Shown here: positions 1 through 64,000 of the stretch, piece by piece
How positions within the stretch are numbered: position 1 is the first letter of the stretch
Layout: each line of letters opens with the position of its first letter
Origin: Sulfurospirillaceae bacterium
GTDB taxonomy: Bacteria > Campylobacterota > Campylobacteria > Campylobacterales > Sulfurospirillaceae
Reading direction: 5' to 3'
NCBI GenBank assembly: GCA_028684065.1
Contig: JAQUGO010000007.1
Span: forward strand, 39,507 to 103,506
Length of the DNA stretch: 64,000 bases
Position numbers and translations under genes: made by a program
Notes under the pieces: generated by a model
What the model saw: only the letters and a program-made list of their open reading frames with translations
What the model was told of the DNA's origin: nothing
The model's database searches: none

Positions 1-346
1 TATCCGTGGTTGAAAGTAGTGTTTCTTTTTCTAAGAGCTTTTGGATAGAAGGTGAGTATGATTTTGGCTCAGAAGTTAAAATCTCCTTTTTTTCTTCATC
101 ACTTAATTTTATTTGTTTAAGCTTGTAAAGGTTATATCCTACAATACAAAGCACCAAAAACCATTTGATAAGAAGTAAAGTAAATAGATTCTCTTTATTC
201 GAAACCTTCGCTACTTTGTAGATATCTTCATAGATGCCATTGATAAATGATATGGCAATAAGGGATAAAATCACCAAAATAATCTGGTGACGAAACTTTT
301 TTAACAATATATAATAAGTGGTTGTTTTAAATAAAAATGTAAACAT
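1..346 (-). CDS. hypothetical membrane protein, C-terminus outside window (MFTFLFKTTTYYILLKKFRHQIILVILSLIAISF...)
   Basis: My own minus-strand translation from the ATG at 346 stays open to the window edge. It has hydrophobic stretches. It is absent from the supplied track because it is truncated. Confidence 0.3.
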   Translation of the reverse strand, partial: MFTFLFKTTTYYILLKKFRHQIILVILSLIAISFINGIYEDIYKVAKVSNKENLFTLLLIKWFLVLCIVGYNLYKLKQIKLSDEEKKEILTSEPKSYSPSIQKLLEKETLLSTTD

Positions 347-350
347 GTCT

Positions 351-638
351 TTATCCTACTAAAAAATCTATACCCATAATGACCATCAAGCCTTTTGATA
401 CGTATTTATGGTGTTTTTCCTTGATATCTTTACAGCTATCATTGACCATAGCTTCATAATCGTTGCTTTCAACCTTTGTGATGTCAATCTTTTTTTCATC
501 TAATTTGGTATTTACTATTTCAATGGCTTTTTCTCTAATATAACAATCATAAGTCATTGAGATTTTTTTAGATGTATCTTCAATTTTTGTGATGGTTTGT
601 GTTATAACCTCAAGCATTGCCTTTTCCTTCTTTTGCAT
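351..638 (-). CDS. hypothetical small protein (95 aa)
   Basis: Track ORF, co-directional and tightly packed with its neighbours. No recognisable motif. Confidence 0.4.
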   Translation of the reverse strand: MQKKEKAMLEVITQTITKIEDTSKKISMTYDCYIREKAIEIVNTKLDEKKIDITKVESNDYEAMVNDSCKDIKEKHHKYVSKGLMVIMGIDFLVG

Positions 639-924
639 CTTGCGCTTTTTTTAAAACATCTTCAATTTTCATTGCAAAATCATCCATATTGTTAATGGGT
701 TTAAAGGGTGAATTGAGCTGATTAATTTTTGTTTCCAATTGATTGCGTTTGTATTCAACCTTTACATCATGCAAGCCTTGAGCAAGTGCGGAGTTAATCT
801 CTTTTTTCACTTCCCATAGCATTCCAAGAGCAGCTGGTGTATTTTTAACTACAAATTTGCTACCTAGCCACGAAAATTGAGTGAGGATTTTAACTCCCTG
901 CCAGATATCTTTCATTGCTCCCAT
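610..924 (-). CDS. hypothetical small protein (104 aa)
   Basis: Track ORF in the same string of small minus-strand genes. No recognisable motif. Confidence 0.4.
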   Translation of the reverse strand: MGAMKDIWQGVKILTQFSWLGSKFVVKNTPAALGMLWEVKKEINSALAQGLHDVKVEYKRNQLETKINQLNSPFKPINNMDDFAMKIEDVLKKAQDAKEGKGNA

Positions 925-936
925 CTTATGCTCCTT

Positions 937-1167
937 TTAAAATATTCCACCAGTGATCAATGAGAGCACAATACCAATGCCCACACCTGCCCCTACTTTT
1001 TTCCCATCAGCTTTTAAAATCTCTATTTCATCCAAAAGCAACTCATTGAATTTTTCATCGGAGAGATCTACTCGCTGCAAGCCTTGCTTATTTAGCTTTT
1101 TTAACAAGCTATTTTCTGCCATAGTGCGCACACTTTTATCGAACTCTTTTTGTGCTTCATCAAACAT
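937..1167 (-). CDS. hypothetical small protein with C-terminal glycine-rich TM segment
   Basis: The C-terminus KVGAGVGIGIVLSLITGGIF looks like a glycine-zipper membrane anchor. Confidence 0.45.
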   Translation of the reverse strand: MFDEAQKEFDKSVRTMAENSLLKKLNKQGLQRVDLSDEKFNELLLDEIEILKADGKKVGAGVGIGIVLSLITGGIF

Positions 1168-1403
1168 TCTGTCTCCTTATGATATTTAATGACATTATAA
1201 AGAAGCAGATAGTCATATTTTGACTATCAAATAAATCGTAGAGGGGGTGGAAGTGACTATATGGAATCTATTTTGGGAGATTGAAAATAATCACACCAGT
1301 ATAATAAGGCTCCTATTGTTATGCAAATATTTTCAAATTTTTTATATAACTATTTGTATATTTTTGTCAATATTTTGTACTCATGGTAGATTTGGTAAAT
1401 TTT

Positions 1404-1883
1404 TCATTTCTTGGGATTGCGAAAAAGGGTTTGATAACTAATCATCTTGACTTGACGAGAATAAATACCCCATGAAACACCAAAAAAATCTACATTTGCA
1501 TTTTGTGCTGTAGTGTAATCTATGTCATTATCACCGATATATATAGCTTCTTTGTTGTTGATTGAAAAATAATCTAATACTTTAAAAATACCTTCTGGAT
1601 GCGGTTTGTGGTTTCCAACATCATGGTAACAAACTATAAAATCAATATCTACATTATAAAAAGACAATACTTTTCTTACATATGTCTTTGGTGAATTTGA
1701 TACGATTGCAGTCTTTATACCATTATTATAAAGCCTCTCTAATGTATCTATAGCATTAGGGTAAAAATTACATTTATCTATATTTTGATAAACAAGTGAC
1801 CATTGTCGCTTGTCCATTAAAACTTTTATTGTTGATGAATCAAATAATGTTAAATCAAAATCAAATATTACTACTTTTACCAT
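1404..1883 (-). CDS. HAD-superfamily hydrolase/phosphatase
   Basis: N-terminal DxD motif (VVIFDFDLTLFDS), SNS motif II-like (IVSNSP), and GDNDIDY motif IV-like. Its start overlaps the upstream DprA-like gene by 7 nt. Confidence 0.75.
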   Translation of the reverse strand: MVKVVIFDFDLTLFDSSTIKVLMDKRQWSLVYQNIDKCNFYPNAIDTLERLYNNGIKTAIVSNSPKTYVRKVLSFYNVDIDFIVCYHDVGNHKPHPEGIFKVLDYFSINNKEAIYIGDNDIDYTTAQNANVDFFGVSWGIYSRQVKMISYQTLFRNPKK

Positions 1884-2812
1884 AGGGTATCTTTTTGTAG
1901 TGATATATTCAATTTTGCAATGATCTCATCATAGTTATTCGAAGTATAAGGAATTGATGTATGAGAATCAATTAGGTGTTTTACTCCTTCAACTTGTTTA
2001 AAAGTTTGATATTTTTCATCAAGTTTATATATATCAGGAGTAAAAACAGCCCGTTTTAATTTAATAGCATCATTTACTGCGTGCATTGAACCACCTTTTA
2101 ATGATGTTTCAATTACAAATACTGATTTAGATAAACCACTTTGGATTCTATCTCTTTTAACTAATTGCGCTGAATAAAATTTAGTTCCAGGTTTTTCTTC
2201 AGATATAAGTAGCCCATTATTATCTAAGATATCTTGAGCTAATTTTTTATTTTCTGTTGGATAAATATTGTCTATTAAAGGAATAATAGCAATCGTTTTA
2301 CCTTCGTTTTTAAGAGTTGTTGCGTGAGCAATACTATCCATCCCTTTAGCTAAGCCACTCACAATTGTAAAATTATTTTGAATCAAAAACTCTACTGTTT
2401 TAGTGGCTATTATGGCACCTGTTGAAGTATTTTCTCTCGTGCCAATAACTGCGATACAGTTTGAATTTAAAAGATCAAGATTCCCTTTGCAATATAAGAT
2501 AGCAGGTGGATTTGTAGATTCTTTTAAAATATCAGGATAGTGTTTATCATTAATAGTTACGCAATGAATATCATCTTTCTGATAACTATTAATCAAGTTT
2601 TGTATATTGCTATATAAATTATCAATATTTGTGTCAAGATATATTTCGATAGTATTGGCTAGTTTTGTATTAACTATTTTTGTTAAATCAAAATCTTTTA
2701 ATTCATAGATACTATTGATATTATTTAATTTACAGTAATTCAAAATTTTAATTAAATTTACTGAACCCAAGCCTTTTATATTTGTAAGAATTGCTATATC
2801 TATAAGTTTCAT
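1877..2812 (-). CDS. shosA: DprA/Smf-like (SLOG superfamily) protein, ShosA-like
   Basis: The stretch AVIGTRENTSTGAIIATKTVEFL...IVSGLAKGMDSIAHATTL matches the DprA Rossmann core pattern (GxR..S.YG ... SG.A.GID..AH). It follows a PRTase gene. Confidence 0.7.
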   Translation of the reverse strand: MKLIDIAILTNIKGLGSVNLIKILNYCKLNNINSIYELKDFDLTKIVNTKLANTIEIYLDTNIDNLYSNIQNLINSYQKDDIHCVTINDKHYPDILKESTNPPAILYCKGNLDLLNSNCIAVIGTRENTSTGAIIATKTVEFLIQNNFTIVSGLAKGMDSIAHATTLKNEGKTIAIIPLIDNIYPTENKKLAQDILDNNGLLISEEKPGTKFYSAQLVKRDRIQSGLSKSVFVIETSLKGGSMHAVNDAIKLKRAVFTPDIYKLDEKYQTFKQVEGVKHLIDSHTSIPYTSNNYDEIIAKLNISLQKDTLW

Positions 2813-2823
2813 TTCTTATCCTT

Positions 2824-3390
2824 TTATGCTGTTAATTTTTTATAAAATTTTGAGTTAAACTCTTGCTTATCGCTTGTATAGTCTTTATTCCAAAGTGTTT
2901 TTACAAGGGCAAAACAATTAATATTTGCCTGATTATTTGATGCTTTACCGATAGCTCTGCCTATTTCATTAAATGTTGTACCTGTAGTAGAAACATCATC
3001 AATTATCAAATAAGTGCCATTTTTTCTTAATCCTTTCAAGTCACAATGATATTTATGATCTAAAATCTTTTTCCGATTGTATTCTCCACCTGCAAATTTC
3101 AATTGCTCAGTTCTTGTTTTAGTCAAAATATCTGTTATATATTCTGCATTAAACTTTTTTGCAAGTAATCTGCCCATTAAATCTAGTGGTGTATTTTTGT
3201 CATATGTCGAAGTTTCATCACTTCCAAGAGCTCTAACTATATAATCAACCTGAAAACCTTTAAAAATATATTCAAAGTTTTTATCAACATAATGTAGCCA
3301 TCTATTAATAGAACTTTGATTTTCTTTTTTAAACAGTAACAACTCTTTCCCTACTTCATCTCGATAAAATGCTAAAGCTATTTTTTTCAT
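2824..3390 (-). CDS. shosT: phosphoribosyltransferase (ComF-like PRTase), ShosT-like
   Basis: PRPP-binding loop YLIIDDVSTTGTTFNEI. Its size and its position upstream of a DprA-like gene fit ShosTA as I recall it. Confidence 0.7.
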   Translation of the reverse strand: MKKIALAFYRDEVGKELLLFKKENQSSINRWLHYVDKNFEYIFKGFQVDYIVRALGSDETSTYDKNTPLDLMGRLLAKKFNAEYITDILTKTRTEQLKFAGGEYNRKKILDHKYHCDLKGLRKNGTYLIIDDVSTTGTTFNEIGRAIGKASNNQANINCFALVKTLWNKDYTSDKQEFNSKFYKKLTA

Positions 3391-3434
3391 TTTCAGTCCT
3401 TTCTGTTTTTGTATTAGTATTTTAAAAAGCTGAT

Positions 3435-3695
3435 TTACTTTTTTTTACTTTCAAAGTCAGATGGTATTGTCAACGAATTATTTGGCTCATAAGCAGTTAC
3501 TAGGATAGGTTCTTCATTTCGCAAATTGGCAAAGATGTACAAAAATCCATTATGCATCATCTTAAATCCATCAAGAGTTTTATTTGTAACGAACTCTCCA
3601 TATTCAAGCACAGTTTGCACATGTCTTAAATGTGCTCTTTTGGGTAATCCAACTCTTTCTTTGATTCTTTTGCTAGCGTGTTTTGAAATTTTCAT
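3435..3695 (-). CDS. small DUF4258-like protein (possible RNase-type toxin fold)
   Basis: N-terminal SKHASKRIKER and a later ILVTAYEP resemble the DUF4258 pattern (HA..R..eR ... viTvy). Recognition is by eye only. Confidence 0.4.
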   Translation of the reverse strand: MKISKHASKRIKERVGLPKRAHLRHVQTVLEYGEFVTNKTLDGFKMMHNGFLYIFANLRNEEPILVTAYEPNNSLTIPSDFESKKK

Positions 3696-3759
3696 CTCGT
3701 ATCCTTTGTATTTTGATACGAGAACTTTATTAAGAGGATTTACTTTTTTTTACTTTTGA
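3693..3759. repeat. left copy of an inverted ~67-nt divergent-promoter/5'-leader module (includes the start codon of 3435..3695)
   Basis: About 80% identical by hand alignment to the reverse complement of 7958..8025. Shared blocks are CATCTCGTATCCTTT, GATA, TTTAT and AGGATTTAC(T8-9)ACTTTTG. Confidence 0.8.
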
Positions 3760-3783
3760 TTTAGATAGAATAGATACTAGTTA

Positions 3784-6700
3784 ATGGGGGTATTTATGAG
3801 CAATAATTCAAAAATATTTAGACTTTTTATATCTTCGACATTTAAAGACTTTCAATTAGAAAGAGAAACCTTACAAACAAAAGTTTTTCCAGAGATAAAA
3901 GAATATTGTTCCTCAAAAGGCTATACATTTCAGCCTATAGATTTAAGATGGGGAGTAAGTGCTGAAGCTCAAATAGATCAAAAAGCTTTAGAGATGTGCA
4001 TCAAAGAGGTTCAGTCTTGTAAAAAACATAGCTACCCAAATTTCTTGATAATGCTTGGAGATAGGTATGGATGGGTCCCATTACCTAATATTATTGAAGC
4101 AAGTGAATTTGAGCTTATTTTAAAAAATGTAAAAGTTGAAGATAAAGAATTATTATTATATTGGTACTATGAAGACAAGAATCAACTACCTCCTTCATTT
4201 ATACTAAAACAGCTACCTCCTTCATTTATACTAAAACAGGGCACAAGGAAATATATTGATGATTATAAATGGGCAGCAGCCGAATCAAATTTAAGAAGAA
4301 TACTTCAAAATGCAATAGAAAATTTAGATGATACACTAAGAGCAAAATTCATAACATCTGCTACTGAATCAGAAGCTATAGAGGGGATTGTCTCTTATTT
4401 TAAAAAAACAGAATACCAAAAACAACTATTACACCTGATTCCAGAACTTGAGCAATTAGATCACAAACATATATTTGGATTTTTTAGAGATATTGATACA
4501 AATAGCATTATTGAAGATCAGTTTGTATCAGATGATTACTATAAAGCTCAAGAATTTAAAGATAAAGTCAAAAAACAGCTTGTAAGTGAAAATATTTTAC
4601 ATGTAACTACATCTCAAGTCTTAAAAGATAAGTTGGATGAAAAATATCTTGATGAGTTTACTGAATCAATTTTAAATTTTTTAAAATTACAAGTTGATCA
4701 ACAGATAAAAAAAGATGAAGAAAAAGACTATACAAGTTTAGAATTAGAAAAACAGCAACAACACAACTATCTCAATCAAAAGCTTGAAAACTTTTTAGGA
4801 CAACAAAAGGCACTAGAAGAGATTCGAGATTATATCAGTAATGAAGATGACAAACCGCTTATAATATGTGGCGAGTCAGGTATAGGAAAGTCATCCATCA
4901 TGGCTAAAACTATAGAGGATACTTCTAATACCTTTAGTAAAAAAATTATCTATAGATTTATAGGAGCTACGCCAAACTCTACAACCACAAAAGACCTTTT
5001 AACTTCTATTTTAGAAGAATTAAATATCACTTTAGAAGATGAAAAACTAGATACTATTGAAAATCAATTTTTAACAGATATAGATAAAGAAGAAAATAGT
5101 TTTGTAGAATTATCGAATAAAGTTTATGAAGAAATTATGAATATAACAGATGATATCGTGATATTCGTAGATGCAGTTGATCAGTTGTATAATGATGATC
5201 AGTTTTTATGGCTTCCTAGTCAATTACCATCAAATATTAAAATAGTTATATCAGTATTAAAAGATAGAAATTATAAAGAAGACAGCAAGTACTTTTACAC
5301 ACTAGAAGATAAGATTTCAAAATTTATAGAAATAGAACCATTTAATAAACCAATTGAGCTACTAGAGTTATTACTATTGCAACAAAATAGAACTCTGCAA
5401 GATGCTCAAAAAGAATACTTTTTAAAACAATACAATAAAGTTAATACCCCTCTATATGTATATATAGCTGCAAATCAAATGTTATATTGGACAAGCCATG
5501 ATTTGGTCGATACTAATGTTTCATTGAGTTTTACTCAAAAAGATATAGTAAAAAAATTTATTGAAAATCTAACATCCTTACATCATCATGATAGGAGATT
5601 AGTTAAAAAAGTCTTTGGATATATTTTAGCTTCAAAAGATGGACTTAGTGAGTATGAAATATTGGAGTTATTAAATACAAATAAAAAGTTTGTAAAAACT
5701 ATTGCACCAGATACTAGACATACAAATACTACGCAAGAACTTCCTTTAGTGATATGGACACGACTCTATGGTCATATCAAACCATTTTTAAGTAGAAAGA
5801 AACAAGATGGGCAAGAACTGTTATACTTTTTTCATAGAGAATTTATAGATATTATAGAAAATCAACCAAATCAACAAAAAGAACATAAAAATATTATAGA
5901 GGCCACTCAAAAACTTATAAAAAAGAATCAAGATAAAGAGTTTAATAGTAACAGGTGGGGAAAATTATATGCCAATTTACTGGTAGAATATTTTTTAAAA
6001 TATGATAAAAACGATATAATAAAAAAGTTTTGTAAAATATTAAATAATATTAATAATGACTTCTGGCTAATTAGCTTCATTGAGTTTTTTCAACAGATGG
6101 GATGGAGACTAAATACGCTTAATAAATTTAATGAGGCTTTAGGTCATAGAAAATTAATTAATCTAATTCTTGAAAATTTATACAATAAATCTTCAAAATG
6201 GTTATATCTATACACGCAATCCTCTCATAATGTTGCTAGTACCTTATATCGACTAAACCAAACGATAGAAGCAATAGAAATTGAAGAAAAAAATATAAAT
6301 ATAATTGAAAATATTTCAGATTATGATAGTTTAAATAGTATAGAATTTATGAAATATCTAAATCATCATTCCCTTAAAGAAGCCAAAAATAGTGTTGATA
6401 TTAAAGGAATAGCATCATTAATGTGGACCGATTCTTACTTAAAAATTTTAAGTGTGCTATCTTCTTGTTATAGTAAGAGAAATCAACTTGATAAAGCTAT
6501 AGAGCTAGATAAAAAAAGTTGTAATATTGCTGAGATTTTTTATAATGCACCTAACAATAATGGTAAGTTTTTTATTAAGCATTATTTAACTGCGTTAAAT
6601 AACTTATCTGAGTCTCATTACAAAAATAATGAAATCAATGATGCTATTTCTTTACAAAAAAAAGCATTAAATATTGTAGAACAAGAACATGATTTATATA

Positions 6701-7641
6701 GTGGGTATTTAGTTGAAGATTATGCAAGAATATTGAACAACTTATCTATTTATTTAGAATATATAGATCCCATAATGTCAAAGCAATTCTCTGAAAAAAG
6801 TTATGCCTTAATAAATAAATTACATAATCTCAACCCACAAAGATATTTGGGACAATTGCATAATATAAACTCAAATAAAACATCCATAGATATAAATAAT
6901 GGATATTTAGATAATTATGAGCAATATTTCAGCGACTCAGTAAAAATACTTGATAGTTTAGAAAGTATTGATAAAGAAAATTGGATTGAAGAACAATCAA
7001 ATAAACTATTGATTAAATCTTATGAGTACTATAAAAAGAATGATTTAGAACAATCTTTGAAATATCTTAAGTTAAATAAACGAATTATTGAATATGTGTA
7101 CATAGAAGATAAAAAGTATTGGGCTCAGTTTTATATTCAACAACTTATATCTTTATCAAAAGTTTTAAATGACACAAATCAATATCAAGAAGCTATGTTA
7201 TTGCTAAAAGAAAGTATTAATATCTGTGAACAGTGTATAACAGAAAATGATGAGTGGTATGATTTGTATACAAAGAATATGAATAATCTTGCTAATACAT
7301 ACACTTATTTGAATCAAAAAGAAGAAGCATATGAGCTAAATAAAAAAAATCTTTCTATCAGTACTAAATTATTTCAAAAAGATCAACAAAAATGGTTTAG
7401 AGCTTATTATTGGGCTTTAGAAAATATGGCAAGCACATATTTTTACAATGGAGATGATAAAAAAGAAAAAGAGTGTAAGGATAAAATTAAAGAACTTGAA
7501 TCCAACCCCTTATTTAAATTTGAAAAAGATGTTATAGAAAATAAATCTGATGATAAAAAAATAAAGTATCTCGATTATTTTTATAAAGCTTTATTATTGT
7601 TAGGTATTTATTTCTTTATTAAATATGTATTTTTAGAATAA
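3784..7641 (+). CDS. STAND NTPase: DUF4062-like N-terminal domain + NACHT-like P-loop + C-terminal TPR array + C-terminal TM tail (Avs/bNACHT-like)
   Basis: N-terminus FRLFISSTFKDFQLERE...DLRWGV. Walker A PLIICGESGIGKSSIMAK. Walker B-like IVIFVDAVDQ. Long TPR-like repeats containing NNL(A/S) motifs. Last 22 aa are hydrophobic (LLLLGIYFFIKYVFLE). An alternative start at 3796 (MSNNSK) is possible. Confidence 0.8.
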   Translation: MGVFMSNNSKIFRLFISSTFKDFQLERETLQTKVFPEIKEYCSSKGYTFQPIDLRWGVSAEAQIDQKALEMCIKEVQSCKKHSYPNFLIMLGDRYGWVPLPNIIEASEFELILKNVKVEDKELLLYWYYEDKNQLPPSFILKQLPPSFILKQGTRKYIDDYKWAAAESNLRRILQNAIENLDDTLRAKFITSATESEAIEGIVSYFKKTEYQKQLLHLIPELEQLDHKHIFGFFRDIDTNSIIEDQFVSDDYYKAQEFKDKVKKQLVSENILHVTTSQVLKDKLDEKYLDEFTESILNFLKLQVDQQIKKDEEKDYTSLELEKQQQHNYLNQKLENFLGQQKALEEIRDYISNEDDKPLIICGESGIGKSSIMAKTIEDTSNTFSKKIIYRFIGATPNSTTTKDLLTSILEELNITLEDEKLDTIENQFLTDIDKEENSFVELSNKVYEEIMNITDDIVIFVDAVDQLYNDDQFLWLPSQLPSNIKIVISVLKDRNYKEDSKYFYTLEDKISKFIEIEPFNKPIELLELLLLQQNRTLQDAQKEYFLKQYNKVNTPLYVYIAANQMLYWTSHDLVDTNVSLSFTQKDIVKKFIENLTSLHHHDRRLVKKVFGYILASKDGLSEYEILELLNTNKKFVKTIAPDTRHTNTTQELPLVIWTRLYGHIKPFLSRKKQDGQELLYFFHREFIDIIENQPNQQKEHKNIIEATQKLIKKNQDKEFNSNRWGKLYANLLVEYFLKYDKNDIIKKFCKILNNINNDFWLISFIEFFQQMGWRLNTLNKFNEALGHRKLINLILENLYNKSSKWLYLYTQSSHNVASTLYRLNQTIEAIEIEEKNINIIENISDYDSLNSIEFMKYLNHHSLKEAKNSVDIKGIASLMWTDSYLKILSVLSSCYSKRNQLDKAIELDKKSCNIAEIFYNAPNNNGKFFIKHYLTALNNLSESHYKNNEINDAISLQKKALNIVEQEHDLYSGYLVEDYARILNNLSIYLEYIDPIMSKQFSEKSYALINKLHNLNPQRYLGQLHNINSNKTSIDINNGYLDNYEQYFSDSVKILDSLESIDKENWIEEQSNKLLIKSYEYYKKNDLEQSLKYLKLNKRIIEYVYIEDKKYWAQFYIQQLISLSKVLNDTNQYQEAMLLLKESINICEQCITENDEWYDLYTKNMNNLANTYTYLNQKEEAYELNKKNLSISTKLFQKDQQKWFRAYYWALENMASTYFYNGDDKKEKECKDKIKELESNPLFKFEKDVIENKSDDKKIKYLDYFYKALLLLGIYFFIKYVFLE
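4186..4239 (+). repeat. perfect 2 x 27-nt in-frame tandem duplication (LPPSFILKQ x2) inside the STAND gene
   Basis: CTACCTCCTTCATTTATACTAAAACAG is present at 4186..4212 and again at 4213..4239. Confidence 0.95.
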
Positions 7642-7899
7642 TTATTTTTTAAAGATCTTTTTTAAAAGCCTATTAGATTGATTACCTATATAAGTACCGA
7701 GAAGTATTTGTAGTATTGCTAAAAATCCAAAGCTTATTGCCTGAAAAAATGAATATATTACAAATATTATCGCTAAGGGTGGTATTGTGTTTTCAATAAA
7801 ACTACCTTTCCCATAATAGCTTTGCTTAGCTTTGTCATTGCCCCATCCAGCGATAAACCCAATAAAAAAGCTTATTAAAACTACGGTTTTTATTTCCAC
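7642..7899 (-). CDS. small membrane protein (85 aa)
   Basis: Three hydrophobic segments. Convergent with the STAND gene. Its upstream region is part of the right inverted module. Confidence 0.4.
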   Translation of the reverse strand: MEIKTVVLISFFIGFIAGWGNDKAKQSYYGKGSFIENTIPPLAIIFVIYSFFQAISFGFLAILQILLGTYIGNQSNRLLKKIFKK

Positions 7900-7957
7900 A
7901 AGTCAATCCTTTAAATAATGTCCATCACTACATTTACACAATTATACCTAAACCCTA

Positions 7958-8025
7958 CAAAAGTAAAAAAAAGTAAATCCTTTTCATAAACTTCTTTTAT
8001 CAAATTAGATAAAGGATACGAGATG
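7958..8025. repeat. right (inverted) copy of the divergent-promoter/5'-leader module (includes the start codon of 8023..8304)
   Basis: Reverse complement aligns to 3693..3759. See the left copy. Confidence 0.8.
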
Positions 8026-8304
8026 AGGAACTTTAACCAACAGTCTTCAAGCCAAGATAATAAAGAAATTCGAAACTATGTCAAATTGATGCAAGAAAAT
8101 AGGATAAATACTATCGTTGAAATGAATAAATATATTTCTAGAAATAAAATGTGGAATGATTTTTCTGCAATAAGAAGAGAAAACACTTATCAATCTGGCT
8201 TCACATCCATAGGAATTTCTAAAGATGCATACAAATCAATATGTGAACTATATCAAACAGAAGATTCTATAACAACTTTTCTGATTGGACAAAAAAGAAT
8301 TTAG
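8023..8304 (+). CDS. hypothetical protein (93 aa)
   Basis: Track ORF. It is the first gene of a three-gene plus-strand string. No motif recognised. Confidence 0.4.
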   Translation: MRNFNQQSSSQDNKEIRNYVKLMQENRINTIVEMNKYISRNKMWNDFSAIRRENTYQSGFTSIGISKDAYKSICELYQTEDSITTFLIGQKRI

Positions 8305-8372
8305 CTTTTACTTTTGCAAAGTAAGAAGCACAGAAAGATTTCTCAAAATACAATTTTAATCAAAGGAGTTGA

Positions 8373-8867
8373 ATGTTCAAAATAGGAGTTACAGGTCACA
8401 GAGAATTAAAAAAGGAAGATATTGCAACATATAAATTAAAAGTTTTTCAACAATTAAATATACTAAAACAAAAATATAATAAACTAATTTTATATTCTGC
8501 ACTTGCAGATGGTGCTGATAGATTAGTCATATATGAAGCTCAAAAACTTAATATTAAATTTATAGCTATTTTGCCTTTTGAAAAAGAACTATATAAAAAC
8601 GACTTTTATTTAAATTCAAAAAATGAATTTGATGATTTATTAACCAATTCAGAGGATGTTATACAAATACCACACAAATTTATTTTTTCTAAAGAAAAAC
8701 AGTATGAACTTGCAGGTCACTACATATCTGATAACTGTGATGTACTTTTTGCACTGTGGGATGAAAAATATAATAGACTACAAGGTGGTACAAGTGAAAT
8801 AGTTAAATATCATTTAAAAAACAAAAAAAAGCTATGGCATCTTAAGGTATTTAGGAATAGTTTTTAG
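8373..8867 (+). CDS. SLOG-superfamily (LOG/DprA-like Rossmann) small protein
   Basis: Three landmarks: N-terminal glycine loop KIGVTGHR, mid motif SALADGADRLV, and C-terminal LQGGTSEIV (a GGxGT-like LOG/SLOG signature). Confidence 0.55.
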   Translation: MFKIGVTGHRELKKEDIATYKLKVFQQLNILKQKYNKLILYSALADGADRLVIYEAQKLNIKFIAILPFEKELYKNDFYLNSKNEFDDLLTNSEDVIQIPHKFIFSKEKQYELAGHYISDNCDVLFALWDEKYNRLQGGTSEIVKYHLKNKKKLWHLKVFRNSF

Positions 8868-8880
8868 CTAAAATAATCTC

Positions 8881-10206
8881 ATGACACATGAAGAAATTAA
8901 AAAATTATTAGCTAAATATAATATTACAACCCTTGATGAATTAGAGTATTGTCTATCTGCATTTGATTCAAATGATGAGTGCCTTGATGACCCAGAGTAT
9001 AATAAAAAAAACTGCATGAATTCAAAATGCTACGAAGAATATGGTGTTCCTGATTGTAGGAAAATAGTAGAAATTTATAATAAGTACTTTCAAAAAGATA
9101 TAAAAACAAAAAAAGAGTTTATAGATTATTTAGTAAGCGTTGTCAATAAAAAAAGAAGTAGTGTTGAAAATTACATGTCGTGTAAGAGCTGTAATCAACA
9201 AATTGAAAAAGGCATTCAAACAAGCTTAAAAATATCAGATTCTGGTTTTAAAAAAGATTTTTGTAACAATCTCAATATTAAATTTAGCTATATAAGTTTA
9301 TTTCAAACGGAGTATAAATCAATAAAACAATTTTTAAATAAAGAACATCAAGTTACAAGTGATACCTATATCCCCCAATATAAACAAAGTGAAAATACAA
9401 TGACAAAAGATGAAGAAAAAAAATTGTTTGATATTTCTCATACCTCAATAAATATCTTTCAAACTCATTTAAAAAATGAAGAAAATCTAAAAGGTAGTTT
9501 TAGTTATTTATTAAATTTAGCTTTAAACGCTTTTGATAGAAATCTTGTCAAAGAGTCTAATAAAATTCTTACAATCATAGCAACATTATACAATACATCA
9601 TACTTTACCAAAGAATATCTACAACTAAAAGCAAAAATTCATTCTTATAACAAAGAAGACAAAAAAGCAATTGAAGTTTTAAATGAACTGATTGAAAAAA
9701 ATCAGCCAAACATTGACAGTGAAACTTACAACTTATTAGCTGCATCAATTAAAAGAGAAGCTATGGAAGAGTTTGAAAAGTATAGTGATGAAACAATATT
9801 ACATGAAAAACTAATAAAAGCGAAAGATATCTACTACACTGTTTATAAGCTAACTAATAGCTACTATCCAGCCTTAAATTATATATACCTAATGAAAATT
9901 ACTTCATACATTCAACAAGAAGACAAAGTCCCACTAATAGAAAATGCCACCAATATATGGAAAAACATTAATCTTGTGATGAACGACTGGTGGAGCTTTA
10001 TTGCTAATATTGAATTTTTATTAGTTACAGAGCATTATGAAGAAGCTCTATCTGAGCTAGCAAATCATTTATCTGACTTAAACCAGCTTGAAATCAGTGA
10101 ATTTAATCTTTTTTCTACCATTAGACAGCTGGAATTTTATAGTAAATTTTGCGATGATACTCAAATTAAATTGTTCATTCATAAAATTAGAGGATTACAA
10201 CATTAA
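8881..10206 (+). CDS. Cys-rich N-terminal region + alpha-helical TPR-like domain (DUF4071/TRAFs-binding-domain-like)
   Basis: The helical-repeat C-terminal half contains NSYYPALNYIYL, which resembles the YYpGiNaA motif I associate with DUF4071. It starts 13 nt after the SLOG gene. Confidence 0.45.
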   Translation: MTHEEIKKLLAKYNITTLDELEYCLSAFDSNDECLDDPEYNKKNCMNSKCYEEYGVPDCRKIVEIYNKYFQKDIKTKKEFIDYLVSVVNKKRSSVENYMSCKSCNQQIEKGIQTSLKISDSGFKKDFCNNLNIKFSYISLFQTEYKSIKQFLNKEHQVTSDTYIPQYKQSENTMTKDEEKKLFDISHTSINIFQTHLKNEENLKGSFSYLLNLALNAFDRNLVKESNKILTIIATLYNTSYFTKEYLQLKAKIHSYNKEDKKAIEVLNELIEKNQPNIDSETYNLLAASIKREAMEEFEKYSDETILHEKLIKAKDIYYTVYKLTNSYYPALNYIYLMKITSYIQQEDKVPLIENATNIWKNINLVMNDWWSFIANIEFLLVTEHYEEALSELANHLSDLNQLEISEFNLFSTIRQLEFYSKFCDDTQIKLFIHKIRGLQH

Positions 10207-10559
10207 TAAAAATCATCCTGTTGATTTTTATGGATATACAATACAAAAGTATTGATCGAATTTAAATTATTTTCATAGTTCTCAAGAGTATTTGCGATCA
10301 AGCGTATTTTTTTACTAAAACTCAAAGATGTATAATTTACTTCCATTTTATTTGTGATCAATAGATGAATTAGTATTAAAAACAACATTATAAGGCAAAC
10401 AGATATTAGATATGATAGTAATCCTATTTCTAAAAGAAACAGGATCAAACTACTGCTATTCATATCAGAGATATTTGCACTCTCACTAATCATGATTAAA
10501 ATTATCAAATTAATAAAAAATATTATTTTATCGTTTGTAAAAAATTTAATTAAAAGCAT
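10203..10559 (-). CDS. hypothetical multi-pass membrane protein (118 aa)
   Basis: Very hydrophobic and low-complexity. Convergent with 8881..10206 and overlapping it by 4 nt. Coding status is uncertain. Confidence 0.3.
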   Translation of the reverse strand: MLLIKFFTNDKIIFFINLIILIMISESANISDMNSSSLILFLLEIGLLSYLISVCLIMLFLILIHLLITNKMEVNYTSLSFSKKIRLIANTLENYENNLNSINTFVLYIHKNQQDDFY

Positions 10560-11114
10560 TTGGCTCCAAGTTATATATTTTTATAGACCATGCAGAACAA
10601 ATTTGAACATTATCAATTTCTCTTAGCCCATCGATGCTAATTTTGGTTTACAAGAAGAAGTATAGTACCTAAACTAGACATATTCTGTCGGTTTTATCGA
10701 TTAAAAAAATTATTTTGTGATGATCAAAGAATTTTAAACCATCATAGGCTCTTTCTATATCCATAACAATATCAGATGCTGAAAAATCTTCAGTTTGATG
10801 ATCAATCCTATGGACGGTTAAGGTTTTTCTGTAAAGACTCTAAGAAGTGCTATCACCGTTACTTCATCTGCAATGTTTAGCATAAATGGTATCCTTGTAT
10901 TTTTGTGCTGACATTGTAGAAGTATTTATGGTCATATGCTATCAAATATTTATATCTTATGAAATGAAAACTTGAATCAACTTCATTTTTAATATCTTTC
11001 TGCAATTTGCAAATGCAAATTTTCTATTAAAATAATCCTTGGACAATTTGTGGCCAAACAATTTTATAATATTTCACTACACCTATTAAAAAATAGGAAA
11101 TACAAGGAGAATAT

Positions 11115-11696
11115 ATGAAAAAGAGTTTGGTTTTATCATCATTGTTGATGATTAGTGGTTCAGCTTTAATGGCTGCAGATCTTGGAAATAACTTGTTTGT
11201 GGGTACAGAAGTTGGGGGTATGAATATTAAAGTCCAAGCAAGTGCAACTAGTGGTGGAACAACTGTTTCAGAAACAGACACTATTAATGCAACTTACGAA
11301 GCATTAAAGATCGGAAAATATTTTGATAATAGTAGAGTATATGGCTTACTTGATTATCAAAATAAAAAAGATGACTTTTCATCATGGACAATGGGTGTTG
11401 GATATGATTACTTAATCAAGAACTCAACTGCCCTTACACCATTTATTGGTGTCAATGCTTCTTACATTAAAGGCAACATTGATGGTCTCCCCATTATTGA
11501 TAAACCATCTGGTTTTGCAGCTGGTTTGGAAGCGGGTTTGATTTACGCACTTGGTAAAAACTATGAAATGGAAATGGGCATGCGTTATATGAATGTAAAC
11601 GATGTTAAAGATTCCATTAGTGTTACCGGAGCCTCTGCTGAAATAAAAGGCAAAACAGCTACTCAATATTATCTTGGATTAAATTACAAGTTTTAA
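11115..11696 (+). CDS. outer-membrane beta-barrel protein (OmpW/opacity-porin-like)
   Basis: Signal peptide MKKSLVLSSLLMISGSALMA, alternating beta-strand pattern, and an aromatic C-terminus (LNYKF). SD-like AAGGAG lies upstream. Confidence 0.7.
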   Translation: MKKSLVLSSLLMISGSALMAADLGNNLFVGTEVGGMNIKVQASATSGGTTVSETDTINATYEALKIGKYFDNSRVYGLLDYQNKKDDFSSWTMGVGYDYLIKNSTALTPFIGVNASYIKGNIDGLPIIDKPSGFAAGLEAGLIYALGKNYEMEMGMRYMNVNDVKDSISVTGASAEIKGKTATQYYLGLNYKF

Positions 11697-11705
11697 ACTA
11701 TTTAG

Positions 11706-11738
11706 TTGAAAGGTCTATATGGCCTTTCAATATTTTTT
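11706..11738. terminator. bidirectional hairpin terminator between convergent genes
   Basis: TTGAAAGG (11706-11713) pairs with CCTTTCAA (11723-11730) and is followed by TATTTTTT. Confidence 0.55.
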
Positions 11739-11774
11739 ATGAATTACTCTAAATATCAAGTAAATAATCATTGA

Positions 11775-12653
11775 TTAAATTTTTTCTTTTACAAACTCCC
11801 GTGTCAAAATTCCCACCTTTGGATAGTACTGTAAATCACTACGGTATCCAAGCCTATTGGTAATAAATTTTCTATTGTGCCAAATATACATTCTATGATC
11901 ATGGGTATGGCCATAAATCCAGACTTTTGCTGTAGTTTGAATCGCGAGTTCTTCCCCATCAAAGCAAAAAAACGATGTAGCAATATCTTTGGCATACTGA
12001 GCCAACTGAAATTTCATTTCAATGCTAGGGTTGTAGTGACTGACCATCACATCACAGGCTTGATGCACTGCTTTTAATTTGGCATATTCTTCCTCAAAAA
12101 GTTCATCAAATCTTCTAAAGCGTGTGTATTTTGAATCTTGAATCAGCATAGGCCAATTGGCTTGTAAGTAAGCATCCACATTCGCATAATGTTTGGCTTC
12201 ACTTATTTTTACAAGATTAGGATATTTTTTAGCATAAGCACTATGGTGCCATCCCATAGCGCCGCCAAACTTCACTCCTTCAATCTCAGCAATTGTGCCA
12301 TCAAGCACAATCATACCAGCGTCTTGGTAGCGCTTTTTAGAATCTATCGCTTTTTCTTTTCCATCTTTGTAGTACTGATCGATGATGTCTGCTAGATAGT
12401 AATCATGATTTCCCAAAGTGAGGATAATCTCTTTGTAAAACTCTTCTTTGAGAATTTTGAGGATATGGTTATTTTGCACAATACTATGTCCAATATCACC
12501 AGCCAAGATAAGATACTCTCCTTTAGGTTTAAGACTCTTCCAAAACGAAACAACTTGTTCTTTTTTAGGAAAACTTTTAGGGTCCATCTCTCCCATATAG
12601 GGATACCCAAACCAACTATCAAAATGGGTATCGCTTAGTATGTCAATGAACAT
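11775..12653 (-). CDS. calcineurin-like metallophosphoesterase (292 aa), paralog of 17482..18360
   Basis: Motifs DILSDTHFD, AGDIGH, GNHDYY and GHTHD. Confidence 0.8.
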   Translation of the reverse strand: MFIDILSDTHFDSWFGYPYMGEMDPKSFPKKEQVVSFWKSLKPKGEYLILAGDIGHSIVQNNHILKILKEEFYKEIILTLGNHDYYLADIIDQYYKDGKEKAIDSKKRYQDAGMIVLDGTIAEIEGVKFGGAMGWHHSAYAKKYPNLVKISEAKHYANVDAYLQANWPMLIQDSKYTRFRRFDELFEEEYAKLKAVHQACDVMVSHYNPSIEMKFQLAQYAKDIATSFFCFDGEELAIQTTAKVWIYGHTHDHRMYIWHNRKFITNRLGYRSDLQYYPKVGILTREFVKEKI

Positions 12654-12656
12654 AGG

Positions 12657-13265
12657 TTATCCTAACAAAAGAGGTTTAAAGCCAAGATGTTCCACGCTGA
12701 TATTGATACAGCGTGGATCAGGAGAGATTTTAGAGTGAATATGCCCATGGTAATTCACACAACAATCACACAGATGAAAGATTGCTTGCAACACTTCTTT
12801 CATCTGCAAGACTTCCGTGCTCCTATCATAGGAATCTTCATAAAAAGCAGGATAATGCGAAAAGAGTACTGGTCCGTTTTTGCCCTGCTCTACTAGGCAT
12901 ACACATTTGTTTAAAAGCTCTTTAGAAAAGCGGTTTTCTATTTTTTGCATGATTTTGGCGCTATGTGGTAATTCGATCTCAATACTTTCAATAATGCGGG
13001 TAAATCCAAGTTCACGCAAAGCATTTTTTCCTTTTTTAAAATCATGGTTACCTTTTAAGAGAGTAATCTTCCCATTGAGTCTTTTGATGAAGTCCCAGCC
13101 ATTAGCTTTAAATGCAAAATCTCCTAAATGGAGTACTTCATCATTTGGACATACAACCTCATTCCAAAGTTCAATTAATCGCTCATCACTATAGTCTTGG
13201 CGAAGAGGCTCGTAGATCTTAACATTCTCATGCCCGAAGTGGGTATCTGAAATAATAAAGCGCAT
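12657..13265 (-). CDS. calcineurin-like metallophosphoesterase (202 aa)
   Basis: Motifs ISDTHFGH, LGDF, GNHDF and HGHIH. Confidence 0.8.
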   Translation of the reverse strand: MRFIISDTHFGHENVKIYEPLRQDYSDERLIELWNEVVCPNDEVLHLGDFAFKANGWDFIKRLNGKITLLKGNHDFKKGKNALRELGFTRIIESIEIELPHSAKIMQKIENRFSKELLNKCVCLVEQGKNGPVLFSHYPAFYEDSYDRSTEVLQMKEVLQAIFHLCDCCVNYHGHIHSKISPDPRCINISVEHLGFKPLLLG

Positions 13266-13362
13266 CTGCTTCCTTTTTTACATGTAAAGAGGTGCATTCC
13301 CTCTGCAGACCTTCTGTACTCTCACCATCTTGCCATACGCAAAATAGAGCATGTATTCCTCC

Positions 13363-14070
13363 TTATCCAATATTCTCTTGTAAAAAGACTTTTTTACTGG
13401 GCCACTCCAAAGCACAAAGCTTTCCTTCATACACACATCCCGTATCAATAGCGGCATAATTATTTGTGATAAGAGGTAAAGCACTCTCTTGGATATCATG
13501 TCCAAAGACATTAAAGACCGGATAGTCTAAATAGGTTTGTTCACGCTTATCTTTCAAACGCTCCCAGGCAAAGGCTTGTTTCATCTCGGGATCTTCTCTC
13601 TCTTCCCAAAACGGTAATCCAAAGCCGTGCGTTATAAAAAGTCTTTTACCGTTTTCATCAGGGATATCAAACTCCAAATAACTAGGCAATTGCTTCATCC
13701 ACTCTAAATGAGGACGCAGCATCTCTCCGCTCTTTCCATTGTAACTACGATCAGTCATATCGCCACCATTGCGTTTCCAAAATGCCATATTTCGCAATGT
13801 GTTGTTACCATACATTTGTCCTCCAAGCGAATCCTCAAAGGCATCTAACATCATCTGTTCATGATTGCCTATGACACAAGGATAACCTCCCTCTTTCACA
13901 AACTCCACTACAAGAGCAGAATATTTACCTCTATCAATTAAATCTCCTACAAACACCAAACGAGATTTGGCCTTTTGTGGCAATTGTTCAATCAGGGCAT
14001 GTAAGGATTTGGCACATCCGTGAACATCGCTGATAATATATAAAGGCTCTTCTTTTTTAGAAAAAAACAT
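13363..14070 (-). CDS. PPP-family phosphatase (lambda-PPase/ApaH/PrpE-like)
   Basis: Motifs ISDVHGC, VGDLIDRG and GNHE, with a downstream GH. Confidence 0.8.
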   Translation of the reverse strand: MFFSKKEEPLYIISDVHGCAKSLHALIEQLPQKAKSRLVFVGDLIDRGKYSALVVEFVKEGGYPCVIGNHEQMMLDAFEDSLGGQMYGNNTLRNMAFWKRNGGDMTDRSYNGKSGEMLRPHLEWMKQLPSYLEFDIPDENGKRLFITHGFGLPFWEEREDPEMKQAFAWERLKDKREQTYLDYPVFNVFGHDIQESALPLITNNYAAIDTGCVYEGKLCALEWPSKKVFLQENIG

Positions 14071-14073
14071 TGT

Positions 14074-14820
14074 CTATCCTTGATAAGGTACTTGATAAAT
14101 CATTTTACTAGGCCACTCTAGGACACTTAAATACATGACTTCACTCTTGGGCAATCGCCCATAAACACAACCTGTATCTATGGCTGCATAGCTTTCAGTC
14201 ATAACAATATTATCCACAACATCGTGTCCAAAGACATTAAACACCGGATAGTCCATATAACCCTCTTCATAGGCGTAGTGTTCTCTTACTTTTAGGGTAT
14301 CTACTCTTTTTTTTAAACGATTATTGCGAAGCTTGATTGCCGTCTCTTTTTTAGCCCTCGCCTTCCAAAACGGTAATCCAAACCCATGCGTTATAAAGAG
14401 GGTTTTACCGTTTTCATCTTTAATGTCATACTCCAAATAACGTGGTAAGTCTTTCATCCATGCTAAATGCTCACTCATCTTTCCTGCATTGGGGCGAAAA
14501 TAGCTGCTAATCGTATTTCTGCCACCATTAAGTTTCCAAAGACGCTTAGTGCTGTAGGTATCCACAATCCCCTCAGCCTCCTCATAACGGTGAGCTTGTA
14601 CCATTACCGCCTCATGATTGCCTAATACACAATCATAATTGCCGTTTTTAACAAACTCTATCACCTGCGCCGAATACTTACCACGATCTACCAAATCACC
14701 CACAAAGACAAGGTTTGATTTCTCTTTGTTGGGGAGTGTGTCGATTAAAGCCATTAAGCTTTTATAACACCCGTGAACATCCCCGATAATATACAAAGAA
14801 TCCCTAGGAACTTTGACCAT
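14074..14820 (-). CDS. PPP-family phosphatase (lambda-PPase/ApaH/PrpE-like), paralog of 13363..14070
   Basis: Motifs IGDVHGC, VGDLVDRG and GNHE. It shares LFITHGFGLPFW and YPVFNVFGHD with its neighbour. Confidence 0.8.
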   Translation of the reverse strand: MVKVPRDSLYIIGDVHGCYKSLMALIDTLPNKEKSNLVFVGDLVDRGKYSAQVIEFVKNGNYDCVLGNHEAVMVQAHRYEEAEGIVDTYSTKRLWKLNGGRNTISSYFRPNAGKMSEHLAWMKDLPRYLEYDIKDENGKTLFITHGFGLPFWKARAKKETAIKLRNNRLKKRVDTLKVREHYAYEEGYMDYPVFNVFGHDVVDNIVMTESYAAIDTGCVYGRLPKSEVMYLSVLEWPSKMIYQVPYQG

Positions 14821-16684
14821 TGCCCACTCCTAGCTTCATTTTTTCCACATCTTCCTTTGGTAAGGAAACATACAATAATAAATCATAAGGCAGTTCTAAA
14901 AAGAGCTCCTGGTCCCTTGCTTCCAATAAGCGATCCTTCTTGCTAACCGTTTTTAGCATCGTTTTAAAAAATGCAAGCTCTTCATGTGTGCGAGGGCGCA
15001 GTTTGCACAAGAGTTCGGCCGCATCTTTTTTGGCTTTAAAATAACGCACAGCAATAACATCCTTATTGGTATCTCTTAAAATCATCTTCACCGTTCGTTT
15101 TTCCTCTATCACCATACGTGCTTTAGGCGCTACAACAGGTGTACTCTCTTTTTTACTTAAATTAATCAAATTTATCACAGCACTTTCCACATGATTTACA
15201 CGCGATTCAAGCGATGGCGCACTCTCATCCATCCAGGACTGTTTTTTATTTTCTTCTAAAAAACGTTTATTTTCCAAGAGTTCTGCGTTCATTTTTGGGA
15301 AAACCCTAACAACACTCTTTTTACCAGAGAGATCGATATAATAGGCACTCTCTCTTCCAAACAAATCCGAATCATTCACTAAAACCCCACCTCTTTTTTC
15401 AACAGTGGTTTGATCCGCAAGCACGCCTTTTTGTTCTTGAAACTTTTGCTCCACCATATTCTCCAAGAGTGAATCAAAAAACATCCCAGCAACCTTGCTT
15501 TTAATACCATCTTTAAGACACCAAAAGGGTTCAAAGGATTCACAGCGCTCATCGTTGATGTTCTTATAAGAGATTACAAACGCGACATTGACCATCATCT
15601 CTTCTGTCTCCAAGAGCCCAACACTGCGCTTTAACAATAGCTCATCTTGTGTAGCCATAATGTATTCAAACCGACACTCCCTGCAGACAGAAACTTCAGG
15701 AAGCGTTTTAGGCGTAATAATCTTATGGGCTTCATCAATAAAGATACTTACCCCTTGAGCTTTTGTGTTTCCTGCACGCCTTTTTAATGCGGCAAAGAGT
15801 CTGGCATTGATAATTTGTGTGGCACTCTTTCCAATATTCTCACTGTTAATAATCACAATTTTATTTTCTATCAACTCCCCAATAGGTTTAGCGTACGGAT
15901 CATTTAAAAAGGAGATTCGCGCTAAATCTTGAATCGTATTTTTCAGACAATTCATGACACCATGATTTCCTGAATCTCTCTCCTCTTCTTTGATATGCCT
16001 AAATGCGTTAAGCTCCAAAGCAAAGTTTTTGAGCTTTTTTTCAAAGTGACTTAAAGCATACTGCAGCTTTATGTTCTCCTGAAGGGTTTCACTCTCCACC
16101 AAAGTTTTATGAATCAAGCCAACCGCTCCTCCTAGGACACCAATATGCTTTTCAATTTCACTGGGTTTAATCAATGCATAAATAGCACTAAAGGTAGGAG
16201 GAATGTCATACGCACGCAGTGGACTACTTTCTACACTCCCGTTGAACTTTTTTAAAAAAGCATAGAGCTCTTTAAGCTCCAAAAGTGAAAAGTAGAGGGC
16301 TTTAAATAACGAGAGTGAGGCAATATCCCAATAATCTTTATTAAATCCTCCAGAACTAAGCAAGGTGTCAATCTCTTTTTCACTTAATCCATCCAAGAGA
16401 TTCAAGGTCTCTCCCCACAAAACACCAATTTCAAGAACATCTTTCAATCTTCCAAGGTTATCCGCAACGCATTTGACTTTTAAATGCGTATTACCTTTAA
16501 AATCGAACACTATAACTGTGTGAGCAAGAGAAATTCTATTTTCAATATTAGGCAAGACGAAAGAACTCGTTTTACCGCTCCCCGTTTGTCCAAAACAGAT
16601 GGCATTGGTAAAATCAAGGGGCACTAAAATAGGATTAATTGTTTGTTTATCTTCTAATCCATCTATATCAAATCCAACACGCAT
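14804..16684 (-). CDS. P-loop ATPase, type-IV coupling protein (TraG/TraD/VirD4)-like or FtsK/HerA-like, no N-terminal TM
   Basis: Walker A FGQTGSGKTSSFVLPNI is followed by VIVFDFKGN, the T4CP-like pattern G.tGsGKt..viPn...v.D.KG. Walker B is IFIDEAHKI. Confidence 0.6.
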   Translation of the reverse strand: MRVGFDIDGLEDKQTINPILVPLDFTNAICFGQTGSGKTSSFVLPNIENRISLAHTVIVFDFKGNTHLKVKCVADNLGRLKDVLEIGVLWGETLNLLDGLSEKEIDTLLSSGGFNKDYWDIASLSLFKALYFSLLELKELYAFLKKFNGSVESSPLRAYDIPPTFSAIYALIKPSEIEKHIGVLGGAVGLIHKTLVESETLQENIKLQYALSHFEKKLKNFALELNAFRHIKEEERDSGNHGVMNCLKNTIQDLARISFLNDPYAKPIGELIENKIVIINSENIGKSATQIINARLFAALKRRAGNTKAQGVSIFIDEAHKIITPKTLPEVSVCRECRFEYIMATQDELLLKRSVGLLETEEMMVNVAFVISYKNINDERCESFEPFWCLKDGIKSKVAGMFFDSLLENMVEQKFQEQKGVLADQTTVEKRGGVLVNDSDLFGRESAYYIDLSGKKSVVRVFPKMNAELLENKRFLEENKKQSWMDESAPSLESRVNHVESAVINLINLSKKESTPVVAPKARMVIEEKRTVKMILRDTNKDVIAVRYFKAKKDAAELLCKLRPRTHEELAFFKTMLKTVSKKDRLLEARDQELFLELPYDLLLYVSLPKEDVEKMKLGVGNGQSS

Positions 16685-16701
16685 AGGTTTTTCCTTTCTT
16701 C

Positions 16702-17037
16702 TTATCTCAGAAACGATTCACTTAAGTCTCTTAAATCAATCGTATATACACAGAGGTATGCATCAATCCATTCTCGCTCACTTTGTGAGCAAGCATCCCA
16801 TAAGACTTCAAGAGAGTCCTCTTCTTGATGACGATCTAAACACCCCAAAAAATCAAACATCTCTTCCGCAGATGAAGGTGTTTGGTCAATAATCGTTTGA
16901 ATCATTTTAGAAGAGCTCGCAACACAAAGAAAAGCTGCGCCTCCTTTATGTGTGTCTTCTACCAAAACTTTAAATAAGAGGCTTTGTCTTTGTGGGAACA
17001 ACAAAGCGCACCTCTCCAATAATGCTTTCACTCTCAT
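16702..17037 (-). CDS. hypothetical protein (start uncertain)
   Basis: Track ORF. Its 5' end overlaps the upstream gene by 68 nt, so the real start may be internal. Confidence 0.3.
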   Translation of the reverse strand: MRVKALLERCALLFPQRQSLLFKVLVEDTHKGGAAFLCVASSSKMIQTIIDQTPSSAEEMFDFLGCLDRHQEEDSLEVLWDACSQSEREWIDAYLCVYTIDLRDLSESFLR

Positions 17038-17470
17038 CTCTAACCAAATTTCCTACAAAGTGTTCTCTTGCTTCATAATAACTCATAGGAGGATTTAAAG
17101 AGATCTCCTCATGGTAATTTCCGCCAGAATAACGACCAATACGAAGCGTTGCATGTGTAAAAAGCTCATGCTGGTTTTGCCCACGAATCAAACAAATCAA
17201 TCTTTTGTCTTCCTCGCTCGCATAAATCATCTCTTCAGCTTTTGGGGCCTCTTCTAGGCGAAACACATACTCAGAATTAGCCGTTTCAATATTTAACAGT
17301 TTGCTCTCTTCATTGTAGATATACGAAACCACCAAACTGGTATGAAAGTATTTTTCTGAGCTAAAATCACTCCAAACGGCCATTCTATTAACCTCTAAAT
17401 TTCCCCAAACTTCTTTGGGAATCCATCCATCTAATCCTAGATTGGTGGTACTGACAAATTTTGCTCTCAT
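16970..17470 (-). CDS. hypothetical protein (167 aa; start trimmed to MRAKFVSTT)
   Basis: The track ORF 16970..17569 overlaps the end of the upstream phosphoesterase gene. The ATG at 17470 is preceded by AAGGA. Confidence 0.4.
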   Translation of the reverse strand: MRAKFVSTTNLGLDGWIPKEVWGNLEVNRMAVWSDFSSEKYFHTSLVVSYIYNEESKLLNIETANSEYVFRLEEAPKAEEMIYASEEDKRLICLIRGQNQHELFTHATLRIGRYSGGNYHEEISLNPPMSYYEAREHFVGNLVRDESESIIGEVRFVVPTKTKPLI

Positions 17471-17481
17471 AGTAAGGTCCT

Positions 17482-18360
17482 TTATTTTTTTTCGATTACA
17501 ATTTCTTTGGTGATTACTGTGTTGGGTTTTGGCCACTCGTTGTAATAACCTAAAGCATTCGTGATACACTCTTTGCTGTGCAGTGTATAGCGCATGCTAT
17601 CGTGTGTATGTCCATAAATCCAAAGATTCCCATGCATGTTCTTAACCAACGCTTCTCCATCAAAGCAAAAGAATGAGGTACTAGGATTTCTAGCCCACTG
17701 TTTTGTTTGATGTTCAAATTCAATGCTTGGATTGTAGTGACTGACCATTACATCACAAGCTTGATGCACTGCTTTTAATTTGGCATATTCTTCTTCAAAG
17801 AGTTCATCAAAAAAGCTTAGTTTGGTATAGCGCTTGTCATTGATGCAATCGCTCCAAAGTTCTTGTAGAAAATCCTCCAAAGAGGGATAATAATGAGAAG
17901 CCTGCATGACTCCTAACTTTGCTTTGTTCTTTTTGGCATAAGCACTATGGTACCAACCCATAGCGCCACCAAATTTCACTCCTTCAATCTCTACCACTGA
18001 CCCATCAAGCACAATCATGCCAGCCTTTTCATAACTAGCTTTAGCTGCAGATGCTTTTTCCTGACCACTTTGATATAACGATTTATATTCACGATCTGCT
18101 ACATAGTAATCGTGATTTCCAAGTGTGAGGATAATCTCTTTGTAAAACTCTTCTTTGAGTATTTTTAGGATGTGGAGGTTTTGCACAATACTATGTCCAA
18201 TATCACCAGCTAAGACAAGATAATCAGCTTTAGGCTTGAATCTTCTCCAAAGACTGATAACCGTTTCATGGTGAGGATAAAGTTTTTTAGGCTCATCCAT
18301 ATGTGGGTATCCTAACCAGCTATCAAAATGGGTATCGCTTAAAATATCGATTAGCATCAT
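17482..18360 (-). CDS. calcineurin-like metallophosphoesterase (292 aa), paralog of 11775..12653
   Basis: Motifs DILSDTHFD, AGDIGH, GNHDYY and GHTHD. Long near-identical nucleotide blocks are shared with 11775..12653. Confidence 0.8.
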   Translation of the reverse strand: MMLIDILSDTHFDSWLGYPHMDEPKKLYPHHETVISLWRRFKPKADYLVLAGDIGHSIVQNLHILKILKEEFYKEIILTLGNHDYYVADREYKSLYQSGQEKASAAKASYEKAGMIVLDGSVVEIEGVKFGGAMGWYHSAYAKKNKAKLGVMQASHYYPSLEDFLQELWSDCINDKRYTKLSFFDELFEEEYAKLKAVHQACDVMVSHYNPSIEFEHQTKQWARNPSTSFFCFDGEALVKNMHGNLWIYGHTHDSMRYTLHSKECITNALGYYNEWPKPNTVITKEIVIEKK

Positions 18361-18403
18361 GACCTCTTTTTTATTTTCTATACATATGAGTATTTAATAT
18401 TAC

Positions 18404-18418
18404 TATCAAATAGGTAGT
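18404..18418. promoter_or_regulatory. 15-nt direct repeat TATCAAATAGGTAGT, copy 1
   Basis: Exact repeat of 18514..18528, in the divergent intergenic region. Confidence 0.5.
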
Positions 18419-18513
18419 TAATAGTTTATAAATGAAATAATACTATAGAATAGGAGATTAGTCAAGTAAAAATTATAAAATATATATTTTTTATGTTATT
18501 ATTTCTTTATAGA

Positions 18514-18528
18514 TATCAAATAGGTAGT
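18514..18528. promoter_or_regulatory. 15-nt direct repeat TATCAAATAGGTAGT, copy 2 (ends 3 nt before ATG 18532)
   Basis: Exact repeat of 18404..18418. Confidence 0.5.
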
Positions 18529-18531
18529 AAT

Positions 18532-19263
18532 ATGAAAACAGATGAAGTCTACGCACAACTCTTAGGATGTTCAGTATCAGGGTACTATAAGTGGAAAAAA
18601 CAGCAAAGACCAATTTTTACATTTTTAGAGAACTGTTTTACAAAAGACGAGTTAGAAACTTATTTGGTTACAGGCAATATTCCTGGAAAAATAGAGTTTG
18701 CGAATCGTGCTTATGTAGGGATGGATTCAAAGCTAGCTTATTTTATCACCAAGCCGGTAAAGCATAAGGTTTATCTTATTCTTCTTTTTACATATGGGAT
18801 ACTTGATAATGCGTGCGAAAATGCCATTGAACTGTTTGAAAAGAGACTGATCTCCCGTCAAGAATTATCTGATTTTATGCAACATTATCAACAAAATCTT
18901 TCATTTGAGCTCTCTTTATATATCAAAGAAAATCTCAATCAGAATTGGAAAGTATTTGAAAGGGATATTATTCGAGGAGGCATCAATGACTGGCTACCTC
19001 TTTATCTCGAAATTATTCAGCTTGCAATCAAACATGATTGCTTTGAAAAGGTGTTTGGGAACTATGATAATTCTCAAGAGCAGTGTTATGTTCCCAATCC
19101 TCCCGAAATGTTCGCCATTTTTGAAGGATGGGATGATATTGATGTACGCTATAAAGCAGTACTATCTAATATCAAAAAAGCCTTTCTGAGCAATACACTT
19201 GATTCATTACCGTTGTGGTCAACTTATGAACCTATTTTTACGATGAAAACTAATCCCAAATAA
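18532..19263 (+). CDS. hypothetical protein, possible N-terminal HTH (start trimmed to MKTDEVYAQLLG)
   Basis: The track ORF starts at 18493; the internal ATG at 18532 looks more likely. LGCSVSGYYKWKK resembles an HTH recognition region. Divergent from the phosphoesterase operon. Confidence 0.4.
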   Translation: MKTDEVYAQLLGCSVSGYYKWKKQQRPIFTFLENCFTKDELETYLVTGNIPGKIEFANRAYVGMDSKLAYFITKPVKHKVYLILLFTYGILDNACENAIELFEKRLISRQELSDFMQHYQQNLSFELSLYIKENLNQNWKVFERDIIRGGINDWLPLYLEIIQLAIKHDCFEKVFGNYDNSQEQCYVPNPPEMFAIFEGWDDIDVRYKAVLSNIKKAFLSNTLDSLPLWSTYEPIFTMKTNPK

Positions 19264-19269
19264 AATATT

Positions 19270-22200
19270 TTAATTTATTTTAGCAGCCAATAATTCCAAA
19301 TACATCTCCACCAAGGATTCATCCTTCAATGCATTGGCTGCTATTTCTAACACTTCCCAACCAAGCAACTTTGCTTTTGTGCGTTTGATTTTGTCTTTTT
19401 CAGCTTGAACAGGATTTCCATGGTAGCGCGTTGAAAGTCCATCGATGTATATCAATACTTTTTTGTCAATGTATGCGAAATCAGCAATGGTTGTTTCATT
19501 GCCTCGTAATTCAATTTCATGTTGTTGTGTCGGCTCAGGAAAATTATTTTTACGCAAAATATCCAAAAAAGCTTCTTCTGCTGGGCTATCTGTTTTATTT
19601 TCAGATTTTTTTGGAACTGCATTGTTTGGTATCATCATTTTTTCAATTGGGGCTTTTTTGTAGTTCTCTAAAAGATTGATAGCTTCAATGCGATTTAGAA
19701 CATTGTGATACTGTTGGTTGCTATAATTTAAAAGACACTTGTAGCACACATCTTCACAATCACATGCATTCAATTTGGCTATAGCTTTTTCAACGATAAT
19801 TGGTAAATTATCTAAAAAGAGTGAGAGATATCCACTCCCCCCTGGTAATGAATCGTAAAAGACCACATTGAATTGTCCATTATCTTTCGATTCAACGACG
19901 CCATCAATATCAAATTCTCTTATATCCAATATCTCAATGGCACCAAGTTTTAAAGACTCTAAAAAATTAGCAGCAATACTTGCAGATGCAAAGCCTTCAA
20001 AGATAATCAAATCAGATTCTAAATCAGTGTGTAAAGCATTCCAAAAGAACTTTGTATCACCAATAAAACAACGCTTTTTATGCTCTTCCATGAAATTAGC
20101 AATTTCAGCTTCACTAGCTTTTGGATGTCTTACAGAACCGCATGATGGGCAGATTAAAAATCCTAACTCTTTTTGACCATACATCCCTAGGTTTATGAGT
20201 CTTACATTGCCATTTTTGAGGTATTTTATTTTTGTTTTACCAATTTCATAGAGTGTTCCACCAAAATGTTTATCTAAAATGAGTGAACCAGTTTTAAAAC
20301 CAACTCTGACCCGTGACTCTCTAAGGTCATCTATCTTTTGAACTTTGTTTAAAACGATATCTACCATAGGAAAAGAAAAAAAGTTTTGGTACTCTTTATC
20401 GCCACCGTCATAGTCTCTGGTAAAGTTTTCCAAAATGGCGCCACTACTCGTTTCTAAAATCATATCTTTTCGGATATCTTCACTACTAAAGTTGACCTCT
20501 TTCTCTTTGATTTTTGCGAAATTGAGCCGTGTGATTTCAAAGATATTTTTATTGGCATAGACTTTATTTGCAGGAGTAAGTTCTCTTATGGCTATGGTGT
20601 TGGCTCTTGAAATTTCAAACAAAGGTTCAACACAAACAGCTCTCACACTCTCTCTGCCAAGGGCATAGCTTGGGAAAAAACCATCTTTGGCAAGGTAACT
20701 TAGTGTGTAGTTGTCTTGTTTATCACTAAGGTACCCTTCTAATGCCCTGTTATAAGCATTAAATTCTCTCTGTTCTGCTTTGTTTAAGACCTCTTTTTGA
20801 CGATAGGGAGCAAGAACACTTCGATATGTTTTTATCTCCAACATCAGTTCATCAAGATGCTTTTTTAAATCACTCGATACTTCTTTTGTAGCGCTCTTTA
20901 AAAACTCTTCATTGATGCTTTCTTTGTCTTCAAGTGTCCAGTGGTCAAAAAATATTTTTTTGATATCGCTGTAGATAGATTCGAAATTATCTTCTATTAT
21001 TTTTGCTAAAGCTTTAAAATCATCAACTTTTTCTTTAAACCCTGCATTTCCTATATCATCGTTGTAAGAGATATAACGAGAAATATATGTTGGAAAGGTC
21101 TCTTTGAGCAATGCTTCATCTTTGATATGGCTACGGAGCCATGTCAATATCGCAGAGTGAACATGTTTTCTCACAAGATTTTGGTTTGACATACTAAAGG
21201 TTGGTATGCGAATATTACCTGTTATCATCTCAGCAGGATTTTCAAAGAAATAGCTATCGTGTGATGCATTTTTACAGTAAGTGAACACTGTAGCTATGCG
21301 ATGCTTACGCCCTGCTCGACCTACTCTTTGTGTATAGTTTGGCGTTGATGGTGGCACATTTTTGAGTAAAACCATCTCAAGTTTACCAATATCCACACCC
21401 ATTTCGAGTGTTGGTGTTGCAACCAAAGCGTTACATGTACCATCAACTTTTTTAAACTCTTTTTCGATTTCTTCGCGCTTCTCTTTTCCAACTTGTGCGG
21501 AGTGTTCTTCTGGCTTTATAGGAGAATATTTTAGGCTTGTATACTGGAAAACATCGTAATTTTCTTTATCTAAAGGCTTATAAGTGACTTTACCTTTACA
21601 GTTGTATGTTGGGCAAGATAATGTCGGCAAAGCATGCATATAGACTTTTTTACAAACTTGACATTCGTAAGAGCCTTGAGTATGTTGAAAGCCAATTTTG
21701 TCTTTATTAAGTTGGTAAATTCGTTGTGCATTAAACAATGATGTTGTTTCGCCGTTGTAACCTTTATAGACCAAATCTACATTAACCAACAAATTGGTAT
21801 CAATTGCAAAATCCCATAATTTATCTAAAAATATATTGATATGCTGTGTGTGAATGACTGATTTTTTTAGCATCTCTTGTACGGAACTTCGACCATTTTT
21901 TGATTTGATAGCATGAATATAATTCGGAGCTTTTTCGTCACTGCTACTGGCTAAAAAAATGGCATGAGGGAAAGTATCTTTCATAAAAGGAATAATGCCA
22001 TCACGGACTTCTAGGTCTTTTTCATTCCATTTTCTTTTTGCTAATTCATCGCTTACAGCGCCTCGTTTTCGGATGAAATCTAAGATATTGTGAATGATAG
22101 CTTTGAGTTCATCCATAGAATTAAGCCCTAAGATATCAACATACTCCTCAAAGTCACTCAATTCGCTGTTAGAGATGCCATCGTATAAGACACTGACCAT

Positions 22201-24447
22201 ACCCAGTTGCTCTAAACTGACGCGTTGTCTGGAAGAGTAAAATTCATCGATTAAAAACCAACGGATGCGTTTACTCAGTTCATCTTGTTTGAATCCTCCA
22301 CCAGGGTAAATCCTTCTTGTTTCAGACTCTACAGATAAACGAGATACAAAACCATCATAACTGAGTGCTTCATCGTAGGGACTTTCAAAACTTTCAATGA
22401 TTTTATGCGCAATAAATCGAAGATAAAAACGCTTAGATCGCTCACTCATCCAACTGGCTGTAAAAGCAGCATCTTGCCTACCATCTGCAAATATCAAAAT
22501 CTTTTTGAGCTCTTCTTCGTTCATGGAGCTGAGCATTGTTTGCGCTAAAATCATCACATCTAGCACTTCAGTTGTTCTGATCTGAGTTATGGGTAAATAA
22601 TCACCTTTACTCGTCATGCCACACGCTTGACACTTCTCGGCTCCATTTTCTCCTACTTCAATGGCATGAACCTCGATAAGAGTATCGGTATTTCGGCATT
22701 TAGAGTTTTGGCATCCTTGGGCATTTTTCTTATGCAAGGCACCACAATGTTTACACAGATACATGAACTCCATTTTATTGCCATCGTACTCTTCATTGTA
22801 AAGCCTATGGGTAAAAAGCCAAGCACTCTGAGCCATTGGATCTATCTTCTGATAATCTCTGCGTGATTCATTAAAAGTATAAACACCAACGCTATTTTCA
22901 CTTACTGGGTCTCTATCAAATATTCCTTCATGGTAATGCTGACCGCATGTTCTGCAGATTTTAACATCAAATTTTAAACTTTTCGTATCGCTTTTTTTTG
23001 TAAAGTGAAGGGTCGGGCTTTGTGCATCTTCGTAACTTAGAGTGGCTTCATTAAGCCCTTTGACAAAATAGTGAAGCTTAGGTCTTATAACAGGCTCATT
23101 ATCAAAGCGTACAATCGCACCAAGGGTTAGATAAGAGAGTAACTCGGCTTCAAGTACTTTTTCACTTGCACTTTTGCGGTCGCCAATCGTTCGGATACGC
23201 TTAAATCCCTCACTTGGAATCTTGGGTATTGAAAATTCATTTTCGATTTGGCGTATATATTCACTGTGTGCCAATATATACCCACATTTATCTATGTTTT
23301 TGCCCGTTGCTGGTGGCTCAATGCCAGTTAGTTCTACTGCTAGCTTTAGTAGCGCATCACTGATTTCATCGACTTCTTCTTGTAAATGAAACGCTCTTGC
23401 TTCTTGCAAGATATCTTCAGCCAAATCAAGTGTTCGTGTAGGCAATTTAGAAGTTACAAACGCTTCTATCTCACGCTCTTTATACTCCTCTTCTACCACT
23501 TCGATACTCTGAGCACTAACACCAAAAAGCTTGCTTGCAAAAGTTCTGATGACCTTACTGCTGTCTTTATTGGCAACGGTGGCTGAAGTGCCGATACACT
23601 GAACGGTTGTAGGGAAAAGCGACTTTATACGACGGTTAAGACATGCAACTTCGCTTCCTAGAGCTCCTGTATAGGTATGGACTTCATCGTAAACCATAAA
23701 TTGCAATGTTGGTGTTCTAAACAGCTCTAAGTCTTTATCGCGCAATAAAAGATACTCAAGTTGTGAGTAGTTGGTTAAAAGAATTTGAGGTTTGTTTTTT
23801 AAAATCTCTTCACGCGTAAAGCACTCTTCAAACGGTAGAGGAATCTCTCCTGTTCTATTGAATATATCCATCTCTTCATGCGAGTACTTACGGCTAATTT
23901 CTAGCTTTTGACGGCTTGATGTGTTTTGATTGGTTTCACCCGTGTACCGACCAAAAGTCACACCCGTTCCTGCTAGCATAAAACGAAGTCGTTCTAATTG
24001 GTCATTGACAAGGGCATTCATAGGATAAACGATGATAGCCACCATACCATTTTGAGCACGATGCTTTAAACAATAATCAACGATAGGTAACAAAAAGCTC
24101 TCAGTTTTACCACTACCCGTACCCGTGGAAACGATAAGGTTTTTACCAGCATTAACAGCACGCAATGCCTTTTCTTGGTGTCTATGGATAGCCTCAAAAG
24201 GGAAAATATCTTTAAGTACAGGATGCAAAGCAAGTTCACTTTCCAAGTCTTTCATCTTGGCACCTTCAATAAAGGGCTTATTGAGGTAGATAAACGGCCC
24301 TTTTGAGATGAGATTGGCATCACCTGTTTGGAGTTTTTCATCAAACTGTTTTTTGATACCCTCATCGACTAAAGGAAAGTTTCCTTTGAGATAGCGCCCG
24401 TATTGTGTGATGACATCTTTACCAAATTGTACTGGATTTAATCCCAT
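19270..24447 (-). CDS. DEAD/DEAH helicase fused to DUF1998 (MrfA-type Zn domain) and a C-terminal DUF559/Vsr-like endonuclease domain; DrmA(+DrmB)-like / DruE-like
   Basis: Walker A GTGSGKTESFLLPI and DEVH. Helicase-C region TPTLEMGVDIG...QRVGRAGR. DUF1998-like cysteine motifs CPSCGS and CDCEDVCYKCLLNYSNQQYHNVLNR. C-terminus ADFAYIDKKVLIYIDG...EKDK...GWEVLEI. Confidence 0.8.
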   Translation of the reverse strand: MGLNPVQFGKDVITQYGRYLKGNFPLVDEGIKKQFDEKLQTGDANLISKGPFIYLNKPFIEGAKMKDLESELALHPVLKDIFPFEAIHRHQEKALRAVNAGKNLIVSTGTGSGKTESFLLPIVDYCLKHRAQNGMVAIIVYPMNALVNDQLERLRFMLAGTGVTFGRYTGETNQNTSSRQKLEISRKYSHEEMDIFNRTGEIPLPFEECFTREEILKNKPQILLTNYSQLEYLLLRDKDLELFRTPTLQFMVYDEVHTYTGALGSEVACLNRRIKSLFPTTVQCIGTSATVANKDSSKVIRTFASKLFGVSAQSIEVVEEEYKEREIEAFVTSKLPTRTLDLAEDILQEARAFHLQEEVDEISDALLKLAVELTGIEPPATGKNIDKCGYILAHSEYIRQIENEFSIPKIPSEGFKRIRTIGDRKSASEKVLEAELLSYLTLGAIVRFDNEPVIRPKLHYFVKGLNEATLSYEDAQSPTLHFTKKSDTKSLKFDVKICRTCGQHYHEGIFDRDPVSENSVGVYTFNESRRDYQKIDPMAQSAWLFTHRLYNEEYDGNKMEFMYLCKHCGALHKKNAQGCQNSKCRNTDTLIEVHAIEVGENGAEKCQACGMTSKGDYLPITQIRTTEVLDVMILAQTMLSSMNEEELKKILIFADGRQDAAFTASWMSERSKRFYLRFIAHKIIESFESPYDEALSYDGFVSRLSVESETRRIYPGGGFKQDELSKRIRWFLIDEFYSSRQRVSLEQLGMVSVLYDGISNSELSDFEEYVDILGLNSMDELKAIIHNILDFIRKRGAVSDELAKRKWNEKDLEVRDGIIPFMKDTFPHAIFLASSSDEKAPNYIHAIKSKNGRSSVQEMLKKSVIHTQHINIFLDKLWDFAIDTNLLVNVDLVYKGYNGETTSLFNAQRIYQLNKDKIGFQHTQGSYECQVCKKVYMHALPTLSCPTYNCKGKVTYKPLDKENYDVFQYTSLKYSPIKPEEHSAQVGKEKREEIEKEFKKVDGTCNALVATPTLEMGVDIGKLEMVLLKNVPPSTPNYTQRVGRAGRKHRIATVFTYCKNASHDSYFFENPAEMITGNIRIPTFSMSNQNLVRKHVHSAILTWLRSHIKDEALLKETFPTYISRYISYNDDIGNAGFKEKVDDFKALAKIIEDNFESIYSDIKKIFFDHWTLEDKESINEEFLKSATKEVSSDLKKHLDELMLEIKTYRSVLAPYRQKEVLNKAEQREFNAYNRALEGYLSDKQDNYTLSYLAKDGFFPSYALGRESVRAVCVEPLFEISRANTIAIRELTPANKVYANKNIFEITRLNFAKIKEKEVNFSSEDIRKDMILETSSGAILENFTRDYDGGDKEYQNFFSFPMVDIVLNKVQKIDDLRESRVRVGFKTGSLILDKHFGGTLYEIGKTKIKYLKNGNVRLINLGMYGQKELGFLICPSCGSVRHPKASEAEIANFMEEHKKRCFIGDTKFFWNALHTDLESDLIIFEGFASASIAANFLESLKLGAIEILDIREFDIDGVVESKDNGQFNVVFYDSLPGGSGYLSLFLDNLPIIVEKAIAKLNACDCEDVCYKCLLNYSNQQYHNVLNRIEAINLLENYKKAPIEKMMIPNNAVPKKSENKTDSPAEEAFLDILRKNNFPEPTQQHEIELRGNETTIADFAYIDKKVLIYIDGLSTRYHGNPVQAEKDKIKRTKAKLLGWEVLEIAANALKDESLVEMYLELLAAKIN

Positions 24448-24515
24448 ATGTGCCCTTTAGATAGTTTTTTATTTAATGTTTTATATACTAAAAACTTTAT
24501 ATTTTAAGTAACTAT

Positions 24516-24938
24516 TTAGATTATTTTACCGACTACACAATCTGTAGGTCTTGTCTTATTCCAAACTTCAATTAATTTAATTTTTGAACGCTTAAACCAT
24601 TCATGTATATTTTTAATTTCTCGGTTACTAAAGCCACTATTTTCTAATTCTTCACAATTATCAATTCTCAAAGAAGCTTTTTTAGATTCATTGGAAATAT
24701 GAAAATGTGGTGGAGCATGTTCATTTGAATAAATCTCTATCTTTAGTTTTCCTATTCTATCAACCAGATGTCTAGCTTCGATGATTTCACCATCTTCATT
24801 AAAATAAGCACCTGACATAAGAAATCCAAATAGATGTCTTTCAAAGTCTTCCATATTTTCCAAAATATCAAATTTTGCATGATGAAAATAAATTCCAAGC
24901 TTTCGATATTGCTCAATTGTCATAGTTGATAACTTCAT
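24516..24938 (-). CDS. DUF4160-like protein
   Basis: The EHAPPHFHI motif is characteristic of DUF4160. About 60 aa of extra N-terminal sequence. Confidence 0.5.
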   Translation of the reverse strand: MKLSTMTIEQYRKLGIYFHHAKFDILENMEDFERHLFGFLMSGAYFNEDGEIIEARHLVDRIGKLKIEIYSNEHAPPHFHISNESKKASLRIDNCEELENSGFSNREIKNIHEWFKRSKIKLIEVWNKTRPTDCVVGKII

Positions 24939-24947
24939 TTTATGCCA

Positions 24948-25184
24948 TCAAGCCAGCAGGATACCGGCATATACACTCGCTCCAATTGCCCAAGTCACCT
25001 CAAGCATAGAAACAAGAAAAGTTAAAATTGTTCTTTTAAAGCTTTGTTTTGTCATAGTTTCCTCCAAGTGTATTATTTTGTTTTGCAGTGTTAATGCAGC
25101 AAATTTTAAAAATGTTAGACCTGTGACAACTAGAGCTCCTGTATAGCTTTCTCCTACGACCCCAACAGTTCCTGTTGGCTTCAT
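24948..25184 (-). CDS. small hypothetical protein with C-terminal TM
   Basis: ATGA start/stop overlap with the upstream gene, and 9 nt before the next start. The packing suggests a real gene. Confidence 0.3.
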   Translation of the reverse strand: MKPTGTVGVVGESYTGALVVTGLTFLKFAALTLQNKIIHLEETMTKQSFKRTILTFLVSMLEVTWAIGASVYAGILLA

Positions 25185-25741
25185 GGTACTGAATACTCCT
25201 CTTTTTCTTCTCCATTTTCAAATATTTTGACTTCAAACTTGTACCCATTGTCAAGTTTTGTATGAATATTTATAAATACACCATATTCATATCTCAAACT
25301 TCTTTCAAACACACCTGTATATTTACAAAGTTTGAGTTTATCATAATCATAGGAAACAGTTGATGAAGATTTTTTCAGTTCAAAAATAATTAAATTTTTA
25401 TCATTTCTCCCTCGTTTATGAACAATGATATCAGGATAAACTGATACTGAGTAGTATATTTCATCGTCCACTTCAATACTATTTCTGTTAGTTTCACTTC
25501 GTCTAAATCTTAGAATCTCATCCGCTGGTAAAATAATTTCTTTTCGCCTATTAGCAGCGTCTACATTGACATTATATTCGCAATCTACATGATAATCAGC
25601 ATATATTTTTTGTAGATGGTTCGCTAAACAATGTGCAATTGAGCGTTCACTTCCATTATTTTTAAGCAAGTGATTGTCATGATGTTGCAGTTCACGAAGT
25701 GCTTTTTCAATACTTTCTTTTAAAATTTCTCTTGTCATCAA
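25181..25741 (-). CDS. PD-(D/E)xK-type nuclease-like protein
   Basis: VDCEYN ... YPDIIVH ... LIIFELKKS fits a D...(D/E)xK arrangement. It overlaps the methylase stop by 4 nt. Confidence 0.45.
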   Translation of the reverse strand: MMTREILKESIEKALRELQHHDNHLLKNNGSERSIAHCLANHLQKIYADYHVDCEYNVNVDAANRRKEIILPADEILRFRRSETNRNSIEVDDEIYYSVSVYPDIIVHKRGRNDKNLIIFELKKSSSTVSYDYDKLKLCKYTGVFERSLRYEYGVFINIHTKLDNGYKFEVKIFENGEEKEEYSVP

Positions 25742-28700
25742 AACAACCCACCTTGTGATAGTTTGGCTTTAGGTTTTGCGGTTTTTTTGTTCCATAGTCC
25801 TGCTTTGACTTCGGCTTCGTAGCGTTCGGTGTTGAGTTTGTAGAGGCGTCGCAGGATTTCTAGCCTTGCTTTTTCGCTGATGGTGTAGCGAACTCTATCG
25901 TTTACTGGGAGGTAAGGTACTTCGTAGAAGTCGTGGGCTAAGTCTAGGTCGCTCCATCCATACGCCTCTTTGACGGTTTCGTTGATGTTGTGGTGAAATT
26001 CTCGTAAGGTTTTAAATGCTTCGCGTGTCTCTTTTGGGGTATGAAAGGCATTGTAAAGTTTGGTCAAACCGATGTTGTGCTCTTTTATCATCGTACTTCT
26101 TAACGCATGATACTCCTTGCCTAGTTTTTCAAGTTTTTGTACTAAAGGATGTGAAAAATCACATAAAGTAGGATTGGCTGGGAAAAGCTCTGGGAATGGG
26201 AAAGTTTCAAAACAATCAGATGGAGTATATCTAAGCCCAGTACCCAGAGAAGAACCATTTTTTCTTGCCCATTCATCATGAATAGTTGATTGCAAAAGAC
26301 TAAAATATGAAATATTTGTATATCCACAAACACCCAAAGCATGAGTAAATACACATTCGAAATCTACTATTGAAACTATCCAATGTTTTGCATTTAATCC
26401 AAACGATAGAACTCTCTCCATCGGCTCTTTTGGATACTCAAAATCACTCGGATGCTTCTCAAAACTTGCCCCTCGTCCGATAGCGTGGTAAAGCGCTGGT
26501 GTCTTTTCTGCAAACTGCCACCATCTTTCTCTTCTCTCTTTTCGATTAAGTTTATCCCTTTCAGGTTTCACTCGTTCTACCACTTGTTCTAACAACTCAG
26601 GATATTCTCCCGCTTTTTCCAAACTCCAATCCCAAAAATTAATCACATAACGGCTTGGCTCTTGTGTAGGTGAGCTATTGAGGTCATCACCATTAATATA
26701 GGGGAAAAGTGCTTTGCTGTAGTGAGGCTTTACATGTAAAATATTTTCTGCTTCTTCTGGAGTCATAGTAAAACCCATACCCAAAACATAACTTCCAATA
26801 AAAGAGCAACTTTCATTGGCTTTGAGGGTATTTGGCTTTTTATCATCCTCAGCAGATAAAAATGGACTGATAAACTCTACTTCTACAGCACTCAGTATCT
26901 TTTGTTTATTGATTTGCCCTTTGCAAAAGTGCACACGACTGGTGACGACAGTAGCTTGTCCCTCCCATGGTTCATTGGGAAATGCAGCGTAAATCATGCC
27001 TTTGTCCACCATTTGTGCAAGTCCAACTTCTCTGGTGTCACCCTCGGCGATAGTGTTGGTGGCTAAAAGCCCAAAGGTTCCTTTCGGTTTTAGTAACTGC
27101 AAGGCTCGTAAAAAGAAATACGCCACCAAGTCAGCGCTACCTCTTTGTCCATGCCCTAAGTATTTAACCAAGTATTCACGGTAAGGTTCGCCAAAAAAGC
27201 CTGTCAGTTTTTGTCCACCTAAAAACGGTGGATTTCCCACAATGGCATCAAAACCACCATTGTCTAGCATGACTTCGGGGAATTCTAAGAGATAACTAAA
27301 AGGCTCAAAATCCCCTGATGGGTCGATGGCATTGGCACTTAAAAAGGCTAATTTTTCTTTGGTGCTTTGAAGCAAGGCATCACTTTTAGCAAGCAGTTCT
27401 TTTTTCTTTTCTACTTCTAGGTCACTGAGCCTTTCAACTTCTTTACGAAATTCGATGGCTTTGTCTAGGTCTTTTTTATTGAGCACATTAAAGAGGCTGC
27501 TTTGGTTGTTGAATAGTTTTTTGACTTCGCTTTCATGGATGACACCCACCAGTGAGTCCCCGTGTTTGAAGGCATGGTCGATGAAAGTGAACGGCAGGCT
27601 TTTATCGAGTGTTTCAAGCCAGATGGATATCTTGGCGATTTCCACCGCAAGGGGGTTGATATCGACGCCGTAGATGCACTCTTTGGCTACAAAGCGTTTG
27701 GCATAGCGTTTTTGCTCATCATATTCTTTTGGGATTGGTAAAGACGCTGAAGAAGTACAAGGCAGTGCGTAAGGAATACACAACGACTCTTCGGTGGCGT
27801 TGAGTGCTTGTTGCCACGCTTCCACCAAACGCTCACTCATATAACGAATCGTTTGGACTAAAAAGGCACCGCTTCCCATAGCGATGTCGGCTATCTTTAA
27901 CGAGAGGATTTCTTTGGCGGATTTGAGTGTGCCTTGTTCATCGTAAAGATGTGGGTCAAGCGTGGTTTTAACCATCTTGGCAGTTAGGGCTTCTGGTGTG
28001 TAATGTGCACCTGTGGCGCGTCGCTTGGTGGATGTTGAGAGGTATAAGCTAAAGGATGGAACCACCTCATGAATTAAAGTGGCATATGGTGTTAGCATCT
28101 CTTGGTAGGTTTGCTCAAGCACTGTAAGCTTTTGTGTCACTTCTTCATCTGGGGCAAAGCGATTTTCTAGCTGTTTGGTGGTTGGTGCTTTGTTTTGTTG
28201 GGTATTGTTTTTGATGAATTCACCCAGCTTTTCATCGCTTACATGTAAGAGTTCATCGGCTTTTATGGCGTATTCGTTACCTTTGGGTGCAAACTTGATG
28301 AGTGGCGTTTGACCGCTTCTATCGACACTGTAGGCTAGTAAACCCTCATAGATATAGCCGATATGCTCGACATTGAGTGAGTGATAACTAAAACTTTGCG
28401 TGATGGTCTCTTTGCCGATTTTCCCTTCAGCATGGGTGAGAAGCCATAGGATTTCATAGATCTCTTCATTTTTAGGCTCGAAGCGTTCATCAAAAAGCAA
28501 TGGAAATTTTTCTGGAGCAAATATCTCTCCGCCATAACGAGGACTTAACATATCGGGGTGGTTGGAGCCATAGTAGATGATGTTAAAAAGTGCTACAATC
28601 TGCTGGTAGGCATCGCTTCTATAAGCTAACTCTTCCGAGGCTTTTTGCTCGTTGAGAAGGCTCATAAGCGTATGAAGCCCGTAGGCTTTGTCATATAAAA

Positions 28701-29556
28701 GCTCACCATGCGGTAACATGGACTTTTGTTCGGCGTATAAAACAAAGACGAGTTTGATAATGGTGGAAACAGACATCTGGTAAATCGTGTCGTTTGGAAC
28801 ACCATAAAGCAGTTCGCTTTTGCTCTCTTTGTTGGCACGGTCTAGGATTTTGATGAATTTGATGACGGACTCTCTGACTTGAAGCCCTAGTTTATCCGTA
28901 ATTTCTATCTGTTTTTTATGTGATTCTTCGGCAAGTTCTCTAAGCCTTGAGAGAATATCTTCGCTTAAAATGGCTACAAACGCACTTAAAAGCCGTCCTT
29001 CTTGCATCATACTTTCAAAGTCAAACTCGATATAGTTGAGACTTCCTTCATTGGAGTGATAGATAAGTCTCCAAGTGCTTCCATTGGTCACGATGCCAAA
29101 GGTTGACTTGGTCTCTTTGATGAGGCGTTCGCATTTTGCGATGGGAGAAGCACGCCATTTTCCCTCTAGGTTTTCGTTAGTACGAAGGTTTTGGTTCTTC
29201 TCGCTTACATAGATAGGAATGAAGTTTTGCTTTACATGTAAAACTCTCTGCGGTCTCAAATCTTGTGCATACTCTGGCAGATAAACGATAAGCTCACTGG
29301 GGATGGCATTTGACTTGATGAGTGTGTGTTTTAAAAGCTCTAAGATGGTATCTGTAAAACTAAGGCTTGTATTTGCATAGTCGCTTAGATCAAATTTCTC
29401 ATATGCGTGTTTTATCTGCTTGGTCAGCCAGTTGTTGGGCTGTTTGAAGCCTTCGCTAAAATGTTCTAATAAAACAGGTTCAGAGAGGATAAGCCCGCTT
29501 CTATCTGTAAGGTTGAGCCAATCTGCATGGTAGGTGGATTTGGTTGATTTTGCCAT
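25738..29556 (-). CDS. drmMI: large N6-adenine DNA methyltransferase (Eco57I/PglX/DrmMI-like)
   Basis: SAM-binding loop IADIAMGSGAFLV and catalytic motif AIVGNPPFLGG. The start is trimmed to the ATG at 29556 (MAKSTKST), 1 nt after the SNF2 stop. Confidence 0.8.
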   Translation of the reverse strand: MAKSTKSTYHADWLNLTDRSGLILSEPVLLEHFSEGFKQPNNWLTKQIKHAYEKFDLSDYANTSLSFTDTILELLKHTLIKSNAIPSELIVYLPEYAQDLRPQRVLHVKQNFIPIYVSEKNQNLRTNENLEGKWRASPIAKCERLIKETKSTFGIVTNGSTWRLIYHSNEGSLNYIEFDFESMMQEGRLLSAFVAILSEDILSRLRELAEESHKKQIEITDKLGLQVRESVIKFIKILDRANKESKSELLYGVPNDTIYQMSVSTIIKLVFVLYAEQKSMLPHGELLYDKAYGLHTLMSLLNEQKASEELAYRSDAYQQIVALFNIIYYGSNHPDMLSPRYGGEIFAPEKFPLLFDERFEPKNEEIYEILWLLTHAEGKIGKETITQSFSYHSLNVEHIGYIYEGLLAYSVDRSGQTPLIKFAPKGNEYAIKADELLHVSDEKLGEFIKNNTQQNKAPTTKQLENRFAPDEEVTQKLTVLEQTYQEMLTPYATLIHEVVPSFSLYLSTSTKRRATGAHYTPEALTAKMVKTTLDPHLYDEQGTLKSAKEILSLKIADIAMGSGAFLVQTIRYMSERLVEAWQQALNATEESLCIPYALPCTSSASLPIPKEYDEQKRYAKRFVAKECIYGVDINPLAVEIAKISIWLETLDKSLPFTFIDHAFKHGDSLVGVIHESEVKKLFNNQSSLFNVLNKKDLDKAIEFRKEVERLSDLEVEKKKELLAKSDALLQSTKEKLAFLSANAIDPSGDFEPFSYLLEFPEVMLDNGGFDAIVGNPPFLGGQKLTGFFGEPYREYLVKYLGHGQRGSADLVAYFFLRALQLLKPKGTFGLLATNTIAEGDTREVGLAQMVDKGMIYAAFPNEPWEGQATVVTSRVHFCKGQINKQKILSAVEVEFISPFLSAEDDKKPNTLKANESCSFIGSYVLGMGFTMTPEEAENILHVKPHYSKALFPYINGDDLNSSPTQEPSRYVINFWDWSLEKAGEYPELLEQVVERVKPERDKLNRKERRERWWQFAEKTPALYHAIGRGASFEKHPSDFEYPKEPMERVLSFGLNAKHWIVSIVDFECVFTHALGVCGYTNISYFSLLQSTIHDEWARKNGSSLGTGLRYTPSDCFETFPFPELFPANPTLCDFSHPLVQKLEKLGKEYHALRSTMIKEHNIGLTKLYNAFHTPKETREAFKTLREFHHNINETVKEAYGWSDLDLAHDFYEVPYLPVNDRVRYTISEKARLEILRRLYKLNTERYEAEVKAGLWNKKTAKPKAKLSQGGLF

Positions 29557-29557
29557 G

Positions 29558-32551
29558 TTAGTTGACCTCACTTTTTGGGATATACACAACCGCACTCAAG
29601 AAAAACTCCTTGGTGTCTTTTATGGTGTACTCACTTTTTATCTCATTTGGTTCTTCATCTTGTCGTTTTAAAAGGTCATCGCGTCTATACTCAAGCCAGC
29701 GCAAATCGTCTTTGAACTGTATCTCTTCTTCAGTCGTAAAAAGGTTGACTTGTTTTTGAATTTCACCGCGCATAACTTTAATACGCTCTTCTATCTCCGC
29801 TAAACGCTCTTTGATAAGGGCTTTGGTGATTTTGATGTGCTCATTGGCTTTTTGCTTGAGCGTTTCTTTGAGTGTCTCGACTTTGCCATCTACGATGGTA
29901 TTCATGTGCTCTTTGATACTCTCTTTATTGCCGTGAATGGTGCTTCGTAGTTTTTCTGAAAGTGTTAAAGGAATCTGTGAAAAACTAAATGGCAAAGATG
30001 AAAGAGTCTTCTCTACAGGGGTAAATCTCCCATTTTCCAATGCAAAGTTTTTAAATATCAACTCTTCATGGATGAGTGAACCGCTTTGGCTCAGTGCCAA
30101 CACTCTGGTGACACACTCGATGTGAACCTTGTTTAACCCTTCTACCACTTTATAGCTCATACGGGCGATGTTGGCTCCTTTGATGGAAGGGAAAAGGCGT
30201 TTTCTAAAATCGGCGATGGCATACTTGATCAAAGGGTGAGAGAGATGCAATAAAATAACATCGTTTCTATCTTCCTTTAACGCTGCATCAAAGATGAGCT
30301 TGCGCTTGTTGCCATCTTTATCGAGCATGCTTTCTCTGGCGATTTTCCATGAAAAAGGAACTTCTTTGAGGATGTAGCTTTCTATAAGTTCCCCGCTTTG
30401 AGCAAAAGGTGGTAAACCATGAAGTTTTAGTGCTGCGTCTAAAAGCTCTTTGATATTTTTAGGTGTATAGTGCAGTGCTTCTTTGGAAGCGTTGAGTTCA
30501 TCGAGAAGATGAGCGTAACTTATCTTTGTTTTGATTTCATTTTTGATGTCTTGGTGGATAATCGCTTGACGACTTTCACCAAAGTCCATGGTTTTACTGG
30601 TTCCAAAAATCATGGCATTTTGAAGGTTTTTTTCGATGATATCAGAAATGGCTCCAAGGTCTGAACGCATTTGCTCTGTTTTGGTGATGATGACTTGTAA
30701 GAAGTCCGAATCTCGTCTGTTTTTATGGTGAAAATGGCAGATAAACACTTCATCAAATTTTTGTCCAAAACGGTCTATCCTACCATTTCGTTGTTCCATC
30801 TTGTTAGGGTTCCATGGAATCTCATAGTGAATCAAAAAGCGACAATGGTTTTGGAGGTTGAGACCTTCACTTGCAGCGTCCGTTGCTATCAAAACGCGTG
30901 TTCTGTTCTCATGGGGTGATTCTTGAAAGACTCTTTTGATAACTTCGCGCTCTTCCAAGGATGAACCACCACTAAGCGTGATAAATCTTCCACCATCATC
31001 CAGTTCTCTAAGGGCTTCAAGGAGGTATTCCATAGTGTCTTTGTACTCAGTGAATATGATGAGTCGCTCAGGCTTCCACTTGCCTTTTTCAAACAAATGG
31101 GCTTTGATAAATTCTACTGTTTCTTTGATTTTGGTGTCATCTTTTGGCTCTTTTGCGAGAAGAACTATCTCGTTTAAAATGCGTTTTTCTTCAGGCGTTA
31201 ACGATTTGGTTGCTTTGGTGGATTCGACGGTGGCTATCTCTTCGTTTTGGTCTTTTTCCATGTCGTTTGAGTAGTCTTCTTTGGCAAGCTGTTCAAGGCG
31301 TGAGAGAAGTTTTTGGTCGGTGATAGCGCTTTCATCTATCTCATCCACACCAGCTTGATGCCAAACGATAGAGCTGTAAAATGCTTTGGGACTAGAGAGT
31401 GCTCTTTTTTTCAAAATCGTCATTGCAAAAGCGACGGTGTGACCGTTGTGGTTGTTTTTCATGCGCAACTCTATGTACTCATCCAAAAGAGAATGTAAAT
31501 GTTCTTCTGCTGGCGTTGCATCGATGCTTAGAGCTTGAATGGTGCGCTTGGCAAAGCTTTTTTTGCTTTCGATATTTTCTTTTAAACGGCGAATCATGAT
31601 GTTATTTAGATGAGCTTCATTAATTTTTGGACCACGACTAAAACGAATGGGATCTAGGGATTCTAGCAGGGCTGTAAAACTTTCGGTGTGCCCATTGTGT
31701 GGTGTTGCTGTAAGAAAAAGTCTATGCTCAAACTCAGGGGCAATGTCATGAATGAGTTTGGTGCGTTCACTGTCTTTGATGTACTTTTGCTTTCCACTTG
31801 GCACGGTGTTGTGCGCTTCATCAAGGATGAGTAAATCCCAACGCTTTAACTGAGAATGAGATGTAGTCGAGCTTTTAAAAAGCTGTTTGACTTGCTCTTT
31901 TTTAAGATAATCCATAGAGATGATAAGCCTTGGATGAGAGGTAAAAGGGTTGGCATTGATGCCATACTCTCTTCTAAGTCCCAAGAGTTCTTCTCTATCG
32001 ATGATTTTAAAATCAAGACCAAATTTTTCACTCATCTCACCTTGCCACTGATAGAGCAATGAAGCAGGTGCGACTATCAAAATCTTTTTAATCCGTCCAC
32101 GGTGAAGCATCTCTTGGACAATCAAACCTGCTTCAATAGTTTTACCCAAACCAACATCATCGGCGATGAGAAGATTGACCCTTGGCATTTTAACGGCACG
32201 ACTTACAGGTTCAAGTTGATAATCTTCGATGTCGATAGCACCCTTTAGAGGGGCTGTGAGGTTGGCTCCAAATAAAAAAGAATGTGACGACCAGTTGATA
32301 GCATTGATAAGGGCATGGATGGTTTGTGGATGGTCAAATGGCATGTGGGTATCTGGGAAAGTGTCACTGTCCCAAAGTTTTTTGGTGGCATCATTCTCGC
32401 GTTCCCAGATGATTTCCATGGTCTGCCCCAAGGTCTCTTCATCAATAGACTCGATGGTTAATTTACTCTCACCTTTGTGTATGGAGACATCATTGACATA
32501 AAAATATCGGTGTCGTAAAGTCACTAACTGTCCAATCTGTGGTCGCATCAC
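29558..32551 (-). CDS. drmD: SNF2-family helicase (DrmD-like)
   Basis: Motifs LIADDVGLGKTIEAG, LILDEAHN, TATPHNG, ATDAASEGLNLQ and QRNGRIDRFGQ. Confidence 0.85.
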   Translation of the reverse strand: MMRPQIGQLVTLRHRYFYVNDVSIHKGESKLTIESIDEETLGQTMEIIWERENDATKKLWDSDTFPDTHMPFDHPQTIHALINAINWSSHSFLFGANLTAPLKGAIDIEDYQLEPVSRAVKMPRVNLLIADDVGLGKTIEAGLIVQEMLHRGRIKKILIVAPASLLYQWQGEMSEKFGLDFKIIDREELLGLRREYGINANPFTSHPRLIISMDYLKKEQVKQLFKSSTTSHSQLKRWDLLILDEAHNTVPSGKQKYIKDSERTKLIHDIAPEFEHRLFLTATPHNGHTESFTALLESLDPIRFSRGPKINEAHLNNIMIRRLKENIESKKSFAKRTIQALSIDATPAEEHLHSLLDEYIELRMKNNHNGHTVAFAMTILKKRALSSPKAFYSSIVWHQAGVDEIDESAITDQKLLSRLEQLAKEDYSNDMEKDQNEEIATVESTKATKSLTPEEKRILNEIVLLAKEPKDDTKIKETVEFIKAHLFEKGKWKPERLIIFTEYKDTMEYLLEALRELDDGGRFITLSGGSSLEEREVIKRVFQESPHENRTRVLIATDAASEGLNLQNHCRFLIHYEIPWNPNKMEQRNGRIDRFGQKFDEVFICHFHHKNRRDSDFLQVIITKTEQMRSDLGAISDIIEKNLQNAMIFGTSKTMDFGESRQAIIHQDIKNEIKTKISYAHLLDELNASKEALHYTPKNIKELLDAALKLHGLPPFAQSGELIESYILKEVPFSWKIARESMLDKDGNKRKLIFDAALKEDRNDVILLHLSHPLIKYAIADFRKRLFPSIKGANIARMSYKVVEGLNKVHIECVTRVLALSQSGSLIHEELIFKNFALENGRFTPVEKTLSSLPFSFSQIPLTLSEKLRSTIHGNKESIKEHMNTIVDGKVETLKETLKQKANEHIKITKALIKERLAEIEERIKVMRGEIQKQVNLFTTEEEIQFKDDLRWLEYRRDDLLKRQDEEPNEIKSEYTIKDTKEFFLSAVVYIPKSEVN

Positions 32552-32610
32552 TTATCCTTCATTTTATAAAAAATATTATTTTATCGTAATATGTATTTTA
32601 TTTAGACTTC

Positions 32611-32748
32611 TTATTTCCATTTCCGCCTTGCAAAATGACGCCCTATTCTTCTTGCTATACGATCATCCGATGGATGAATACGCGTAACAGGTGAAGCAAA
32701 AATCTTATATACAAAGAAAATAATGATGAAAGCAATGAAAAATTCCAT
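32611..32748 (-). CDS. possible 45-aa hydrophobic/basic peptide (MEFFIAFIIIFFVYKIF...RRKWK)
   Basis: My own translation. AGGAG lies 6 nt upstream of the ATG. Not in the track because it is under 60 aa. Confidence 0.3.
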   Translation of the reverse strand: MEFFIAFIIIFFVYKIFASPVTRIHPSDDRIARRIGRHFARRKWK

Positions 32749-32772
32749 GGGTAGCTCCTGAATATTTTATAT

Positions 32773-33903
32773 CTAAGCAATTTTTTTGGCTAACACAATA
32801 TTTGAGTCATATTGCTGTATAAAAGGATAAATATCTTTTGCAATGGATTCAGCTAGTGATGAAAATTCAATAAGCAAAATTTCCAACGACTTGATTTTAT
32901 CTTGATGATTAAAAATCTTTCTACTTAAATCTGGAACATTGAGATTATCTCTAAAAGAATAATTCGTGAATAAAAGATAAAGAAAAGCTCTGATTTTTTC
33001 CACTAAGCCTACTCTCATATTGTATGGTAAGTATAATTCTTGCTCCATGTGATATGCTATGGATGCTAAATCGTAACTTGAAAGTTTTTTTGCTGCATGT
33101 TGTTTGTAATCAGGCATATCCGCTACAATATTTTTCATCAAACGAATTACGCTACGTAAATTACCATTATAAATATCATCCCTATCTGATATTAGCTTGA
33201 TATGTTTAAATGGTAAATTTAATTCCAACTCATGAGTGTTTTTATGGTAAATTTTTATTCCTCTATCTGATTGTTGCCTAGTTTGTTGATAATCACGTGT
33301 ATCGTACCATGATGCTGGAACAATATCCACTTTTCTTAGCAAACTTCCTTCACTTAATTTGATAGCCTTATTTCCCGTACAATCAATATTGGCTTGCGGA
33401 AAATTTTTAGGCAAAATGTTTTCTGAATTTAAGCGTATATCTTTAATAACATCCACCATAGATCTAGGGGTACTAGGTGATGAGTACATATGTGGGAATA
33501 TTTCTGGGACTTCAACTATCACTAAATCCTCATAAACTATAAGCATATCGACGTCGGAGTGACCTTTAATATGAACATCCAATGCAACAGAACCTTGCAA
33601 CTTAGCTGTAGCATTAATTCCTCTAAGTGCCAAACTTTTAATTAAGCTATCGGCGACCCTTTGCCCTTCAGATATAGAAATATTTGTTGATTTTTCATCA
33701 ACAGGAGCCATTCCACCAATAGCATATTTTATACTATCTGATTCGTTTAGAGTTTCATATATTTCTTGTTTTCTTAAATCCTGTCCAGAGAAAAGGGCAT
33801 AATTTTTTGACAATAAATCTAATTGGGACTCATATATTGCTCGTTCTTTTGAGCCTTGCCTCCTTTCTTTTAGTGAGGCTAATCGTTTTTTAAAGTCAAT
33901 CAT
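32773..33903 (-). CDS. SMODS/CD-NTase-like nucleotidyltransferase (CBASS cyclase-like)
   Basis: The Pol-beta NTase pattern GS...DxD is seen as LQGSVALDVHIKGHSDVDMLIV. A third acidic residue is in the context KVDIVPA. Confidence 0.6.
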   Translation of the reverse strand: MIDFKKRLASLKERRQGSKERAIYESQLDLLSKNYALFSGQDLRKQEIYETLNESDSIKYAIGGMAPVDEKSTNISISEGQRVADSLIKSLALRGINATAKLQGSVALDVHIKGHSDVDMLIVYEDLVIVEVPEIFPHMYSSPSTPRSMVDVIKDIRLNSENILPKNFPQANIDCTGNKAIKLSEGSLLRKVDIVPASWYDTRDYQQTRQQSDRGIKIYHKNTHELELNLPFKHIKLISDRDDIYNGNLRSVIRLMKNIVADMPDYKQHAAKKLSSYDLASIAYHMEQELYLPYNMRVGLVEKIRAFLYLLFTNYSFRDNLNVPDLSRKIFNHQDKIKSLEILLIEFSSLAESIAKDIYPFIQQYDSNIVLAKKIA

Positions 33904-34495
33904 TATTTATCCTTTCTATATTCATAATTCCAAATGTTTTTCGACCGTTATTATTAAAATATGAAGCATCTCCAACTGCTATTGATTTATCAATAACTAT
34001 TTGACAATATCCTTTGTGTGCATTTAACTCATGCGATTGCTCAATGCGTGGCTCATTTTTATAACTGTAGCTTAATAACCACTCTCCAAAACCATGTTGC
34101 TTTTCCAAGGTTGCCGTTTGACTAAAACTTTGACTTTGCTCAGTTTTCAAACAAATCGCTACATGTTTCCATGTCTGTTCAATAGCTATTATGGCATTCC
34201 AATCATATTTGGTTGATCCATCTTCGTTTAAAGCTTTTCCTTTTACATTCCATGTCCCAGCAAGATTTGGTATTTTAAAAAATGGTAATTTCCAAGCCCA
34301 ATTATTAAATATCCAATGCAATATAAAATATACTACACCTGTTGCTACTGTTGCTTTTGTAAATGCTTCTAAACCAGTCCAGCTATATGAAATTATAAAA
34401 ACCTGAGAAATCCCTCCAGATATCAATATTGCAAAAACTCCCAACCACCGACCTATTGCTACTCTATCATGTCCAAATATTGCATAATCGTGCAT
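33896..34495 (-). CDS. 2TM + beta-rich effector (S-2TMbeta / Cap15-like)
   Basis: Two N-terminal TM helices (WLGVFAILISGGISQVFIISY and VVYFILHWIFNNWAW), then a beta-strand-rich C-terminal half. It overlaps the cyclase start by 8 nt. Confidence 0.5.
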   Translation of the reverse strand: MHDYAIFGHDRVAIGRWLGVFAILISGGISQVFIISYSWTGLEAFTKATVATGVVYFILHWIFNNWAWKLPFFKIPNLAGTWNVKGKALNEDGSTKYDWNAIIAIEQTWKHVAICLKTEQSQSFSQTATLEKQHGFGEWLLSYSYKNEPRIEQSHELNAHKGYCQIVIDKSIAVGDASYFNNNGRKTFGIMNIERINND

Positions 34496-34830
34496 TATCT
34501 ACCTACCATCTTATTGATAAATCTATCTATTAAACCAATCCAATATAAAAAATAGACAACAAAAATTGATAAAACGAGGGATAGGACAAAATAGAACTCT
34601 TTAACATAAAGGTAAATTAGTGTTGCTAAGATAGGCAAGATGACTGCCAAAAATGCATTTTCAGTTAGCTTATTTTTGGTTTTTTCCCTTAAATTGAACT
34701 CAAAAGCGATATCGTGCCTTAGAATGGAAACACCTATTGCTAACACAAGTATGAATGTGATTAACCAAATATTATTTTCAAATATTTTGGTAAAGTGATT
34801 GATTATGATTGCTCCAAAGTCTGGTACCAT
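34495..34830 (-). CDS. small 3-TM membrane protein
   Basis: Three hydrophobic helices. Its stop overlaps the start of the 2TM-beta gene (TAATG). Confidence 0.4.
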   Translation of the reverse strand: MVPDFGAIIINHFTKIFENNIWLITFILVLAIGVSILRHDIAFEFNLREKTKNKLTENAFLAVILPILATLIYLYVKEFYFVLSLVLSIFVVYFLYWIGLIDRFINKMVGR

Positions 34831-34873
34831 GATTTCTCCTCTTGTAATTTATTACAATAGAAGTATGGCATAA

Positions 34874-34899
34874 GTAGAAGCGGAATAAATCGCTTCTAC
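34874..34899 (-). terminator. 9-bp perfect hairpin just downstream of the WYL gene
   Basis: GTAGAAGCG (34874-34882) pairs with CGCTTCTAC (34891-34899), with an 8-nt loop. The T-tract is weak. Confidence 0.4.
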
Positions 34900-34904
34900 T
34901 CTAA

Positions 34905-35819
34905 TTAAATATCTGATTTTGTGTAGTTAGCGATATTTTCGAAAATTTTTTCATGAATAAAAAGAGGCGAGATGACTTTAATATAGGGCAAATACTGTTG
35001 AATCGTAGGGATAATTTCCATTTCATCGGTAATCCAAATATCAAGTTGGTCATAAGTTTCGTCATGCTTTGTTATATGTTGTGAGGCTGAGAGTGGCTGT
35101 CGTTTAAAATATTTGCTAACCTGCTTGTGTACTAAAAGTTTTACAGGAATCAGCTCGGCATCTTTAAAATATGCGTTTATTGCGTTATCAAGATGTCCGA
35201 TGACTCTATTTTCGGGGATGGTGAAAGTTTCATCTTGCAAAGAGAGTACTTCTAAACTTTTGAGATGGTATGTTCGAACTTCTTTATTATCGGTGTCCCA
35301 TAGAAACAAGTACCAAAATCCCTCCAAAAGTACAATTTTTAAAGGATAAACGGTTCTATCTTTGTCTTTATATCTACATGTAAGCACTTTATTTTGAGAG
35401 ATAGCTGTTTTGACGATTGCAAGTTTTCCTTCATCGTCTTTTTCAATTTTTTCAATTTTTGTTTTTTTATAAATAGTCAATGAGGCTCTGCGTTTAAAAC
35501 GATTAAAAAGCCTTTGAGTAGAGAGCAAAAACTGTTTTCCATAACTATTTGCATGGTGTTCAAGCACCCTCATGGTGATTAATTCGTCTTCACTTGATAG
35601 TGTTTCATCCAGGAAGCCTCTTTTGGCTATCCATTTTTGAATACTTTTATCGAATCGTATCTCTGCTATTTCTATAGGTACTAAGTATTTTTTGATATTG
35701 TCTTGAATAGTTTTTTCAGGTATGGCGTATTGTTTGCTGATGGTTGGTATGTGTATTGGTTGCCCATTTGATAATTGTCGCAGTAATTTTGGTAAAAGAT
35801 CGATAATCGTTTGATTCAC
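34905..35819 (-). CDS. WYL-domain transcriptional regulator (HTH-WYL-WCX; CapW/BrxR-like)
   Basis: VYPLKIVLLEGFWYLFLWD is the WYL motif. N-terminal HTH-like region. GTG start overlaps the DUF2779 stop (GTGA). Confidence 0.7.
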   Translation of the reverse strand: MNQTIIDLLPKLLRQLSNGQPIHIPTISKQYAIPEKTIQDNIKKYLVPIEIAEIRFDKSIQKWIAKRGFLDETLSSEDELITMRVLEHHANSYGKQFLLSTQRLFNRFKRRASLTIYKKTKIEKIEKDDEGKLAIVKTAISQNKVLTCRYKDKDRTVYPLKIVLLEGFWYLFLWDTDNKEVRTYHLKSLEVLSLQDETFTIPENRVIGHLDNAINAYFKDAELIPVKLLVHKQVSKYFKRQPLSASQHITKHDETYDQLDIWITDEMEIIPTIQQYLPYIKVISPLFIHEKIFENIANYTKSDI

Positions 35820-37300
35820 GATGTAACCTCTTTCAATTTTTCAAGTACCTTCACCATCGCTAAAGTATCGAGTTCACAATACTTCAACAACTGCTCTCGC
35901 ACTTTCATTTGCTCTGCAAAATTCTTTACATGTAAAGATGCAAAGGCGTTCATAGCATCGCCACCGTTTTGGATGCCCTCAAGTTTTTTATAGGACAATT
36001 CCATCTCAGGTACGAGTGCAGGAAGGACATATTTGATGGAGTAACTGCCTTGCATGCTTGGGGTGACATAGTGTCCTTTTTGAAAAGGAAGCATTAAATC
36101 TTTGATGGTGTCATGTAGGTGCATAAGCTTAGTTGACAAGTCTGGAAACAGCTGGGCAAGTGAGGCGATAACGCCTTTTTCAAAGCTCATATTGTATGTC
36201 AAAATGTTTACATGTAAAGGTATGTCTTTGACCAGTTTTTCAGCTAAAGCTCGTCTTGGGTCAACTCCTGCTTCTGCTAAAAATGCTTTATGCTCTAAAG
36301 TGCCATCACGGTGTTCTACATGTAAAGAGTATTGAAACGGTATTTGTTTGTAAGGACTGACACCGCTCCACAAAGGAATGGCTTGTTGAAAGGTCTCAAA
36401 GTCGAGATGATAGATGGGATAGGTGAGTGTTTCTAAAAACTCAGCGATTGCCTGATGGTCAATGAATGTGTGTTGCTTTTTCCAGTTATCGACCTTTTGC
36501 CATTGGATGGTAGTCATCGCAAAGTCTTCGGGTATAGCTTCGATAGCCACGATGTTTTGCGCATAAAGCTCTTGTTGTTTTTTACTGCCAAGATTGAAGA
36601 TATTGAAGATGCTGTACTCAGGGATATTTCGCTGAACTTTCCAACAATACGCCTTTGCATCACACTCATACGGGTCATTGCACTGTTTGCCAATGTCGAT
36701 GTTTGGCTCATGGACTTTATCGTTCAGATACGCCTCAAACGCTTCAAGTCTCGCAGGAATTGCGCCTTGCAAATCTCGCACTTCACCTGTGACATCGACC
36801 ACCACAAAAAGCTTTTCAAGCTCCAACGCTTCTTCTCGTACATAGCCTGAGTTGATATGCACCACATGACACGCCCCAACCCTAAACCCAAGGGCCTCTA
36901 AAACATACAGCTGAATGGAAACATCATGCAGATAGATAGGCTTTACATCGGTGGAACTCTTCACTTCATAAAGCTCTAAGCCAAGAGGTGTTTGGCACAA
37001 GATGTCCACCATCACTACGATGCCTTCAAAGATAAATGTCGCCTCGTAGATGTTCTCCATACCCTCATCAAGATACGCTTGAGTCAGCCTCGCCATGCTT
37101 TTAAAATCTTGTGCATCAAAAGGTATTTCACGCCCATCAGGAAACAATTTACACGCCAAATCCCCCACGATGTTACCCGTCTCAAACTTTGCTTTGGCAC
37201 TGGCATCTGGTGGGGTTAAAACCTCTGGCTTGCATTTTTTAAGCCAGAGGGATTTTGGACATTGAATGGCTCGGGTGTAGAGGGATTTTGAGAGGGTCAT
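35816..37300 (-). CDS. DUF2779 protein (Cas4/RecB-like PD-(D/E)xK N-terminal half with Cys cluster; DFET-containing C-terminal half)
   Basis: N-terminus MTLSKSLYTRAIQCPKSLWLKK is typical of DUF2779. Cys cluster CNDPYECDAKAYCW. YHLDFETFQQAIP in the second half. The ATG at 37300 is preferred over the track's TTG at 37309. Confidence 0.65.
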   Translation of the reverse strand: MTLSKSLYTRAIQCPKSLWLKKCKPEVLTPPDASAKAKFETGNIVGDLACKLFPDGREIPFDAQDFKSMARLTQAYLDEGMENIYEATFIFEGIVVMVDILCQTPLGLELYEVKSSTDVKPIYLHDVSIQLYVLEALGFRVGACHVVHINSGYVREEALELEKLFVVVDVTGEVRDLQGAIPARLEAFEAYLNDKVHEPNIDIGKQCNDPYECDAKAYCWKVQRNIPEYSIFNIFNLGSKKQQELYAQNIVAIEAIPEDFAMTTIQWQKVDNWKKQHTFIDHQAIAEFLETLTYPIYHLDFETFQQAIPLWSGVSPYKQIPFQYSLHVEHRDGTLEHKAFLAEAGVDPRRALAEKLVKDIPLHVNILTYNMSFEKGVIASLAQLFPDLSTKLMHLHDTIKDLMLPFQKGHYVTPSMQGSYSIKYVLPALVPEMELSYKKLEGIQNGGDAMNAFASLHVKNFAEQMKVREQLLKYCELDTLAMVKVLEKLKEVTS

Positions 37301-37301
37301 T

Positions 37302-39653
37302 TTACTCAACTTCTAAATATTTATCTTTGAAATTAACATGTTTTGTACTAAGTCCAAATTTTTGAAATTTATAACGCATATATGCAGACATCATATCTTC
37401 GTGAGTAGATATAAAAATTTGTCTATCTGCAAACTCATGTCTTAATAAATTAATAAAACCTGCAATATTTAATTCATCAAGGGTTTGTATTGGGTCATCA
37501 ATGAACAACAATTTATTCCTTGAATATCTTTTGTTTAGTGCTAAAGTAAATGCAATAATTAATGTTGCTAATTGTCCTGAACTCATGGTGAAAACAGCAT
37601 CGTAATCATGTGTAGTTGGGTGTTTTTCAAGAAAACGAATCCCATTAGCATCTGACTTGATAAACAATCCAAGACCATTTTGATAATCTTGTGCAATACG
37701 GCCTGAATAAATGTGAAATAAAATTTCCAAGTTTTTAATGAGGCTTTCTTGATAGTTATTCAGCGAAACAACATAAACTAATTTTAGTTTATTTAGCTTT
37801 TTACGCAGTTTATTCGCATTATCATATTTAGCTCTTTCTATATCATATTGTTGTTGCAACCGTTGTGCTACAACATTTTGATGTAATGAGTATTCCCATT
37901 GGATATACTTTATTTTTTGGGTAATTTGTTCATGGCTAACAGTTTGAATATATTCTCTATTCTGCTCAAAAAAACGTAAATAGTAGTCAGAAAAATATGG
38001 TCGGATTTTTTCAGAGTCAATAGGTGATTTTCGCTCTTTTACCGTTCGACTAATGGTTTCTACAAGTTCACTTGTATCAATTAAATACTCCGCTCTATTT
38101 ATTAGTGTATCAATCGGTATGTCATTATGAATAAACTCAGAGTATAGACCATCTAAGTTTTCTCTATTCTTGACTGCGCCTTGTAGAGCGATAATAAATT
38201 CTATATCTATAGGATTTTCTTTTTGATACTCTAAAATGAAACTTCTTATTGGCTCTATATATTTTATGTTGAATTCATCTACTAAAAGTTTAAATTCGGT
38301 TCCAGTTGAAGAAATCAATGCGCTCAAAGTGCTACTCTGACTTTCAAACTTTTCTCTTAATTGTCTAATGTCTTCCCAATCGAAACCACACATAGGGCAA
38401 GTACTACTATTCTCCGATTCTGACTGATAATCTGTAAATTTTGCGATAAAAATATTGCGGGATTCAATAACATTCTGGAGTAATTTCTCAAGAGTAGTGG
38501 CACTAGTATAAAGCTTACGAATCTCTTCAATCGATTCATGATAATCATCGAGATTAACAAAAGTTTTTACCAGTTCACTAAATGATGATTGGATTACTAG
38601 TTTATTGGTATTGATAGCTACAACGACACCCATATCGTAAATATTTTGGATCCATTGAGATATGGATTTGTGTAGTTCTAGTTTCGATGAGAGTTCTTCT
38701 GATAGATCAAAAAAATATGCAAACTGTAAAATTTGCGGTATTTTTTCTGTTTGGGATAGTAATGCATCAAGTTCATCATTGTAAAGTTTTTTTTGAAATT
38801 CTTCAAAATTTGTTATAAAAAAATCGAGTTTTGAAAGTTCTCCATTTTCACCTAACCAGTGAGTATATTGTTCATCATTGAAAGTAAGTGTTGTAACATC
38901 CCAATTTATATCTTTCCAGGTAATGATTCTTGTGTAAGGGACTTCTTCAGTTTCTCTTGCCAGCTCCTCAAACAATTGATTAAGTTTGGCTTCTTTTTCA
39001 TCCAGTGCTGCCTTTGTCATTGGATTACACAAAGAGCCTAGTTTTCGATGAGCCCCATCTAATGTATTAATACGTTGTTGGAAGTCTTCAGTATTGAATA
39101 AATGAGCAATACTTGCTATTCTATCTTTATCTTTATGTTTGAGTAAATAAATATTTTCTTCTTGTTCAATATAGTTCAAAAACTCGAAATTTCTTATATA
39201 GTCTGTACCAAAATACTGTTGGAGGAACTGTTGTTCATTTTCCACCAAAGTACCCTGATCATTGTCAAAAGATAGCAGTCTATAAAGGGGTAATCGAAAA
39301 CCGCTTAAACCGCTTGCATTAATGACATCTCTACTTTCCTTCCTCATCAACGAAATGATGGTGCCATCAATATCTAATTCTCCTTTTATTACCAAATCAC
39401 CTTCAGTTGTTTGATCATTAATTAGTGGATTTCCATTTCTGGTTTCTCGACCATCGATCACACGATGTGACAAATCTGAATATCTACGTAATTGACCTGT
39501 GATTAGAAGCTCTATGGCATCATAAAATGATGTTTTTCCAAATCCATTCGGACCGTCAAATACAACCAAAGATGGATCGTTAAATTCAAGTAAAGGGAAA
39601 TTTTTAAAAAGTTTAAAGTTATCAATTTTTAGTCGTTTAATTTTAATTGCCAT
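37302..39653 (-). CDS. lmuB: SMC/Rad50-like ABC ATPase, Lamassu LmuB (DdmC-like)
   Basis: Walker A FDGPNGFGKTSFYDAIELL, a long coiled-coil middle with CPMCG, signature SSGQLATL, and Walker B LLFIDDPIQTLD. Confidence 0.7.
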   Translation of the reverse strand: MAIKIKRLKIDNFKLFKNFPLLEFNDPSLVVFDGPNGFGKTSFYDAIELLITGQLRRYSDLSHRVIDGRETRNGNPLINDQTTEGDLVIKGELDIDGTIISLMRKESRDVINASGLSGFRLPLYRLLSFDNDQGTLVENEQQFLQQYFGTDYIRNFEFLNYIEQEENIYLLKHKDKDRIASIAHLFNTEDFQQRINTLDGAHRKLGSLCNPMTKAALDEKEAKLNQLFEELARETEEVPYTRIITWKDINWDVTTLTFNDEQYTHWLGENGELSKLDFFITNFEEFQKKLYNDELDALLSQTEKIPQILQFAYFFDLSEELSSKLELHKSISQWIQNIYDMGVVVAINTNKLVIQSSFSELVKTFVNLDDYHESIEEIRKLYTSATTLEKLLQNVIESRNIFIAKFTDYQSESENSSTCPMCGFDWEDIRQLREKFESQSSTLSALISSTGTEFKLLVDEFNIKYIEPIRSFILEYQKENPIDIEFIIALQGAVKNRENLDGLYSEFIHNDIPIDTLINRAEYLIDTSELVETISRTVKERKSPIDSEKIRPYFSDYYLRFFEQNREYIQTVSHEQITQKIKYIQWEYSLHQNVVAQRLQQQYDIERAKYDNANKLRKKLNKLKLVYVVSLNNYQESLIKNLEILFHIYSGRIAQDYQNGLGLFIKSDANGIRFLEKHPTTHDYDAVFTMSSGQLATLIIAFTLALNKRYSRNKLLFIDDPIQTLDELNIAGFINLLRHEFADRQIFISTHEDMMSAYMRYKFQKFGLSTKHVNFKDKYLEVE

Positions 39654-40347
39654 CTTCAGATTCCTCCACTAAAGGTGATAACCTTGTTAATAGTACTTCT
39701 GCTCCAATATCATCTAAATCATCTAAATCTATAGAAAATAATGCCTCATTAAAACCATCCAAACTATCATCTGTATGTGCTGATAAGGCCGCTTGATTCT
39801 GGCTAAATAAAGATTCAAGACTTTCATTCTCATTGACATTTATATTTATAAAAGGCACTTTCATAGCCATACGATACATTAGGGCTTGCCAACTTTGTAT
39901 CATAGAATTGTTTTTATAAGTCTGAAAAGCTTCTTGAGATGGAATATAATTGTTAAAAAATTCTGTAATAGGTTGTCCATCTATTTGCATTTGTAACTCT
40001 GTCAACTCAACGTTAGAAAAATATAGAACATGCTTTTTAAAAAAATATGGGTCTTCTTCTATTGCTATTAACTGCTTTTTCATTGTATGTAGCTGAAGGT
40101 TTACACCTGTGTCCCACAGAATGAGCATTGATAAGTTTTTATCTAGTTCTGGTGAAGTTTCAATTTGACTGCACTCTTCAAATAAGCCTGCTTGTGACGC
40201 CCGAATTGATGATAATTGTTCAGCGGTAACAACAAGCCAAAAATCTGTTTTCCGACTTTGTGCATTTAATTTGAAAAGAGTGTAGTTACCAATTGGGGCA
40301 TTTGTATAGCCATAGGCTTCAAATAATTGAGCTATTAGTTCATTCAT
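39643..40347 (-). CDS. lmuC: Lamassu middle component (LmuC/DdmB-like), acidic C-terminus
   Basis: The call rests on position between the nuclease and the SMC gene, with overlaps on both sides. No diagnostic motif. Confidence 0.45.
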   Translation of the reverse strand: MNELIAQLFEAYGYTNAPIGNYTLFKLNAQSRKTDFWLVVTAEQLSSIRASQAGLFEECSQIETSPELDKNLSMLILWDTGVNLQLHTMKKQLIAIEEDPYFFKKHVLYFSNVELTELQMQIDGQPITEFFNNYIPSQEAFQTYKNNSMIQSWQALMYRMAMKVPFININVNENESLESLFSQNQAALSAHTDDSLDGFNEALFSIDLDDLDDIGAEVLLTRLSPLVEESEDGN

Positions 40348-41581
40348 TTATTTCCCTTTTTGCGTTTTCTAAAGACTTTAATGTAACCTTTTTCCAGCCC
40401 ATGATATGTTGATGCACCTTTGGATCGAACTTTGCCAGTACTTCTGGTGAGGATATTGAATCTATATCAATATCTGTGGTGATGATATGACTACCTTCGA
40501 ACATTACGTCCAAATCATTATCAAGGGCATTTTGGATAATGTCATTACATATTTTTTTACTATGAGAATGCCCTAGATTAATTGAACTTGGAGCGTATGA
40601 TTTATGTGAGGACGTCCATTGCAAGAAAATTAAATTATGATAGGTGGGTATGTTTTTTATCTCGGACAGTATTCTGAAGAATCCATCTTTAATTTCAGTG
40701 GATTGAATTGCCTTGTCCTTGTAATCTGCAATAGTCTCAAATTTAAAAGTACGATGAGGCATTATATTTTTAATAAAACGTATAATTTGAGCTTTATCAA
40801 AATCATTAATTTCTTTTACAACTGCATAAAGTCTCTTCAAATCGCTCTCTTTCAAGTCATCTTCATTTTCACTACAAAACTCCATGAAATAACGGCGAAA
40901 ATCTCCTAATAAAAGATAAAAGTAATAGTCGTTCTCTACTCTTTGATTAAGATCTTCTTGTATCAGATCAAGGAATATTTGTAGAGGTATAATCTCTTTA
41001 TATGCAACCTCTGTCTCTGGTGCCATGCTAGCGTGAATTTTCCCATGAATCGCCAAGATTTTTTCCGTAATAACTTGATCTAAATAAACACGTACTTTAC
41101 AAGCATAATCCATTGAGTGTTTTGAGGGGTCACCAGCATGATATACATGCAGTAATTTAATCAATTTTTCTTCAATTTTTTTATCAATTTCATCAACTGG
41201 ACAATAGTCGTTACTGCCATATTTATAAATCTTTATTGGAGAGAATTCATTTTCAATATCTGCAATTGATTTATTAGTAATATTTTTTGCTAAATGGAAG
41301 CAAGCATTTTGGCAATTTTCACTTGTTATTTTGCTTTTTAGTTTAATGAATTCAGAACAATAAGTACTAAAAGATTGGCTCTTTAACGCTTTAATTTGGT
41401 GCATGGATACGACATCCCTATTAGCATCTAATATGGCAAAATCTTCCAAACTATCAAGTTGCAAAACATAGTCTGAATGATCTAATAGTGTAAGAGCATG
41501 ATAAATTGCGACTTTTCCCTGGTAGATAAAGCCACTCCAACTTGTTATTGCAGTATGTGGATATAAAATATTATTTGACAT
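40340..41581 (-). CDS. lmuA: Cap4-nuclease/DUF4297-type effector, Lamassu LmuA (DdmA-like)
   Basis: N-terminal WSGFIYQGKVAIYHAL ... LEDFAILD ... HQIKALK fits the DUF4297 PD-(D/E)xK pattern (GF.YQ ... ED ... Q.K). Confidence 0.6.
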   Translation of the reverse strand: MSNNILYPHTAITSWSGFIYQGKVAIYHALTLLDHSDYVLQLDSLEDFAILDANRDVVSMHQIKALKSQSFSTYCSEFIKLKSKITSENCQNACFHLAKNITNKSIADIENEFSPIKIYKYGSNDYCPVDEIDKKIEEKLIKLLHVYHAGDPSKHSMDYACKVRVYLDQVITEKILAIHGKIHASMAPETEVAYKEIIPLQIFLDLIQEDLNQRVENDYYFYLLLGDFRRYFMEFCSENEDDLKESDLKRLYAVVKEINDFDKAQIIRFIKNIMPHRTFKFETIADYKDKAIQSTEIKDGFFRILSEIKNIPTYHNLIFLQWTSSHKSYAPSSINLGHSHSKKICNDIIQNALDNDLDVMFEGSHIITTDIDIDSISSPEVLAKFDPKVHQHIMGWKKVTLKSLENAKREINE

Positions 41582-41602
41582 TAAAATCCTTATTTACAAA
41601 AT

Positions 41603-43957
41603 TCACAACTCCACAACTCTTTCAAACATCTCTTTAATCTCCATCTCATGAGAAATTAAAAATATCTGTCTATAAGATTCACTAATCGTATGAAACGCTT
41701 CCATAATGCGGATGCGTCTCTCCTCATCTTGACTTCCGAAGACTTCATCGAAGGCTAAAAATCCTACGTTTCCTCCACCGCTAAGTTCTCCTAGTGTTTT
41801 GGAGATGGCGATGCGAAGCACTAAGTTAGCGAGGTCTATTTCACCTCCGCTAAAGCGTTCTATGGGGTATTTGATACCGTTGTCGTAGATGAAGAAGTCA
41901 AACTCTGGGCTGACTTCTATGTGTTGGTAACGACCTCTGGTAATGCGTACGAACATCTCACTGGCTACTTCACCAATGCGTGGTGCTACTCTTGCGTTGA
42001 TATGCGTTTTAAACTCCGCCATAATCTCTTTTAGCTTCACATAATCACTTTGGTCTTTCTCTTTGGCTTTGAGTGCCTCTCGTAGTTTGGCATCACGCTC
42101 GATATCTTTTTTGAGTGCTTCGATGTCACGAACGATATTGGACTGCTCAAGGGCGGTTTTATGCATCAGTTCAGTATGTGCTTCTTTTTGTTTTTCAATA
42201 CGTGTAGTTTCTTCTATAGCTTTGGTGTGTATTTCTTCTTTGTAAGTATCCGCACTGAGAAGATTTTGATACTCTTTAAGCTGTACTTGATCAGTTTCTA
42301 ATTGCTTTTGAAGTGCACTCAAGGCAGTTGTTTTTGAAGGTATAGTGGCGATAAGTGCTTCGAGCTTGAGCAGTTCATCGACTTGAGCTTTGAGGGTTTT
42401 ATGCTCCGCTTTTAAGTGCTCATGAGCTTTTTCATCATAAGTGATGATGCCTAATGCTTCTAGGGCTTGTTTATTTGCTTTACCTCTGATTTCTACTTCA
42501 TTAAAAAGTGTTTGTGCTTTGGCAAGGTCTTGAGTTTTACTGGTAAGTAAGGTTATTTGCGTGTTGGTTGCGTTATAAATCCGCTCTGCTTCTTGAACAA
42601 TTTTCTGCTGTGCTTTGTGTAGTTCTACTTTTACATGTAAAGATTTTGTGGCTTCGTCTATCTGTTTGGAGATGACCTCGTTTATATCTTTGGTTAAAGA
42701 GGAGAGGACATTGTCGTATTGATCCAGCAGTGGTCTGGTACATACAGGACATGCCGAATCACGACCTAGTTTTGTGATGCCATCAACTTTATCTTTGGTT
42801 TCGACTATCTTTGCATTTTGGGTTGCGATATGAGTTTTAATCGCATTCATCGCCTCTTCAATACTTTGTAATGTTGCTTTTTGTTGCGTAAGGGTTGTGT
42901 GCTGTTCAGCGAACTGTTTTTTGAGCGTTTCAAGAGGTTCTATCTCTTTGGAAAGTGTTGCAACTTCTGCTTTACGACTGGTAAATTCAATGCGAAGTTG
43001 CACTTGTTCTTTTTCTAAGGCATCTTTTTTAAAGTATGCTGTTCTGAAATTGTCTTGTTCATTTAGAGATTTATCAAATGTAACTAGTTTGGCTTTGAGC
43101 GGGAGCTCTTTTTCATAGGCGGTTTTCTTTACATGTAAGGCTTTGAGTTCTTCGTCAAGATTTTTAAGTTGTTGCTGATGAATGGTGATACCTTGCTCTG
43201 CTTTGGTCACAGTTTGAGCTTTTTGAGTTTTGGCTTCTTTGGCTTTTTGCTGAAGCTCAACGGCTGTTTTCGCACTCTCATGGGTAAGTTTGATTTTTTG
43301 ACTTTCAGCTTCAAAGGTTTTAAATTGTGCTACTAAAGTTTTAAGTGTTTCCTCTTTTGAAACTTGCTTTACATGTAAAGCTTTAAGAGCCTCTTCGCTC
43401 ATAAGTTGAGTTGAGTCGTTTTTTATATCACGGTTAAGATCACGCAATACTTCACGGATCATAGCTTCAATCTTATCTATCTTCTCCAGTCCTAAAAGAC
43501 GGCGCATCATAGTTTTACGCTCATCATTTTTCATGGAACTAAGAGCTGTGAGTTCTTTTTGAGACGCAAAAACAGTGTGTAAGAAAGCTTCTTTTCCCAT
43601 GCCAAGTAGTTTATTGATAGCGATGGTGACTTCTTTCGCACCTGTTGTGGTTGTTTCTTCGCCACATTTTAATGAAGCATATGCGGTCATCACACGGCCA
43701 CGAAACTCACGGATGCTGGTGTACTCTTTTTCGTTGATATAAAAGCAAAGTTCTACTTTGACATTACCTTCCGCACCTGAGGTTTTCAAGAGTTCTTTAT
43801 TTTTATACTCACCATACAAGGCGAAAAAGACTGCTTCAAAGATAGTGGACTTTCCACTGCCATTACGTCCTAAGATGCCACAAAGTCCTTCTTCAAAAGT
43901 CATCTCGAATGAGGGGTAACGCTTAAAGTTTTGAAGAGAGAGTGTTTTAAGCGTCAT
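41603..43957 (-). CDS. sbcC: SbcC/Rad50-like ATPase
   Basis: Walker A ILGRNGSGKSTIFEAV, a long coiled coil with zinc hook CPVC, signature FSGGEIDL, and Walker B LAFDEVFGSQD. Confidence 0.8.
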   Translation of the reverse strand: MTLKTLSLQNFKRYPSFEMTFEEGLCGILGRNGSGKSTIFEAVFFALYGEYKNKELLKTSGAEGNVKVELCFYINEKEYTSIREFRGRVMTAYASLKCGEETTTTGAKEVTIAINKLLGMGKEAFLHTVFASQKELTALSSMKNDERKTMMRRLLGLEKIDKIEAMIREVLRDLNRDIKNDSTQLMSEEALKALHVKQVSKEETLKTLVAQFKTFEAESQKIKLTHESAKTAVELQQKAKEAKTQKAQTVTKAEQGITIHQQQLKNLDEELKALHVKKTAYEKELPLKAKLVTFDKSLNEQDNFRTAYFKKDALEKEQVQLRIEFTSRKAEVATLSKEIEPLETLKKQFAEQHTTLTQQKATLQSIEEAMNAIKTHIATQNAKIVETKDKVDGITKLGRDSACPVCTRPLLDQYDNVLSSLTKDINEVISKQIDEATKSLHVKVELHKAQQKIVQEAERIYNATNTQITLLTSKTQDLAKAQTLFNEVEIRGKANKQALEALGIITYDEKAHEHLKAEHKTLKAQVDELLKLEALIATIPSKTTALSALQKQLETDQVQLKEYQNLLSADTYKEEIHTKAIEETTRIEKQKEAHTELMHKTALEQSNIVRDIEALKKDIERDAKLREALKAKEKDQSDYVKLKEIMAEFKTHINARVAPRIGEVASEMFVRITRGRYQHIEVSPEFDFFIYDNGIKYPIERFSGGEIDLANLVLRIAISKTLGELSGGGNVGFLAFDEVFGSQDEERRIRIMEAFHTISESYRQIFLISHEMEIKEMFERVVEL
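43366..43381. repeat. 16-nt perfect palindrome GCTTTACATGTAAAGC (longest instance of the iterated TTACATGTAA motif)
   Basis: Read directly from the sequence. See the finding on the iterated palindrome. Confidence 0.95.
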
Positions 43958-45065
43958 CGTTTACCTCGTCATACTGTGCAAATAGCTCAGTGACTTTAGC
44001 ATTTAGGCGTTCAAACTCATTTTCATCTCCACTTTGCTCTTTGAGGAAAGAGCTAAAATACTCTTGCAAAGAAGCAGCATTGACTGATTCTGAACTTATA
44101 GAGCTTTGAGTTTGAGCAAATTTGCGTTGTATCTGAACACTAAGTGCTTCAGGGAAAATTCCTTCTATATCACCATTGGCGATGTCGATAGACTGCGTAA
44201 TGGTTAGATTTTCAAGAGTGATGTAAAGAAGTGCTCCTTTGGTAACATCGGCATATTCCTCAAGCTGGAAAATGACATCTTTGGTTGCATCAATATTGAG
44301 TCGATAACTTGGGCGTAATGCGATGGTTTGAAGGTTTACATGTAAAGCTTCATCAAGTTCAACACATGCATAGCCTTTATCAATACGAATATCATTGCTA
44401 CTGGTACGCTCAGTTGATCCTGCATAGTAAACATTTGGGTGTTTGCCAACTTTGCCAAAGCCATGCCAATGCCCTAAGGCGACATAATCCATTTTAGAAA
44501 ATAGTGATTCTTTATCGTGAGGATAGACACGCTCACCATACTCTTCCATAATATACTTTTGCCCAACGGAGCAGTGAAGCATCATAATGTTTCGTTTGCC
44601 CTCAACTAAGGAGTTTTCACAAAGCTCTATGGCTTTAAGATTTTCCATTTCATCGTTAATGTGTGGAATACAATGAAAAACAACATCCTCAAATTCCACC
44701 TTTTCATAGGCTTCTTCAAAAACAGGATAGACATAGTCTAATGTGCGAAGAGCTAAAAGTATAGGTGAAGCAGTGCGTGTGCGAGGTGTTGAGTGATTTC
44801 CTGCGATAATGATGGTTTTTATCTGTGCTGAACTTAGGCGTTTAAGTTGTGTAAGAGCGAAACTAATAGCGCGGTTTGATGGGTGAGGACGGTGAAAAAG
44901 ATCACCCGTGTGAATGACATAGTTAGGTTTATCCAAAAGAATAGCATCAATGACTTGTGTAAATGCATCGTAAAAGTCAGCCTCTCGCTGATTGATACCT
45001 GCTTCATTAATGGCGTCTAAATCGTTAAAGCCTAAATGCGTATCCGAAAAATGAATCAATCTCAC
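43947..45065 (-). CDS. sbcD: SbcD/Mre11-like nuclease
   Basis: Motifs HFSDTHLG, HTGDLFH, GNHS and LGHWH. It overlaps the sbcC start by 11 nt. Confidence 0.85.
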   Translation of the reverse strand: MRLIHFSDTHLGFNDLDAINEAGINQREADFYDAFTQVIDAILLDKPNYVIHTGDLFHRPHPSNRAISFALTQLKRLSSAQIKTIIIAGNHSTPRTRTASPILLALRTLDYVYPVFEEAYEKVEFEDVVFHCIPHINDEMENLKAIELCENSLVEGKRNIMMLHCSVGQKYIMEEYGERVYPHDKESLFSKMDYVALGHWHGFGKVGKHPNVYYAGSTERTSSNDIRIDKGYACVELDEALHVNLQTIALRPSYRLNIDATKDVIFQLEEYADVTKGALLYITLENLTITQSIDIANGDIEGIFPEALSVQIQRKFAQTQSSISSESVNAASLQEYFSSFLKEQSGDENEFERLNAKVTELFAQYDEVNDDA

Positions 45066-45127
45066 GGTGCTTCTTTATGATTATTTGCATTGATTATAGC
45101 AAATATTAAACTCATTAAATAATAAAA

Positions 45128-48100
45128 CTAAACTTGTACGTATTTTTGATTAAAATATAATTGACTATTATCAATAAATTTTCTAATTATATTTGTATTT
45201 CTATTTTGATCGTTCAATAGGCTGTTTTCGTATTCAACAATTTCATTTTGCTTTTTTTCAATTGACGAAAAATCAATCTCAGGATGCATGAAAGCAAGGC
45301 TTTTTAAATCTATTTTGATAGCTTCATTGATTTTTTCACTAGAATCAATTCGAAGTCTACTAGGGTCACTTGACCTAGAGGCTGCAACATAAAACTGTGA
45401 AAATTCAAAGGTGGAATTAGCACTAACTTGTGCAACATTAAGTGACATCCCCTGAGATTTATGGGTAGTAATCGCATAGGCTAGTCTTAAAGGATATGCT
45501 TTAACTTTTGTGTTGTGCTCTTTACCATATTTATCTATCCATTCACTTTCAAAAACTTTTCGATGAATAATCACCTCTTTACCTGTCCTATCAAGTTTGA
45601 TTTTTAATCTTCCCTCTTCTTCTTTCATAAAAACACCTCGGTCTCCATTTACAAATCCTTGGCTATGATCATTTTGAAGTAACATTACCTGTGCGCCCTC
45701 TTTTACAACAAGTGAAGAATCAGGAGGAATTTCTTTATGGATTCTCTCTTTTTCATCTTTAGTAAGCGATTTTCCTTCCTCAAGAAAATATTTTGGTGTT
45801 AACTTGATTTCTTTTCCCTCTAACTGTGCTAAACGAATAGCGTTTCTTTGTGCTACTTCTCTATTGGTATTAAAAATAAATGTAGCATCGGCGTCATTGA
45901 TAGGAGTATCTTTAAAAGATTGAAAGTAAGTGACTATTTCTTGGCTGGATTCCCCATAGCGCAATCGATTGAGCATTTCAACAAACTTCTGTTTTTTTGC
46001 ATCAGCATCTCCGACACGTTGATTGCCAATCAATTTCAGCGTCTGAACACTTTTTTCTTGCCAAAAATCACTCTCGTATGCATAGCGCTTAGTAGCGTTT
46101 TTATCTTTTTCTATCGCAGGAAGCTGTAGAAAATCCCCAACAAATAAGAGTTTACCCTGCCAGCCGGCTTGCTTTAGGCGATAATTAATAAGTTCCATTT
46201 GATTTCTATGCACCATACTTATCTCATCTATAATAATAGTATCTGTCTTTTTGATTTTTAATATAAGCTGTTCTAGCTTTTTTTGATTTACTTTATCTAG
46301 CTTTTCAAGCTCCTCGATATCTTTACAAATACCTATACCAAAAAAACTGTGTAATGTTCTACCGTTAATATTAACAGCAGCAATCCCAGTTGAAGCTAAA
46401 ACTTGAACGTTTAAACCTTTAGCCTGCTCTGCTGCTATGATTTTTTTAGTCGTGAATGACTTACCCGAACCTCCTTCACCCGTTAAAAAAAATGCACCTT
46501 GCTTTGCTTGTGTTATTTTTTCAAATACTTCTTGCTGGCTTAAGCCATTTTTGCTTCTATTTTTTAAGGCTTGTTCAATAAATGTATGTTTGAGATGTTC
46601 AAGTTCAAGTTTTTCAACATTGATTTTTTCAATCAGCGCTCTTCTTTTTTTGAGCACTGTTTTAAGTTCTGTATCTTTTGGAAGAATAGCTGCTAAGCCA
46701 TTGGCATTATTGTGTTTTGCATTCTTGGGTACTTCTATTTCACTTTTGAAAGAGTATGTATCATTGCGATTGATTTCTTTTAGTGTTTTAAAATTATATT
46801 CTAGTTGTGATCTAATGTGTGGCCATGATTTAAAATTTGTACTGCTATATAATAGGAGATGTTTTTTATTGTAGGCATCCGTTATTTGTATGCCAATTTT
46901 TTGACCATTTTTTGTTTTAATTTTAACATCATACCAGCATTTGATTGTCAATAATTCTTTGACTTCTTTTTCACTTCTTGCCTGCTTGATAACGCAATTA
47001 AAATCGCCATTGAGCGCTTTTAAAAGTGTCATTTTAGGTGATACAAGTGTATCGTTCAGTTGTATATCCCTCTTATATCTAGCCATTTCGAGCTGCGTTT
47101 TAATGGGTATTTTTTTTATATCTTTAAATTCATCTCGAATGAGGGGTTTTTGAATATTGTTTAGATTGAAATCTTGAATCTGAAAATTTTGAAACGTATA
47201 GCCTCTTTTCGAAAGCTCGGTGATGACGGGATTTTTAAAACCAGCGACTACATGCTCAAAATACGCTCGTGAAATTTTATTGTTTCGGTCTTCTAAGAGT
47301 GCTTGTATTTCTTCTGCTGAGCCATTTTTTAAGGTAATTATTGAATCAATTTGCGCTTGTGATAAATGAAGAGGGTAACATTCTTTTAAATTATACCCTC
47401 TAAAAATAAAATTGATATTTTGTCTAGCAAGTCGATCTTTGAGAGATGCAACTGTTTTGAGATAATACTGGATATTTTGACTTTTACCATAATCGTCTAT
47501 CAGAGACTGAAAATCATCAATCCGCTTTGGTTGTACTATCCATTTTGCAAAATCATAATCATTTAGAGATTGAATTTTCCAAGAGAAAGATGTTAGAAAA
47601 CTTCGGCTTTCCCTCACTTTAACTTCTTTGTCTTCCATGAAATGAAAAACTAAATTATGCCTGCAAGCCAGTTCTGCTACTCCAAATAAGATACTATTAT
47701 AGGCTTGTCCGAGTGTTGAATTGTTATTATCAAAGATCATATGGATGTGTGGCTCGACATCATAACTGAATGGAGAGTGCTCTTCATCAAAAACGTTTAT
47801 TTTGCCATACGGCACCGATTCTAAATTGCTATTTAAATTCTCATTACTTATGCCTCCATTGGCACCACCACCTGTACCCCCAAATGAAGAGTTATGATAA
47901 GCACTTAGCGCTTTAGAAAAGTCAAGATGTTGGGCTCTAAATAATTTTGTACCGTTTTTAGAAAGACCTTTTGATTCAACCCACTCCCAATTTTGGCAGA
48001 TAAGATCTTGATGAAATTCAAGCATCTTTTTATCTATTGCTTCAGGGCTTATAAAACCCTGTGCTATTAATTGAGCTTTATCGATAGAAAATACAAAGCG

Positions 48101-48211
48101 CTCAATCGCCTCGCTTGATGATTGTGCCATATTAATTATTTCTGCACAAGGAATATAAAGACTGACAGCATGATCGGCTAAATATTTTGAAATGTCCATT
48201 AAATGCTCCAA
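45128..48211 (-). CDS. PIF1/RecD-family helicase with relaxase-like N-terminal region (TraA/TrwC-style architecture)
   Basis: C-terminal half: FFLTGEGGSGKSF, IIIDEISMV, VGDFLQLPA, TTHKSQGMS and YVAASRS. The N-terminal half contains EPHIHMIFDN, which resembles a relaxase His motif (weak evidence). Confidence 0.65.
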   Translation of the reverse strand: MEHLMDISKYLADHAVSLYIPCAEIINMAQSSSEAIERFVFSIDKAQLIAQGFISPEAIDKKMLEFHQDLICQNWEWVESKGLSKNGTKLFRAQHLDFSKALSAYHNSSFGGTGGGANGGISNENLNSNLESVPYGKINVFDEEHSPFSYDVEPHIHMIFDNNNSTLGQAYNSILFGVAELACRHNLVFHFMEDKEVKVRESRSFLTSFSWKIQSLNDYDFAKWIVQPKRIDDFQSLIDDYGKSQNIQYYLKTVASLKDRLARQNINFIFRGYNLKECYPLHLSQAQIDSIITLKNGSAEEIQALLEDRNNKISRAYFEHVVAGFKNPVITELSKRGYTFQNFQIQDFNLNNIQKPLIRDEFKDIKKIPIKTQLEMARYKRDIQLNDTLVSPKMTLLKALNGDFNCVIKQARSEKEVKELLTIKCWYDVKIKTKNGQKIGIQITDAYNKKHLLLYSSTNFKSWPHIRSQLEYNFKTLKEINRNDTYSFKSEIEVPKNAKHNNANGLAAILPKDTELKTVLKKRRALIEKINVEKLELEHLKHTFIEQALKNRSKNGLSQQEVFEKITQAKQGAFFLTGEGGSGKSFTTKKIIAAEQAKGLNVQVLASTGIAAVNINGRTLHSFFGIGICKDIEELEKLDKVNQKKLEQLILKIKKTDTIIIDEISMVHRNQMELINYRLKQAGWQGKLLFVGDFLQLPAIEKDKNATKRYAYESDFWQEKSVQTLKLIGNQRVGDADAKKQKFVEMLNRLRYGESSQEIVTYFQSFKDTPINDADATFIFNTNREVAQRNAIRLAQLEGKEIKLTPKYFLEEGKSLTKDEKERIHKEIPPDSSLVVKEGAQVMLLQNDHSQGFVNGDRGVFMKEEEGRLKIKLDRTGKEVIIHRKVFESEWIDKYGKEHNTKVKAYPLRLAYAITTHKSQGMSLNVAQVSANSTFEFSQFYVAASRSSDPSRLRIDSSEKINEAIKIDLKSLAFMHPEIDFSSIEKKQNEIVEYENSLLNDQNRNTNIIRKFIDNSQLYFNQKYVQV

Positions 48212-48278
48212 AAAGATTGTGGTGTTTAAACGACTGCGAAAGCAGCCGTAAGTCGAAGCCTTGAGACCAAAAGATTTG

Positions 48279-48300
48279 CCCCCCTAGATTTTGAGGGGGG
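48279..48300. promoter_or_regulatory. GC hairpin CCCCCC-N10-GGGGGG upstream of the relaxase-like gene
   Basis: Read directly. It is the only G/C homopolymer pair I noticed in this AT-rich region. Confidence 0.5.
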
Positions 48301-48341
48301 AAATAGCTCAAATTTAAAAAACAGCGAACGAACGTGAGTTT

Positions 48342-48367
48342 GTAGTGTGTGCGACTGCTCACACTAC
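48342..48367. promoter_or_regulatory. 8-bp perfect hairpin GTAGTGTG-N10-CACACTAC
   Basis: Read directly. It lies in the same intergenic region as the GC hairpin. Confidence 0.5.
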
Positions 48368-48448
48368 ATCCAAAAGGCTCCTTTGCGAGACTTTTGGCCA
48401 TTGAAATTGGCTAAAAGAGGCAAGAATGTCATCGATACTTCCCGATGA

Positions 48449-48543
48449 CTTCTTTTGTGCTTCTTTTCACTTCTTTTTGGCTTCTCAAGAATTCCGAATG
48501 CTTCTGTTTTAGTTCTTTTGGCTTCTTTTCTTAAAAAGAAGCC
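48449..48543. repeat. phased CTTCT(T)TT repeats (iteron-like) ending in a 10-bp hairpin GGCTTCTTTT/AAAAGAAGCC
   Basis: CTTCT cores start at 48449, 48460, 48470, 48481, 48501 and 48522, with spacings of 11, 10, 11, 20 and 21 nt. The hairpin is at 48520..48543. Confidence 0.6.
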
Positions 48544-48552
48544 ATGTTATTT

Positions 48553-49335
48553 TCATTTTTGCAGTAACGCTGCAATAAAGGCTTTAAAAAGTGGGTTGAG
48601 CCATATGGCGATAATTGCTGTAAAAATCACTCCAACAAAAAATGCACTGCTTGAAACAAGAAACCATTTGGATAATTCTCCACTCCAAAGCTTTGTATTT
48701 TCAATCAGCTCGATTGTTTGAAGTGTTTTTTGGGTGGATTGGTTAATTAAGTTGATGTTCGCAGAAACACCTTGAACCTCTTCGCGCATTTCTTTTAATT
48801 TTTTATCGACCTCAATCAGTGTATTTATTGAAACTTCTTCTATAGTATTCTGAATTTTTTTATTTTCGATCATGTCATTATGTATTGAGATCGTTGCACT
48901 ATTGATCTGTTGAGATGATAGCTGTGTAAGTTCAAAAAGAGATTTTTCATTTTTTTGAAAGACTTTATTTACTTGATCGATAACTTTTTGGATGACATCT
49001 TCACTCATTTCTTGCTTTAATAGCTTGCCAAAATCTCTGATTGATTTTTGCGTCTCAAAAGCGGCATCGCTTATTTGACCTAAGCCTTGCATGTGACTTT
49101 CGTCTGCAAAAGCCAACCTGCTATTAATTTGATTTTGAAAAACTAAAATATCTTTTTTCATTTGGTCGTAGCTATTTTTAACAGTAAGGGTAAATTCACC
49201 TTTACTCTTTTCCATGGCTTCAATTTGTGTTGCCAAATATTTCGCTACATTTCTCATTTTTGTAGTTTCCTTTTTAGCTTCATTGGTCACAAAAGTGATT
49301 TGATCTAAAATCTCTTGTAATTGATTAATGTCCAT
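48553..49335 (-). CDS. coiled-coil protein with C-terminal TM segment
   Basis: Heptad-like Q/E/K-rich sequence. C-terminus FFVGVIFTAIIAIWLNPLF. Confidence 0.4.
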   Translation of the reverse strand: MDINQLQEILDQITFVTNEAKKETTKMRNVAKYLATQIEAMEKSKGEFTLTVKNSYDQMKKDILVFQNQINSRLAFADESHMQGLGQISDAAFETQKSIRDFGKLLKQEMSEDVIQKVIDQVNKVFQKNEKSLFELTQLSSQQINSATISIHNDMIENKKIQNTIEEVSINTLIEVDKKLKEMREEVQGVSANINLINQSTQKTLQTIELIENTKLWSGELSKWFLVSSSAFFVGVIFTAIIAIWLNPLFKAFIAALLQK

Positions 49336-49344
49336 CTTTTAACC

Positions 49345-50106
49345 TTAGATTGTTTTTAAAACAGTTTTAAAATTTTTAAAATTTTCTTCGATATAATTTT
49401 TAGCCTGCACAGAAATTCTATACCTTCCTAATATTCTTCTATATTCAGTAAAATCACCTGCAGCGATTTTTGCAATATCCTCCTGCGCCTCCCTAGTACT
49501 ACTGTACATGGATGCCATCTGTGCAGAATCCATAAGAACTTCTGAACTTAATGCAGCCAAGTCAAATAAATGCGTTTTGGGTAAAAAAAATGTTGGAAGA
49601 TTTAATATTTTCGGGTCAACACTTGGCAAATCATACTCGCTTGAACCATACCAAAAAACAAAATCTTCTTTATTATTGGCTCCATTAAGAACAAAAATAA
49701 CTTTTCGATCCTTAACCAATTCATATGTATCAAGCGCATTTTGCAACTGTGCTCTATTTGAAAAAAGTGGAATAATAAAGACACATTCATCATAATTGGT
49801 AGACTCTAGTAACAATTGAGTGACTCTGTAAGTATCGTCCCCTCCTCCTGTGTCTACGATAATATTTCCACTATCTTCTGCTAGTAAACTGAACATAGCT
49901 TCATCAAATGCTGCTTCACCATCTTCAAGCTTTACAGATTTGACAATATTCCTCTTTAAAGTAGCAGAATTTGAATACACCCTAGCACTATTGTTGCTGT
50001 TATCAATCTCTAAAAGTGTAAAATCTCCCAAAATAGCTGTCAATGCGTGAAAACTAAACGTTGTTTTCCCGCAGCCCCCTTTATTATTTATTACTGAATA
50101 AATCAT
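49345..50106 (-). CDS. ParA/MinD-like partition ATPase
   Basis: Deviant Walker A VINNKGGCGKTTFSFH. Confidence 0.7.
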   Translation of the reverse strand: MIYSVINNKGGCGKTTFSFHALTAILGDFTLLEIDNSNNSARVYSNSATLKRNIVKSVKLEDGEAAFDEAMFSLLAEDSGNIIVDTGGGDDTYRVTQLLLESTNYDECVFIIPLFSNRAQLQNALDTYELVKDRKVIFVLNGANNKEDFVFWYGSSEYDLPSVDPKILNLPTFFLPKTHLFDLAALSSEVLMDSAQMASMYSSTREAQEDIAKIAAGDFTEYRRILGRYRISVQAKNYIEENFKNFKTVLKTI

Positions 50107-50107
50107 A

Positions 50108-50443
50108 CTAATCCCTTTTTTGTGTTTTATGTCTCAAAATTTCAAGCCGGTTTTGGTCTGATTGATCCGGCACAATGTTGCTAATTTTTTGCTTTTTATA
50201 TAGATTTTTTTTATTTTTTAGCCTCTTAGCCACATAGTAATTTACGGCACGGGCAGAGATTATTTTCCCTGTTATTTGGCTCACGACTTCTGCCAATTGC
50301 TTATAAGTTAAGCCTTTTTGCCTAGCAACAATTAATTCTTCCTCAAATTGCCACAATATACCTATGTGTTTGACCTCCATTGTGTTTACTTTCTCGTTAA
50401 ATGCCTTTATGTTTTGTTGTGATTTATCCATTTTTTGGTCCAA
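50108..50443 (-). CDS. small HTH-like protein
   Basis: LTYKQLAEVVSQITGKIISARAVNYYV resembles an HTH. Basic C-terminus. Confidence 0.35.
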   Translation of the reverse strand: MDQKMDKSQQNIKAFNEKVNTMEVKHIGILWQFEEELIVARQKGLTYKQLAEVVSQITGKIISARAVNYYVAKRLKNKKNLYKKQKISNIVPDQSDQNRLEILRHKTQKRD

Positions 50444-50444
50444 T

Positions 50445-51161
50445 TTATATATTTAGTGTATGTGGATTTTTATACAAATATTTCCAGACCATAATTGCAT
50501 CGTCAGGCGTTAAATCTAAACCGGTAACAGAATTGTTTAAAAATCCAGCTTCAGTAAGTGTAATTTCAGTAGTCGGTAAAAACAACCCTGGTATACCATT
50601 CACCAAAGTTTTACCTTTATATTTTGATAAAACCTTTTTTTTAAAAATCGCAAATGAAAAATTTTTGTTTTTAGGTGAGAGATTATTATTATTTATATCT
50701 AGATCTTTTTGTTTATGTAAATCTATCTCTATCTCTGGTGAACATATTTGTGACAGTTTGTGACTGCTGTGTGACATTGTCACAAAACGTTTTTGTGCAT
50801 TACGTTGTTTTCTTTTTCGCTCCGCAGCATCTGTCTCTGAACCAATCATCAATTGTGTTTCATTCATATACAAAACTCCCTCTCTCCACCTTTCCATTAA
50901 TTTCAATTTTATAAACATATCAACAGCGATATTAACAGTATCTATATTTGTATTGGTGATTGTTGCAAGCATCTCAGGGCTATAAGGTATTGTGTCCCTA
51001 AAAACTAAAAAACCCTCCGTTCGTATACTCTTTAAAATCAATTTTAAATAAAAGATAATGTAATCCTTGCCATTTTTTGTTGCTTCAATTATTTTAATTT
51101 CTTCACGATCAAAAAAATTATCTTGTAACTTAAGCCAATAATATTTTTTTACTTTGCTCAT
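50445..51161 (-). CDS. phage replisome-organiser-like / DnaD-like replication protein
   Basis: N-terminus YYWLKLQDNFFDREEIKIIE...GKDYIIFYLKL resembles the Phage_rep_org_N pattern. Confidence 0.5.
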   Translation of the reverse strand: MSKVKKYYWLKLQDNFFDREEIKIIEATKNGKDYIIFYLKLILKSIRTEGFLVFRDTIPYSPEMLATITNTNIDTVNIAVDMFIKLKLMERWREGVLYMNETQLMIGSETDAAERKRKQRNAQKRFVTMSHSSHKLSQICSPEIEIDLHKQKDLDINNNNLSPKNKNFSFAIFKKKVLSKYKGKTLVNGIPGLFLPTTEITLTEAGFLNNSVTGLDLTPDDAIMVWKYLYKNPHTLNI

Positions 51162-51183
51162 TATGATCTCTTTAAAATATTTT

Positions 51184-51366
51184 TTATTGTTCTTCCAAAA
51201 AATGATCTATATCACTTTTTCGCCACATACTTGTTCTGCTAGTTCCACCTATTTTTAGAGGTAAAGGCGCCTGACCATTTTTTATCAATTTGTACCATAA
51301 TGACTTACTGATAGGAATTCTTTTTAATACATCTCTAATACGATATAGTTCAATTTCGTTACTCAT
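51184..51366 (-). CDS. AlpA-family excisionase/regulator
   Basis: 60 aa. LYRIRDVLKRIPISKSLWYKLIKNGQAPLPLKIG...WRKSDIDHFL matches the AlpA pattern. Confidence 0.65.
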   Translation of the reverse strand: MSNEIELYRIRDVLKRIPISKSLWYKLIKNGQAPLPLKIGGTSRTSMWRKSDIDHFLEEQ

Positions 51367-51550
51367 GTGATGCCGCCATGACTGTATTACGGCTAAGATA
51401 CGCTTCTATCCATTCATACTTATAAATTACTTTACCTGCACAAACTGTATATGTAAGATTTTTTCTATGTCTTAATGATGCCTGAGCTCTTTCTGTCAAG
51501 TGTGGATATCTCTCTGCAACTTCTTGCGTTGTTAACCATTTATTTTCCAT
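51359..51550 (-). CDS. excisionase-type (HTH_17-like) DNA-binding protein
   Basis: WLTTQEVAERYPHLTERA ... YKYEWIEAYL fits the pattern. It overlaps the AlpA-like gene by 8 nt. Confidence 0.45.
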   Translation of the reverse strand: MENKWLTTQEVAERYPHLTERAQASLRHRKNLTYTVCAGKVIYKYEWIEAYLSRNTVMAASHE

Positions 51551-51629
51551 TTTGTTCCTTTATATTTAAATTATTAACGCTATATTAACATTATATTTAA
51601 CAAATGTCAATAAAAATAACAATATTAAT

Positions 51630-51726
51630 ATAGATAATGTAAATAAAAATATTAATTAAGTAATGAAAAATAACTTTATCAAGTTGTTTTAAATGAGTAT
51701 TTAATATTTTTATTTACATTATCTAT
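51630..51726. promoter_or_regulatory. perfect 26-nt inverted repeat (51630..51655 / 51701..51726) in the divergent region between the Xis-type and cI-like genes
   Basis: ATAGATAATGTAAATAAAAATATTAA and its exact reverse complement are separated by 45 nt. Confidence 0.8.
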
Positions 51727-51768
51727 GTAATATGATAAAATATCTTTTAAAATTAACAAAGGGTTTAA

Positions 51769-52386
51769 ATGGATAGGGCAATTGTTCTTGTTAATATAAT
51801 AATGGAAGAGCTTAATTTTGGAAAGTATTATGAACTTGCAGAATATTTAGGTGTAACTGCACCTGCAATTTCTGGGTGGATTAATCGGAATTCTGTTAAA
51901 ACTATACTCAAGCATGCTGCTAGAAAAGGAATAGATATTAATTCATTACAAGCAAAGTTAGATGAATTGACATTACAGCAGAACAATGAAACCGAAAAAG
52001 CAGAGGAAGAAGAATACCCTCTTTTAACTCCAGAACAAACTCACAAAGCTTACCAAAAAGTTCAAAGAGAAAAAGAACTAGCAGATATATATGTGCAAGC
52101 AAAAAGAGAAAATGTAGAAAGTAAAGAGCAAAGAAGAGCTAGTCTTAGATATGCTGAAGACAAACCTTTTGGATCTTCACCATTTTCCTTGCTTTTTCAA
52201 ATTTTAGTTGGTGAAAATAAGGATGTAATTTTTGAAATTTTAAATAAAAGACTACATGAAGAAAAAGAGTTACATGTTGAAGATAAAATTGCATTTATTG
52301 AAGATTTTGAGTTGCTAATGCAACATACTGTAAGTGCAGCAGCGAAATTAAAAATGCTTGAGCGTTTAAGCAAAAAACCTAAATAA
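51769..52386 (+). CDS. cI-like repressor (phage CI HTH N-terminal domain)
   Basis: YELAEYLGVTAPAISGWINRNSV resembles the Phage_CI_repr HTH. Confidence 0.55.
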   Translation: MDRAIVLVNIIMEELNFGKYYELAEYLGVTAPAISGWINRNSVKTILKHAARKGIDINSLQAKLDELTLQQNNETEKAEEEEYPLLTPEQTHKAYQKVQREKELADIYVQAKRENVESKEQRRASLRYAEDKPFGSSPFSLLFQILVGENKDVIFEILNKRLHEEKELHVEDKIAFIEDFELLMQHTVSAAAKLKMLERLSKKPK

Positions 52387-52473
52387 AAGTATAATAAAAT
52401 ATTTTCTAGATAATGAGCTGTAGATCTTTTATTAATAGAGTATATTAGGGTTAACTATTTTTTGAACTCTCTT

Positions 52474-52503
52474 AAACCATCTTAAAGATATTTTAGATGG
52501 TTT
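52474..52503. terminator. 9-bp hairpin between the convergent cI-like and higA genes
   Basis: AAACCATCT (52474-52482) pairs with AGATGGTTT (52495-52503). Confidence 0.4.
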
Positions 52504-52864
52504 ATATAGAATAACTATTCATCAGTGATTCATAAGGGATAGTTAACTGTTTATGCAAATTGCGAATCATATTAATAGACAGTTCTCGTTTGTGATTAAG
52601 TACTTCAGAAACTTTAGAACGTGAGCCAATAATGGGTGTCAAATCTTTAGGCTCTAATCCCATTTGTTCCATGCGAAACTTAATAGCTTCTATTGGATCA
52701 CATGCGTGCAACGGATAGTGTTTTGCCTCGTAGGCTTCCACAAGTGTTACGAGAACATCAAGTTCATCTCCTTCTGGTGTTCCAAGTTCTGCATCCATAA
52801 GTGTATCAATACGTGCTAGTACTGCATCATAATCTGATTCTGTTCGTATAGGTATAATATTCAT
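52502..52864 (-). CDS. higA: HigA-type antitoxin (XRE HTH)
   Basis: C-terminal HTH SRSKVSEVLNHKRELSINMIRNL. It lies downstream of a HigB-like gene with a 2-nt gap. Confidence 0.7.
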   Translation of the reverse strand: MNIIPIRTESDYDAVLARIDTLMDAELGTPEGDELDVLVTLVEAYEAKHYPLHACDPIEAIKFRMEQMGLEPKDLTPIIGSRSKVSEVLNHKRELSINMIRNLHKQLTIPYESLMNSYSI

Positions 52865-52866
52865 TT

Positions 52867-53160
52867 TTATATCTCCTCTGCATTTATTTTGTCATATTCA
52901 GCATGTGTCCCAACAAATCGAATATAGACAGTATTATACGCATAGTTAATCTTTACGATTAATCTGTATTTGTTTCCGCCAATGTTAAAAACAACCCGAT
53001 TTTCGCATAAAAAACTAGCTGTCTGATAGTGCGTTTTTATCTCCTGTGGCGATTGCCATTGAGCTTTTACCGCCTCAGCGTACCAAGCAGTTAGAGGGTA
53101 TTCCGCTTCTTTATGACATTTCCAAAAATCTTGTAATGTTCGTTTGCTAATTACTCTCAT
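52867..53160 (-). CDS. higB: HigB-family (RelE-fold) toxin
   Basis: MRVISKRTLQDFW...FNIGGNKYRLIVKINY...VYIRFVGTHAEYDKI is the typical HigB_toxin pattern. Confidence 0.75.
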   Translation of the reverse strand: MRVISKRTLQDFWKCHKEAEYPLTAWYAEAVKAQWQSPQEIKTHYQTASFLCENRVVFNIGGNKYRLIVKINYAYNTVYIRFVGTHAEYDKINAEEI

Positions 53161-53172
53161 GGTGTTAGTATA

Positions 53173-53201
53173 GCATAATTTCCCAAAATGGGAAATTATG
53201 C
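53173..53201. promoter_or_regulatory. 13-bp perfect inverted repeat GCATAATTTCCCA-AAA-TGGGAAATTATGC immediately upstream of higB (probable operator)
   Basis: Read directly. It begins 13 nt upstream of the higB start. Confidence 0.6.
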
Positions 53202-53361
53202 CTTTCGAAAAAAAATCAAAGATTTAAGGTATTATTTAATAGTATTCGGTTTGTAATTTTTAACTTAGACTAAATTTATGGTGCCTTATTGCAAAATATT
53301 GCTAATTCAATAAAAAATTATTTTTTGAATAGTCATCAAGAAAATTATGGCTTAAATAATT

Positions 53362-53385
53362 TTTTACAGTAACTTTTACAGTAAC
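53362..53385. repeat. tandem 2 x 12-nt repeat TTTTACAGTAAC near the island end
   Basis: Read directly. It lies about 55 nt from the tRNA-like 20-mer. Confidence 0.8.
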
Positions 53386-53440
53386 TAAAAAAAATTATTT
53401 TTTAAAACATCGATTTAAAGGTGGTTATGTTTAGTTTATT

Positions 53441-53460
53441 GAGTCCGGCCTCAGGTACCA
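53441..53460 (+). other. tRNA 3'-end-like fragment GAGTCCGGCCTCAGGTACCA (candidate attR core)
   Basis: It parses as T-loop remnant GAGT + T-stem CCGGC + acceptor strand CTCAGGT + A + CCA. No matching 5' half lies upstream. Confidence 0.4.
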
Positions 53461-53995
53461 CTTAAACTCCCTAATAGACGATATTCCAAACCTTAAAACT
53501 TTGCTGGTGTCACAAAGTGTCAAAATCAAGCAATTATTTTGCTGACATCAACGGTGATAGTTCCCGTATACTAATTACAATTGACTTTGTACCATTTGTT
53601 GGAAAATCCAATCAAAATCGTCTTTTTACTATTTCTATGCTCAATTTGACTATATTGTCCACCAACGGACAACATTCTGTCATCAGCATTTCTATAAAAA
53701 TCTCTAATTTCGTTATTGATTTAGACAAAAATTTCATTTTGCAAGCATAAAGTTGTACCGCAAAAATTTTCCCTTTATAAACCGTTTTAAATTAATAAAA
53801 TATTGTTCTAATGGTCCATAACTTCGATACAAGTCTTCGCCATTCATTATTCTTAACCCATAGCATTCAAGTTCTTAACTCGAAACAAGTTTTGAAAACC
53901 ATGTTTCATAATAAAGTTCATAAATCTCAAAAAACTGCAAAAACTTTGTTGCTTTTCAATAGGAATCTGACTCAAGCATATTTGTATTTGCCATC

Positions 53996-54568
53996 TTATT
54001 TTACAACTATAAGTTTTTTCATAACGATTTGTTTAGGTAGAAAATTCCAGCAATAATAACTACTTGAGAATGTAATCTTATTGTTTTCAAGCCCATCAGC
54101 CATTACAAAACGCATTCTTTTGTCAAACATTAGTAGTTGCAAATCCTTTTTATCAAAAAGCTGTTTTGGGGCACTATCATTAAGCCATGTATTACTCATA
54201 ATAAGTGCAAAGGGCTTATTAAAACTTAAAGCTCTTTCAAATATCTTACGTTTATTTGTAAAGGGTGGATTACTGATAATTATGTCCCATTTTCTTGGCT
54301 CATAGGTAAAAAAATCTTTATTTTCATTGATATGACTGTGTATAACTTTATTTTTATATGATATTTGTTTGACAAACTCACTTTGTTTTGTATCAAAAGG
54401 GCACCATACAATGGCATCTTTGGGTATAAACTCCAAAATAGCTTCAACGGCATATCCAGGCGTATAACATTCATCATTATTGCCAGAGGAGTATAATACT
54501 TCTTTACTATTGATTTTAAATTCTTCAGACTCATTTATTTTGATTATTGGTTTAGTGTGAGCTGGCAT
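53996..54568 (-). CDS. small N6-adenine methyltransferase-like protein (NPPF motif), no adjacent nuclease
   Basis: DIIISNPPFTNK, with an upstream ECYTPGYAV...VWCPFD arrangement that resembles phage Dam-type MTases. Confidence 0.55.
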   Translation of the reverse strand: MPAHTKPIIKINESEEFKINSKEVLYSSGNNDECYTPGYAVEAILEFIPKDAIVWCPFDTKQSEFVKQISYKNKVIHSHINENKDFFTYEPRKWDIIISNPPFTNKRKIFERALSFNKPFALIMSNTWLNDSAPKQLFDKKDLQLLMFDKRMRFVMADGLENNKITFSSSYYCWNFLPKQIVMKKLIVVK

Positions 54569-54635
54569 TATTCTTCTTTATTATATCATTTAGGTCATTA
54601 CGACACTATATAGTATTTTAAAATTATAATTATTA

Positions 54636-56009
54636 ATGTCATTATATCTTTTTTTAATTTATTCGAAAATGTCAAGAGACAATTTTAAGCAAACTTTATC
54701 CCAAACTTTCGTTATACTCCCCTCTATGAAAAATTTCACTTTACATTCACATTATGATGTCATTATAATTGGTTCTGGTCCTGCTGGACTAGGTGCCGCA
54801 TTTAAAATCGCTGAAAACTCAAATTTATCACTCTTGTTAGTTGAAAAAAAGAAAATTAGCTCTGGCGGTTTGCGGAATGACTGTAAACAAAACTATACTT
54901 TCCCTGTTGGATTTCCTTATGAACATTGGGATAAAAAAAGTGCAGAACCTTTACTCAGAGAAGTTGCTGAACATCTAAATCCCAAAATCGAATCAAGAGT
55001 TAATGTTGAGAAGTATATCAAACGTGCAGAAAAAATTGGTGTTGAAATTCTTGCTATTGACCAATCACACGTTGGCACCGATAAATCCTCCGAACTTATT
55101 CGTAGTTTACTAGAAAAATTAGAAGCCTTACATGTCAACATTGCATTACAAACAGAAGTTAAAGAGTTATCGGAAAAAGCTAAAGAGTTATCGTTAGAAA
55201 ATGGTCAAGTTATCACCTTTAATCATCTTATAGTAGCACCAGGACGTGCCGATTATGATTGGCTTCAAGAACAAATGAATAGGCTTGGTGTGAGTTATTG
55301 TGATAATATTGTGGATATCGGTGTTCGCATTGAAACGAAAGAGGAAAACTACCCTATTGTTCGTGACTATTATGATCCTAAAATCCTTTTTCCTAATAAA
55401 GTGAGAACCTTTTGTACCAACTCTGGATGTGCTCATATTGTTCGTGAAAAGTATAAAGGCTACTATTCGGTTAATGGACATTCTCTCTCAAAAGAGAATG
55501 AACGCAATGACTTAGTGAACTTTGCAATGCTAAAAACCATACGCTTAACACAACCTGTAGTGAGTGGTCAACAATTTGGAAAAATTTTAGGTGAGATGGT
55601 CATGCAACTGAGCGGTGGTTCTGTCATTATGCAACGTGTAGGTGATTTCAGAATGGGCTCTCGAAGTAAAGAAGAAACCTTCAATAACGATTTATACGAC
55701 TTTGAGCCTACTCTTAAAAGTGCCGTTGCGGGGGATTTGTCTTTATGTATGCCCGCTAAAATTTTACGAGATATTTGGAAAGCACTTAAAATGCTTGATA
55801 CGATTATTCCTGGTGTTTTACATCCATCAACCATTATCTATTATCCTGAAATAAAAACGTACTCTAATAAACCACAATTTATCAATGATCATTTTATGGT
55901 AAAAGAAGGTTATTATATTATCGGCGATGGAGCTGGAACAAGTCGAGGTATTACTGCCGCTTGGGCTTCTGGTATTCGTGCTGCAATCGGGATATTAGAT
56001 AAAAGATAA
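54636..56009 (+). CDS. FAD-dependent oxidoreductase
   Basis: Dinucleotide-binding fold YDVIIIGSGPAGLGAA. The real start is probably internal (ATG at 54726, MKNFTLH). Confidence 0.7.
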   Translation: MSLYLFLIYSKMSRDNFKQTLSQTFVILPSMKNFTLHSHYDVIIIGSGPAGLGAAFKIAENSNLSLLLVEKKKISSGGLRNDCKQNYTFPVGFPYEHWDKKSAEPLLREVAEHLNPKIESRVNVEKYIKRAEKIGVEILAIDQSHVGTDKSSELIRSLLEKLEALHVNIALQTEVKELSEKAKELSLENGQVITFNHLIVAPGRADYDWLQEQMNRLGVSYCDNIVDIGVRIETKEENYPIVRDYYDPKILFPNKVRTFCTNSGCAHIVREKYKGYYSVNGHSLSKENERNDLVNFAMLKTIRLTQPVVSGQQFGKILGEMVMQLSGGSVIMQRVGDFRMGSRSKEETFNNDLYDFEPTLKSAVAGDLSLCMPAKILRDIWKALKMLDTIIPGVLHPSTIIYYPEIKTYSNKPQFINDHFMVKEGYYIIGDGAGTSRGITAAWASGIRAAIGILDKR

Positions 56010-56087
56010 ACACTATTGTAAGACTGTAGCAAAACTTTTGCTATAATCAACATTATTTAATTTACTCTACATGTAAGGAATATTTTA

Positions 56088-56255
56088 ATGCAAAACGCGA
56101 TTTTTGATGATTTAAAAGTGCTAAAAGATAAACTCAACCAAGAAGAAAAAGAGAGTAATGCTAAAAAAGTCGAAGCACTGAAAAATGAAAAAGAAAAAAA
56201 ATTACAAAATGATTTTTTGCAATTTATGAAAAATTCTGGAATAAAAAAACTTTAG
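56088..56255 (+). CDS. possible 55-aa K/E-rich small protein
   Basis: My own translation (MQNAIFDDLKVLKDKLNQEEKE...). AAGGA lies upstream and TATAAT lies near 56041. Confidence 0.3.
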   Translation: MQNAIFDDLKVLKDKLNQEEKESNAKKVEALKNEKEKKLQNDFLQFMKNSGIKKL

Positions 56256-56263
56256 ATGCATCT

Positions 56264-56989
56264 ATGACTAGTATATCCAGAATTGTTGAATTTTCTACTT
56301 TAGAAACAAACTGTTCATATTTAGATAATCATCGAACAAGAATGTCTTACAAATACATAGAGAATGCTTCTATGGAGCTTAACCATGCTTTGGTTGAACG
56401 TGGTTGGCGTCGTTTTGGTAAATATTATTCAAGGCCACAGTGCCCAAACTGTAACCAATGCCTTAATCTTCGTATCGATGCACAGAATTATCATTTTGGT
56501 AAATCGGCTAAAAAAGCATTTAAAAAGGCAGAAGGTATTAGTTATGTCATACAGAATCCTACTCTGAGTACCGAACATCTCAATCTTTATGATAAATACC
56601 ATCGTCATATGCAAATTAAACGTGGTTGGCAGTACCATTTTCTAAAACCTCAAAGCTACCATGAACTGTATGTCAGTGGAGCCAATACTTTTGGAAAAGA
56701 AGTTCTATACTTCTATTATGATAAACTTATTGGTGTTGATTTGATTGATTTTGTTGATAATGGTATCTCTTCAATTTATTTCTATTATGATCCTGATTTT
56801 GAAAAATATTCATTAGGCCGTCTTTCAATCTATGAACAAATTAGACTCGCAAAAGAGTATGGTTTGGAGTGGATATACCTTGGTTACTATGTCGAAGGCT
56901 GCCAAAGCTTACAGTACAAAGCACACTACACTCCTTATCAGCTTTTGCAAGGAGCCCCAGCTTTAGATGAAGATGCTATTTGGTTATAA
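56264..56989 (+). CDS. bpt: arginyl/leucyl-tRNA--protein transferase (ATE/Bpt family)
   Basis: GWRRFGKYYSRPQCPNCNQC and YLGYYV motifs. Confidence 0.75.
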   Translation: MTSISRIVEFSTLETNCSYLDNHRTRMSYKYIENASMELNHALVERGWRRFGKYYSRPQCPNCNQCLNLRIDAQNYHFGKSAKKAFKKAEGISYVIQNPTLSTEHLNLYDKYHRHMQIKRGWQYHFLKPQSYHELYVSGANTFGKEVLYFYYDKLIGVDLIDFVDNGISSIYFYYDPDFEKYSLGRLSIYEQIRLAKEYGLEWIYLGYYVEGCQSLQYKAHYTPYQLLQGAPALDEDAIWL

Positions 56990-57044
56990 TATTTGGAACC
57001 TTTTTTGCTTTGACTGAAGTAACACTCTGTCAAAGGATGCATCA

Positions 57045-57878
57045 ATGCAAATTTCTCTTTCACATGATATGCTTGCAATTACACTACAAGAAGATGCTAA
57101 AACATTTTATTTTTTGCAAAATTTAGCCGAGAAAAACTTCCAAAAAAAAATAGGTCGAAAAACAAAAACTATTATATTTAAAGAAGAAGCAGAGCTTGTA
57201 CAACGAAGATACTTTTTAAAACTTGTTAGTAAGATTTACCAGAAAAAAACAAATGATATTGCTGTTTGTAATAAGATTGAAAATGCACTTGATAAAACTA
57301 TTAAGATTTCATTACTTAAGTCAAATCAACTCTTACAACATATTGATATCAAAATGAATATTGAAGATAATTATGCAGTGGTTTTTTCAATAGGAACACA
57401 TCATACATTATTGGCCTCATATCTTAAAAATTATTTTAAAGATCATTTGATACGCTTTAGACCTAAATATCAAACTATTACACTTTACCCAAATTCTGAA
57501 CAAACAGTATGTTTAATTGAAAAACTGCTTTTGCAAAAAGAGCTCCTAGGCTGTTTCGTCCACTTTGACTATAATAAACAAAATTTTATTGACTATAAAA
57601 AAGCACTCAATTCAAAAAAATCTAAACGAAATCACCATCATGCACTTTTTTCTCTATTAGAAGACTATTTTCGTGTTTTAGAGTGTAAAATGGAAGATTC
57701 ATTTGAAACTGTTAGGGGTAATTATCTTAAATTAGTGAAAAAATACCACCCTGATAGTTGTGGTTTAAGCCATGGTGATTTACATGTAATGTATTTAAAA
57801 AAGTTTCAAGAAATTCAATATGCTTATGAAATGATTAAAATGCACTATAAAAATGAATCAGCTTTGAGAATTGCTTAA
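57045..57878 (+). CDS. protein with C-terminal J domain
   Basis: YLKLVKKYHPD contains the HPD motif. Confidence 0.6.
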   Translation: MQISLSHDMLAITLQEDAKTFYFLQNLAEKNFQKKIGRKTKTIIFKEEAELVQRRYFLKLVSKIYQKKTNDIAVCNKIENALDKTIKISLLKSNQLLQHIDIKMNIEDNYAVVFSIGTHHTLLASYLKNYFKDHLIRFRPKYQTITLYPNSEQTVCLIEKLLLQKELLGCFVHFDYNKQNFIDYKKALNSKKSKRNHHHALFSLLEDYFRVLECKMEDSFETVRGNYLKLVKKYHPDSCGLSHGDLHVMYLKKFQEIQYAYEMIKMHYKNESALRIA

Positions 57879-57880
57879 TG

Positions 57881-59152
57881 CTAAAATTGTAATAAATAGA
57901 GTTTTTTCCGCTCAGATGAACTTGCGATATTAAATTGTTGCCTGTATTTCGTAATCGTACGTCTAACCATTTTGATACTAAATTTTTTCTCAATCATCTC
58001 TAAAAGCTTAATATCACTCAGAGGTTTTAATCGATTTTCCGCTTTAACTAATTCTTGCATATACTCTTTAATAGCACTGTTTGAGATATCTTCTTCTAAC
58101 GCTGTCGCAAAAAATTGCTTAAGCGGTATAACGCCACGTGAACATGATAAGTATTTTCCAGCAATAGCTCGTGATATCGTTGAGGGATTGCGTCCTAAAT
58201 CATCTGCTAGATCTTTGAGTTTCATAGGTTTGATAGCTTTACCAAAAAAGAAGTCATACTGGTATTCAACAATCATTAAACCAATTTTATAAAGCGTTGC
58301 TTTACGCATCTCAAGGGCATCAACCAAGTCTTTGGCATCTTTAATTTTTTGGGCAACAAAGGTATGAGACTCATCAACACCATCGGTGTCAATAATAATT
58401 TCAGGATAATACGCATCGTTAAGTTGTACTTCAATCACACCACTTTTATCGTAAACAAAAATATCAGGTATGACCTCTTTTTCATCTTCCAAAAAGTCTA
58501 TGGCTGGGGGATTCCTGAATTTTTTAATAACCATAAGAGCATCATGAAAATAAGGTTCTTTACCAAAAGTTTCAATTGTTTCAAAATTATTAATGAGCGT
58601 TTCAGCAAGAGTATAGACGTCATGACTAAGGTCTAAATCTTGCAATTGAAATAAAAAAGCCTCTTTAAAATCAATGGCACCAATTCCTAAAGGCTCAAGA
58701 AAAGAAAATCGTTGTCTAATTTTTTCTATTTCTTTACATGTAACATTATGTTTAGTTGCAATTTCTTCAACAGCACTATACTCAAAGTAACCCTCAGAAT
58801 TGATATTTTCAATAATGTCATAAGCAATATTTTGTGAATGAACCGTTGGAAAAAGTGGTGGATTGACCTGTTCATGCAGTACTTGAAACAATGATTTTTT
58901 ATCAAAGGTTAATGCTTCAATTGTACTTGAAACAGATTCTTTGGATATTTGTGAAAAAAAACTCTTCTTTTCAAATCTTGCATCGGCTTTTTCGCAGCCC
59001 GATTTAACTTGAATAAAGGGATTTTCTTGAACAAAAGGTTCAAGAGTTTCCACTAAAGAGTCAAGATTAGACTGTAAAATAGGTAGCCAACCTCGCAAGG
59101 TCGATGAAAATTTTTGTTTTGTGGTTTGTGTCCCTGAAACGCGTAATTTCAA
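57881..59152 (-). CDS. rpoN: RNA polymerase sigma-54 factor
   Basis: C-terminal RpoN box RRTITKYR and HTH region STISRAI. TTG start in the track. Confidence 0.9.
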   Translation of the reverse strand: MKLRVSGTQTTKQKFSSTLRGWLPILQSNLDSLVETLEPFVQENPFIQVKSGCEKADARFEKKSFFSQISKESVSSTIEALTFDKKSLFQVLHEQVNPPLFPTVHSQNIAYDIIENINSEGYFEYSAVEEIATKHNVTCKEIEKIRQRFSFLEPLGIGAIDFKEAFLFQLQDLDLSHDVYTLAETLINNFETIETFGKEPYFHDALMVIKKFRNPPAIDFLEDEKEVIPDIFVYDKSGVIEVQLNDAYYPEIIIDTDGVDESHTFVAQKIKDAKDLVDALEMRKATLYKIGLMIVEYQYDFFFGKAIKPMKLKDLADDLGRNPSTISRAIAGKYLSCSRGVIPLKQFFATALEEDISNSAIKEYMQELVKAENRLKPLSDIKLLEMIEKKFSIKMVRRTITKYRQQFNIASSSERKKLYLLQF

Positions 59153-59179
59153 ATGTGCCTACCTAATGTTGCAGAATCA

Positions 59180-59902
59180 TTAAAATTTAAAATCTTCACC
59201 CAAATAATAGGTTTTTACCAACTTGTTTTGTGCGACTTCATCGCTTGTTCCACTGGCAAGTAAGCTACCATCTTTAAGAACGTATGCTCTATCACAAATG
59301 GCTAAAGTTTCGCGGACATTATGATCTGTAATAAGAACACCTATATCTAAATTCGCAAGTTCTCGCACAATAGCCTGAATATCTGAAACAGCTATAGGAT
59401 CAACGCCCGCAAATGGTTCATCCAAAAGTAAAAATTTAGGTTGTAATACAAGGGAACGTGCTATTTCACAACGTCGTCTCTCTCCACCACTTAAACTTAC
59501 ACCATTACGTTTACGAATAGGTTCTATATTTAAAAGATTCAAAAGCTCTTCGACTCTTTTTTCAGCCTCTTCCTGCTTTTCATACACAATCTCAGCAGCT
59601 AACATAATATTATCTTCAACACTCAAATCTTTGAAAATACTTGACTCTTGTGGCAAATAACCAATACCTAATTTCGCGCGCTGGTGCAAAGGAATGGAAG
59701 TAACATTTTGATTGTCAAAATAAACTTCTCCTGCACTTGGTGCGATGAGACCACAAATCATATAAAACATTGTTGTTTTTCCAGCACCATTGGGACCAAG
59801 TAGTCCAACCACTTCACCACTTCGTACTTCAACGGAAACACCCTTGATAATTTCTGTTTTTTTAATAATTTTTTTGAGTTCTTGTATTTTAAGCGTATGC
59901 AT
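59180..59902 (-). CDS. lptB: LPS export ABC transporter ATP-binding protein
   Basis: GPNGAGKTT, LSGGERRR and LLLDEPFAGVDP motifs. Adjacent to rpoN. Confidence 0.9.
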   Translation of the reverse strand: MHTLKIQELKKIIKKTEIIKGVSVEVRSGEVVGLLGPNGAGKTTMFYMICGLIAPSAGEVYFDNQNVTSIPLHQRAKLGIGYLPQESSIFKDLSVEDNIMLAAEIVYEKQEEAEKRVEELLNLLNIEPIRKRNGVSLSGGERRRCEIARSLVLQPKFLLLDEPFAGVDPIAVSDIQAIVRELANLDIGVLITDHNVRETLAICDRAYVLKDGSLLASGTSDEVAQNKLVKTYYLGEDFKF

Positions 59903-60311
59903 TCATATCTACCTTATATGTACGTTTTAAATCATCTGTTTCTATATCGAGTGTAGCATAAGGCAAGGCAAAGCTCTGTAATATTTTTTCAAAAAATATA
60001 TCGCCCCACTCTATCAAATGATAACCCTCTTCATCAAGCTTTTCAAGTAAACCTGAGCTTAAAAAACCTTCACTTCCACATTGATAAATATCATAATGAA
60101 AAAGTTTTTGGTCATACTCATGTAAAATAGCAAATGTAGGTGAAGCTATATCTTTCTTAATCCCCAATACATTAGCAAAAGCTTTAACAAATGATGTTTT
60201 ACCACTTGCAAGATTACCTCTTAAAAGTAAAATTCCACCTTTTGGCATTTGCTGTCTTATCTCTTTTGCTAACGCTGGTAGGGTCGTTAAATCACAGCTT
60301 GTCGTATACAC
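59889..60311 (-). CDS. tsaE: tRNA t6A biosynthesis protein TsaE
   Basis: LRGNLASGKTSFVK P-loop and HYDIY motif. Size fits. Confidence 0.8.
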   Translation of the reverse strand: MYTTSCDLTTLPALAKEIRQQMPKGGILLLRGNLASGKTSFVKAFANVLGIKKDIASPTFAILHEYDQKLFHYDIYQCGSEGFLSSGLLEKLDEEGYHLIEWGDIFFEKILQSFALPYATLDIETDDLKRTYKVDMNAYA

Positions 60312-60314
60312 GCG

Positions 60315-61298
60315 TTAAACCATATAGGAAACTCTAATAATTTCACTGAGTTTATCCCATGCTTTTTTACTATCTAGTGCTTCATTCATCATTTCCATAC
60401 CTTCTTGCATATCTCTGGCTTTTTCATCTACCATTAACGCACAAGCACCATTAAGCAAAACAATATCACGTTTTGCCCCTCGTTCATCACCTCTAAGAAT
60501 ATTGCGCGTGATTTCAGCATTTTCCACACTATCACCGCCTTTTATACTTTCTAAGGTAGTCAGTTTAATGCCATACTGTTCAGGATTAATTTCACCATGT
60601 ATCATTGCTCCATTTTCGAGTGAAATATACTGTGTAATTCCGCACACACTAACTTCATCTAAACCATCAATCGAACTCAAAACCATACTACGTTTTGTAC
60701 CTAGCCGTTGTAAGGCGTTGCTAAAACGATCAATATATTCTACATCAAAAACACCAATCATCTGTTTTTGTGCCCCTGCGGGATTAGCTAGGGGGCCAAG
60801 CATATTAAAAATAGTACGATGGGATAAGCTTCTGCGTATGGGCATAATATGTTTCATGCAAGGATGATGATTCATTGCAAACATAAAAACAAAACCACTC
60901 TCTTGAAGCATTTTGATTTGTTTATCAACGCCTAAATCTAGGTTGAGCCCCAAAGATCGAAGTACATCAGCACTTCCAGATTTACTTGTAGCAGATCCAC
61001 TTCCATGTTTTGCAACTTTACACCCCAGTGACGCTAAAACAATAGACGTTGTTGTTGATATATTAAATGTACCACTTTGGTCCCCACCCGTTCCAACAAT
61101 ATCAATAATTTCATTTTGTAATGTTGGCTCTAATGTTAATTTTATACTGTGTTCGCGCATGACTGTTGCAGCGGCAGCAAGCTCATCTGCACTCTCGCCT
61201 CGTTCAAACAATTCAACTAAAAATGCAGCTGCCTCTTCTACACTTAGAGTATTATTAAAAAGCGCATCAAAACGTTTATAAGCTTCTGTATAATTCAT
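60315..61298 (-). CDS. trpD: anthranilate phosphoribosyltransferase
   Basis: DIVGTGGDQSGTFNISTT and KHGSGSATSKSGSADVL motifs. Confidence 0.9.
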   Translation of the reverse strand: MNYTEAYKRFDALFNNTLSVEEAAAFLVELFERGESADELAAAATVMREHSIKLTLEPTLQNEIIDIVGTGGDQSGTFNISTTTSIVLASLGCKVAKHGSGSATSKSGSADVLRSLGLNLDLGVDKQIKMLQESGFVFMFAMNHHPCMKHIMPIRRSLSHRTIFNMLGPLANPAGAQKQMIGVFDVEYIDRFSNALQRLGTKRSMVLSSIDGLDEVSVCGITQYISLENGAMIHGEINPEQYGIKLTTLESIKGGDSVENAEITRNILRGDERGAKRDIVLLNGACALMVDEKARDMQEGMEMMNEALDSKKAWDKLSEIIRVSYMV

Positions 61299-61543
61299 TT
61301 AATTTCCCTCACATATTCATCTTGTAAACTTTTAGGAATAGTTTTTGTTGTTGGAATCTGTAAAACTTCATAGCTAACGCTCCGCTCGAGATAGACAATT
61401 GTCAGTTTATCGCCTACTTTAACATCTTTTGAGGCCTTTACAACAACGCCATTGATGCTGACAACACCATTTTTACACATGTCTTCTGAAACAGCTCTAC
61501 GCTTGGTTAAATTGACACTATTTAAATATTTATCGACTCTCAT
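61295..61543 (-). CDS. S4-domain RNA-binding protein (Hsp15-like)
   Basis: MRVDKYLNSVNLTKRRAVSEDMCKNGVVSINGV is the S4 pattern. Confidence 0.7.
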   Translation of the reverse strand: MRVDKYLNSVNLTKRRAVSEDMCKNGVVSINGVVVKASKDVKVGDKLTIVYLERSVSYEVLQIPTTKTIPKSLQDEYVREIK

Positions 61544-61701
61544 AAACCTCTTCCTTCATTTGATGACTATTCTATCAAAAGAATATTTAAACTCTCTTTT
61601 TAGGCTTACATGTAGAGCATTTAGTCATGCATAAGCAAAGTTTTTAGTAACTTTTGATAATATCACCAAATTATATAAACAAAATGTGAGGAAATGATAC
61701 G

Positions 61702-62928
61702 ATGAAAAAAAGTGTAAAAAAAGTAGTCTTAGCATACTCTGGCGGACTTGATACCAGTATTATTTTAAAATGGCTACAAGATGAATATAAGTGTGAAGTA
61801 GTAACTTTTACTGCTGATATTGGTCAAGGTGAAGAGTTAGAACCTGCACGCAAAAAAGCTATTTCTTTGGGAATAAAACCAGAAAATATTTATATTGAAG
61901 ATTTAAAAGAAGAATTTGTAAAAAATTATGTATTTCCAATGTTTAGAGCCAACGCAATTTATGAAGGTGAATATCTTTTAGGAACATCTATTGCTCGTCC
62001 TTTAATTGCAAAACGTCAAGCTGAAATTGCAGCTATGGTAGGCGCTGATGGTGTCAGCCATGGTGCGACAGGTAAAGGAAATGACCAAGTACGTTTTGAA
62101 CTTGGCTATTTGAGTATGAACTCTGATTTAGTCATCATCGCGCCATGGCGTGAATGGGATTTAAACTCACGTGAAAAGCTTCTTGCTTATGCAGAAAAAA
62201 ATGGTATTAGTATTGAAAAAAAGCCTGGTAAATCACCCTACTCTATGGATGCAAACTTATTACATATTTCCTATGAAGGGTTAGTTCTTGAAAACCCTGC
62301 AATGGAACCTGAAGAGGACATGTGGCGTTGGACTGTAAGCCCTGAAAATGCTCCAGATTCTGCCGAAGTGATTGAATTAACATACGAGAAAGGTGATCCT
62401 GTTGCCCTTAATGGCGAAAAACTCTCTCCTGCCACTATGCTTACAAAACTCAATGAAGTTGGGTGCAAACATGGTATTGGAAGAATTGATATCGTTGAAA
62501 ATCGTTTTGTAGGAATGAAAAGTCGTGGATGCTATGAAACTCCAGGTGGCACGATTATGCTAAAAGCACACCGTGCCATTGAAAGCATCACTTTAGACCG
62601 CGAAGCGGCACATTTTAAAGATGAATTGATGCCACGTTACGCAAAAACAATTTATAATGGCTTTTGGTTTTCACCAGAGCGTGAAATGATGCAAGCAGCT
62701 ATTGATAAATCACAAGAAAATGTTAATGGAACAGTTAAAATAAAACTTTACAAAGGCAATGTATCTGTTATTGGTAGAGATTCAAAAACAAACAATCTTT
62801 TCAATGAGGCATTTTGCACCTTCGAAGAAGATGAAGTATACAACCAAAAAGATGCAGAAGGTTTTATCAAACTTAATGCCTTGCGCTTTATCATCAGTGG
62901 GAAGAACAGAAAAAAACAGGGTAACTAA
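61702..62928 (+). CDS. argG: argininosuccinate synthase
   Basis: AYSGGLDTS and the [13 protein letters not shown] signature. Confidence 0.95.
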
Positions 62929-62935
62929 TAAAACA

Positions 62936-63355
62936 ATGTTGGACGATGTAGGATTCAATGACAAAGATGAGGAAAAAATGTTAAGCTTAGTAAAAACAGT
63001 ACAACAGAGTTGTGAGCTTAGTTCAGATGAACTAGTCTTCTTACTTGAGTGTAGAGCTAAACAGAAAGTTGATTTTACTTTGATAGATATTCGTGAAATA
63101 TTTGAGTATACGGATATGAGCATTAAAGGAACAGACCTTCTTCTTCCTACCTCGACTATTCATGCCAATATGGATCAACTGACAAAGCGCAAAGGTAGTT
63201 TTTTAATTTTTTACTGCCGCACAGCCAATAGAACAGCGCAAATGCTCTTTATACTTCGTCGTATGGGATTTGCACATATTGCTCATTTAAGTAGAGGAAT
63301 CGTTGATTTTAGAGGTGAAAAACTCAAAAATGCTCCACTACCCAAAAACATATAA
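62936..63355 (+). CDS. rhodanese-domain protein
   Basis: Active-site loop YCRTANRTAQ. The start is trimmed to the ATG at 62936 because the track ORF start overlaps argG. Confidence 0.65.
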   Translation: MLDDVGFNDKDEEKMLSLVKTVQQSCELSSDELVFLLECRAKQKVDFTLIDIREIFEYTDMSIKGTDLLLPTSTIHANMDQLTKRKGSFLIFYCRTANRTAQMLFILRRMGFAHIAHLSRGIVDFRGEKLKNAPLPKNI

Positions 63356-63364
63356 AAAGGATGA

Positions 63365-63814
63365 TTGATGAAGGTATTATTGATTAAAGATGTCAAAGAT
63401 CTAGGCAAAAAAGGTGAACTTAAAGAAGTTAAAGATGGATACGGTCAAAATTTTCTCATTGGAAAAGGTTATGCTCTTTTAGCAACCCATGAGGTCTTGA
63501 AAAAATATGAATCAGCACAACGTAAAAAAGCCGAAGAAGATGCTCTAGAATTAGCTAATTTACACACCATAGAAAAAGAATTAGCGACATTAAAACTAAC
63601 GATTAGACGAAAACTTGGGGCCAATGGAAGTTTGTTTGGTGCGGTAACAAAAGATGAAATTGCTCACGAATTACAAGAACAACATCATATTATTCTTGAT
63701 AAAAAAAGTATTGAAATTGATAATCCAATCAAAATGACTGGTGATTTTAGTATTTTAGTTAAACTAGGTCATGGTATCCATGCTACTTTAGCACTTAATA
63801 TTATTGGAGAATAA
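63365..63814 (+). CDS. rplI: 50S ribosomal protein L9
   Basis: [31 protein letters not shown] is the canonical L9 N-terminus. Confidence 0.9.
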
Positions 63815-63816
63815 AA

Positions 63817-64000
63817 ATGTTTGAAGCAACCACCATTCTAGCGTGTCGTGGTAAAAATCGTGCCGTTATCGGTGGTGACGGTCAAGTGACCTTTGGCAAT
63901 ACCGTTTTAAAAAACAATGCAACAAAAATTCGAAAAATATACAATGGCAAAATTTTAGCGGGTTTCGCAGGTAGTACAGCAGATGCTTTTAATCTCTTTG
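63817..64000 (+). CDS. hslV: ATP-dependent protease subunit HslV, 5' part only
   Basis: My own translation: [61 protein letters not shown]. Open to the window edge. Confidence 0.85.

Follow-up and report, generated by a model that had tools for sequence, protein, structure and literature searches.

A highly iterated 14-bp palindrome maintained as a DNA word in Sulfurospirillum and its near relatives

Results

Copies of the palindrome and their host genes

The window, by which we mean the whole 64 kb stretch of DNA analysed here, comes from a Sulfurospirillum genome (Campylobacterota) and contains 13 exact copies of the 10-nt palindrome TTACATGTAA, 12 of which are genic. The first (4597..4606) lies in a STAND/DUF4062-TPR gene (3784-7641, plus strand) and is read as Leu-His-Val (NILHVTTS), and the second (13278..13287, a perfect 12-mer TTTACATGTAAA) occupies the spacer between two minus-strand metallophosphatase genes (12657-13265 and 13363-14070). 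Three copies are located in a DISARM-type Eco57I/MmeI-family methylase gene (25738-29595, minus strand), at 26730..26739 (perfect 12-mer, ILHVK), 28239..28248 (LLHVS) and 29232..29241 (perfect 12-mer, VLHVK). Two more are carried by a DUF2779 gene (35816-37309, minus strand): a perfect 14-mer CTTTACATGTAAAG at 35926..35935 (SLHVK) and a perfect 12-mer at 36208..36217 (PLHVN), the latter with an orthologous site in the related locus L161. The sbcC gene (41603-43957, minus strand) also carries three: a perfect 12-mer at 42631..42640 (SLHVK, where relatives have SLQIK or SLNAL), a copy at 43129..43138 (ALHVK, ALQ[IL]K in relatives), and a copy at 43369-43378 enclosed in the 16-nt palindrome GCTTTACATGTAAAGC (43366..43381; ALHVK, ALQ[TI]E in relatives). 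The remaining copies are found in sbcD (43947-45065, minus strand; perfect 12-mer at 44336..44345, ALHVN), in a J-domain gene (57045-57878, plus strand; 57780..57789, DLHVM) and in rpoN (57881-59152, minus strand; 58734..58743), where the word is read in phase 1 as V-T-C-K.

Variants of the word are scattered among these copies. A DrmA-like helicase/MZB gene carries TTACATGTAC at 21431..21440, with the core 8-mer TACATGTA intact and read in phase 1 (G-T-C-N). The form CTACATGTAA is found at 35374..35383 in a WYL-domain gene (C-at-±6 dialect; phase 1, L-T-C-R), at 36316..36325 in the DUF2779 gene (SLHVE, again with an orthologous site in L161), and at 56067..56076 in intergenic DNA upstream of an arginyl-transferase gene, at the edge of a synteny block common to relatives; at this last position the related locus L008 carries TACATGTAAAG. 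A one-mismatch variant, TTACATGTCA, occurs at 55128..55137 in a gene for an FAD-dependent protein (ALHVN, with Val encoded by GTC), and TTACATGTAG lies between trpD and argG (61606..61615), where the orthologous sequence is a perfect TTTACATGTAAA in L002, L005, L008 and L030. The window also includes dprA (1877-2812) and a small adenine-methylase-like gene (53996-54568) which is not common to relatives at this locus. A preliminary description of the window, made from the sequence alone, had already listed the exact copies (one of them off by one, at 13279 instead of 13278), the host genes, the 16-nt palindrome and the variants at 36316, 55128, 56067 and 61606. All of these held, and the variants at 21431 and 35374 are additions to that list.

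Over-representation and distribution in the window

Dinucleotide shuffles of the window predict 0.17 copies of TTACATGTAA, with none of 100 shuffles reaching 13, and a second-order Markov model predicts 0.13. The enrichment is thus of the order of 100-fold, and TTACATGTAA is the top over-represented 10-mer of the window. Core and extended forms follow the same trend, with 18 copies of TACATGTA against 1.2 expected and eight copies of TTTACATGTAAA against 0.02. The hexamer ACATGT occurs 28 times (10-15 expected), and since 18 of these 28 occurrences fall within the word, bare ACATGT is at expectation, as previously described; in some relatives, however, ACATGT alone is enriched. The word is therefore a highly iterated palindrome in the descriptive sense, i.e. 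a short perfect palindrome many-fold above a composition-aware expectation.

The copies are dispersed among seven different host genes and intergenic DNA and are not part of a longer repeat: similarity among them stops at 14-16 bp, and their spacing cannot be separated from random (CV 1.13, P = 0.18). As the best pair of flanks shows only 42.5% identity over 80 nt, which is within the null range, the copies are not duplicated segments. A REP/BIME/MITE-type repeat was rejected on the same lack of similarity past 14-16 bp and on the genic location of 12 of the 13 copies, and an oriented word of the Chi or KOPS type was rejected because the word reads identically on both strands.

The regions with a local GC content of at least 0.375 make up 27% of the window and contain 10 of the 13 copies (P = 2e-4), at about one per 1.7 kb in the higher-GC modules, even though composition would favour the low-GC remainder. 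No exact copy is present at 44.4-57.7 kb or in the low-GC cassettes, which confirms the absence from the element backbone and these cassettes noted earlier. Recently imported low-GC DNA is devoid of the word. The sbcCD genes, initially taken for an imported module, are a vertically inherited Sulfurospirillum gene pair. Our data comprise 64 kb of the source genome and, for relatives, stretches no longer than 21 kb, without any whole chromosome; by extrapolation, a density of about one site per 4-5 kb would correspond to roughly 500-700 sites per genome.

Enrichment in relatives

At least two copies were detected in 21 of 39 relatives' loci (rpoN neighbourhoods), for a maximum expectation of 0.06, and none in nine of the 39. 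In the 376 kb of pooled sequence, observed and expected counts were 133 vs 5 for the 8-mer, 95 vs 0.64 for the 10-mer, 47 vs 0.15 for the 12-mer and 15 vs 0.01 for the 14-mer. These counts are not independent, as orthologous sites are counted in several species. Among palindromic 8-mers, TACATGTA ranks first in the pooled relatives (O/E 16, against 4.5 for the runner-up). In the single Campylobacter locus sampled, the word is not enriched, and AAATTT is (123 vs 34 expected). The word is specific to the genus Sulfurospirillum and its near relatives. Two outcomes had been proposed as refuting its significance, namely a genome-wide O/E close to 1 and a restriction of the copies to a few recently duplicated segments; neither was met, as O/E is far above 1 over about 40 genomes sampled and the flanks are unrelated.

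Besides these loci, coding-embedded copies of the word were observed in the viral contigs L113 and L120.

Reading frame and proteome imprint

As had been noted, 11 of the 12 genic copies in the window are in phase TTA-CAT-GTA, the rpoN copy being the exception. Codon frequencies predict equal use of the two stop-free phases, in the window (0.057 vs 0.053) as well as in the pooled data (0.346 vs 0.346). Since observed ratios are 11:1 and 69:14, respectively, the phase bias is real. The tripeptide Leu-His-Val is itself 6-8 times too common (143 vs 21.5 expected), and it is encoded as TTACATGTA 99 times, against 9.5 expected. The single codon triple TTA-CAT-GTA, out of 48 possible, accounts for 69-93% of Leu-His-Val encodings, against about 7% expected. 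Relatives poor in the word have Leu-His-Val at the expected frequency and never encode it with the word. Some copies lie in spacers, are read in phase 1 or supply a stop codon (Tyr-Met-stop), and about 10% of copies, as a crude figure, fall outside ORFs. Protein-level selection sets which frame and which protein positions tolerate a copy, and the word shares with uptake sequences a frame bias and a proteome imprint produced by a DNA-level force.

Architecture and dialects

The preliminary description treated the word as a 10-mer unit, which must be amended. The full motif is a graded 14-bp dyad, made of the half-sites CTTTACA and TGTAAAG, with TACATGTA as core and CTTTACATGTAAAG as full form. 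The inner 8 bp are nearly all-or-none, and the outer positions are graded (T at ±5, T or C at ±6, C/G at ±7). One-off variants gather at these outer positions (CTTACATGTAAA, 24 copies; TCTACATGTAAA, 14 copies), while one-offs in the inner 8 bp number 30 in total, vs 20.5 expected, alongside 95 perfect copies. Dialects exist: C is the preferred base at ±6 in some species, bare ACATGT alone is enriched (4.3-fold) in the S. cavolei group, and L015 enriches another palindrome, AGATATCT (7 vs 0.57 expected).

In all contexts other than ACATGT, CATG is under-represented (O/E 0.4-0.9), a pattern typical of a restriction target. If CATG is avoided for this reason, the CATG within the word must be protected in vivo, which is an inference made without methylation data. 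The word itself cannot be an avoided restriction target, as it is about 100-fold enriched and avoidance is limited to CATG in other contexts.

Conservation, turnover and origin of sites

Where Leu-His-Val is conserved between two genomes, the exact word is kept in 47-87% of the pairs, against 6-16% predicted from the synonymous-codon background, while retention of the Leu-His-Val peptide itself is at or below background. Intergenic sites too are kept at orthologous positions. The maintained entity is thus the DNA word, not the peptide, and its maintenance overrides synonymous drift and amino-acid preference. The earlier proposal of selection or drive on the DNA word, filtered by coding constraints, is supported by both the codon-use and the ortholog tests.

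Orthologous columns of relatives carry L-[DE]-V-K, L-H-K-R or L-Q-[ITL]-K in place of the peptide of the word, showing that the word has displaced L-[DE]-V-K, L-Q-I-K and L-H-K-R. Copies are born in place, through point substitutions at near-word sequences such as GCT TTA CAA ATA AAG. The age of sites varies. The J-domain site (57780) is an old one: L005, L008 and L036 have a perfect 12-mer there, and L001, L004, L030 and L031 only a decayed form. The rpoN copy is found only in this species, within a variable stretch of RpoN. The three sites of the DISARM methylase are limited to a clade of at least 88% identity (the syntenic 88% locus L161 has 10 copies of TACATGTA); 72% homologues are without any, and their contigs show no word copy in 12 kb. 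Single sites turn over between species and overall density stays.

Discussion

Comparison with known systems

The closest likeness is to HIP1 of cyanobacteria (GCGATCGC, with alternate HIPs), also a short perfect palindrome, over-represented 15-300 times or more and dispersed in unrelated genes and spacers. HIP1 likewise shows a reading-frame bias and conservation at orthologous sites past background (PMC4390886, PMC5861425), is lineage-wide with exceptions and alternate words, and has a nested 4-, 6- and 8-bp architecture with typical methyltransferase targets and deviations at outer positions (PMC4390886, PMC5861425). The word is not HIP1 proper, which is methylated by the orphan enzymes DmtA/DmtC at GATC and CGATCG: it differs in sequence, is AT-rich, belongs to Campylobacterota, and its information reaches 14 bp. 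Moreover, HIP1 reaches up to one copy per gene, against about one per 4-5 kb for the word, and it is only for HIP1 that there is evidence or a report of methylation, a periodic distribution and an influence on transformation.

The uptake sequences of Pasteurellaceae (USS) and Neisseriaceae (DUS) are hyper-abundant 9-12-mers which, like the word, are mainly genic, show a frame bias and a proteome imprint, prefer poorly conserved protein positions, exist as lineage dialects and are scarce in recently imported DNA. Their accumulation is best explained by drive, not by a benefit at each site, which is also the best explanation inferred for the word. Unlike the word, they are asymmetric, often form inverted-repeat pairs in terminators and occur about once per kb; USS one-off variants are enriched, while those of the word are not; and both uptake specificity and a receptor are established for USS/DUS, neither of them for the word. 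The asymmetric, one-per-kb form of uptake sequence is therefore not met by a perfect palindrome found about once per 4-5 kb.

In Campylobacter jejuni, a member of a sister family of the same order, the palindrome RAATTY, methylated by the orphan methylase CtsM, is a self mark that admits DNA to the transformation pathway (PMC10046745); AAATTT is over-represented in our sampled Campylobacter locus, much as the word is in Sulfurospirillum. Yet RAATTY is a degenerate 6-mer present about every 60 bp (bioRxiv 10.1101/2024.09.10.611283) and needs no accumulation, whereas the word, which composition alone would make rare, has to be accumulated, and neither a methylase acting on it nor an uptake that depends on it is known. 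Without methylation or uptake data, support for a tag of the CtsM/RAATTY type is only indirect (CATG avoidance outside ACATGT). Lastly, parS/ParB, Noc, SlmA and KorB sites are contiguous 12-16-bp dyads, often genic and far above chance, in sets of about 10-80 sites per genome with regional chromosome patterns. The dyad shape of the word fits these systems, and its density is about ten times higher; these sets are also not known to show its interspecies site turnover and proteome-wide imprint.

A putative self-DNA tag

Our best inference, to which we give a probability of only about 0.4, is that the word marks self or kin DNA. A symmetric protein would read it as duplex, the tag would probably be methylated, and it would serve in DNA exchange, for instance in natural transformation; this function has not been shown. 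The candidate roles proposed initially (a tag for uptake or self-recognition, a methyltransferase target, a word linked to recombination or repair) cannot be separated by sequence alone. In this hypothesis, the perfect dyad, the strict 6-8-bp core (CATG inside ACATGT) and the graded flanks would reflect duplex recognition by a two-fold symmetric protein, the likeliest reader being a methyltransferase-type enzyme acting on ACATGT or CATG, with a second protein reading the marked site. Word-bearing DNA would be favoured at uptake or in post-uptake recombination during natural transformation, and copies would then spread by molecular drive, without benefit to the organism at each site.

This mechanism is drawn by analogy with current understanding of HIP1 and of the methylated RAATTY of Campylobacteraceae. 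C. jejuni imports DNA only if methylated at RAATTY (PMC10046745), and HIP1 brings a methylation-dependent rise in transformation and correlates with DNA-uptake machinery (bioRxiv 10.1101/2024.09.10.611283; 10.64898/2026.06.24.733823). The presence of dprA in the window adds plausibility, no more, to a role in transformation. Against the tag, methylation, uptake and binding data are lacking for this organism, we found no report of natural transformability or competence of Sulfurospirillum in the literature searched, and no candidate reader protein was identified in the window or in the relatives' stretches (at most 21 kb). Classical uptake sequences lack symmetry and occur at about 4-5 times the density, and 14 bp of information exceeds usual methyltransferase recognition. 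Inner-core one-offs are not enriched, unlike in USS, which is easier to reconcile with strong maintenance of sites, or with the specificity of an enzyme, than with a soft uptake bias. The coding-embedded copies in L113 and L120 are equally explained by any process acting on resident DNA.

Alternative explanations

The alternative that survives best, although we consider it unlikely, is biased repair linked to methylation, which would make and keep the word without any uptake role. A conserved ACATGT or CATG methyltransferase would mark the site, and mismatch or very-short-patch-type repair would resolve mismatches in or near it towards the word, as in Elhai's model for HIP1. In its favour, the nesting of CATG in ACATGT in TACATGTA parallels that of GATC in CGATCG in GCGATCGC, deviations are mostly at outer positions as for HIP1 (PMC4390886), the S. 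cavolei group enriches bare ACATGT, L015 has an alternate palindrome, viral contigs hold copies, and perfect copies are sharply maintained with few one-off variants. However, site creation takes several kinds of substitutions, including transversions (GAT to CAT, AAA to GTA), and a repair enzyme for a single mismatch type therefore cannot drive them all. Furthermore, no repair or methyltransferase gene for the word was identified in the window and the relatives' stretches, and conservation analysis of HIP1 favoured selection over replenishment by biased repair (PMC5861425). Campylobacterota are also mostly without MutS1/MutL.

Less likely still, the copies may be chromosome-organising or nucleoid-occlusion sites, bound by a dimeric helix-turn-helix protein of the ParB/Noc/KorB or SlmA kind, with selection acting on site density or pattern. 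The motif is indeed a contiguous 14-bp dyad with graded flanks, and genic and intergenic sites are conserved at orthologous positions. Its layout (xTTTxxx followed by xxxAAAx) resembles parS, the Noc-binding site and the KorB operator, which is a lead only. The same 14-18-bp palindrome forms a paired operator-like site in unrelated viral contigs, so that proteins reading the palindrome exist, and a role in nucleoid structure has been proposed for HIP1 (PMC5861425). On the other hand, some 500-700 sites per genome would be about ten times the known Noc, SlmA or MatP sets, site positions turn over between species, 10 of the 13 copies are grouped in few higher-GC modules, and no candidate protein was found in the window and the relatives' stretches. 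We also infer that the benefit of each site would be too small to impose non-conservative changes at hundreds of sites.

Finally, the word could be a by-product of composition, codon usage, a favoured Leu-His-Val-Lys peptide, or duplicated or mobile repeats, given that it is AT-rich like the genome, that most copies encode one tripeptide and that the three sbcC copies lie within similar coiled-coil peptides, but this is all but excluded, as 13 copies face expectations of 0.13-0.17 (Markov, shuffles) or 0.06 per phase (codon frequencies), one codon triple of 48 serves 69-93% of Leu-His-Val, the word is retained despite saturation at other synonymous sites, copies turn up in spacers, in the other frame and as stop codons, their flanks are unrelated, and the composition-favoured low-GC parts hold the fewest. 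On the evidence above, neither codon usage nor a peptide motif, segment duplication or MITE-type repeats can be the cause.

Significance

We found no earlier description of this word in the literature searched. The Sulfurospirillum group bears a "genome watermark" comparable to HIP1 of cyanobacteria or to DNA-uptake sequences. Returning to the self-DNA tag, a bolder and somewhat less probable reading, possible in the absence of methylation or uptake data, is that Sulfurospirillum uses a 14-bp methylated palindrome with species dialects as a kin-recognition tag for natural transformation. If true, this would be the first HIP-type uptake signal outside cyanobacteria, and HIP1 and the RAATTY of C. 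jejuni would join under one principle, in which palindromic methyl-marks gate DNA exchange and reshape proteomes by molecular drive.

Abundance of the word

The 10-mer TTACATGTAA, core of the palindrome hereafter called the word, occurs 13 times in the window. This is the count reported in the preliminary description, all of whose coordinates also held except one, which has to be shifted by a single nucleotide (to 13278 from 13279). Dinucleotide shuffles lead us to expect 0.17 copies (none of 100 shuffles reached 13) and a second-order Markov model 0.13, and no other 10-mer of the window is as over-represented. The inner 8-mer TACATGTA is found 18 times (1.2 expected) and TTTACATGTAAA 8 times (0.02 expected). 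The over-representation of the word in the window is real.

Confinement of the copies to a few duplicated segments had been named in the preliminary description as an observation that would refute its proposal of a highly iterated palindrome. This is not what we observe, as the 80-nt flanks of the copies are unrelated. The best pair shows 42.5% identity over 80 nt, inside the null distribution, and duplicated segments or a repeat family can thus be rejected. Codon usage and composition are rejected as causes too, given the Markov and shuffle expectations, the codon expectation for each phase and the deficit of copies in low-GC sequence. By spacing alone, clustering of the copies in the window is not significant (P = 0.18).

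Spread among relatives

A search with RpoN provided 39 loci, nearly all from Sulfurospirillum or Sulfurospirillaceae genomes and MAGs (best match 90% identical). The word is independently enriched in most of them. For example, there are 10 copies in 20 kb of locus L008, nine in 21 kb of Sulfurospirillum sp. SCADC and seven in 21 kb of S. arcachonense, with about 0.05 expected in each case. At least two copies were detected in 21 of the 39 loci and none in nine, including the Campylobacter locus. Pooling 23 loci (376 kb) yields 133 copies of the 8-mer (5 expected), 95 of the 10-mer (0.64), 47 of the 12-mer (0.15) and 15 of the 14-mer (0.01), these counts not being independent, as orthologous sites are counted in several species. 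TACATGTA is the most enriched palindromic 8-mer overall (observed/expected ratio 16; 4.5 for the runner-up). At this density, about one 10-mer every 4-5 kb, a genome would hold some 500-700 copies, a number that was extrapolated and not measured.

All testable defining features of a highly iterated palindrome, in the descriptive sense, are met. The word is nevertheless not the cyanobacterial HIP1, from which it differs both in sequence and in phylum, and it lacks two features usual among DNA uptake sequences (USS/DUS), namely asymmetry and a density of about one copy per kb. The literature searched contained nothing on TACATGTA or ACATGT, on highly iterated palindromes in Campylobacterota, or on Sulfurospirillum methylomes or competence; the word has not been described there before, its kind being already known.

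Motif anatomy and dialects

The flanks of ACATGT define a dyad, C-T-T-T-A-C-A followed by T-G-T-A-A-A-G. Its inner 8 bp are nearly all-or-none, with 30 one-off inner-core variants (20.5 expected) beside 95 perfect copies, and the outer positions hold most deviations (CTTACATGTAAA, 24 times; TCTACATGTAAA, 14 times). The word is lineage-specific and has dialects: several species carry C at ±6, and in the S. cavolei group bare ACATGT is 4.3-fold enriched in most flanking contexts. One species (L015, Sulfurospirillum sp. UBA12182, 284-3553) instead carries seven dispersed copies of AGATATCT in 4.5 kb (0.57 expected). This sequence contains GATATC, the flanks of its copies are unrelated and no other locus is alike; it may be an alternate iterated palindrome of one species, as found among cyanobacteria.

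In the pooled rpoN-neighbourhood loci (L001-L039), CATG is rarer than expected (observed/expected ratio 0.4-0.9) whatever its flanks, with the sole exception of ACATGT; word-poor species show the deficit in this context as well. From sequence alone, the deficit suggests that CATG-specific restriction may be widespread in the clade.

The J-domain site (window position 57780), an old one, has decayed in the orthologues of two loci, to TTTATATGTAAA in L030 and to TTTACATATAAG in L001; each time, the cytosine of ACATGT has become T, on one or the other strand. Deamination of a methylated cytosine could account for these two events. A general deamination signature is not supported, as C-to-T one-offs show no excess when pooled (3 vs 2.35 expected).

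Maintenance of the DNA word rather than of the peptide

Twelve copies of the window are genic, and 11 of them are read as TTA-CAT-GTA (Leu-His-Val), the rpoN copy being read as xTT-ACA-TGT-AAx. This phase assignment and the names of the host genes had been proposed previously, and both held. Codon frequencies make the two stop-free phases equally probable (expectations of 0.057 and 0.053 in the window), so codon usage does not explain the 11:1 split. Pooled over relatives, where ORFs were called crudely (stop-to-stop, at least 80 aa), the split is 69:14.

A favoured peptide can be rejected as the cause, on the basis of both codon choice and word retention. Leu-His-Val is observed 143 times, whereas amino-acid frequencies predict 21.5, and every permutation of the same residues is 4-14 times less common. 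It is encoded by TTA-CAT-GTA in 99 of these 143 cases (9.5 expected). The proportion is 63 of 68 in the word-rich set; in word-poor relatives the tripeptide is at expectation and never encoded by the word. Where Leu-His-Val is retained between two species, the exact word is also retained in 47-87% of pairs, against the 6-16% predicted from how often other conserved L, H and V residues share their codon. Retention of Leu-His-Val itself is no better, and often worse, than that of the average tripeptide.

In species without the word, orthologous columns show L-[DE]-V-K, L-H-K-R, L-Y-V-T and similar peptides. The three SbcC sites all fall on an ancestral coiled-coil motif, K-[AS]-L-Q-[ITL]-K, and no Leu-His-Val is present at these sites in Sulfuricurvum, Sulfurimonas, Sulfurovum or Hydrogenimonas. 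Sites arise in place through point substitutions of various kinds, some of them transversions and some changing the amino acid non-conservatively; they are held in close relatives and turned over at depth. Copies also exist in the second frame and in spacers; some of the latter are conserved across species, for example those that lie upstream of the arginyl-transferase gene and of argG. A third-frame copy supplies the stop codon (TAC ATG TAA, Y-M-stop) to the orthologues of one gene in each of four species. As the word is retained beyond the peptide and occurs in spacers, in the second frame and at a stop codon, DNA is what the force acts on; selection on the protein merely limits where sites can be. 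Maintenance at the DNA level is strong.

Residence in the lineage

Synteny with relatives is confined to positions from about 56 to 64 kb; between 3.8 and 54.6 kb, the window is a patchwork of defence and mobile modules. Sequence with a local GC content of 0.375 or more makes up 27% of the window yet contains ten of the 13 copies (P = 2e-4), even though by composition the word would be expected more in low-GC sequence. The modules rich in the word are congeneric, as shown for SbcC and the DISARM methylase. SbcC follows the genus phylogeny (82% identity to S. cavolei, 62% to Sulfuricurvum), and an identical SbcC is recorded from a Sulfurospirillaceae MAG. The three methylase sites are found solely in homologues of at least 88% identity: an ENA contig syntenic with the methylase locus (L161) carries ten TACATGTA, and the loci of the 72% homologues (L162 and L163) carry none in 11-12 kb. 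The word is absent from the low-GC cassettes and from the phage-like backbone of the window (45128-52386; PIF1-family helicase, phage replisome-organiser N-terminal domain protein and CI-type repressor). Because congeneric modules carry the word and these cassettes and this backbone do not, the word reports residence time in the lineage.

The methylase (Eco57I/MmeI family, 1285 aa) belongs to a class-1 DISARM-like cassette (19270-32551) with a DEAD helicase bearing MZB/DUF1998 (1725 aa), a DUF4160 protein and an SNF2 helicase (997 aa); this cassette is syntenic at 88% identity with L161, which also has the DUF2779-WYL pair. Two further defence modules, both without the word, lie within 32773-41581. 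One is a Cap15-type cyclic-dinucleotide receptor effector (33896-34495) adjoining a 376-aa gene without annotation, the other an ABC-3C three-component system (37302-41581). At 11775-18360, a 626-aa protein that briefly matches VirD4/T4SS-DNA-transfer sits among five paralogous genes for calcineurin-like metallophosphatases, an unusual arrangement of unknown role.

Viral contigs and the Campylobacter locus

When viral contigs were scanned with the 14-mer, most matches were single and consistent with chance. Seven contigs (L060, L064, L066, L079, L109, L112 and L123; GC 0.40-0.49) carry the 18-bp palindrome AACTTTACATGTAAAGTT in pairs about 142 bp apart around an AT-rich spacer, the pair being conserved while its surroundings diverge. 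These pairs look like operators of an unknown phage regulator, unrelated to the genomic phenomenon. Another viral contig (L062, positions 340-560; GC 0.29) has five word copies within 180 bp of non-coding sequence, interleaved with TTGACA boxes and CTTTACA half-sites, and the array may be promoter-, operator- or iteron-like; both interpretations are inferred from sequence alone. Finally, two contigs (L113 and L120; GC 0.33) carry coding-embedded copies (PLHVG, FTCKG and others), one per 1.7-2.6 kb, in homologous genes. They are probably (pro)phages of word-bearing hosts, and the word would therefore accumulate in viral DNA too. Neither the operator-like pairs nor the copies in these two contigs discriminate between hypotheses.

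The single Campylobacter locus (L028, Campylobacter sp. M4, 21 kb) is not enriched in the word and contains 123 AAATTT (34 expected under a second-order model), an excess not seen in Sulfurospirillum loci. GAATTC occurs there 0 times and GAAATTTC five times. AAATTT is one form of RAATTY, the palindrome whose methylation tags DNA for uptake in C. jejuni.

A possible methyl-marked self tag, and its rivals

The dyad is perfect, its strict core of 6-8 bp is of the kind that type II methyltransferases read, and its flanks are graded, all of which suggests that the word may be read as duplex DNA by a symmetric protein. Given the general avoidance of CATG, the CATG inside the word would be protected, i.e. 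methylated, in vivo, an inference made without methylation data. Molecular drive would explain the spread of copies more easily than a benefit at each site, with hundreds of sites each costing an amino-acid change; this argument comes from the uptake-sequence literature. We favour a methyl-marked self tag acting in DNA exchange, and the nearest biology points the same way: DNA uptake in C. jejuni is limited to DNA methylated at the palindrome RAATTY (PMC10046745), DprA is encoded in the window, and AAATTT, not the word, is in excess in the single Campylobacter locus. Both methylation and uptake remain inferred, and we hold this reading only tentatively (probability about 0.4).

Two candidates for the cognate methyltransferase were rejected. 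The DISARM methylase is an island gene. A 190-aa protein (53996-54568, minus strand) has the adenine-methylase motifs YTP and NPPF and a weak Eco57I match, its homologues weakly matching the EcoRI-methylase family; some are named 'sugar-phosphate nucleotidyltransferase' by their sources. It belongs to a very large and highly conserved family (about 4,700 homologues, with roughly 75-80% identity). At the locus, the window's species alone has it and relatives lack it; it is thus not a credible genus-wide reader.

Among rivals, methylation-linked biased repair without any role in uptake remains possible, but would not readily produce every type of substitution observed. A set of sites for a dimeric protein that organises the chromosome is unlikely: the dyad shape fits, but the density, turnover and modular clustering of the copies do not. 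An artefact of composition, peptide or repeats is refuted by the tests reported here and all but excluded.

Implications

HIP1, known almost solely from a single phylum, has remained an unsolved problem for thirty years. With an independent, AT-rich counterpart in Campylobacterota, it would become possible to compare the genes that co-vary with the word and what is methylated, in organisms neighbouring Campylobacter, a genus in which DNA uptake already depends on a methylated palindrome. In practice, the word could be added to constructs in an attempt to make Sulfurospirillum, which includes organohalide-respiring species, genetically tractable. The word also distorts the proteome, with a 6-8-fold excess of Leu-His-Val and replacements of Q, D or E by H. 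Finally, it can serve as a marker of residence, identifying the defence-island modules that bear it as congeneric and the low-GC cassettes that lack it as recent imports.

Follow-up and report, generated by a model that had tools for sequence, protein, structure and literature searches.

TPR-S systems were reportedly defined by Burroughs and Aravind in 2020, and Pfam describes TPR-S as a sensor domain by which an effector is activated. The present definition of Thoeris-type immunity involves TIR enzymes, which make ADPR-derived messengers, and effectors, which kill the cell or starve it. In type VIII Thoeris, TIR-made canonical cADPR activates ThsI, a protein combining a CMP-hydrolase with a TPR region that the authors suggest perceives cADPR, and type VII Thoeris has a cADPR-activated SLATT effector that is sometimes found in the ThsI operon (bioRxiv 10.64898/2025.12.03.692087). 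The BcTir/BcTpr pair of Bacillus cereus gives phage protection, and five “YspA-Tpr assemblies”, four from Proteobacteria and one from Bacteroidota, were listed computationally (bioRxiv 10.1101/2023.05.26.542521). As far as these assemblies are described in that source, a YpsA-family SLOG gene adjoins a TPR-S gene, which is also the arrangement of the locus reported here; their TPR-S proteins may carry either an HTH-type head like that of the present locus or a glycosidase-type “core Tpr”. The locus lies in a 64-kb stretch of Sulfurospirillaceae DNA, hereafter called the window. An earlier sequence-only reading could match it to no named system, a statement superseded by the TPR-S systems, the YspA-Tpr assemblies and the TIR + TPR relatives.

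The functional unit of the locus is a two-gene cassette of about 1.9 kb whose products are assigned, by predicted fold and profile comparison, as a SLOG of YpsA type and an HTH-TPR-S protein. Its closest characterised relatives, likened by description, appear to be type VIII Thoeris (TIR + ThsI) and BcTir/BcTpr. These are also two-gene operons, coding a small protein whose fold belongs to the TIR/SLOG class and a protein with a C-terminal “Aravind” sensor TPR, and they are also found in defence islands. They differ from the window cassette at both ends. Their upstream gene codes a TIR protein whereas that of the window codes a YpsA-type SLOG, and the N-terminal half of ThsI/BcTpr is a CMP-hydrolase or MilB-like glycosidase whereas the window protein carries an HTH-like, Cys-decorated helical domain. 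The output of type VIII Thoeris is a nucleotide hydrolase while the window cassette has no enzymatic effector. The ThsI type is at best a distant relative because the profile of the window family found only 125 cluster representatives among 1.84 billion, whereas ThsI is abundant.

All ORFs, gaps and motifs claimed for a run of three plus-strand genes were found in the sequence. A 93-aa gene without known domain (p93; 8023-8304) is separated by 68 nt from the gene of the 164-aa SLOG protein (8373-8867), the putative nucleotide-handling partner according to its fold and family profiles. A gap of 13 nt then precedes the gene of the 441-aa HTH-TPR-S protein (8881-10206), recognised by a PF20308 match and an HTH-like head. 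The claimed convergent ORF, on the minus strand (10203-10559), codes a 118-aa membrane protein with two transmembrane helices and overlaps the 441-aa gene by 4 nt. The sequences GVTGHR, ADGADR and GGTSEIV are located in the 164-aa protein and YYPALNY in the 441-aa protein. These are real genes rather than chance ORFs, with 91 (SLOG), 102 (TPR-S) and 8 (p93) database homologues. PADLOC and NCBIfam have no models matching the SLOG, TPR-S, p93 or membrane proteins. Metatranscriptome contigs span the genes and both gene junctions, which weakly suggests co-transcription (these are assembled contigs, possibly with DNA content). A promoter and terminator scan was uninformative in this AT-rich DNA (29 sites for 25.7 expected; no terminators).

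The proposed defence-island setting was confirmed. The GC content of the window is 24-30% up to ~11 kb and 33-40% past that position. Adjoining genes comprise a ShosTA-like operon and a gene encoding a DUF4062-STAND-TPR protein of 1285 aa; the former contains the genuine ShosT/ShosA pair (ShosA match 6e-69, ShosT match 6e-07) and is a separate operon at 1877-3390. The defence-type neighbours found in the window and related loci are ShosTA, DUF4062-STAND, DarTG, HipBA, PLD-domain and TIR-TPR genes. In every long locus the cassette is placed among defence cassettes with varying neighbours, a context from which we infer a defence function.

The SLOG gene is found directly upstream of the TPR-S gene in 24 of the 27 informative TPR-S-sampled loci. 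Pairwise identities of the two proteins are correlated (r = 0.855, 15 loci), a value as high being obtained in 0 of 2000 Mantel permutations. Both parts occur in a single protein in the fusions P0161 and P0237, the latter with the order SLOG-like, HTH, TPR-S (SLOG part identified by eye). In a sister clade (L033, L034) at about 21–33% identity the SLOG gene overlaps the HTH-TPR-S gene, and the SLOG relationship is recovered by hhalign with 99.9% probability (E 7e-34). TIR replaces SLOG in one relative, P0169 (locus L019), which has a ThsB-type TIR fused at its N-terminus and where the SLOG gene is absent. Other distant TPR-S relatives carry N-terminal trypsin-TIR or cyclase-like domains, and fusions to TIR, trypsin-TIR or STAND modules, which are typical of conflict systems, are found among the relatives. 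The family is small and patchy. Homologues of the TPR-S protein were absent from the plasmid and phage collections searched, only two loci were found in species-representative genomes, and the relatives are mostly metagenomic contigs assigned to Campylobacterota or Sulfurovum-like organisms.

The p93 gene, claimed as a member of a three-gene module, does not belong to this conserved pair. It is upstream of SLOG in none of the 20 TPR-S-sampled loci having enough upstream sequence, a position that it occupies in no loci other than the window and its nearest relatives, L037-L045. STAND NTPase genes follow relatives of p93 (44-51% identity) in L010, where this occurs twice, and in L016; relatives are also present in L015 and L017, where the next gene is unassigned or the contig ends. 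p93 has no match in Pfam, NCBIfam or PADLOC. It is a swappable, lineage-specific leader gene and not a core component. Its candidature as an RRNPP-type signalling peptide was rejected because it carries no signal sequence.

The assignment of the 164-aa protein to the SLOG superfamily was borne out by its predicted fold and by matches of its family profile, which together identify it as a YpsA-type SLOG. Its AF2 model (pLDDT 94.9) has B. subtilis YpsA as best Foldseek match (2nx2; E 5.6e-8, TM 0.79), followed by DprA, ShosA (8zva, E 7e-6), the SLOG domain of ThsA (7uxs, E 9e-4) and LOG. The window protein itself has no Pfam match at E <= 1, but among 67 homologues 21 match PF06908 (YpsA) and 17 match PF02481 (E < 0.01), and the family profile retrieves YpsA from the PDB at E 0.0025. 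Invariant residues are G8, H9, G47, D49, P68, Y74, Y111, W129, G138, G139 and T140; both G47-A48-D49, the GxD/E signature, and G138-G139-T140 are invariant in 67 SLOG sequences. An invariant acidic/basic pocket is formed by H9, R10, D49, D77, D130 and GGT-S-E142. The GxD/E and GG(T) pocket motifs are common to YpsA and the window SLOG, whose sequences are about 13% identical.

The roles known for SLOG proteins are those of ligand sensor (ThsA), hydrolase (LOG), DNA binder (DprA), antitoxin (ShosA) and cell-division inhibitor (YpsA). In type I Thoeris, the SLOG domain of ThsA works with NAD-derived signals in anti-phage defence, but that domain serves as the sensor and is joined to a SIR2 effector in one protein, while the window SLOG stands alone and has YpsA as its closest structure. 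YpsA, which is coupled to gpsB, inhibits the assembly of FtsZ; its GxD/E motif is a predicted nucleotide-binding site whose mutation abolishes function (PMC6459960). In the window SLOG the motif reads G47-A48-D49.

The antitoxin role, as found in ShosTA and PsyrTA, was the one put forward in the sequence-only reading, and it gains some appeal from the DprA-like SLOG nature of both ShosA and PsyrA, from the ShosA structure retrieved by Foldseek and from the genuine ShosTA-like operon of the same island. The SLOG protein would then act as antitoxin or sensor neutralising a toxic 441-aa partner. However, the three window proteins have no ShosTA or PsyrTA match in PADLOC, the SLOG protein matching neither the ShosA nor the PsyrA model, and the PRTase and RecQ-like helicase toxins are absent from the cassette. 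The 441-aa protein carries no toxin-type domain and consists of HTH-like and TPR-S parts only, and stable fusions such as P0161 and P0237 suit toxin-antitoxin logic poorly. The ShosTA-type role was rejected, and we regard a toxin-antitoxin pair as very improbable.

The 441-aa protein was correctly described as a helical-repeat protein devoid of enzymatic effector: its AF2 model is all-helical (pLDDT 88.3) and no enzymatic domain was found. Its body had been called DUF4071-like, but the Pfam family is TPR-S (PF20308), matched at E 3.2e-10 with 40.9 bits (cut-off 27.6) over aa 245-338 (nt 9613-9894) and present in all but one of 102 homologues. The DUF4071 assignment was rejected since the window protein has no match to DUF4071/MAP3K_TRAF_bd (PF13281) at E <= 1. 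Only the distant relative P0251 matches both families, weakly (23.4 bits for PF13281, under the cut-off of 24.1), and the resemblance between TPR-S and DUF4071 is therefore remote. A Foldseek search of the model against the PDB and viral structures gave generic TPR proteins only, none at E <= 0.001, a phage Rap protein being among them, and was uninformative on the N-terminal part, and a PDB profile search with the family gave nothing significant. The TPR-S domain (9478..10206; aa ~200-441) has a conserved polar/aromatic pocket (K291, R292, Y329, N333, Y336, W370, W371, E378, Q416) that is near-invariant in 75 distant relatives with differing N-terminal fusions. Because the pocket is kept whatever the fusion, the domain looks like a small-ligand sensor.

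The head of the protein is Cys-rich, as the sequence-only reading had it, but the description was extended to a probable diverged Cro/C1-type HTH. A helical extension (8881..9042; aa 1-54) with conserved C34, C45 and C50 precedes the HTH-like stretch (9043..9315; aa 55-145), in which C59, C101, C104 and C128 are conserved and AF2 places five helices. The window protein has no direct match to the Cro/C1-type HTH family (PF01381), and an HTH-only profile picks aa 55-145 weakly (E 0.0035, probability 9%). The main basis of the call is collinear homology to the sister clade: hhalign relates the two clades (A3, window; A5, sister) with 99.9% probability and E 1.5e-35, collinearly from aa 55. Pfam HTH_3 is matched by 6 of the 23 proteins of that sister clade (best E 2.3e-7), whose HTH profile weakly matches XRE, Cro, HipB and PezA structures.

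The RRNPP regulators (PlcR, AimR, Rap/NprR) also have a Cro/C1-type HTH at the N-terminus, ahead of a ligand-binding TPR domain. The cassette could thus be read as a one-component HTH-TPR regulator of that kind accompanied by a YpsA-like regulator, acting for instance in cell division or in NAD/ADP-ribose metabolism, and present on a variable island by chance. The phage Rap match, the lack of PADLOC models for both proteins and the control of cell division by B. subtilis YpsA (PMC6459960) are in line with such a non-immune role. No sequence relationship to RRNPP proteins was detected, however, the TPR-S signature (KR, YYPxLNxxY, WW, RQ) being distinct, and a gene for a secreted signalling peptide is absent. 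The constant placement among defence cassettes with changing neighbours, the conflict-type TIR, trypsin-TIR and STAND fusions of the relatives and the small, patchy family also argue against a non-immune function, which we consider improbable.

The leader of the cassette (7958..8022, plus strand) comprises a 21-nt motif, a −10-like CATAAA and an AAAGGA ribosome-binding site followed by the p93 initiation codon. As previously claimed, it is common to the ShosTA-like operon: 7958-8007 is 88% identical over 50 nt to the reverse complement of 3709-3758. The 21-nt core, AAAGTAAAAAAAAGTAAATCC (7960-7980), has three copies in the window (0.04 expected), found upstream of the p93 gene, of an 86-aa gene and of the ShosT-like gene. 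In the window and 45 related loci the motif counts 65 copies, almost always positioned ~35-45 nt upstream of an ATG, and is built of tandem half-sites (AAGTAAA-N3-AAGTAAA). This promoter-like motif is common to many cassettes of these islands. Isolated single matches to its 18-nt core in viral contigs, which are AT-rich, are taken to be chance. The p93-SLOG spacer (8305..8372) contains a decayed leader copy and a short hairpin at about 8306-8330. It aligns with the leaders found upstream of SLOG in L001, L002, L004, L008, L016 and L024 and retains the first half-site (AAAGTAA) and an AAAGGAG ribosome-binding site, whereas its −10 and second half-site have decayed. The SLOG/TPR-S cassette is probably expressed from a promoter/leader common to many island cassettes. 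In a bolder version of the signalling scheme presented below, which we hold to be a long shot, HTH-TPR-S would be a transcriptional receptor for the product of SLOG, a TIR-substitute signal enzyme, and would switch on or de-repress the whole array of neighbouring defence cassettes via the 21-nt motif, which stands ahead of almost every cassette in these islands, acting as a second-messenger-controlled master switch.

Effectors of the SLATT type, which have two transmembrane helices, are known to be associated with SLOG and SMODS, type VII Thoeris offers a SLATT effector that responds to cADPR and may share the ThsI operon, and the membrane ORF, whose cluster has members in eight sequences (window and seven related loci), overlaps the TPR-S end in 13 (window and L001, L002, L004, L008, L009, L022, L037, L038, L040, L041, L043, L044). 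The system could on this basis be envisaged as larger, comprising three or four genes, with a membrane effector analogous to SLATT and/or an obligatory p93, which is kept in the closest sub-clade. Several observations disfavour it. About half of the loci lack the ORF after the TPR-S gene. It is encoded on the opposite strand with no cassette motif upstream of it, and in L016 a p93-STAND cassette is inserted between it and TPR-S. Its eight family members have no SLATT match at E <= 1 and it has no other Pfam match; its identification as a SLATT protein was rejected. p93, for its part, is missing from all 20 unbiased loci and elsewhere precedes unrelated STAND genes. We consider the larger system improbable. 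The membrane ORF, at the edge of the island, is probably a flanking gene specific to the clade, with a less likely functional link to the pair.

The reading that we favour, tentatively and as somewhat short of probable, is that SLOG and HTH-TPR-S form a Thoeris-like nucleotide-signalling cassette. SLOG would hold the place of TIR and, on infection, would make or process a nucleotide- or NAD-derived ligand, acting as a signal-handling enzyme rather than as a second sensor. The invariant pocket of TPR-S would bind this ligand, and the N-terminal HTH would respond by acting on DNA, either changing transcription or occupying the DNA directly. Signal-binding-type domains, TPR-S and SLOG, are both found in the cassette (the ThsI TPR being compared by description). 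The NAD-derived cADPR is the signal that the TPR of type VIII Thoeris is suggested to detect, and the window relative P0169 has a ThsB-type TIR. On the other side, the window cassette has no TIR domain, which is found only in P0169, and no killing or arresting domain (SIR2, membrane pore, nucleotide hydrolase or caspase-like), only the HTH-like head. By itself an HTH neither kills nor arrests a cell, the SLOG/TPR-S pair has no conserved target gene beside it, and we know of no SLOG protein acting as signal generator.

The same two proteins could work with reverse polarity. HTH-TPR-S would be the infection sensor, triggered by phage DNA, a phage protein or a ligand of host origin, and would activate or release SLOG. 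The latter would be the effector, an N-glycosidase resembling LOG and depleting NAD+ or nucleotides. No additional effector gene is needed, LOG-family SLOGs are nucleotide N-glycosidases, the window SLOG retains the invariant acidic/basic pocket, and the TIR that replaces it in P0169 belongs to a class that is often an NADase effector; the Pfam view of TPR-S as an effector-activating sensor also fits. However, a pocket constant across fusion partners suits a small ligand better than fast-evolving phage proteins, and in the characterised relatives the TPR protein is both receptor and effector and the upstream TIR the generator or regulator. GGTSE differs moreover from the LOG motif PGGxGTxxE, and to our knowledge YpsA has no known catalysis. 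We consider the reverse polarity unlikely, if the most serious competitor of the Thoeris-like reading.

Under the Thoeris-like reading, the cassette retains the sensor TPR of one effector family and alters both ends, with SLOG in place of TIR and a putative DNA-binding head in place of the enzyme. If true, this would make SLOG and TIR interchangeable signalling partners, and a Thoeris-like module would for the first time have a transcription factor as its output. The YpsA branch, a large and poorly understood part of the SLOG superfamily, would also gain a biochemical role. The small size of the cassette makes it readily testable, and the common promoter motif gives a handle on the regulation or shuffling of whole defence islands.

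The SLOG gene (8373-8867, plus strand, 164 aa) and the TPR-S gene (8881-10206, plus strand, 441 aa) form a real and compact pair. They are preceded by p93, a leader gene for a 93-aa protein (8023-8304, plus strand), and followed by a convergent ORF for a two-transmembrane protein of 118 aa (10203-10559, minus strand). The positions of the four ORFs in the sequence-only reading were confirmed exactly, including the gaps of 68 nt (p93/SLOG) and 13 nt (SLOG/TPR-S) and the 4-nt overlap of the membrane ORF with the 441-aa gene; its motifs GVTGHR, ADGADR, GGTSEIV and YYPALNY were all found. SLOG lies directly 5′ of TPR-S in 24 of the 27 loci that were retrieved with TPR-S and had enough sequence. 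One exception is locus L019, where protein P0169 carries an N-terminally fused ThsB-type TIR domain and no SLOG gene is present. The others are L020 and L021, in which TPR-S directly follows a thymidylate-synthase-like gene and a SLOG paralogue is found elsewhere in the locus. The two proteins diverge in step (r = 0.855 across 15 loci; 0 of 2000 Mantel permutations as high) and are fused in P0161 and apparently also in P0237. In the sister clade of HTH-TPR-S relatives (L033, L034) the HTH-TPR-S gene shares 4 nt with the gene for a 185-aa SLOG (hhalign 99.9%, E 7e-34). Co-divergence, fusions and sister-clade pairing are further evidence for SLOG and TPR-S being one unit. A recurrent three-gene cassette often stands immediately 5′ of the pair (L001 3932-7867, L020 3149-6215, L021 1954-5010, L045 573-3648, L008, L017, L023). 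This candidate for a nucleotide-modifying conflict system codes for a DUF4062 + Lcl_C protein, an AIRS/PurM-like protein and a thymidylate-synthase-like protein; L020 and L021 have TPR-S directly behind it, without SLOG.

The p93 gene had been proposed as a co-conserved third member, a view that did not hold: p93 precedes SLOG in 0 of 20 unbiased loci, and the trio is retained only in the closest relatives (L037-L045). In L010 (twice) and in L016, relatives of p93 (44-51% identity) stand ahead of STAND NTPase genes; the relatives in L015 and L017 lie apart from SLOG. The p93-SLOG spacer holds a decayed version of the leader found directly 5′ of SLOG in other loci, which suggests that p93 was inserted later, with its own leader, ahead of an older two-gene cassette. 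A hairpin of ~10-11 bp (CTTTTACTTT / AAAGTAAGAAG; 8306-8330) directly follows the p93 stop codon and overlaps the decayed leader half-site; a metatranscriptome contig of run X7 lacks 34 nt at this position (8316 joined to 8351). Wastewater metatranscriptome contigs cover all genes and both junctions (8317-8457, 8709-8905), weak evidence for co-transcription. The family of the membrane ORF is genuine, and in 13 sequences (the window and 12 related loci) the ORF adjoins TPR-S. Roughly half of the loci lack it downstream of TPR-S, and in L016 it is separated from TPR-S by an inserted cassette; it has no cassette promoter and gave no SLATT match, and all these points argue against a functional link. 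The ORF is the final gene ahead of the higher-GC core both in the window and in L041. A larger system that would include the membrane ORF and/or p93 is given little credence, even with the trio kept in the closest relatives.

The leader contains a 21-nt core, AAAGTAAAAAAAAGTAAATCC, present in three copies in the 64 kb (7960-7980, plus strand; 3736-3756 and 3431-3451, minus strand) against 0.04 expected. With the 62 copies in the 45 related loci (L001-L045) the total is 65. The core is composed of AAGTAAA half-sites in tandem, ~10-11 nt apart, and in nearly all copies lies ~35-45 nt 5′ of a start codon, with a −10-like hexamer and an AAAGGA ribosome-binding site after it. No copy was found in the other 53 kb of the window, nor in the sister-clade loci L033-L036. 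The motif may act as a promoter or operator specific to the island, or possibly as a site of recombination or cassette shuffling. The cassettes behind it differ widely (SLOG, p93, an 86-aa gene, ShosT-like, DarT and others); STAND NTPases have the motif directly 5′ by way of their leader genes, p93 and the 86-aa gene. The 86-aa protein (MKISKHASKRIKERVGLPKRAHLRH...; window 3435-3695, minus strand; L037 1133-1393, minus strand; also L010, L015, L019 and others) is a recurrent first gene of unrelated cassettes, standing before ShosT/ShosA (window, L001, L020, L022), DarT-Macro (L037), STAND NTPases (L015) and other genes. Nothing in Pfam, NCBIfam or PADLOC matches it; it perhaps serves island cassettes as a generic regulator or leader protein.

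The defence-island setting noticed earlier was borne out by the ShosTA-like operon, the DUF4062-STAND-TPR neighbour and the low GC content, which is 24-30% up to ~11 kb, the part that includes the cassette, and 33-40% further on. The operon (1404-3390, minus strand; ShosA match 6e-69, ShosT match 6e-07) encodes a PRTase (ShosT), a DprA-like protein (ShosA) and, as third member, an overlapping HAD-family phosphatase, a trio also found in L021 and L022. The shared leader is likewise genuine (7958-8007 versus the reverse complement of 3709-3758, 88% over 50 nt). We regard toxin-antitoxin logic of ShosTA type for the pair as most improbable. The neighbouring 1285-aa protein (3784-7641, plus strand) combines DUF4062, a NACHT/NPHP3_N-type STAND domain and TPR; its gene carries an in-frame 27-nt tandem duplication (repeat at 4180-4233) doubling the peptide QLPPSFILK. 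An 85-aa membrane protein gene (7642-7899, minus strand) directly abuts its stop codon in convergent orientation, an arrangement kept in L002, L009, L022, L024 and L037-L039 that mirrors the 118-aa ORF abutting TPR-S. On the opposite flank of the island lies a conserved block of small proteins (351-924, minus strand; also L002 8753-11156, L008, L009, L022), some with a hydrophobic C-terminal tail; in related loci, a membrane protein and a PLD-domain protein come next. Immediately beyond the island, where GC is higher, are metallophosphoesterase-like paralogous pairs (11775-12653/17482-18360 and 13363-14070/14074-14820, all minus strand).

Foldseek and family profile matches place the 164-aa protein among the YpsA-type SLOG proteins and uphold the earlier SLOG call. 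The window protein itself has no direct Pfam match; among 67 aligned homologues, Pfam matches are to YpsA (21), DprA (17) and YAcAr (3), and a PDB search with the family profile retrieves B. subtilis YpsA (E 0.0025). The very confident AF2 model (pLDDT 94.9) best matches YpsA (2nx2; E 5.6e-8, TM 0.79), with further Foldseek matches to DprA (E from 6.3e-7), ShosA (8zva; E 7.0e-6), LOG proteins (E 4.1e-4 and weaker) and the ThsA SLOG domain (7uxs; E 9.4e-4). Residues G8 H9, G47 D49, P68, Y74, Y111, W129 and G138 G139 T140 are invariant, and R10, D77, D130 and E142 nearly so. Mutation of the GxD/E signature, whose counterpart here is G47-A48-D49, inactivates YpsA (PMC6459960). A reverse polarity, with TPR-S as sensor and SLOG as a LOG-like nucleotide-depleting effector, seems to us rather unlikely.

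The body of the 441-aa protein is TPR-S (PF20308; aa 245-338, 40.9 bits versus the Pfam cut-off of 27.6). The proposed likeness to DUF4071 is real but remote, one distant relative weakly matching both families; for the window protein itself no DUF4071/MAP3K_TRAF_bd match was obtained. The AF2 model is all-helical (pLDDT 88.3) and retrieved generic TPR proteins only with Foldseek. Among 1.84 billion cluster representatives, searching with a profile found only 125 relatives, many of ~380-410 aa with a recognisable Cro/C1-type HTH as N-terminus. HTH_3 (Pfam) is matched by 6 of 23 sister-clade proteins (best E 2.3e-7), and the sister-clade N-terminal profile gives weak but coherent matches to XRE, Cro, HipB and PezA structures. 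The window clade (the window protein and closer homologues) aligns collinearly with the sister clade over the whole stretch between aa 55 and the C-terminal end (hhalign 99.9%, E 1.5e-35), so the Cys-rich head (aa 55-145) falls on the HTH. An HTH-only profile finds the same stretch weakly (E 0.0035, probability 9%), and the head is therefore a probable, not a proven, HTH. This head, noted as Cys-rich in the sequence-only reading, bears conserved cysteines (C45, C59, C101, C128; nearly so C34, C50, C104), and a putative structural zinc site is plausible. P0244 (765 aa, L032 1527-3824) carries a window-type HTH-like, Cys-decorated head N-terminal to an NPHP3_N-type STAND NTPase, with no SLOG gene nearby in L032; the head is thus a portable module that can also couple to STAND sensors. 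We find a regulator pair devoid of any immune role improbable.

In 75 distant relatives K291 R292, Y329, N333, Y336, W370 W371, E378 and Q416 of TPR-S are near-invariant, and this pocket stays constant across HTH, SLOG-HTH, TIR, trypsin-TIR and cyclase-like N-termini. The partner domains all process nucleotides. A polar/aromatic pocket unchanged despite changes of partner suggests that what it binds is a small, conserved ligand and not a phage protein that varies. This is supported by type VIII Thoeris, in which TIR produces canonical cADPR upon infection (bioRxiv 10.64898/2025.12.03.692087), and by BcTir/BcTpr, of the same architecture and with OOQ93166.1 as its BcTpr, which protects E. coli from T-phages (bioRxiv 10.1101/2023.05.26.542521). 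The latter preprint also lists five ‘YspA-Tpr assemblies’, after Burroughs & Aravind 2020.

Our preferred reading, held tentatively and at somewhat less than even confidence, is a Thoeris-like signalling cassette. SLOG, in the position of TIR, would make or convert a nucleotide-derived ligand, TPR-S would bind it, and the HTH would give a DNA-binding output. This model has its weak points: SLOG proteins are not known as signal generators, an HTH by itself is no effector, the HTH call is indirect, no conserved target gene adjoins the pair, and a role in defence is deduced from genomic context. The pair is not covered by PADLOC and was not found in plasmid and phage collections. Both TPR-S as a class and its association with YpsA are already known from computational descriptions, and TIR-containing relatives have since been validated.

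Follow-up and report, generated by a model that had tools for sequence, protein, structure and literature searches.

What purpose could be served by five metallophosphoesterases encoded together with a single ATPase? The question is raised by a 64,000-nt stretch of a Sulfurospirillaceae contig (hereafter the window; GenBank JAQUGO010000007.1, positions 39,507 to 103,506), in which eight co-directional, tightly packed genes occupy positions 11775–18360 of the minus strand. The ORFs, domains and motifs all verify the first-pass annotation, which had described an eight-gene operon with five metallophosphoesterases of three types; the other genes encode one soluble ATPase and two orphan proteins. 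That annotation also knew of no described system of this build, and a literature search found no paper on one. The explanation tentatively preferred here, which we rate as a little short of probable, is that the operon is a rare and so far undescribed candidate for an immunity module against phages or plasmids, confined to Campylobacterota, in which an NTPase would serve as sensor and the phosphoesterases as effectors.

Organisation of the operon

In the direction of transcription, the operon begins with g1 (17482–18360, minus strand, as are all eight genes), which encodes a calcineurin-like metallophosphoesterase of 292 aa (MPE292a). Two orphan genes follow: g2 (16970–17470), with a product of 166 aa from its ATG or 199 aa from an upstream GTG, and g3 (16702–17037), encoding an alpha/beta protein of 111 aa. 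The gene g4 (14804–16684) encodes a soluble, 626-aa ATPase of the FtsK/HerA superfamily and is followed by two PPP-family genes, g5 (14074–14820; PPP248, 248 aa, lambda-phosphatase/ApaH-like) and its paralogue g6 (13363–14070; PPP235, 235 aa). The third metallophosphoesterase type, g7 (12657–13265; MPE202, 202 aa), and the g1 paralogue g8 (11775–12653; MPE292b, 292 aa) complete the set. The junctions measure 11 nt (g1/g2), 17 nt (g3/g4), −17 nt (g4/g5), 3 nt (g5/g6), 97 nt (g6/g7) and 3 nt (g7/g8), all as first annotated, and a 68-nt overlap of g2 and g3 is now added.

A divergent ORF of 256 aa upstream of the operon (up_256; 18493..19263, plus strand) has an HTH-like N-terminus and is a candidate regulator, with no match in Pfam or PADLOC. 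It is found in the same divergent position in loci L045 (87% identity) and L046 (66%), and its N-terminus is 30–43% identical over ~60–120 residues to a divergent gene beside ATPase homologues (L037, L006 and L007). The window differs in this respect from other lineages, where the usual WYL regulator stands instead, co-directional with the operon and immediately upstream of it (L001, L023, L024 and L034). Promoter-like −35/−10 pairs (18437..18499, minus strand; 10/12 matches in a consensus scan) lie upstream of g1. Since such sites are no more numerous in the region than in shuffled sequence, a g1 promoter at this location is plausible only. At the opposite end, a GC-rich hairpin (11705..11731) recovered by a terminator-like scan, located where g8 and an outer-membrane-protein-like gene converge, is a possible bidirectional terminator.

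The 97-nt gap between g6 and g7 (13266..13362, minus strand) does carry the palindrome noted at first pass, TTACATGTAA, which lies immediately upstream of the g7 ribosome-binding site and is kept in L034. The latter locus contains an intact two-gene insert (14221–15127) consisting of a 163-aa HTH gene and a 137-aa GGACT/AIG2 gene, and the spacer in the window retains the first eight GGACT codons (MLYFAYGK). By this comparison the gap is a deletion scar of the HTH and GGACT/AIG2 genes and not simply an operator-bearing spacer.

Recurrence within defence islands

The order g1-g2-g3-ATPase-g5-g6(-g7-g8) is seen again in L001/L034, L023, L024–26, L033, L035, L045 and L046, where the ATPases are 46–83% identical, and its identity in independent, diverged Campylobacterota contigs places the operon beyond chance. 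Its distribution is very rare and patchy, and some loci are incomplete (L023 lacks g7-g8, L033 the PPP genes and L048 g3). Wherever an operon-type locus was examined (ATPase identity of 46% or more), the phosphoesterases and the ATPase are linked, and the objection that homologous genes elsewhere might be scattered therefore fails.

In the window, the neighbouring genes encode DISARM DrmD and DrmMI, a DruE/DrmA-like helicase, a CBASS cyclase, Lamassu and a STAND NTPase. The locus had been placed on a mobile element full of defences; the defence genes are indeed there, and mobile-element status is not borne out within the window. Elsewhere, the operon lies beside Wadjet-like MksE/DUF3584 genes, a type IIG methylase and a Tn7-like TniQ/TniB/TnsB module (L034), beside DUF2357/PDDEXK_7, Wadjet-like genes and Tn7 (L024), or beside an ABC-three-component-type set (SMEK_N/CTD10, MC6 and DUF2326; L023), and L027 adjoins a type III CRISPR locus. 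The defence-island setting is found at least four independent times, and the operon is always among defence genes. In L024 and L034 it is Tn7-like cargo.

An exchangeable cassette and a conserved core

DNA identity between the window and L001/L034 is 87% at 18357–16926, 90.5% at 14796–13363 and 93% at 13338–11791, while in the g3 and ATPase region just patches of 72–77% are left. At the protein level, g1, g2 and g5–g8 are 92–94% identical to their L001 counterparts, against 43% for g3 and 46% for the ATPase. The g3 and ATPase genes are thus recognisable, from sequence comparison, as an exchangeable, hypervariable cassette between otherwise near-identical operons. The small protein co-varies with the ATPase, and in L027 and L040, where the ATPases are 39% identical, a g3-like gene of 90–92 aa lies upstream of them, with a common C-terminal motif read in L027. 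The ATPase, which had been taken as the centre of the operon, is present as described but is part of this cassette and is not invariant. DNA homology to L001/L034 runs from the start codon of g1 to 11791, 16 nt inside the 3′-end of g8; the operon has, by these boundaries, moved horizontally into different islands.

Two variants dispense with the ATPase. L044 has an MPE292-g2-PPP arrangement, and in L043 the ATPase is replaced by a zeta-toxin-like kinase that carries a fused g2 domain and is flanked by four MPE292 paralogues; an NYN domain protein is also encoded there. The 292-aa phosphoesterase with g2, not the ATPase, thus seems to form the conserved core, and g2 is a conserved partner of the MPE292 family. 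Searches with g2 yielded neither a family in profile searches nor a significant fold match for its all-beta AF2 model. Only 15 clusters among 5.8 billion proteins contain g2, and its profile recovered only 11 representatives among 1.84 billion. Two fusions of g2 are seen, one with g3 (P0060) and one with a zeta-toxin-like kinase (P0092).

The ATPase and its relatives

The g4 protein has a Walker A motif at residue 32 (GQTGSGKT) and a Walker B motif at residue 314 (IFIDE), and combines a T4CP-like nucleotide-binding domain with a helical insert (~118–260) and its own distinct C-terminal domain (~431–626), the latter two being the parts in which divergence is concentrated. No transmembrane segment or membrane anchor was found in g4, the top 19-residue Kyte-Doolittle mean being 1.11. 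Its AF2 model (pLDDT 75.6, pTM 0.67) matched DotL best in Foldseek (6sz9_A; 9e-8), followed by VirB4, HerA and TrwB, with HerA-Sir2 and HerA-NurA complexes also matched. The predicted fold is that of the FtsK/HerA superfamily, with the type IV coupling proteins DotL and TrwB as its nearest likeness, in agreement with the earlier description of a T4CP-like ATPase without a membrane anchor.

This likeness to DotL, a score above the Pfam T4SS-DNA_transf cut-off (29.7 versus 20.1 bits) and the NCBI protein name (‘type IV secretory system conjugative DNA transfer family protein’) could indicate a decayed conjugative-transfer or mobilisation region, with the ATPase as the relic of a coupling protein and the phosphoesterases as cargo of no relation to it. 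The Pfam match is confined, however, to residues 24–70 around Walker A, NCBIfam coupling-protein models score 12–32 bits against cut-offs of 250–900, and a PDB sequence search with the g4 family profile returned no significant match and no solved T4CP. No T4SS, relaxase or VirB4 gene lies beside g4 relatives across ~25 loci, and only five of 72,556 plasmids carry a relative, none of them adjoining transfer genes in the loci inspected; on these two grounds the decayed-transfer objection raised at first pass fails. The phosphoesterase gene order is, moreover, kept across ATPase identities of 46–83%, with intact frames and motifs. A decayed transfer region is accordingly extremely improbable and already largely refuted, and g4 groups apart from real T4CPs.

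More distant g4 relatives (27–40% identity) are syntenic with housekeeping genes in Helicobacter and further Campylobacterales: one set lies within fabD-pfs-His_Phos_1-ATPase and another adjoins AhpC. Taken together, the ATPase family is therefore not specific to defence. Their neighbours include phosphatases (a SixA-like His_Phos_1 protein and a DHH/DHHA1 protein), and one 39%-identity homologue adjoins a phosphate ABC transporter. Such surroundings, and the activity of the PPP-family enzymes PrpA/PrpB as protein phosphatases, would fit an accessory metabolic or signalling operon (phosphoprotein dephosphorylation, nucleotide or polyphosphate turnover) without a role in genetic conflict. The extreme rarity and patchiness of the operon, its horizontal transfer, the defence genes always around it and the swapped hypervariable cassette nevertheless make this very unlikely.

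The phosphoesterases

Pfam Metallophos scores above cut-off in g1 and g5–g8, and the DxH, GD, GNH[DE] and GH motifs are kept in all five proteins, which are apparently active. The g1 and g8 proteins share 61% identity and g5 and g6 54%, while g7 is a separate type. Matches of g1 include PF00149 (3e-10), phrog_1649 (6e-30) and, in part, the PADLOC defence candidate PDC-S10 (5e-10), and it is 92–93% identical to its counterparts in L001 and L023; g8 matches PF00149 (2e-9) and phrog_1649 (1e-22) and is 94% identical to its L001 counterpart. Both weakly match SbcD-related phosphoesterases (NCBIfam), and distant MPE292 homologues are found in large phages. The g5 protein (PF00149, 4e-15; NinI-like phrog_246, 1e-39 to 8e-39) has the GDxHG, GDxVDRG and GNHE motifs and scores under cut-off with every NCBIfam ApaH, PrpA and Pnkp model. 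Its paralogue g6 (PF00149, 9e-14; phrog_246, 1e-43 to 1e-42) matches lambda phosphatase (1g5b; 2e-11), the Clostridium thermocellum Pnkp phosphatase (4j6o) and ApaH among PDB sequences, and g7 matches PF12850, PF00149, phrog_547 (2e-35) and aq_1665 (1xm7; 1e-9).

All three types are therefore common in phages, as the strong matches to phrog_1649, phrog_547 and phrog_246 attest. Dinucleoside polyphosphates are hydrolysed by ApaH-like enzymes. The phosphoesterases might thus form a counter-defence locus that degrades immune signals (cyclic oligonucleotides, cNMPs, Np4N) or related molecules and shields a carrier element from CBASS-, Pycsar-, Thoeris- or type III CRISPR-type systems, a possibility to which the Tn7-like cargo status, the TrwC relaxase adjoining L043 and the CBASS cyclase in the window all lend weight. 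Against it, no relative of the ATPase was found in phage collections (50,697 phage records; IMG/VR) and plasmid relatives are as few as given above, while chromosomal defence islands with upstream WYL-type regulators are the pattern of defence genes. An enzyme that degrades signals, furthermore, needs no hexameric ATPase and no hypervariable cassette for recognition, and in the window the target would be the CBASS signals of the operon's own host. Counter-defence is consequently quite unlikely.

A candidate immunity module

Between defence, counter-defence and end-healing, the evidence leans to defence, on account of the chromosomal and Tn7-cargo defence islands, the WYL regulators, the hypervariable cassette and the absence of the ATPase from phage collections. 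The scheme that we infer extends to the defence role itself, ATPase oligomerisation, the sensing component and the substrates. An HTH regulator (divergent up_256 here, a WYL protein in other lineages) would hold the operon in check. The soluble, probably hexameric T4CP/HerA-like ATPase and its small partner g3 would form a recognition and motor module that engages invader-derived nucleic acid or nucleoprotein, with specificity set by the fastest-evolving parts of the ATPase, its helical insert and C-terminal domain. As effectors, the two MPE292 enzymes with g2 as adaptor, the two lambda-phosphatase/ApaH-like enzymes and MPE202 may then cleave phosphoester bonds in nucleic-acid ends, nucleic acids or nucleotides, and so block replication of the invader. 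By score, none of the operon's components belongs to a validated defence family, and gene neighbourhood is in itself a weak guide to function. Also counting against defence are the housekeeping synteny of distant ATPase relatives, the truncated or incomplete loci, and the phage-common phosphoesterases, which fit a counter-defence or end-healing origin as well.

WYL regulators respond to single-stranded DNA or damage and control DNA-damage responses too, and they cannot separate a defence module from a repair module for this reason. Their damage response is equally in keeping with a nucleic-acid end-processing or damage-response module, whose phosphoesterases would strip 2′,3′-cyclic, 3′- or 5′-phosphates, or resect ends, on RNA or DNA that toxins or other defence systems have damaged, with the ATPase acting as a HerA-like translocase to feed in the substrate. 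The Pnkp phosphatase-domain matches of g5 and g6 (TIGR04075, 4e-17; PDB 4j6o), the SbcD-related matches of g1 and g8 and the HerA and HerA-NurA fold matches of the ATPase point in this direction, as does L043, where a Zeta_toxin-like P-loop kinase, an NYN nuclease domain and phosphoesterases amount to a kinase/phosphatase/nuclease set. The Pnkp and SbcD models, however, score far under their family cut-offs, and ligase, Hen1, Rad50/SbcC or NurA genes are linked in no locus. Repair, moreover, gives no reason to expect that g3 and the ATPase are swapped as alleles between operons otherwise ~90% identical, and for a repair pathway the operon is very sparsely distributed. End processing is for these reasons rather unlikely and the candidate immunity module remains preferred; among known systems, the likeness drawn for end processing is to the archaeal HerA-NurA-Mre11-Rad50 operon and to the bacterial Pnkp healing enzymes.

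Operon organization

The first-pass annotation had placed an eight-gene operon on the minus strand at 11775–18360, and all eight co-directional ORFs were found at the positions it had given. In transcription order, they encode a metallophosphoesterase of 292 aa (g1), two orphan proteins of 166 aa (g2) and 111 aa (g3), an ATPase of 626 aa (g4), two PPP-family phosphatases of 248 aa (g5) and 235 aa (g6), a metallophosphoesterase of 202 aa (g7) and a second one of 292 aa (g8). The length of g2 is counted from an ATG at position 17470, and a GTG start further upstream would extend it to 199 aa. The successive genes are separated by 11 nt (g1/g2), a 68-nt overlap (g2/g3; 16970–17037) in different reading frames, 17 nt, a 17-nt overlap, and 3, 97 and 3 nt. 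Promoter-like hexamers occur 5′ of g1 and a GC-rich hairpin occurs 3′ of g8. The counts from the promoter and terminator scans did not exceed shuffled expectation, so the boundaries of the transcription unit are putative. The G+C content of the operon is 38–39%, compared with 25–30% immediately to its left (about 1–12 kb), and the rise is seen across 10001–14000. This step is consistent with horizontal acquisition.

The 97-nt spacer between g6 and g7 (13266–13362) was compared with the homologous loci L001 and L034 of other contigs, in which a 163-aa HTH gene and a 137-aa GGACT/AIG2 gene, both intact, lie between g6 and g7 (L034 14195–15290). The spacer retains the ribosome-binding site and ATG of the HTH gene, the ATG being fused to the first eight codons of the GGACT/AIG2 gene (MLYFAYGK). 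The conserved sequence upstream of g7 follows, and the TTACATGTAA palindrome lies within it. Because remnants of both genes are joined there, the gap is a deletion scar. The lost HTH and GGACT pair may once have belonged to the system, since GGACT genes also follow distant homologues of the ATPase. DNA homology with L001/L034 starts at the g1 start codon and ends 16 nt inside the 3′-end of g8, and because its edges coincide with the operon in this way, the operon appears to move as a unit between regulators and islands.

Phosphoesterases

Five metallophosphoesterases of three types had been proposed from the sequence, and both the number and the grouping were borne out. All five exceed the gathering cut-off of Pfam Metallophos (PF00149; 21.5 bits), and family matches distinguish the paralogues g1 and g8 (61% identity), the PPP-family pair g5 and g6, and g7 as a third, smaller type. 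The DxH, GD, GNH[DE] and GH metal-binding motifs are intact in all five. In g5 and g6, the PPP motifs GDxHG, GDxVDRG and GNHE are all present, and both proteins match the NinI-like family phrog_246 (1e-39 and 1e-43, respectively). Lambda phosphatase (1g5b) aligns full-length with residues 6–221 of g6, which also matches ApaH and the Pnkp phosphatase domain in a PDB sequence search. Both fall below every NCBIfam equivalog cut-off, the best scores being 76 against 176 bits for ApaH (PRK00166), 65 against 326 for PrpA and 62 against 750 for Pnkp.

The 292-aa family represented by g1 and g8 (MPE292) matches phrog_1649 (6e-30). Its match to the PADLOC candidate PDC-S10 is partial (g1 5e-10, 37 bits; g8 4e-7, 27.7 bits), covering only profile positions 28–107 of 223, or about 80 residues. 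No solved-structure relative of MPE292 was found among PDB sequences, its score against the SbcD-related TIGR00024 was 24–26 bits (cut-off 115), and the operon contains no SMC-like (SbcC/Rad50) gene. The smaller g7 matches phrog_547 and aq_1665, and yielded a single weak locus in IMG/VR.

Orphan proteins

Neither g2 nor g3 matched a family in Pfam, NCBIfam, PHROGs or PADLOC. A search of 5.8 billion proteins found 15 relatives of g2, a full profile search retrieved only 11 representatives in 1.84 billion proteins, and g3 has eight relatives. In one homologous locus (L033 867–1664), g2 and g3 form a single fused ORF of 265 aa (protein P0060). The model of this fusion (pLDDT 71) had no significant match among PDB and BFVD folds, the weak PH/EVH1-like hits having a probability of at most 0.63. 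Through the operon, the g2 family (about 11 representatives in 1.84 billion proteins) and the equally obscure g3 family gain testable partners.

A soluble ATPase with a T4CP-like core

The ATPase g4 has a Walker A motif at residue 32, in a GxTGSGKT-type context, and a Walker B motif at residue 314. It had been annotated as resembling type IV coupling proteins (T4CPs) while lacking a transmembrane anchor, and the analysis agrees on both points. No hydrophobic segment is present (highest 19-residue Kyte–Doolittle mean, 1.11), and the AlphaFold2 model (pLDDT 75.6, pTM 0.67) shows the first 25 residues as disordered. In a Foldseek search, the closest match to the model was DotL (6sz9_A; 9e-8), followed by VirB4, HerA, TrwB (1e9r; 2e-5) and HerA–Sir2 complexes; the TM-scores for DotL and TrwB, normalised to the target, were 0.44–0.49. 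At the sequence level, Pfam PF02534 (T4SS-DNA_transf) covers only residues 24–70, and none of the NCBIfam coupling-protein models comes near its cut-off (conju_CD1115 31.8 vs. 250, TraD 24.1 vs. 366, VirD4 12.4 vs. 728). A profile of 24 ATPase sequences returned only noise, and no T4CP, from solved-structure sequences, and PADLOC gave only a weak mad8 P-loop match (0.0066), its HerA models being unmatched. Because of the fold matches and the absent hydrophobic segment, g4 is a soluble member of the FtsK/HerA superfamily with a T4CP-like core.

Two further regions are distinguished in g4, a helical insert (residues ~118–260) and a C-terminal domain of its own (~431–626; 190 aa). In the model, the helices at 118–256 follow Walker A (32) and precede Walker B (314). 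TrwB carries an all-alpha domain inserted between its Walker A and Walker B motifs, and the insert of g4 may be equivalent to this T4CP domain, judging from modelled topology only.

Exact copies of the ATPase and g7 are present in a Sulfurospirillaceae metagenome-assembled genome, where they carry only the NCBI names [quoted passage not shown] and “metallophosphoesterase family protein.” Among 5.8 billion proteins, 45 relatives of the ATPase were found at the cluster level. A one-genome-per-species scan with an alignment as the query (a single sequence gave no match) placed 20 of 22 relatives in Campylobacterota-assigned records, the two exceptions being a Candidatus Peribacteria metagenome-assembled genome (L007, 32% identity) and a marginal match in Planctomycetaceae (L022, E 1e-5). 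Relatives were found on only five of 72,556 plasmids, four of these from Arcobacter or Aliarcobacter, and no transfer genes were adjacent at the two plasmid loci inspected. The operon DNA had no match in the plasmid collection, nor did the ATPase in phage records or IMG/VR contigs.

The coupling-protein resemblance raises the reading, named in the first-pass annotation, that the operon is a decayed transfer region. No relaxase or T4SS gene occurs in the window or beside about 25 inspected ATPase homologues, and this reading is now scarcely credible.

Conserved gene order and exchange of the ATPase cassette

Scattered homologues would have counted against the operon as a unit. The full g1–g8 order is repeated in L001/L034 (ATPase identity 46%), L024–L026 (58%) and L046 (77%). 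The same order extends through the ATPase to the contig end in L045 (83%), and part of it is visible in L035. In L023 (83%), g1–g6 are kept and an unrelated three-gene set takes the place of g7–g8. Because gene order recurs in all of these loci, the homologues are linked rather than scattered. Reduced forms also occur. In L033, an MPE292 gene, the g2–g3 fusion and the ATPase are followed only by a PPP fragment before an integrase. In a metagenomic copy (L048 301–1569), the ATPase starts only 37 nt after g2, with no room for g3, while L027 and L040 (ATPase 39%) retain only a g3-like partner of 90–92 aa, with a common C-terminal motif in L027 (EWIDAY..CVYTI versus EFWLDAY..CYVITL).

L031 (9651–12095) at first looked like a solo ATPase within a satellite-like integrative element, a reading that was rejected. 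A run of N (scaffold gap) lies directly upstream of this ATPase, and in the 82-aa ORF downstream of it the N-terminus is that of a PPP protein (IIGDVH) and the C-terminus that of an IS256-like transposase. The N run and the chimeric ORF indicate an interrupted or mis-assembled operon. L033, which belongs to the same lineage and has MPE292 and the g2–g3 fusion upstream, also argues against the solo reading.

Relative to L001/L034, DNA identity is 87% over 18357–16926 (g1, g2 and the opening codons of g3), falls to short patches of 72–77% over 16926–14796 (g3 and the ATPase), and returns to 90.5% over 14796–13363 (g5, g6) and 93% over 13338–11791 (g7, g8). The corresponding protein identities are 92–94% for six genes, 43% for g3 and 46% for the ATPase. 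L024 follows the same trend (68–81% for the six genes, 47% for g3, 58% for the ATPase). When the ATPase is aligned with a homologue (P0017), its nucleotide-binding parts are 70 and 58% identical, the helical insert 38% and the C-terminal domain, the most diverged part, 25%. In genuine coupling proteins, the regions corresponding to the helical insert and C-terminal domain recognise substrates. From these sequence comparisons, we read g3 and the ATPase as a putative exchangeable recognition module. A sharply bounded swap within operons that are otherwise about 90% identical amounts to a natural experiment, and points to the parts that determine specificity.

Variants without the T4CP-like ATPase

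The g2 profile search also led to two loci, L044 and L043. In L044 (1–2258), an MPE292 gene (61% identity to g1), a g2-like gene (27%) and a PPP235-like gene (68% to g6) are contiguous, and g3, the ATPase and g5 are absent from this contig of only 2.3 kb. L043 (2767–9500) adjoins a TrwC relaxase, a resolvase and an Mrr_cat gene. Its gene order is metallophosphoesterase, NYN, metallophosphoesterase, ORFs of 95 and 108 aa, a Zeta_toxin-like P-loop kinase with a C-terminal g2 domain, two further metallophosphoesterases and an ORF of 143 aa. All four metallophosphoesterases belong to the MPE292 family, with 30–39% identity to g1/g8. What recurs is a combination of several MPE292 paralogues with a g2 domain and a P-loop NTPase that can be interchanged. 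The ATPase-less and kinase-substituted variants suggest which genes make up the functional core, and MPE292 together with g2 may be that core.

The kinase and NYN genes of L043, together with the Pnkp-like phosphatase matches of the PPP enzymes, would suit an end-healing or damage-response module. Such a module is unlikely, given that no ligase is encoded and that the ATPase cassette is swapped.

Genomic neighbourhood and mobility

In the window, a STAND NTPase gene and a TPR-S gene flank the operon on one side, and a defence island flanks it on the opposite side. Within the adjoining region (19270–33903), a 1725-aa helicase beside the operon scores best against DruE1 (Druantia), and is accompanied by DrmMI (25738–29595; E = 0) and DrmD (29558–32551; 1.5e-283). 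Together, the three resemble a DISARM system whose helicase is a DruE/DrmA-like fusion. A CBASS oligonucleotide cyclase gene follows at 32773–33903, and a Lamassu lmuA gene is located at 40340–41581.

Further defence-type genes of the island at 3784–10206 and 34905–48211 encode DUF4062-STAND-TPR and TPR-S proteins, a WYL regulator, a DUF2779 protein, two LmuB-like SMC ATPases and a Pif1/RecD-like helicase (PDC-S68-like).

In other contigs, the operon neighbours Wadjet-like genes and type IIG methylases (L034), a DUF2357/PDDEXK_7 nuclease gene (L024) and an ABC-three-component-type set (L023), and the locus with only g3 and the ATPase, L027, adjoins a type III CRISPR locus. In L001, L023, L024 and L034, the gene immediately upstream of g1 encodes a WYL regulator; in the window, L045 and L046, a divergent 256-aa HTH-like gene (up_256) takes its place. 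A Tn7-like TniQ/TniB/TnsB(/TnsA) module lies within 1–2 kb of the operon in L024 (16228–20776) and L034 (18115–20495), which suggests that the operon travels as Tn7-like cargo in these lineages. No Tn7 genes were found in the window.

These surroundings bear on the possibility that the operon is a counter-defence locus whose enzymes degrade signals. The phage affinities of the phosphoesterases speak for it. The absence of the ATPase from phage collections, the WYL regulator and defence-island setting, and the presence of the ATPase cassette make it distinctly unlikely.

Distant homologues of the ATPase (27–40% identity) occur in conserved housekeeping synteny. In Helicobacter (36–40%, 552 aa; L002 7859–12735, L019 and L028–L030), the order is fabD, pfs, a SixA-like His_Phos_1 gene and the ATPase, followed in L002 by a DHH/DHHA1 phosphoesterase gene. 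In other Campylobacterales, the homologue adjoins AhpC, and in Arcobacteraceae (29–33%) a GGACT/AIG2 gene follows it (L037 6179–9973, L009 10001–12022, L020 10001–13093). A divergent HTH gene related to up_256 precedes the homologue in L037, L006 and L007. Conserved among these Helicobacter records, the soluble T4CP-like protein seems not to have been characterised. The family, present in Campylobacterota including Helicobacter, is conserved and repeatedly found beside phosphatases or a gamma-glutamyl-cyclotransferase-like gene. A metabolic or signalling role outside genetic conflict is improbable for the eight-gene operon itself.

A candidate immunity module

Our preferred reading, held tentatively as quite possible though short of probable, is that the operon is an undescribed candidate immunity module. 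We infer three steps of a possible mechanism, which go beyond the results: the HTH or WYL regulator would control expression of the operon; the soluble T4CP/HerA-like ATPase, with g3, would recognise and engage nucleic acid or nucleoprotein derived from an invader; and the phosphoesterases, with g2 as a partner of MPE292, would be the effectors, with nucleic-acid ends, nucleic acids or nucleotides as their targets.

A more specific version is a long shot. The operon would then represent a new modular immune class, with a constant core of an MPE292 paralogue battery and a g2 adaptor domain, and with alternative P-loop NTPase “sensor heads” (the T4CP-like ATPase with g3, or the zeta-toxin-like kinase). 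The ATPase would serve as a decoy coupling protein whose hypervariable all-alpha-like and C-terminal domains capture incoming protein-capped DNA (conjugative relaxase–ssDNA or terminal-protein-primed phage genomes), and the phosphoesterases would then cut the phosphotyrosyl or phosphoseryl protein–DNA link and resect the DNA. The remaining probability is kept for readings beyond those considered here.

Should the operon prove to be an immunity module, it would add a system with a metallophosphoesterase battery as effectors, an effector class that is still poorly understood, and would show a coupling-protein-like ATPase that has been drawn away from secretion to serve in soluble form. With its phosphoesterase battery, its two orphan families and the sharp limits of the swap, the operon is well worth an experiment.

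Comparison with known systems

Like the T4CPs TrwB, VirD4 and DotL, g4 has an FtsK/HerA-type nucleotide-binding domain with Walker A and B motifs, with its best structural matches in 6sz9_A and 1e9r. Unlike them, it has no N-terminal membrane anchor and no linked T4SS or relaxase gene in any locus, its sequence likeness is confined to about 50 residues, it carries its own 190-aa C-terminal domain, and its family is linked to phosphoesterase, GGACT or His-phosphatase genes. The archaeal HerA-NurA-Mre11-Rad50 operon likewise combines a HerA-superfamily translocase with a calcineurin-like phosphoesterase (Mre11); the present operon differs in having neither Rad50/SbcC nor NurA, and in its bacterial defence-island setting.

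Among the phosphoesterases, g5 and g6 share PPP motifs with lambda phosphatase (NinI), ApaH, PrpA/B and bacterial Pnkp, but form a tandem paralogue pair inside an operon and stay below all equivalog cut-offs. PDC-S10 is a single-gene candidate, whereas MPE292 occurs here as two to four paralogues per operon together with a g2 domain. The family matched by g1 and g8, phrog_1649, includes gp348 of Bacillus phage G. Functional precedents come from phage metallophosphoesterases, which can act on DNA: disruption of the host's genomic DNA is reported for mycobacteriophage gp48 (PMC12287305), and orthologues of T5 A1 are calcineurin-like, predicted phosphodiesterases (PMC7824862).

The HerA-effector defence systems and the archaeal HerA-Mre11 operon are the nearest functional parallels, yet the operon belongs with neither of them, nor with the coupling proteins. 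The first-pass annotation knew of no described system built in this way, and full-text literature searches likewise returned no description of the architecture. The curated defence models of PADLOC did not recognise the operon beyond the partial PDC-S10 match. It is nonetheless not categorically new, because all its domains belong to known superfamilies and the pairing of a HerA-superfamily ATPase with a hydrolase in defence islands is an established design.

That design is exemplified by the HerA-effector systems (Sir2-HerA “Nezha,” DUF4297-HerA; Gao_Her), in which a soluble FtsK/HerA-superfamily ATPase is likewise found beside hydrolases in a defence island. The Sir2-HerA complexes of E. coli (8sub and 8j4u) were matched by the g4 model in Foldseek at E ~1e-3. 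In contrast to Nezha and Gao_Her, g4 matches no PADLOC HerA model and is closer to T4CPs than to HerA, and the operon encodes five metallophosphoesterases, with no adjacent Sir2 or DUF4297, and the additional orphans g2 and g3. By analogy, these HerA-effector systems may offer the closest parallel for how the operon acts, with the ATPase as a scaffold or motor that controls the effectors.
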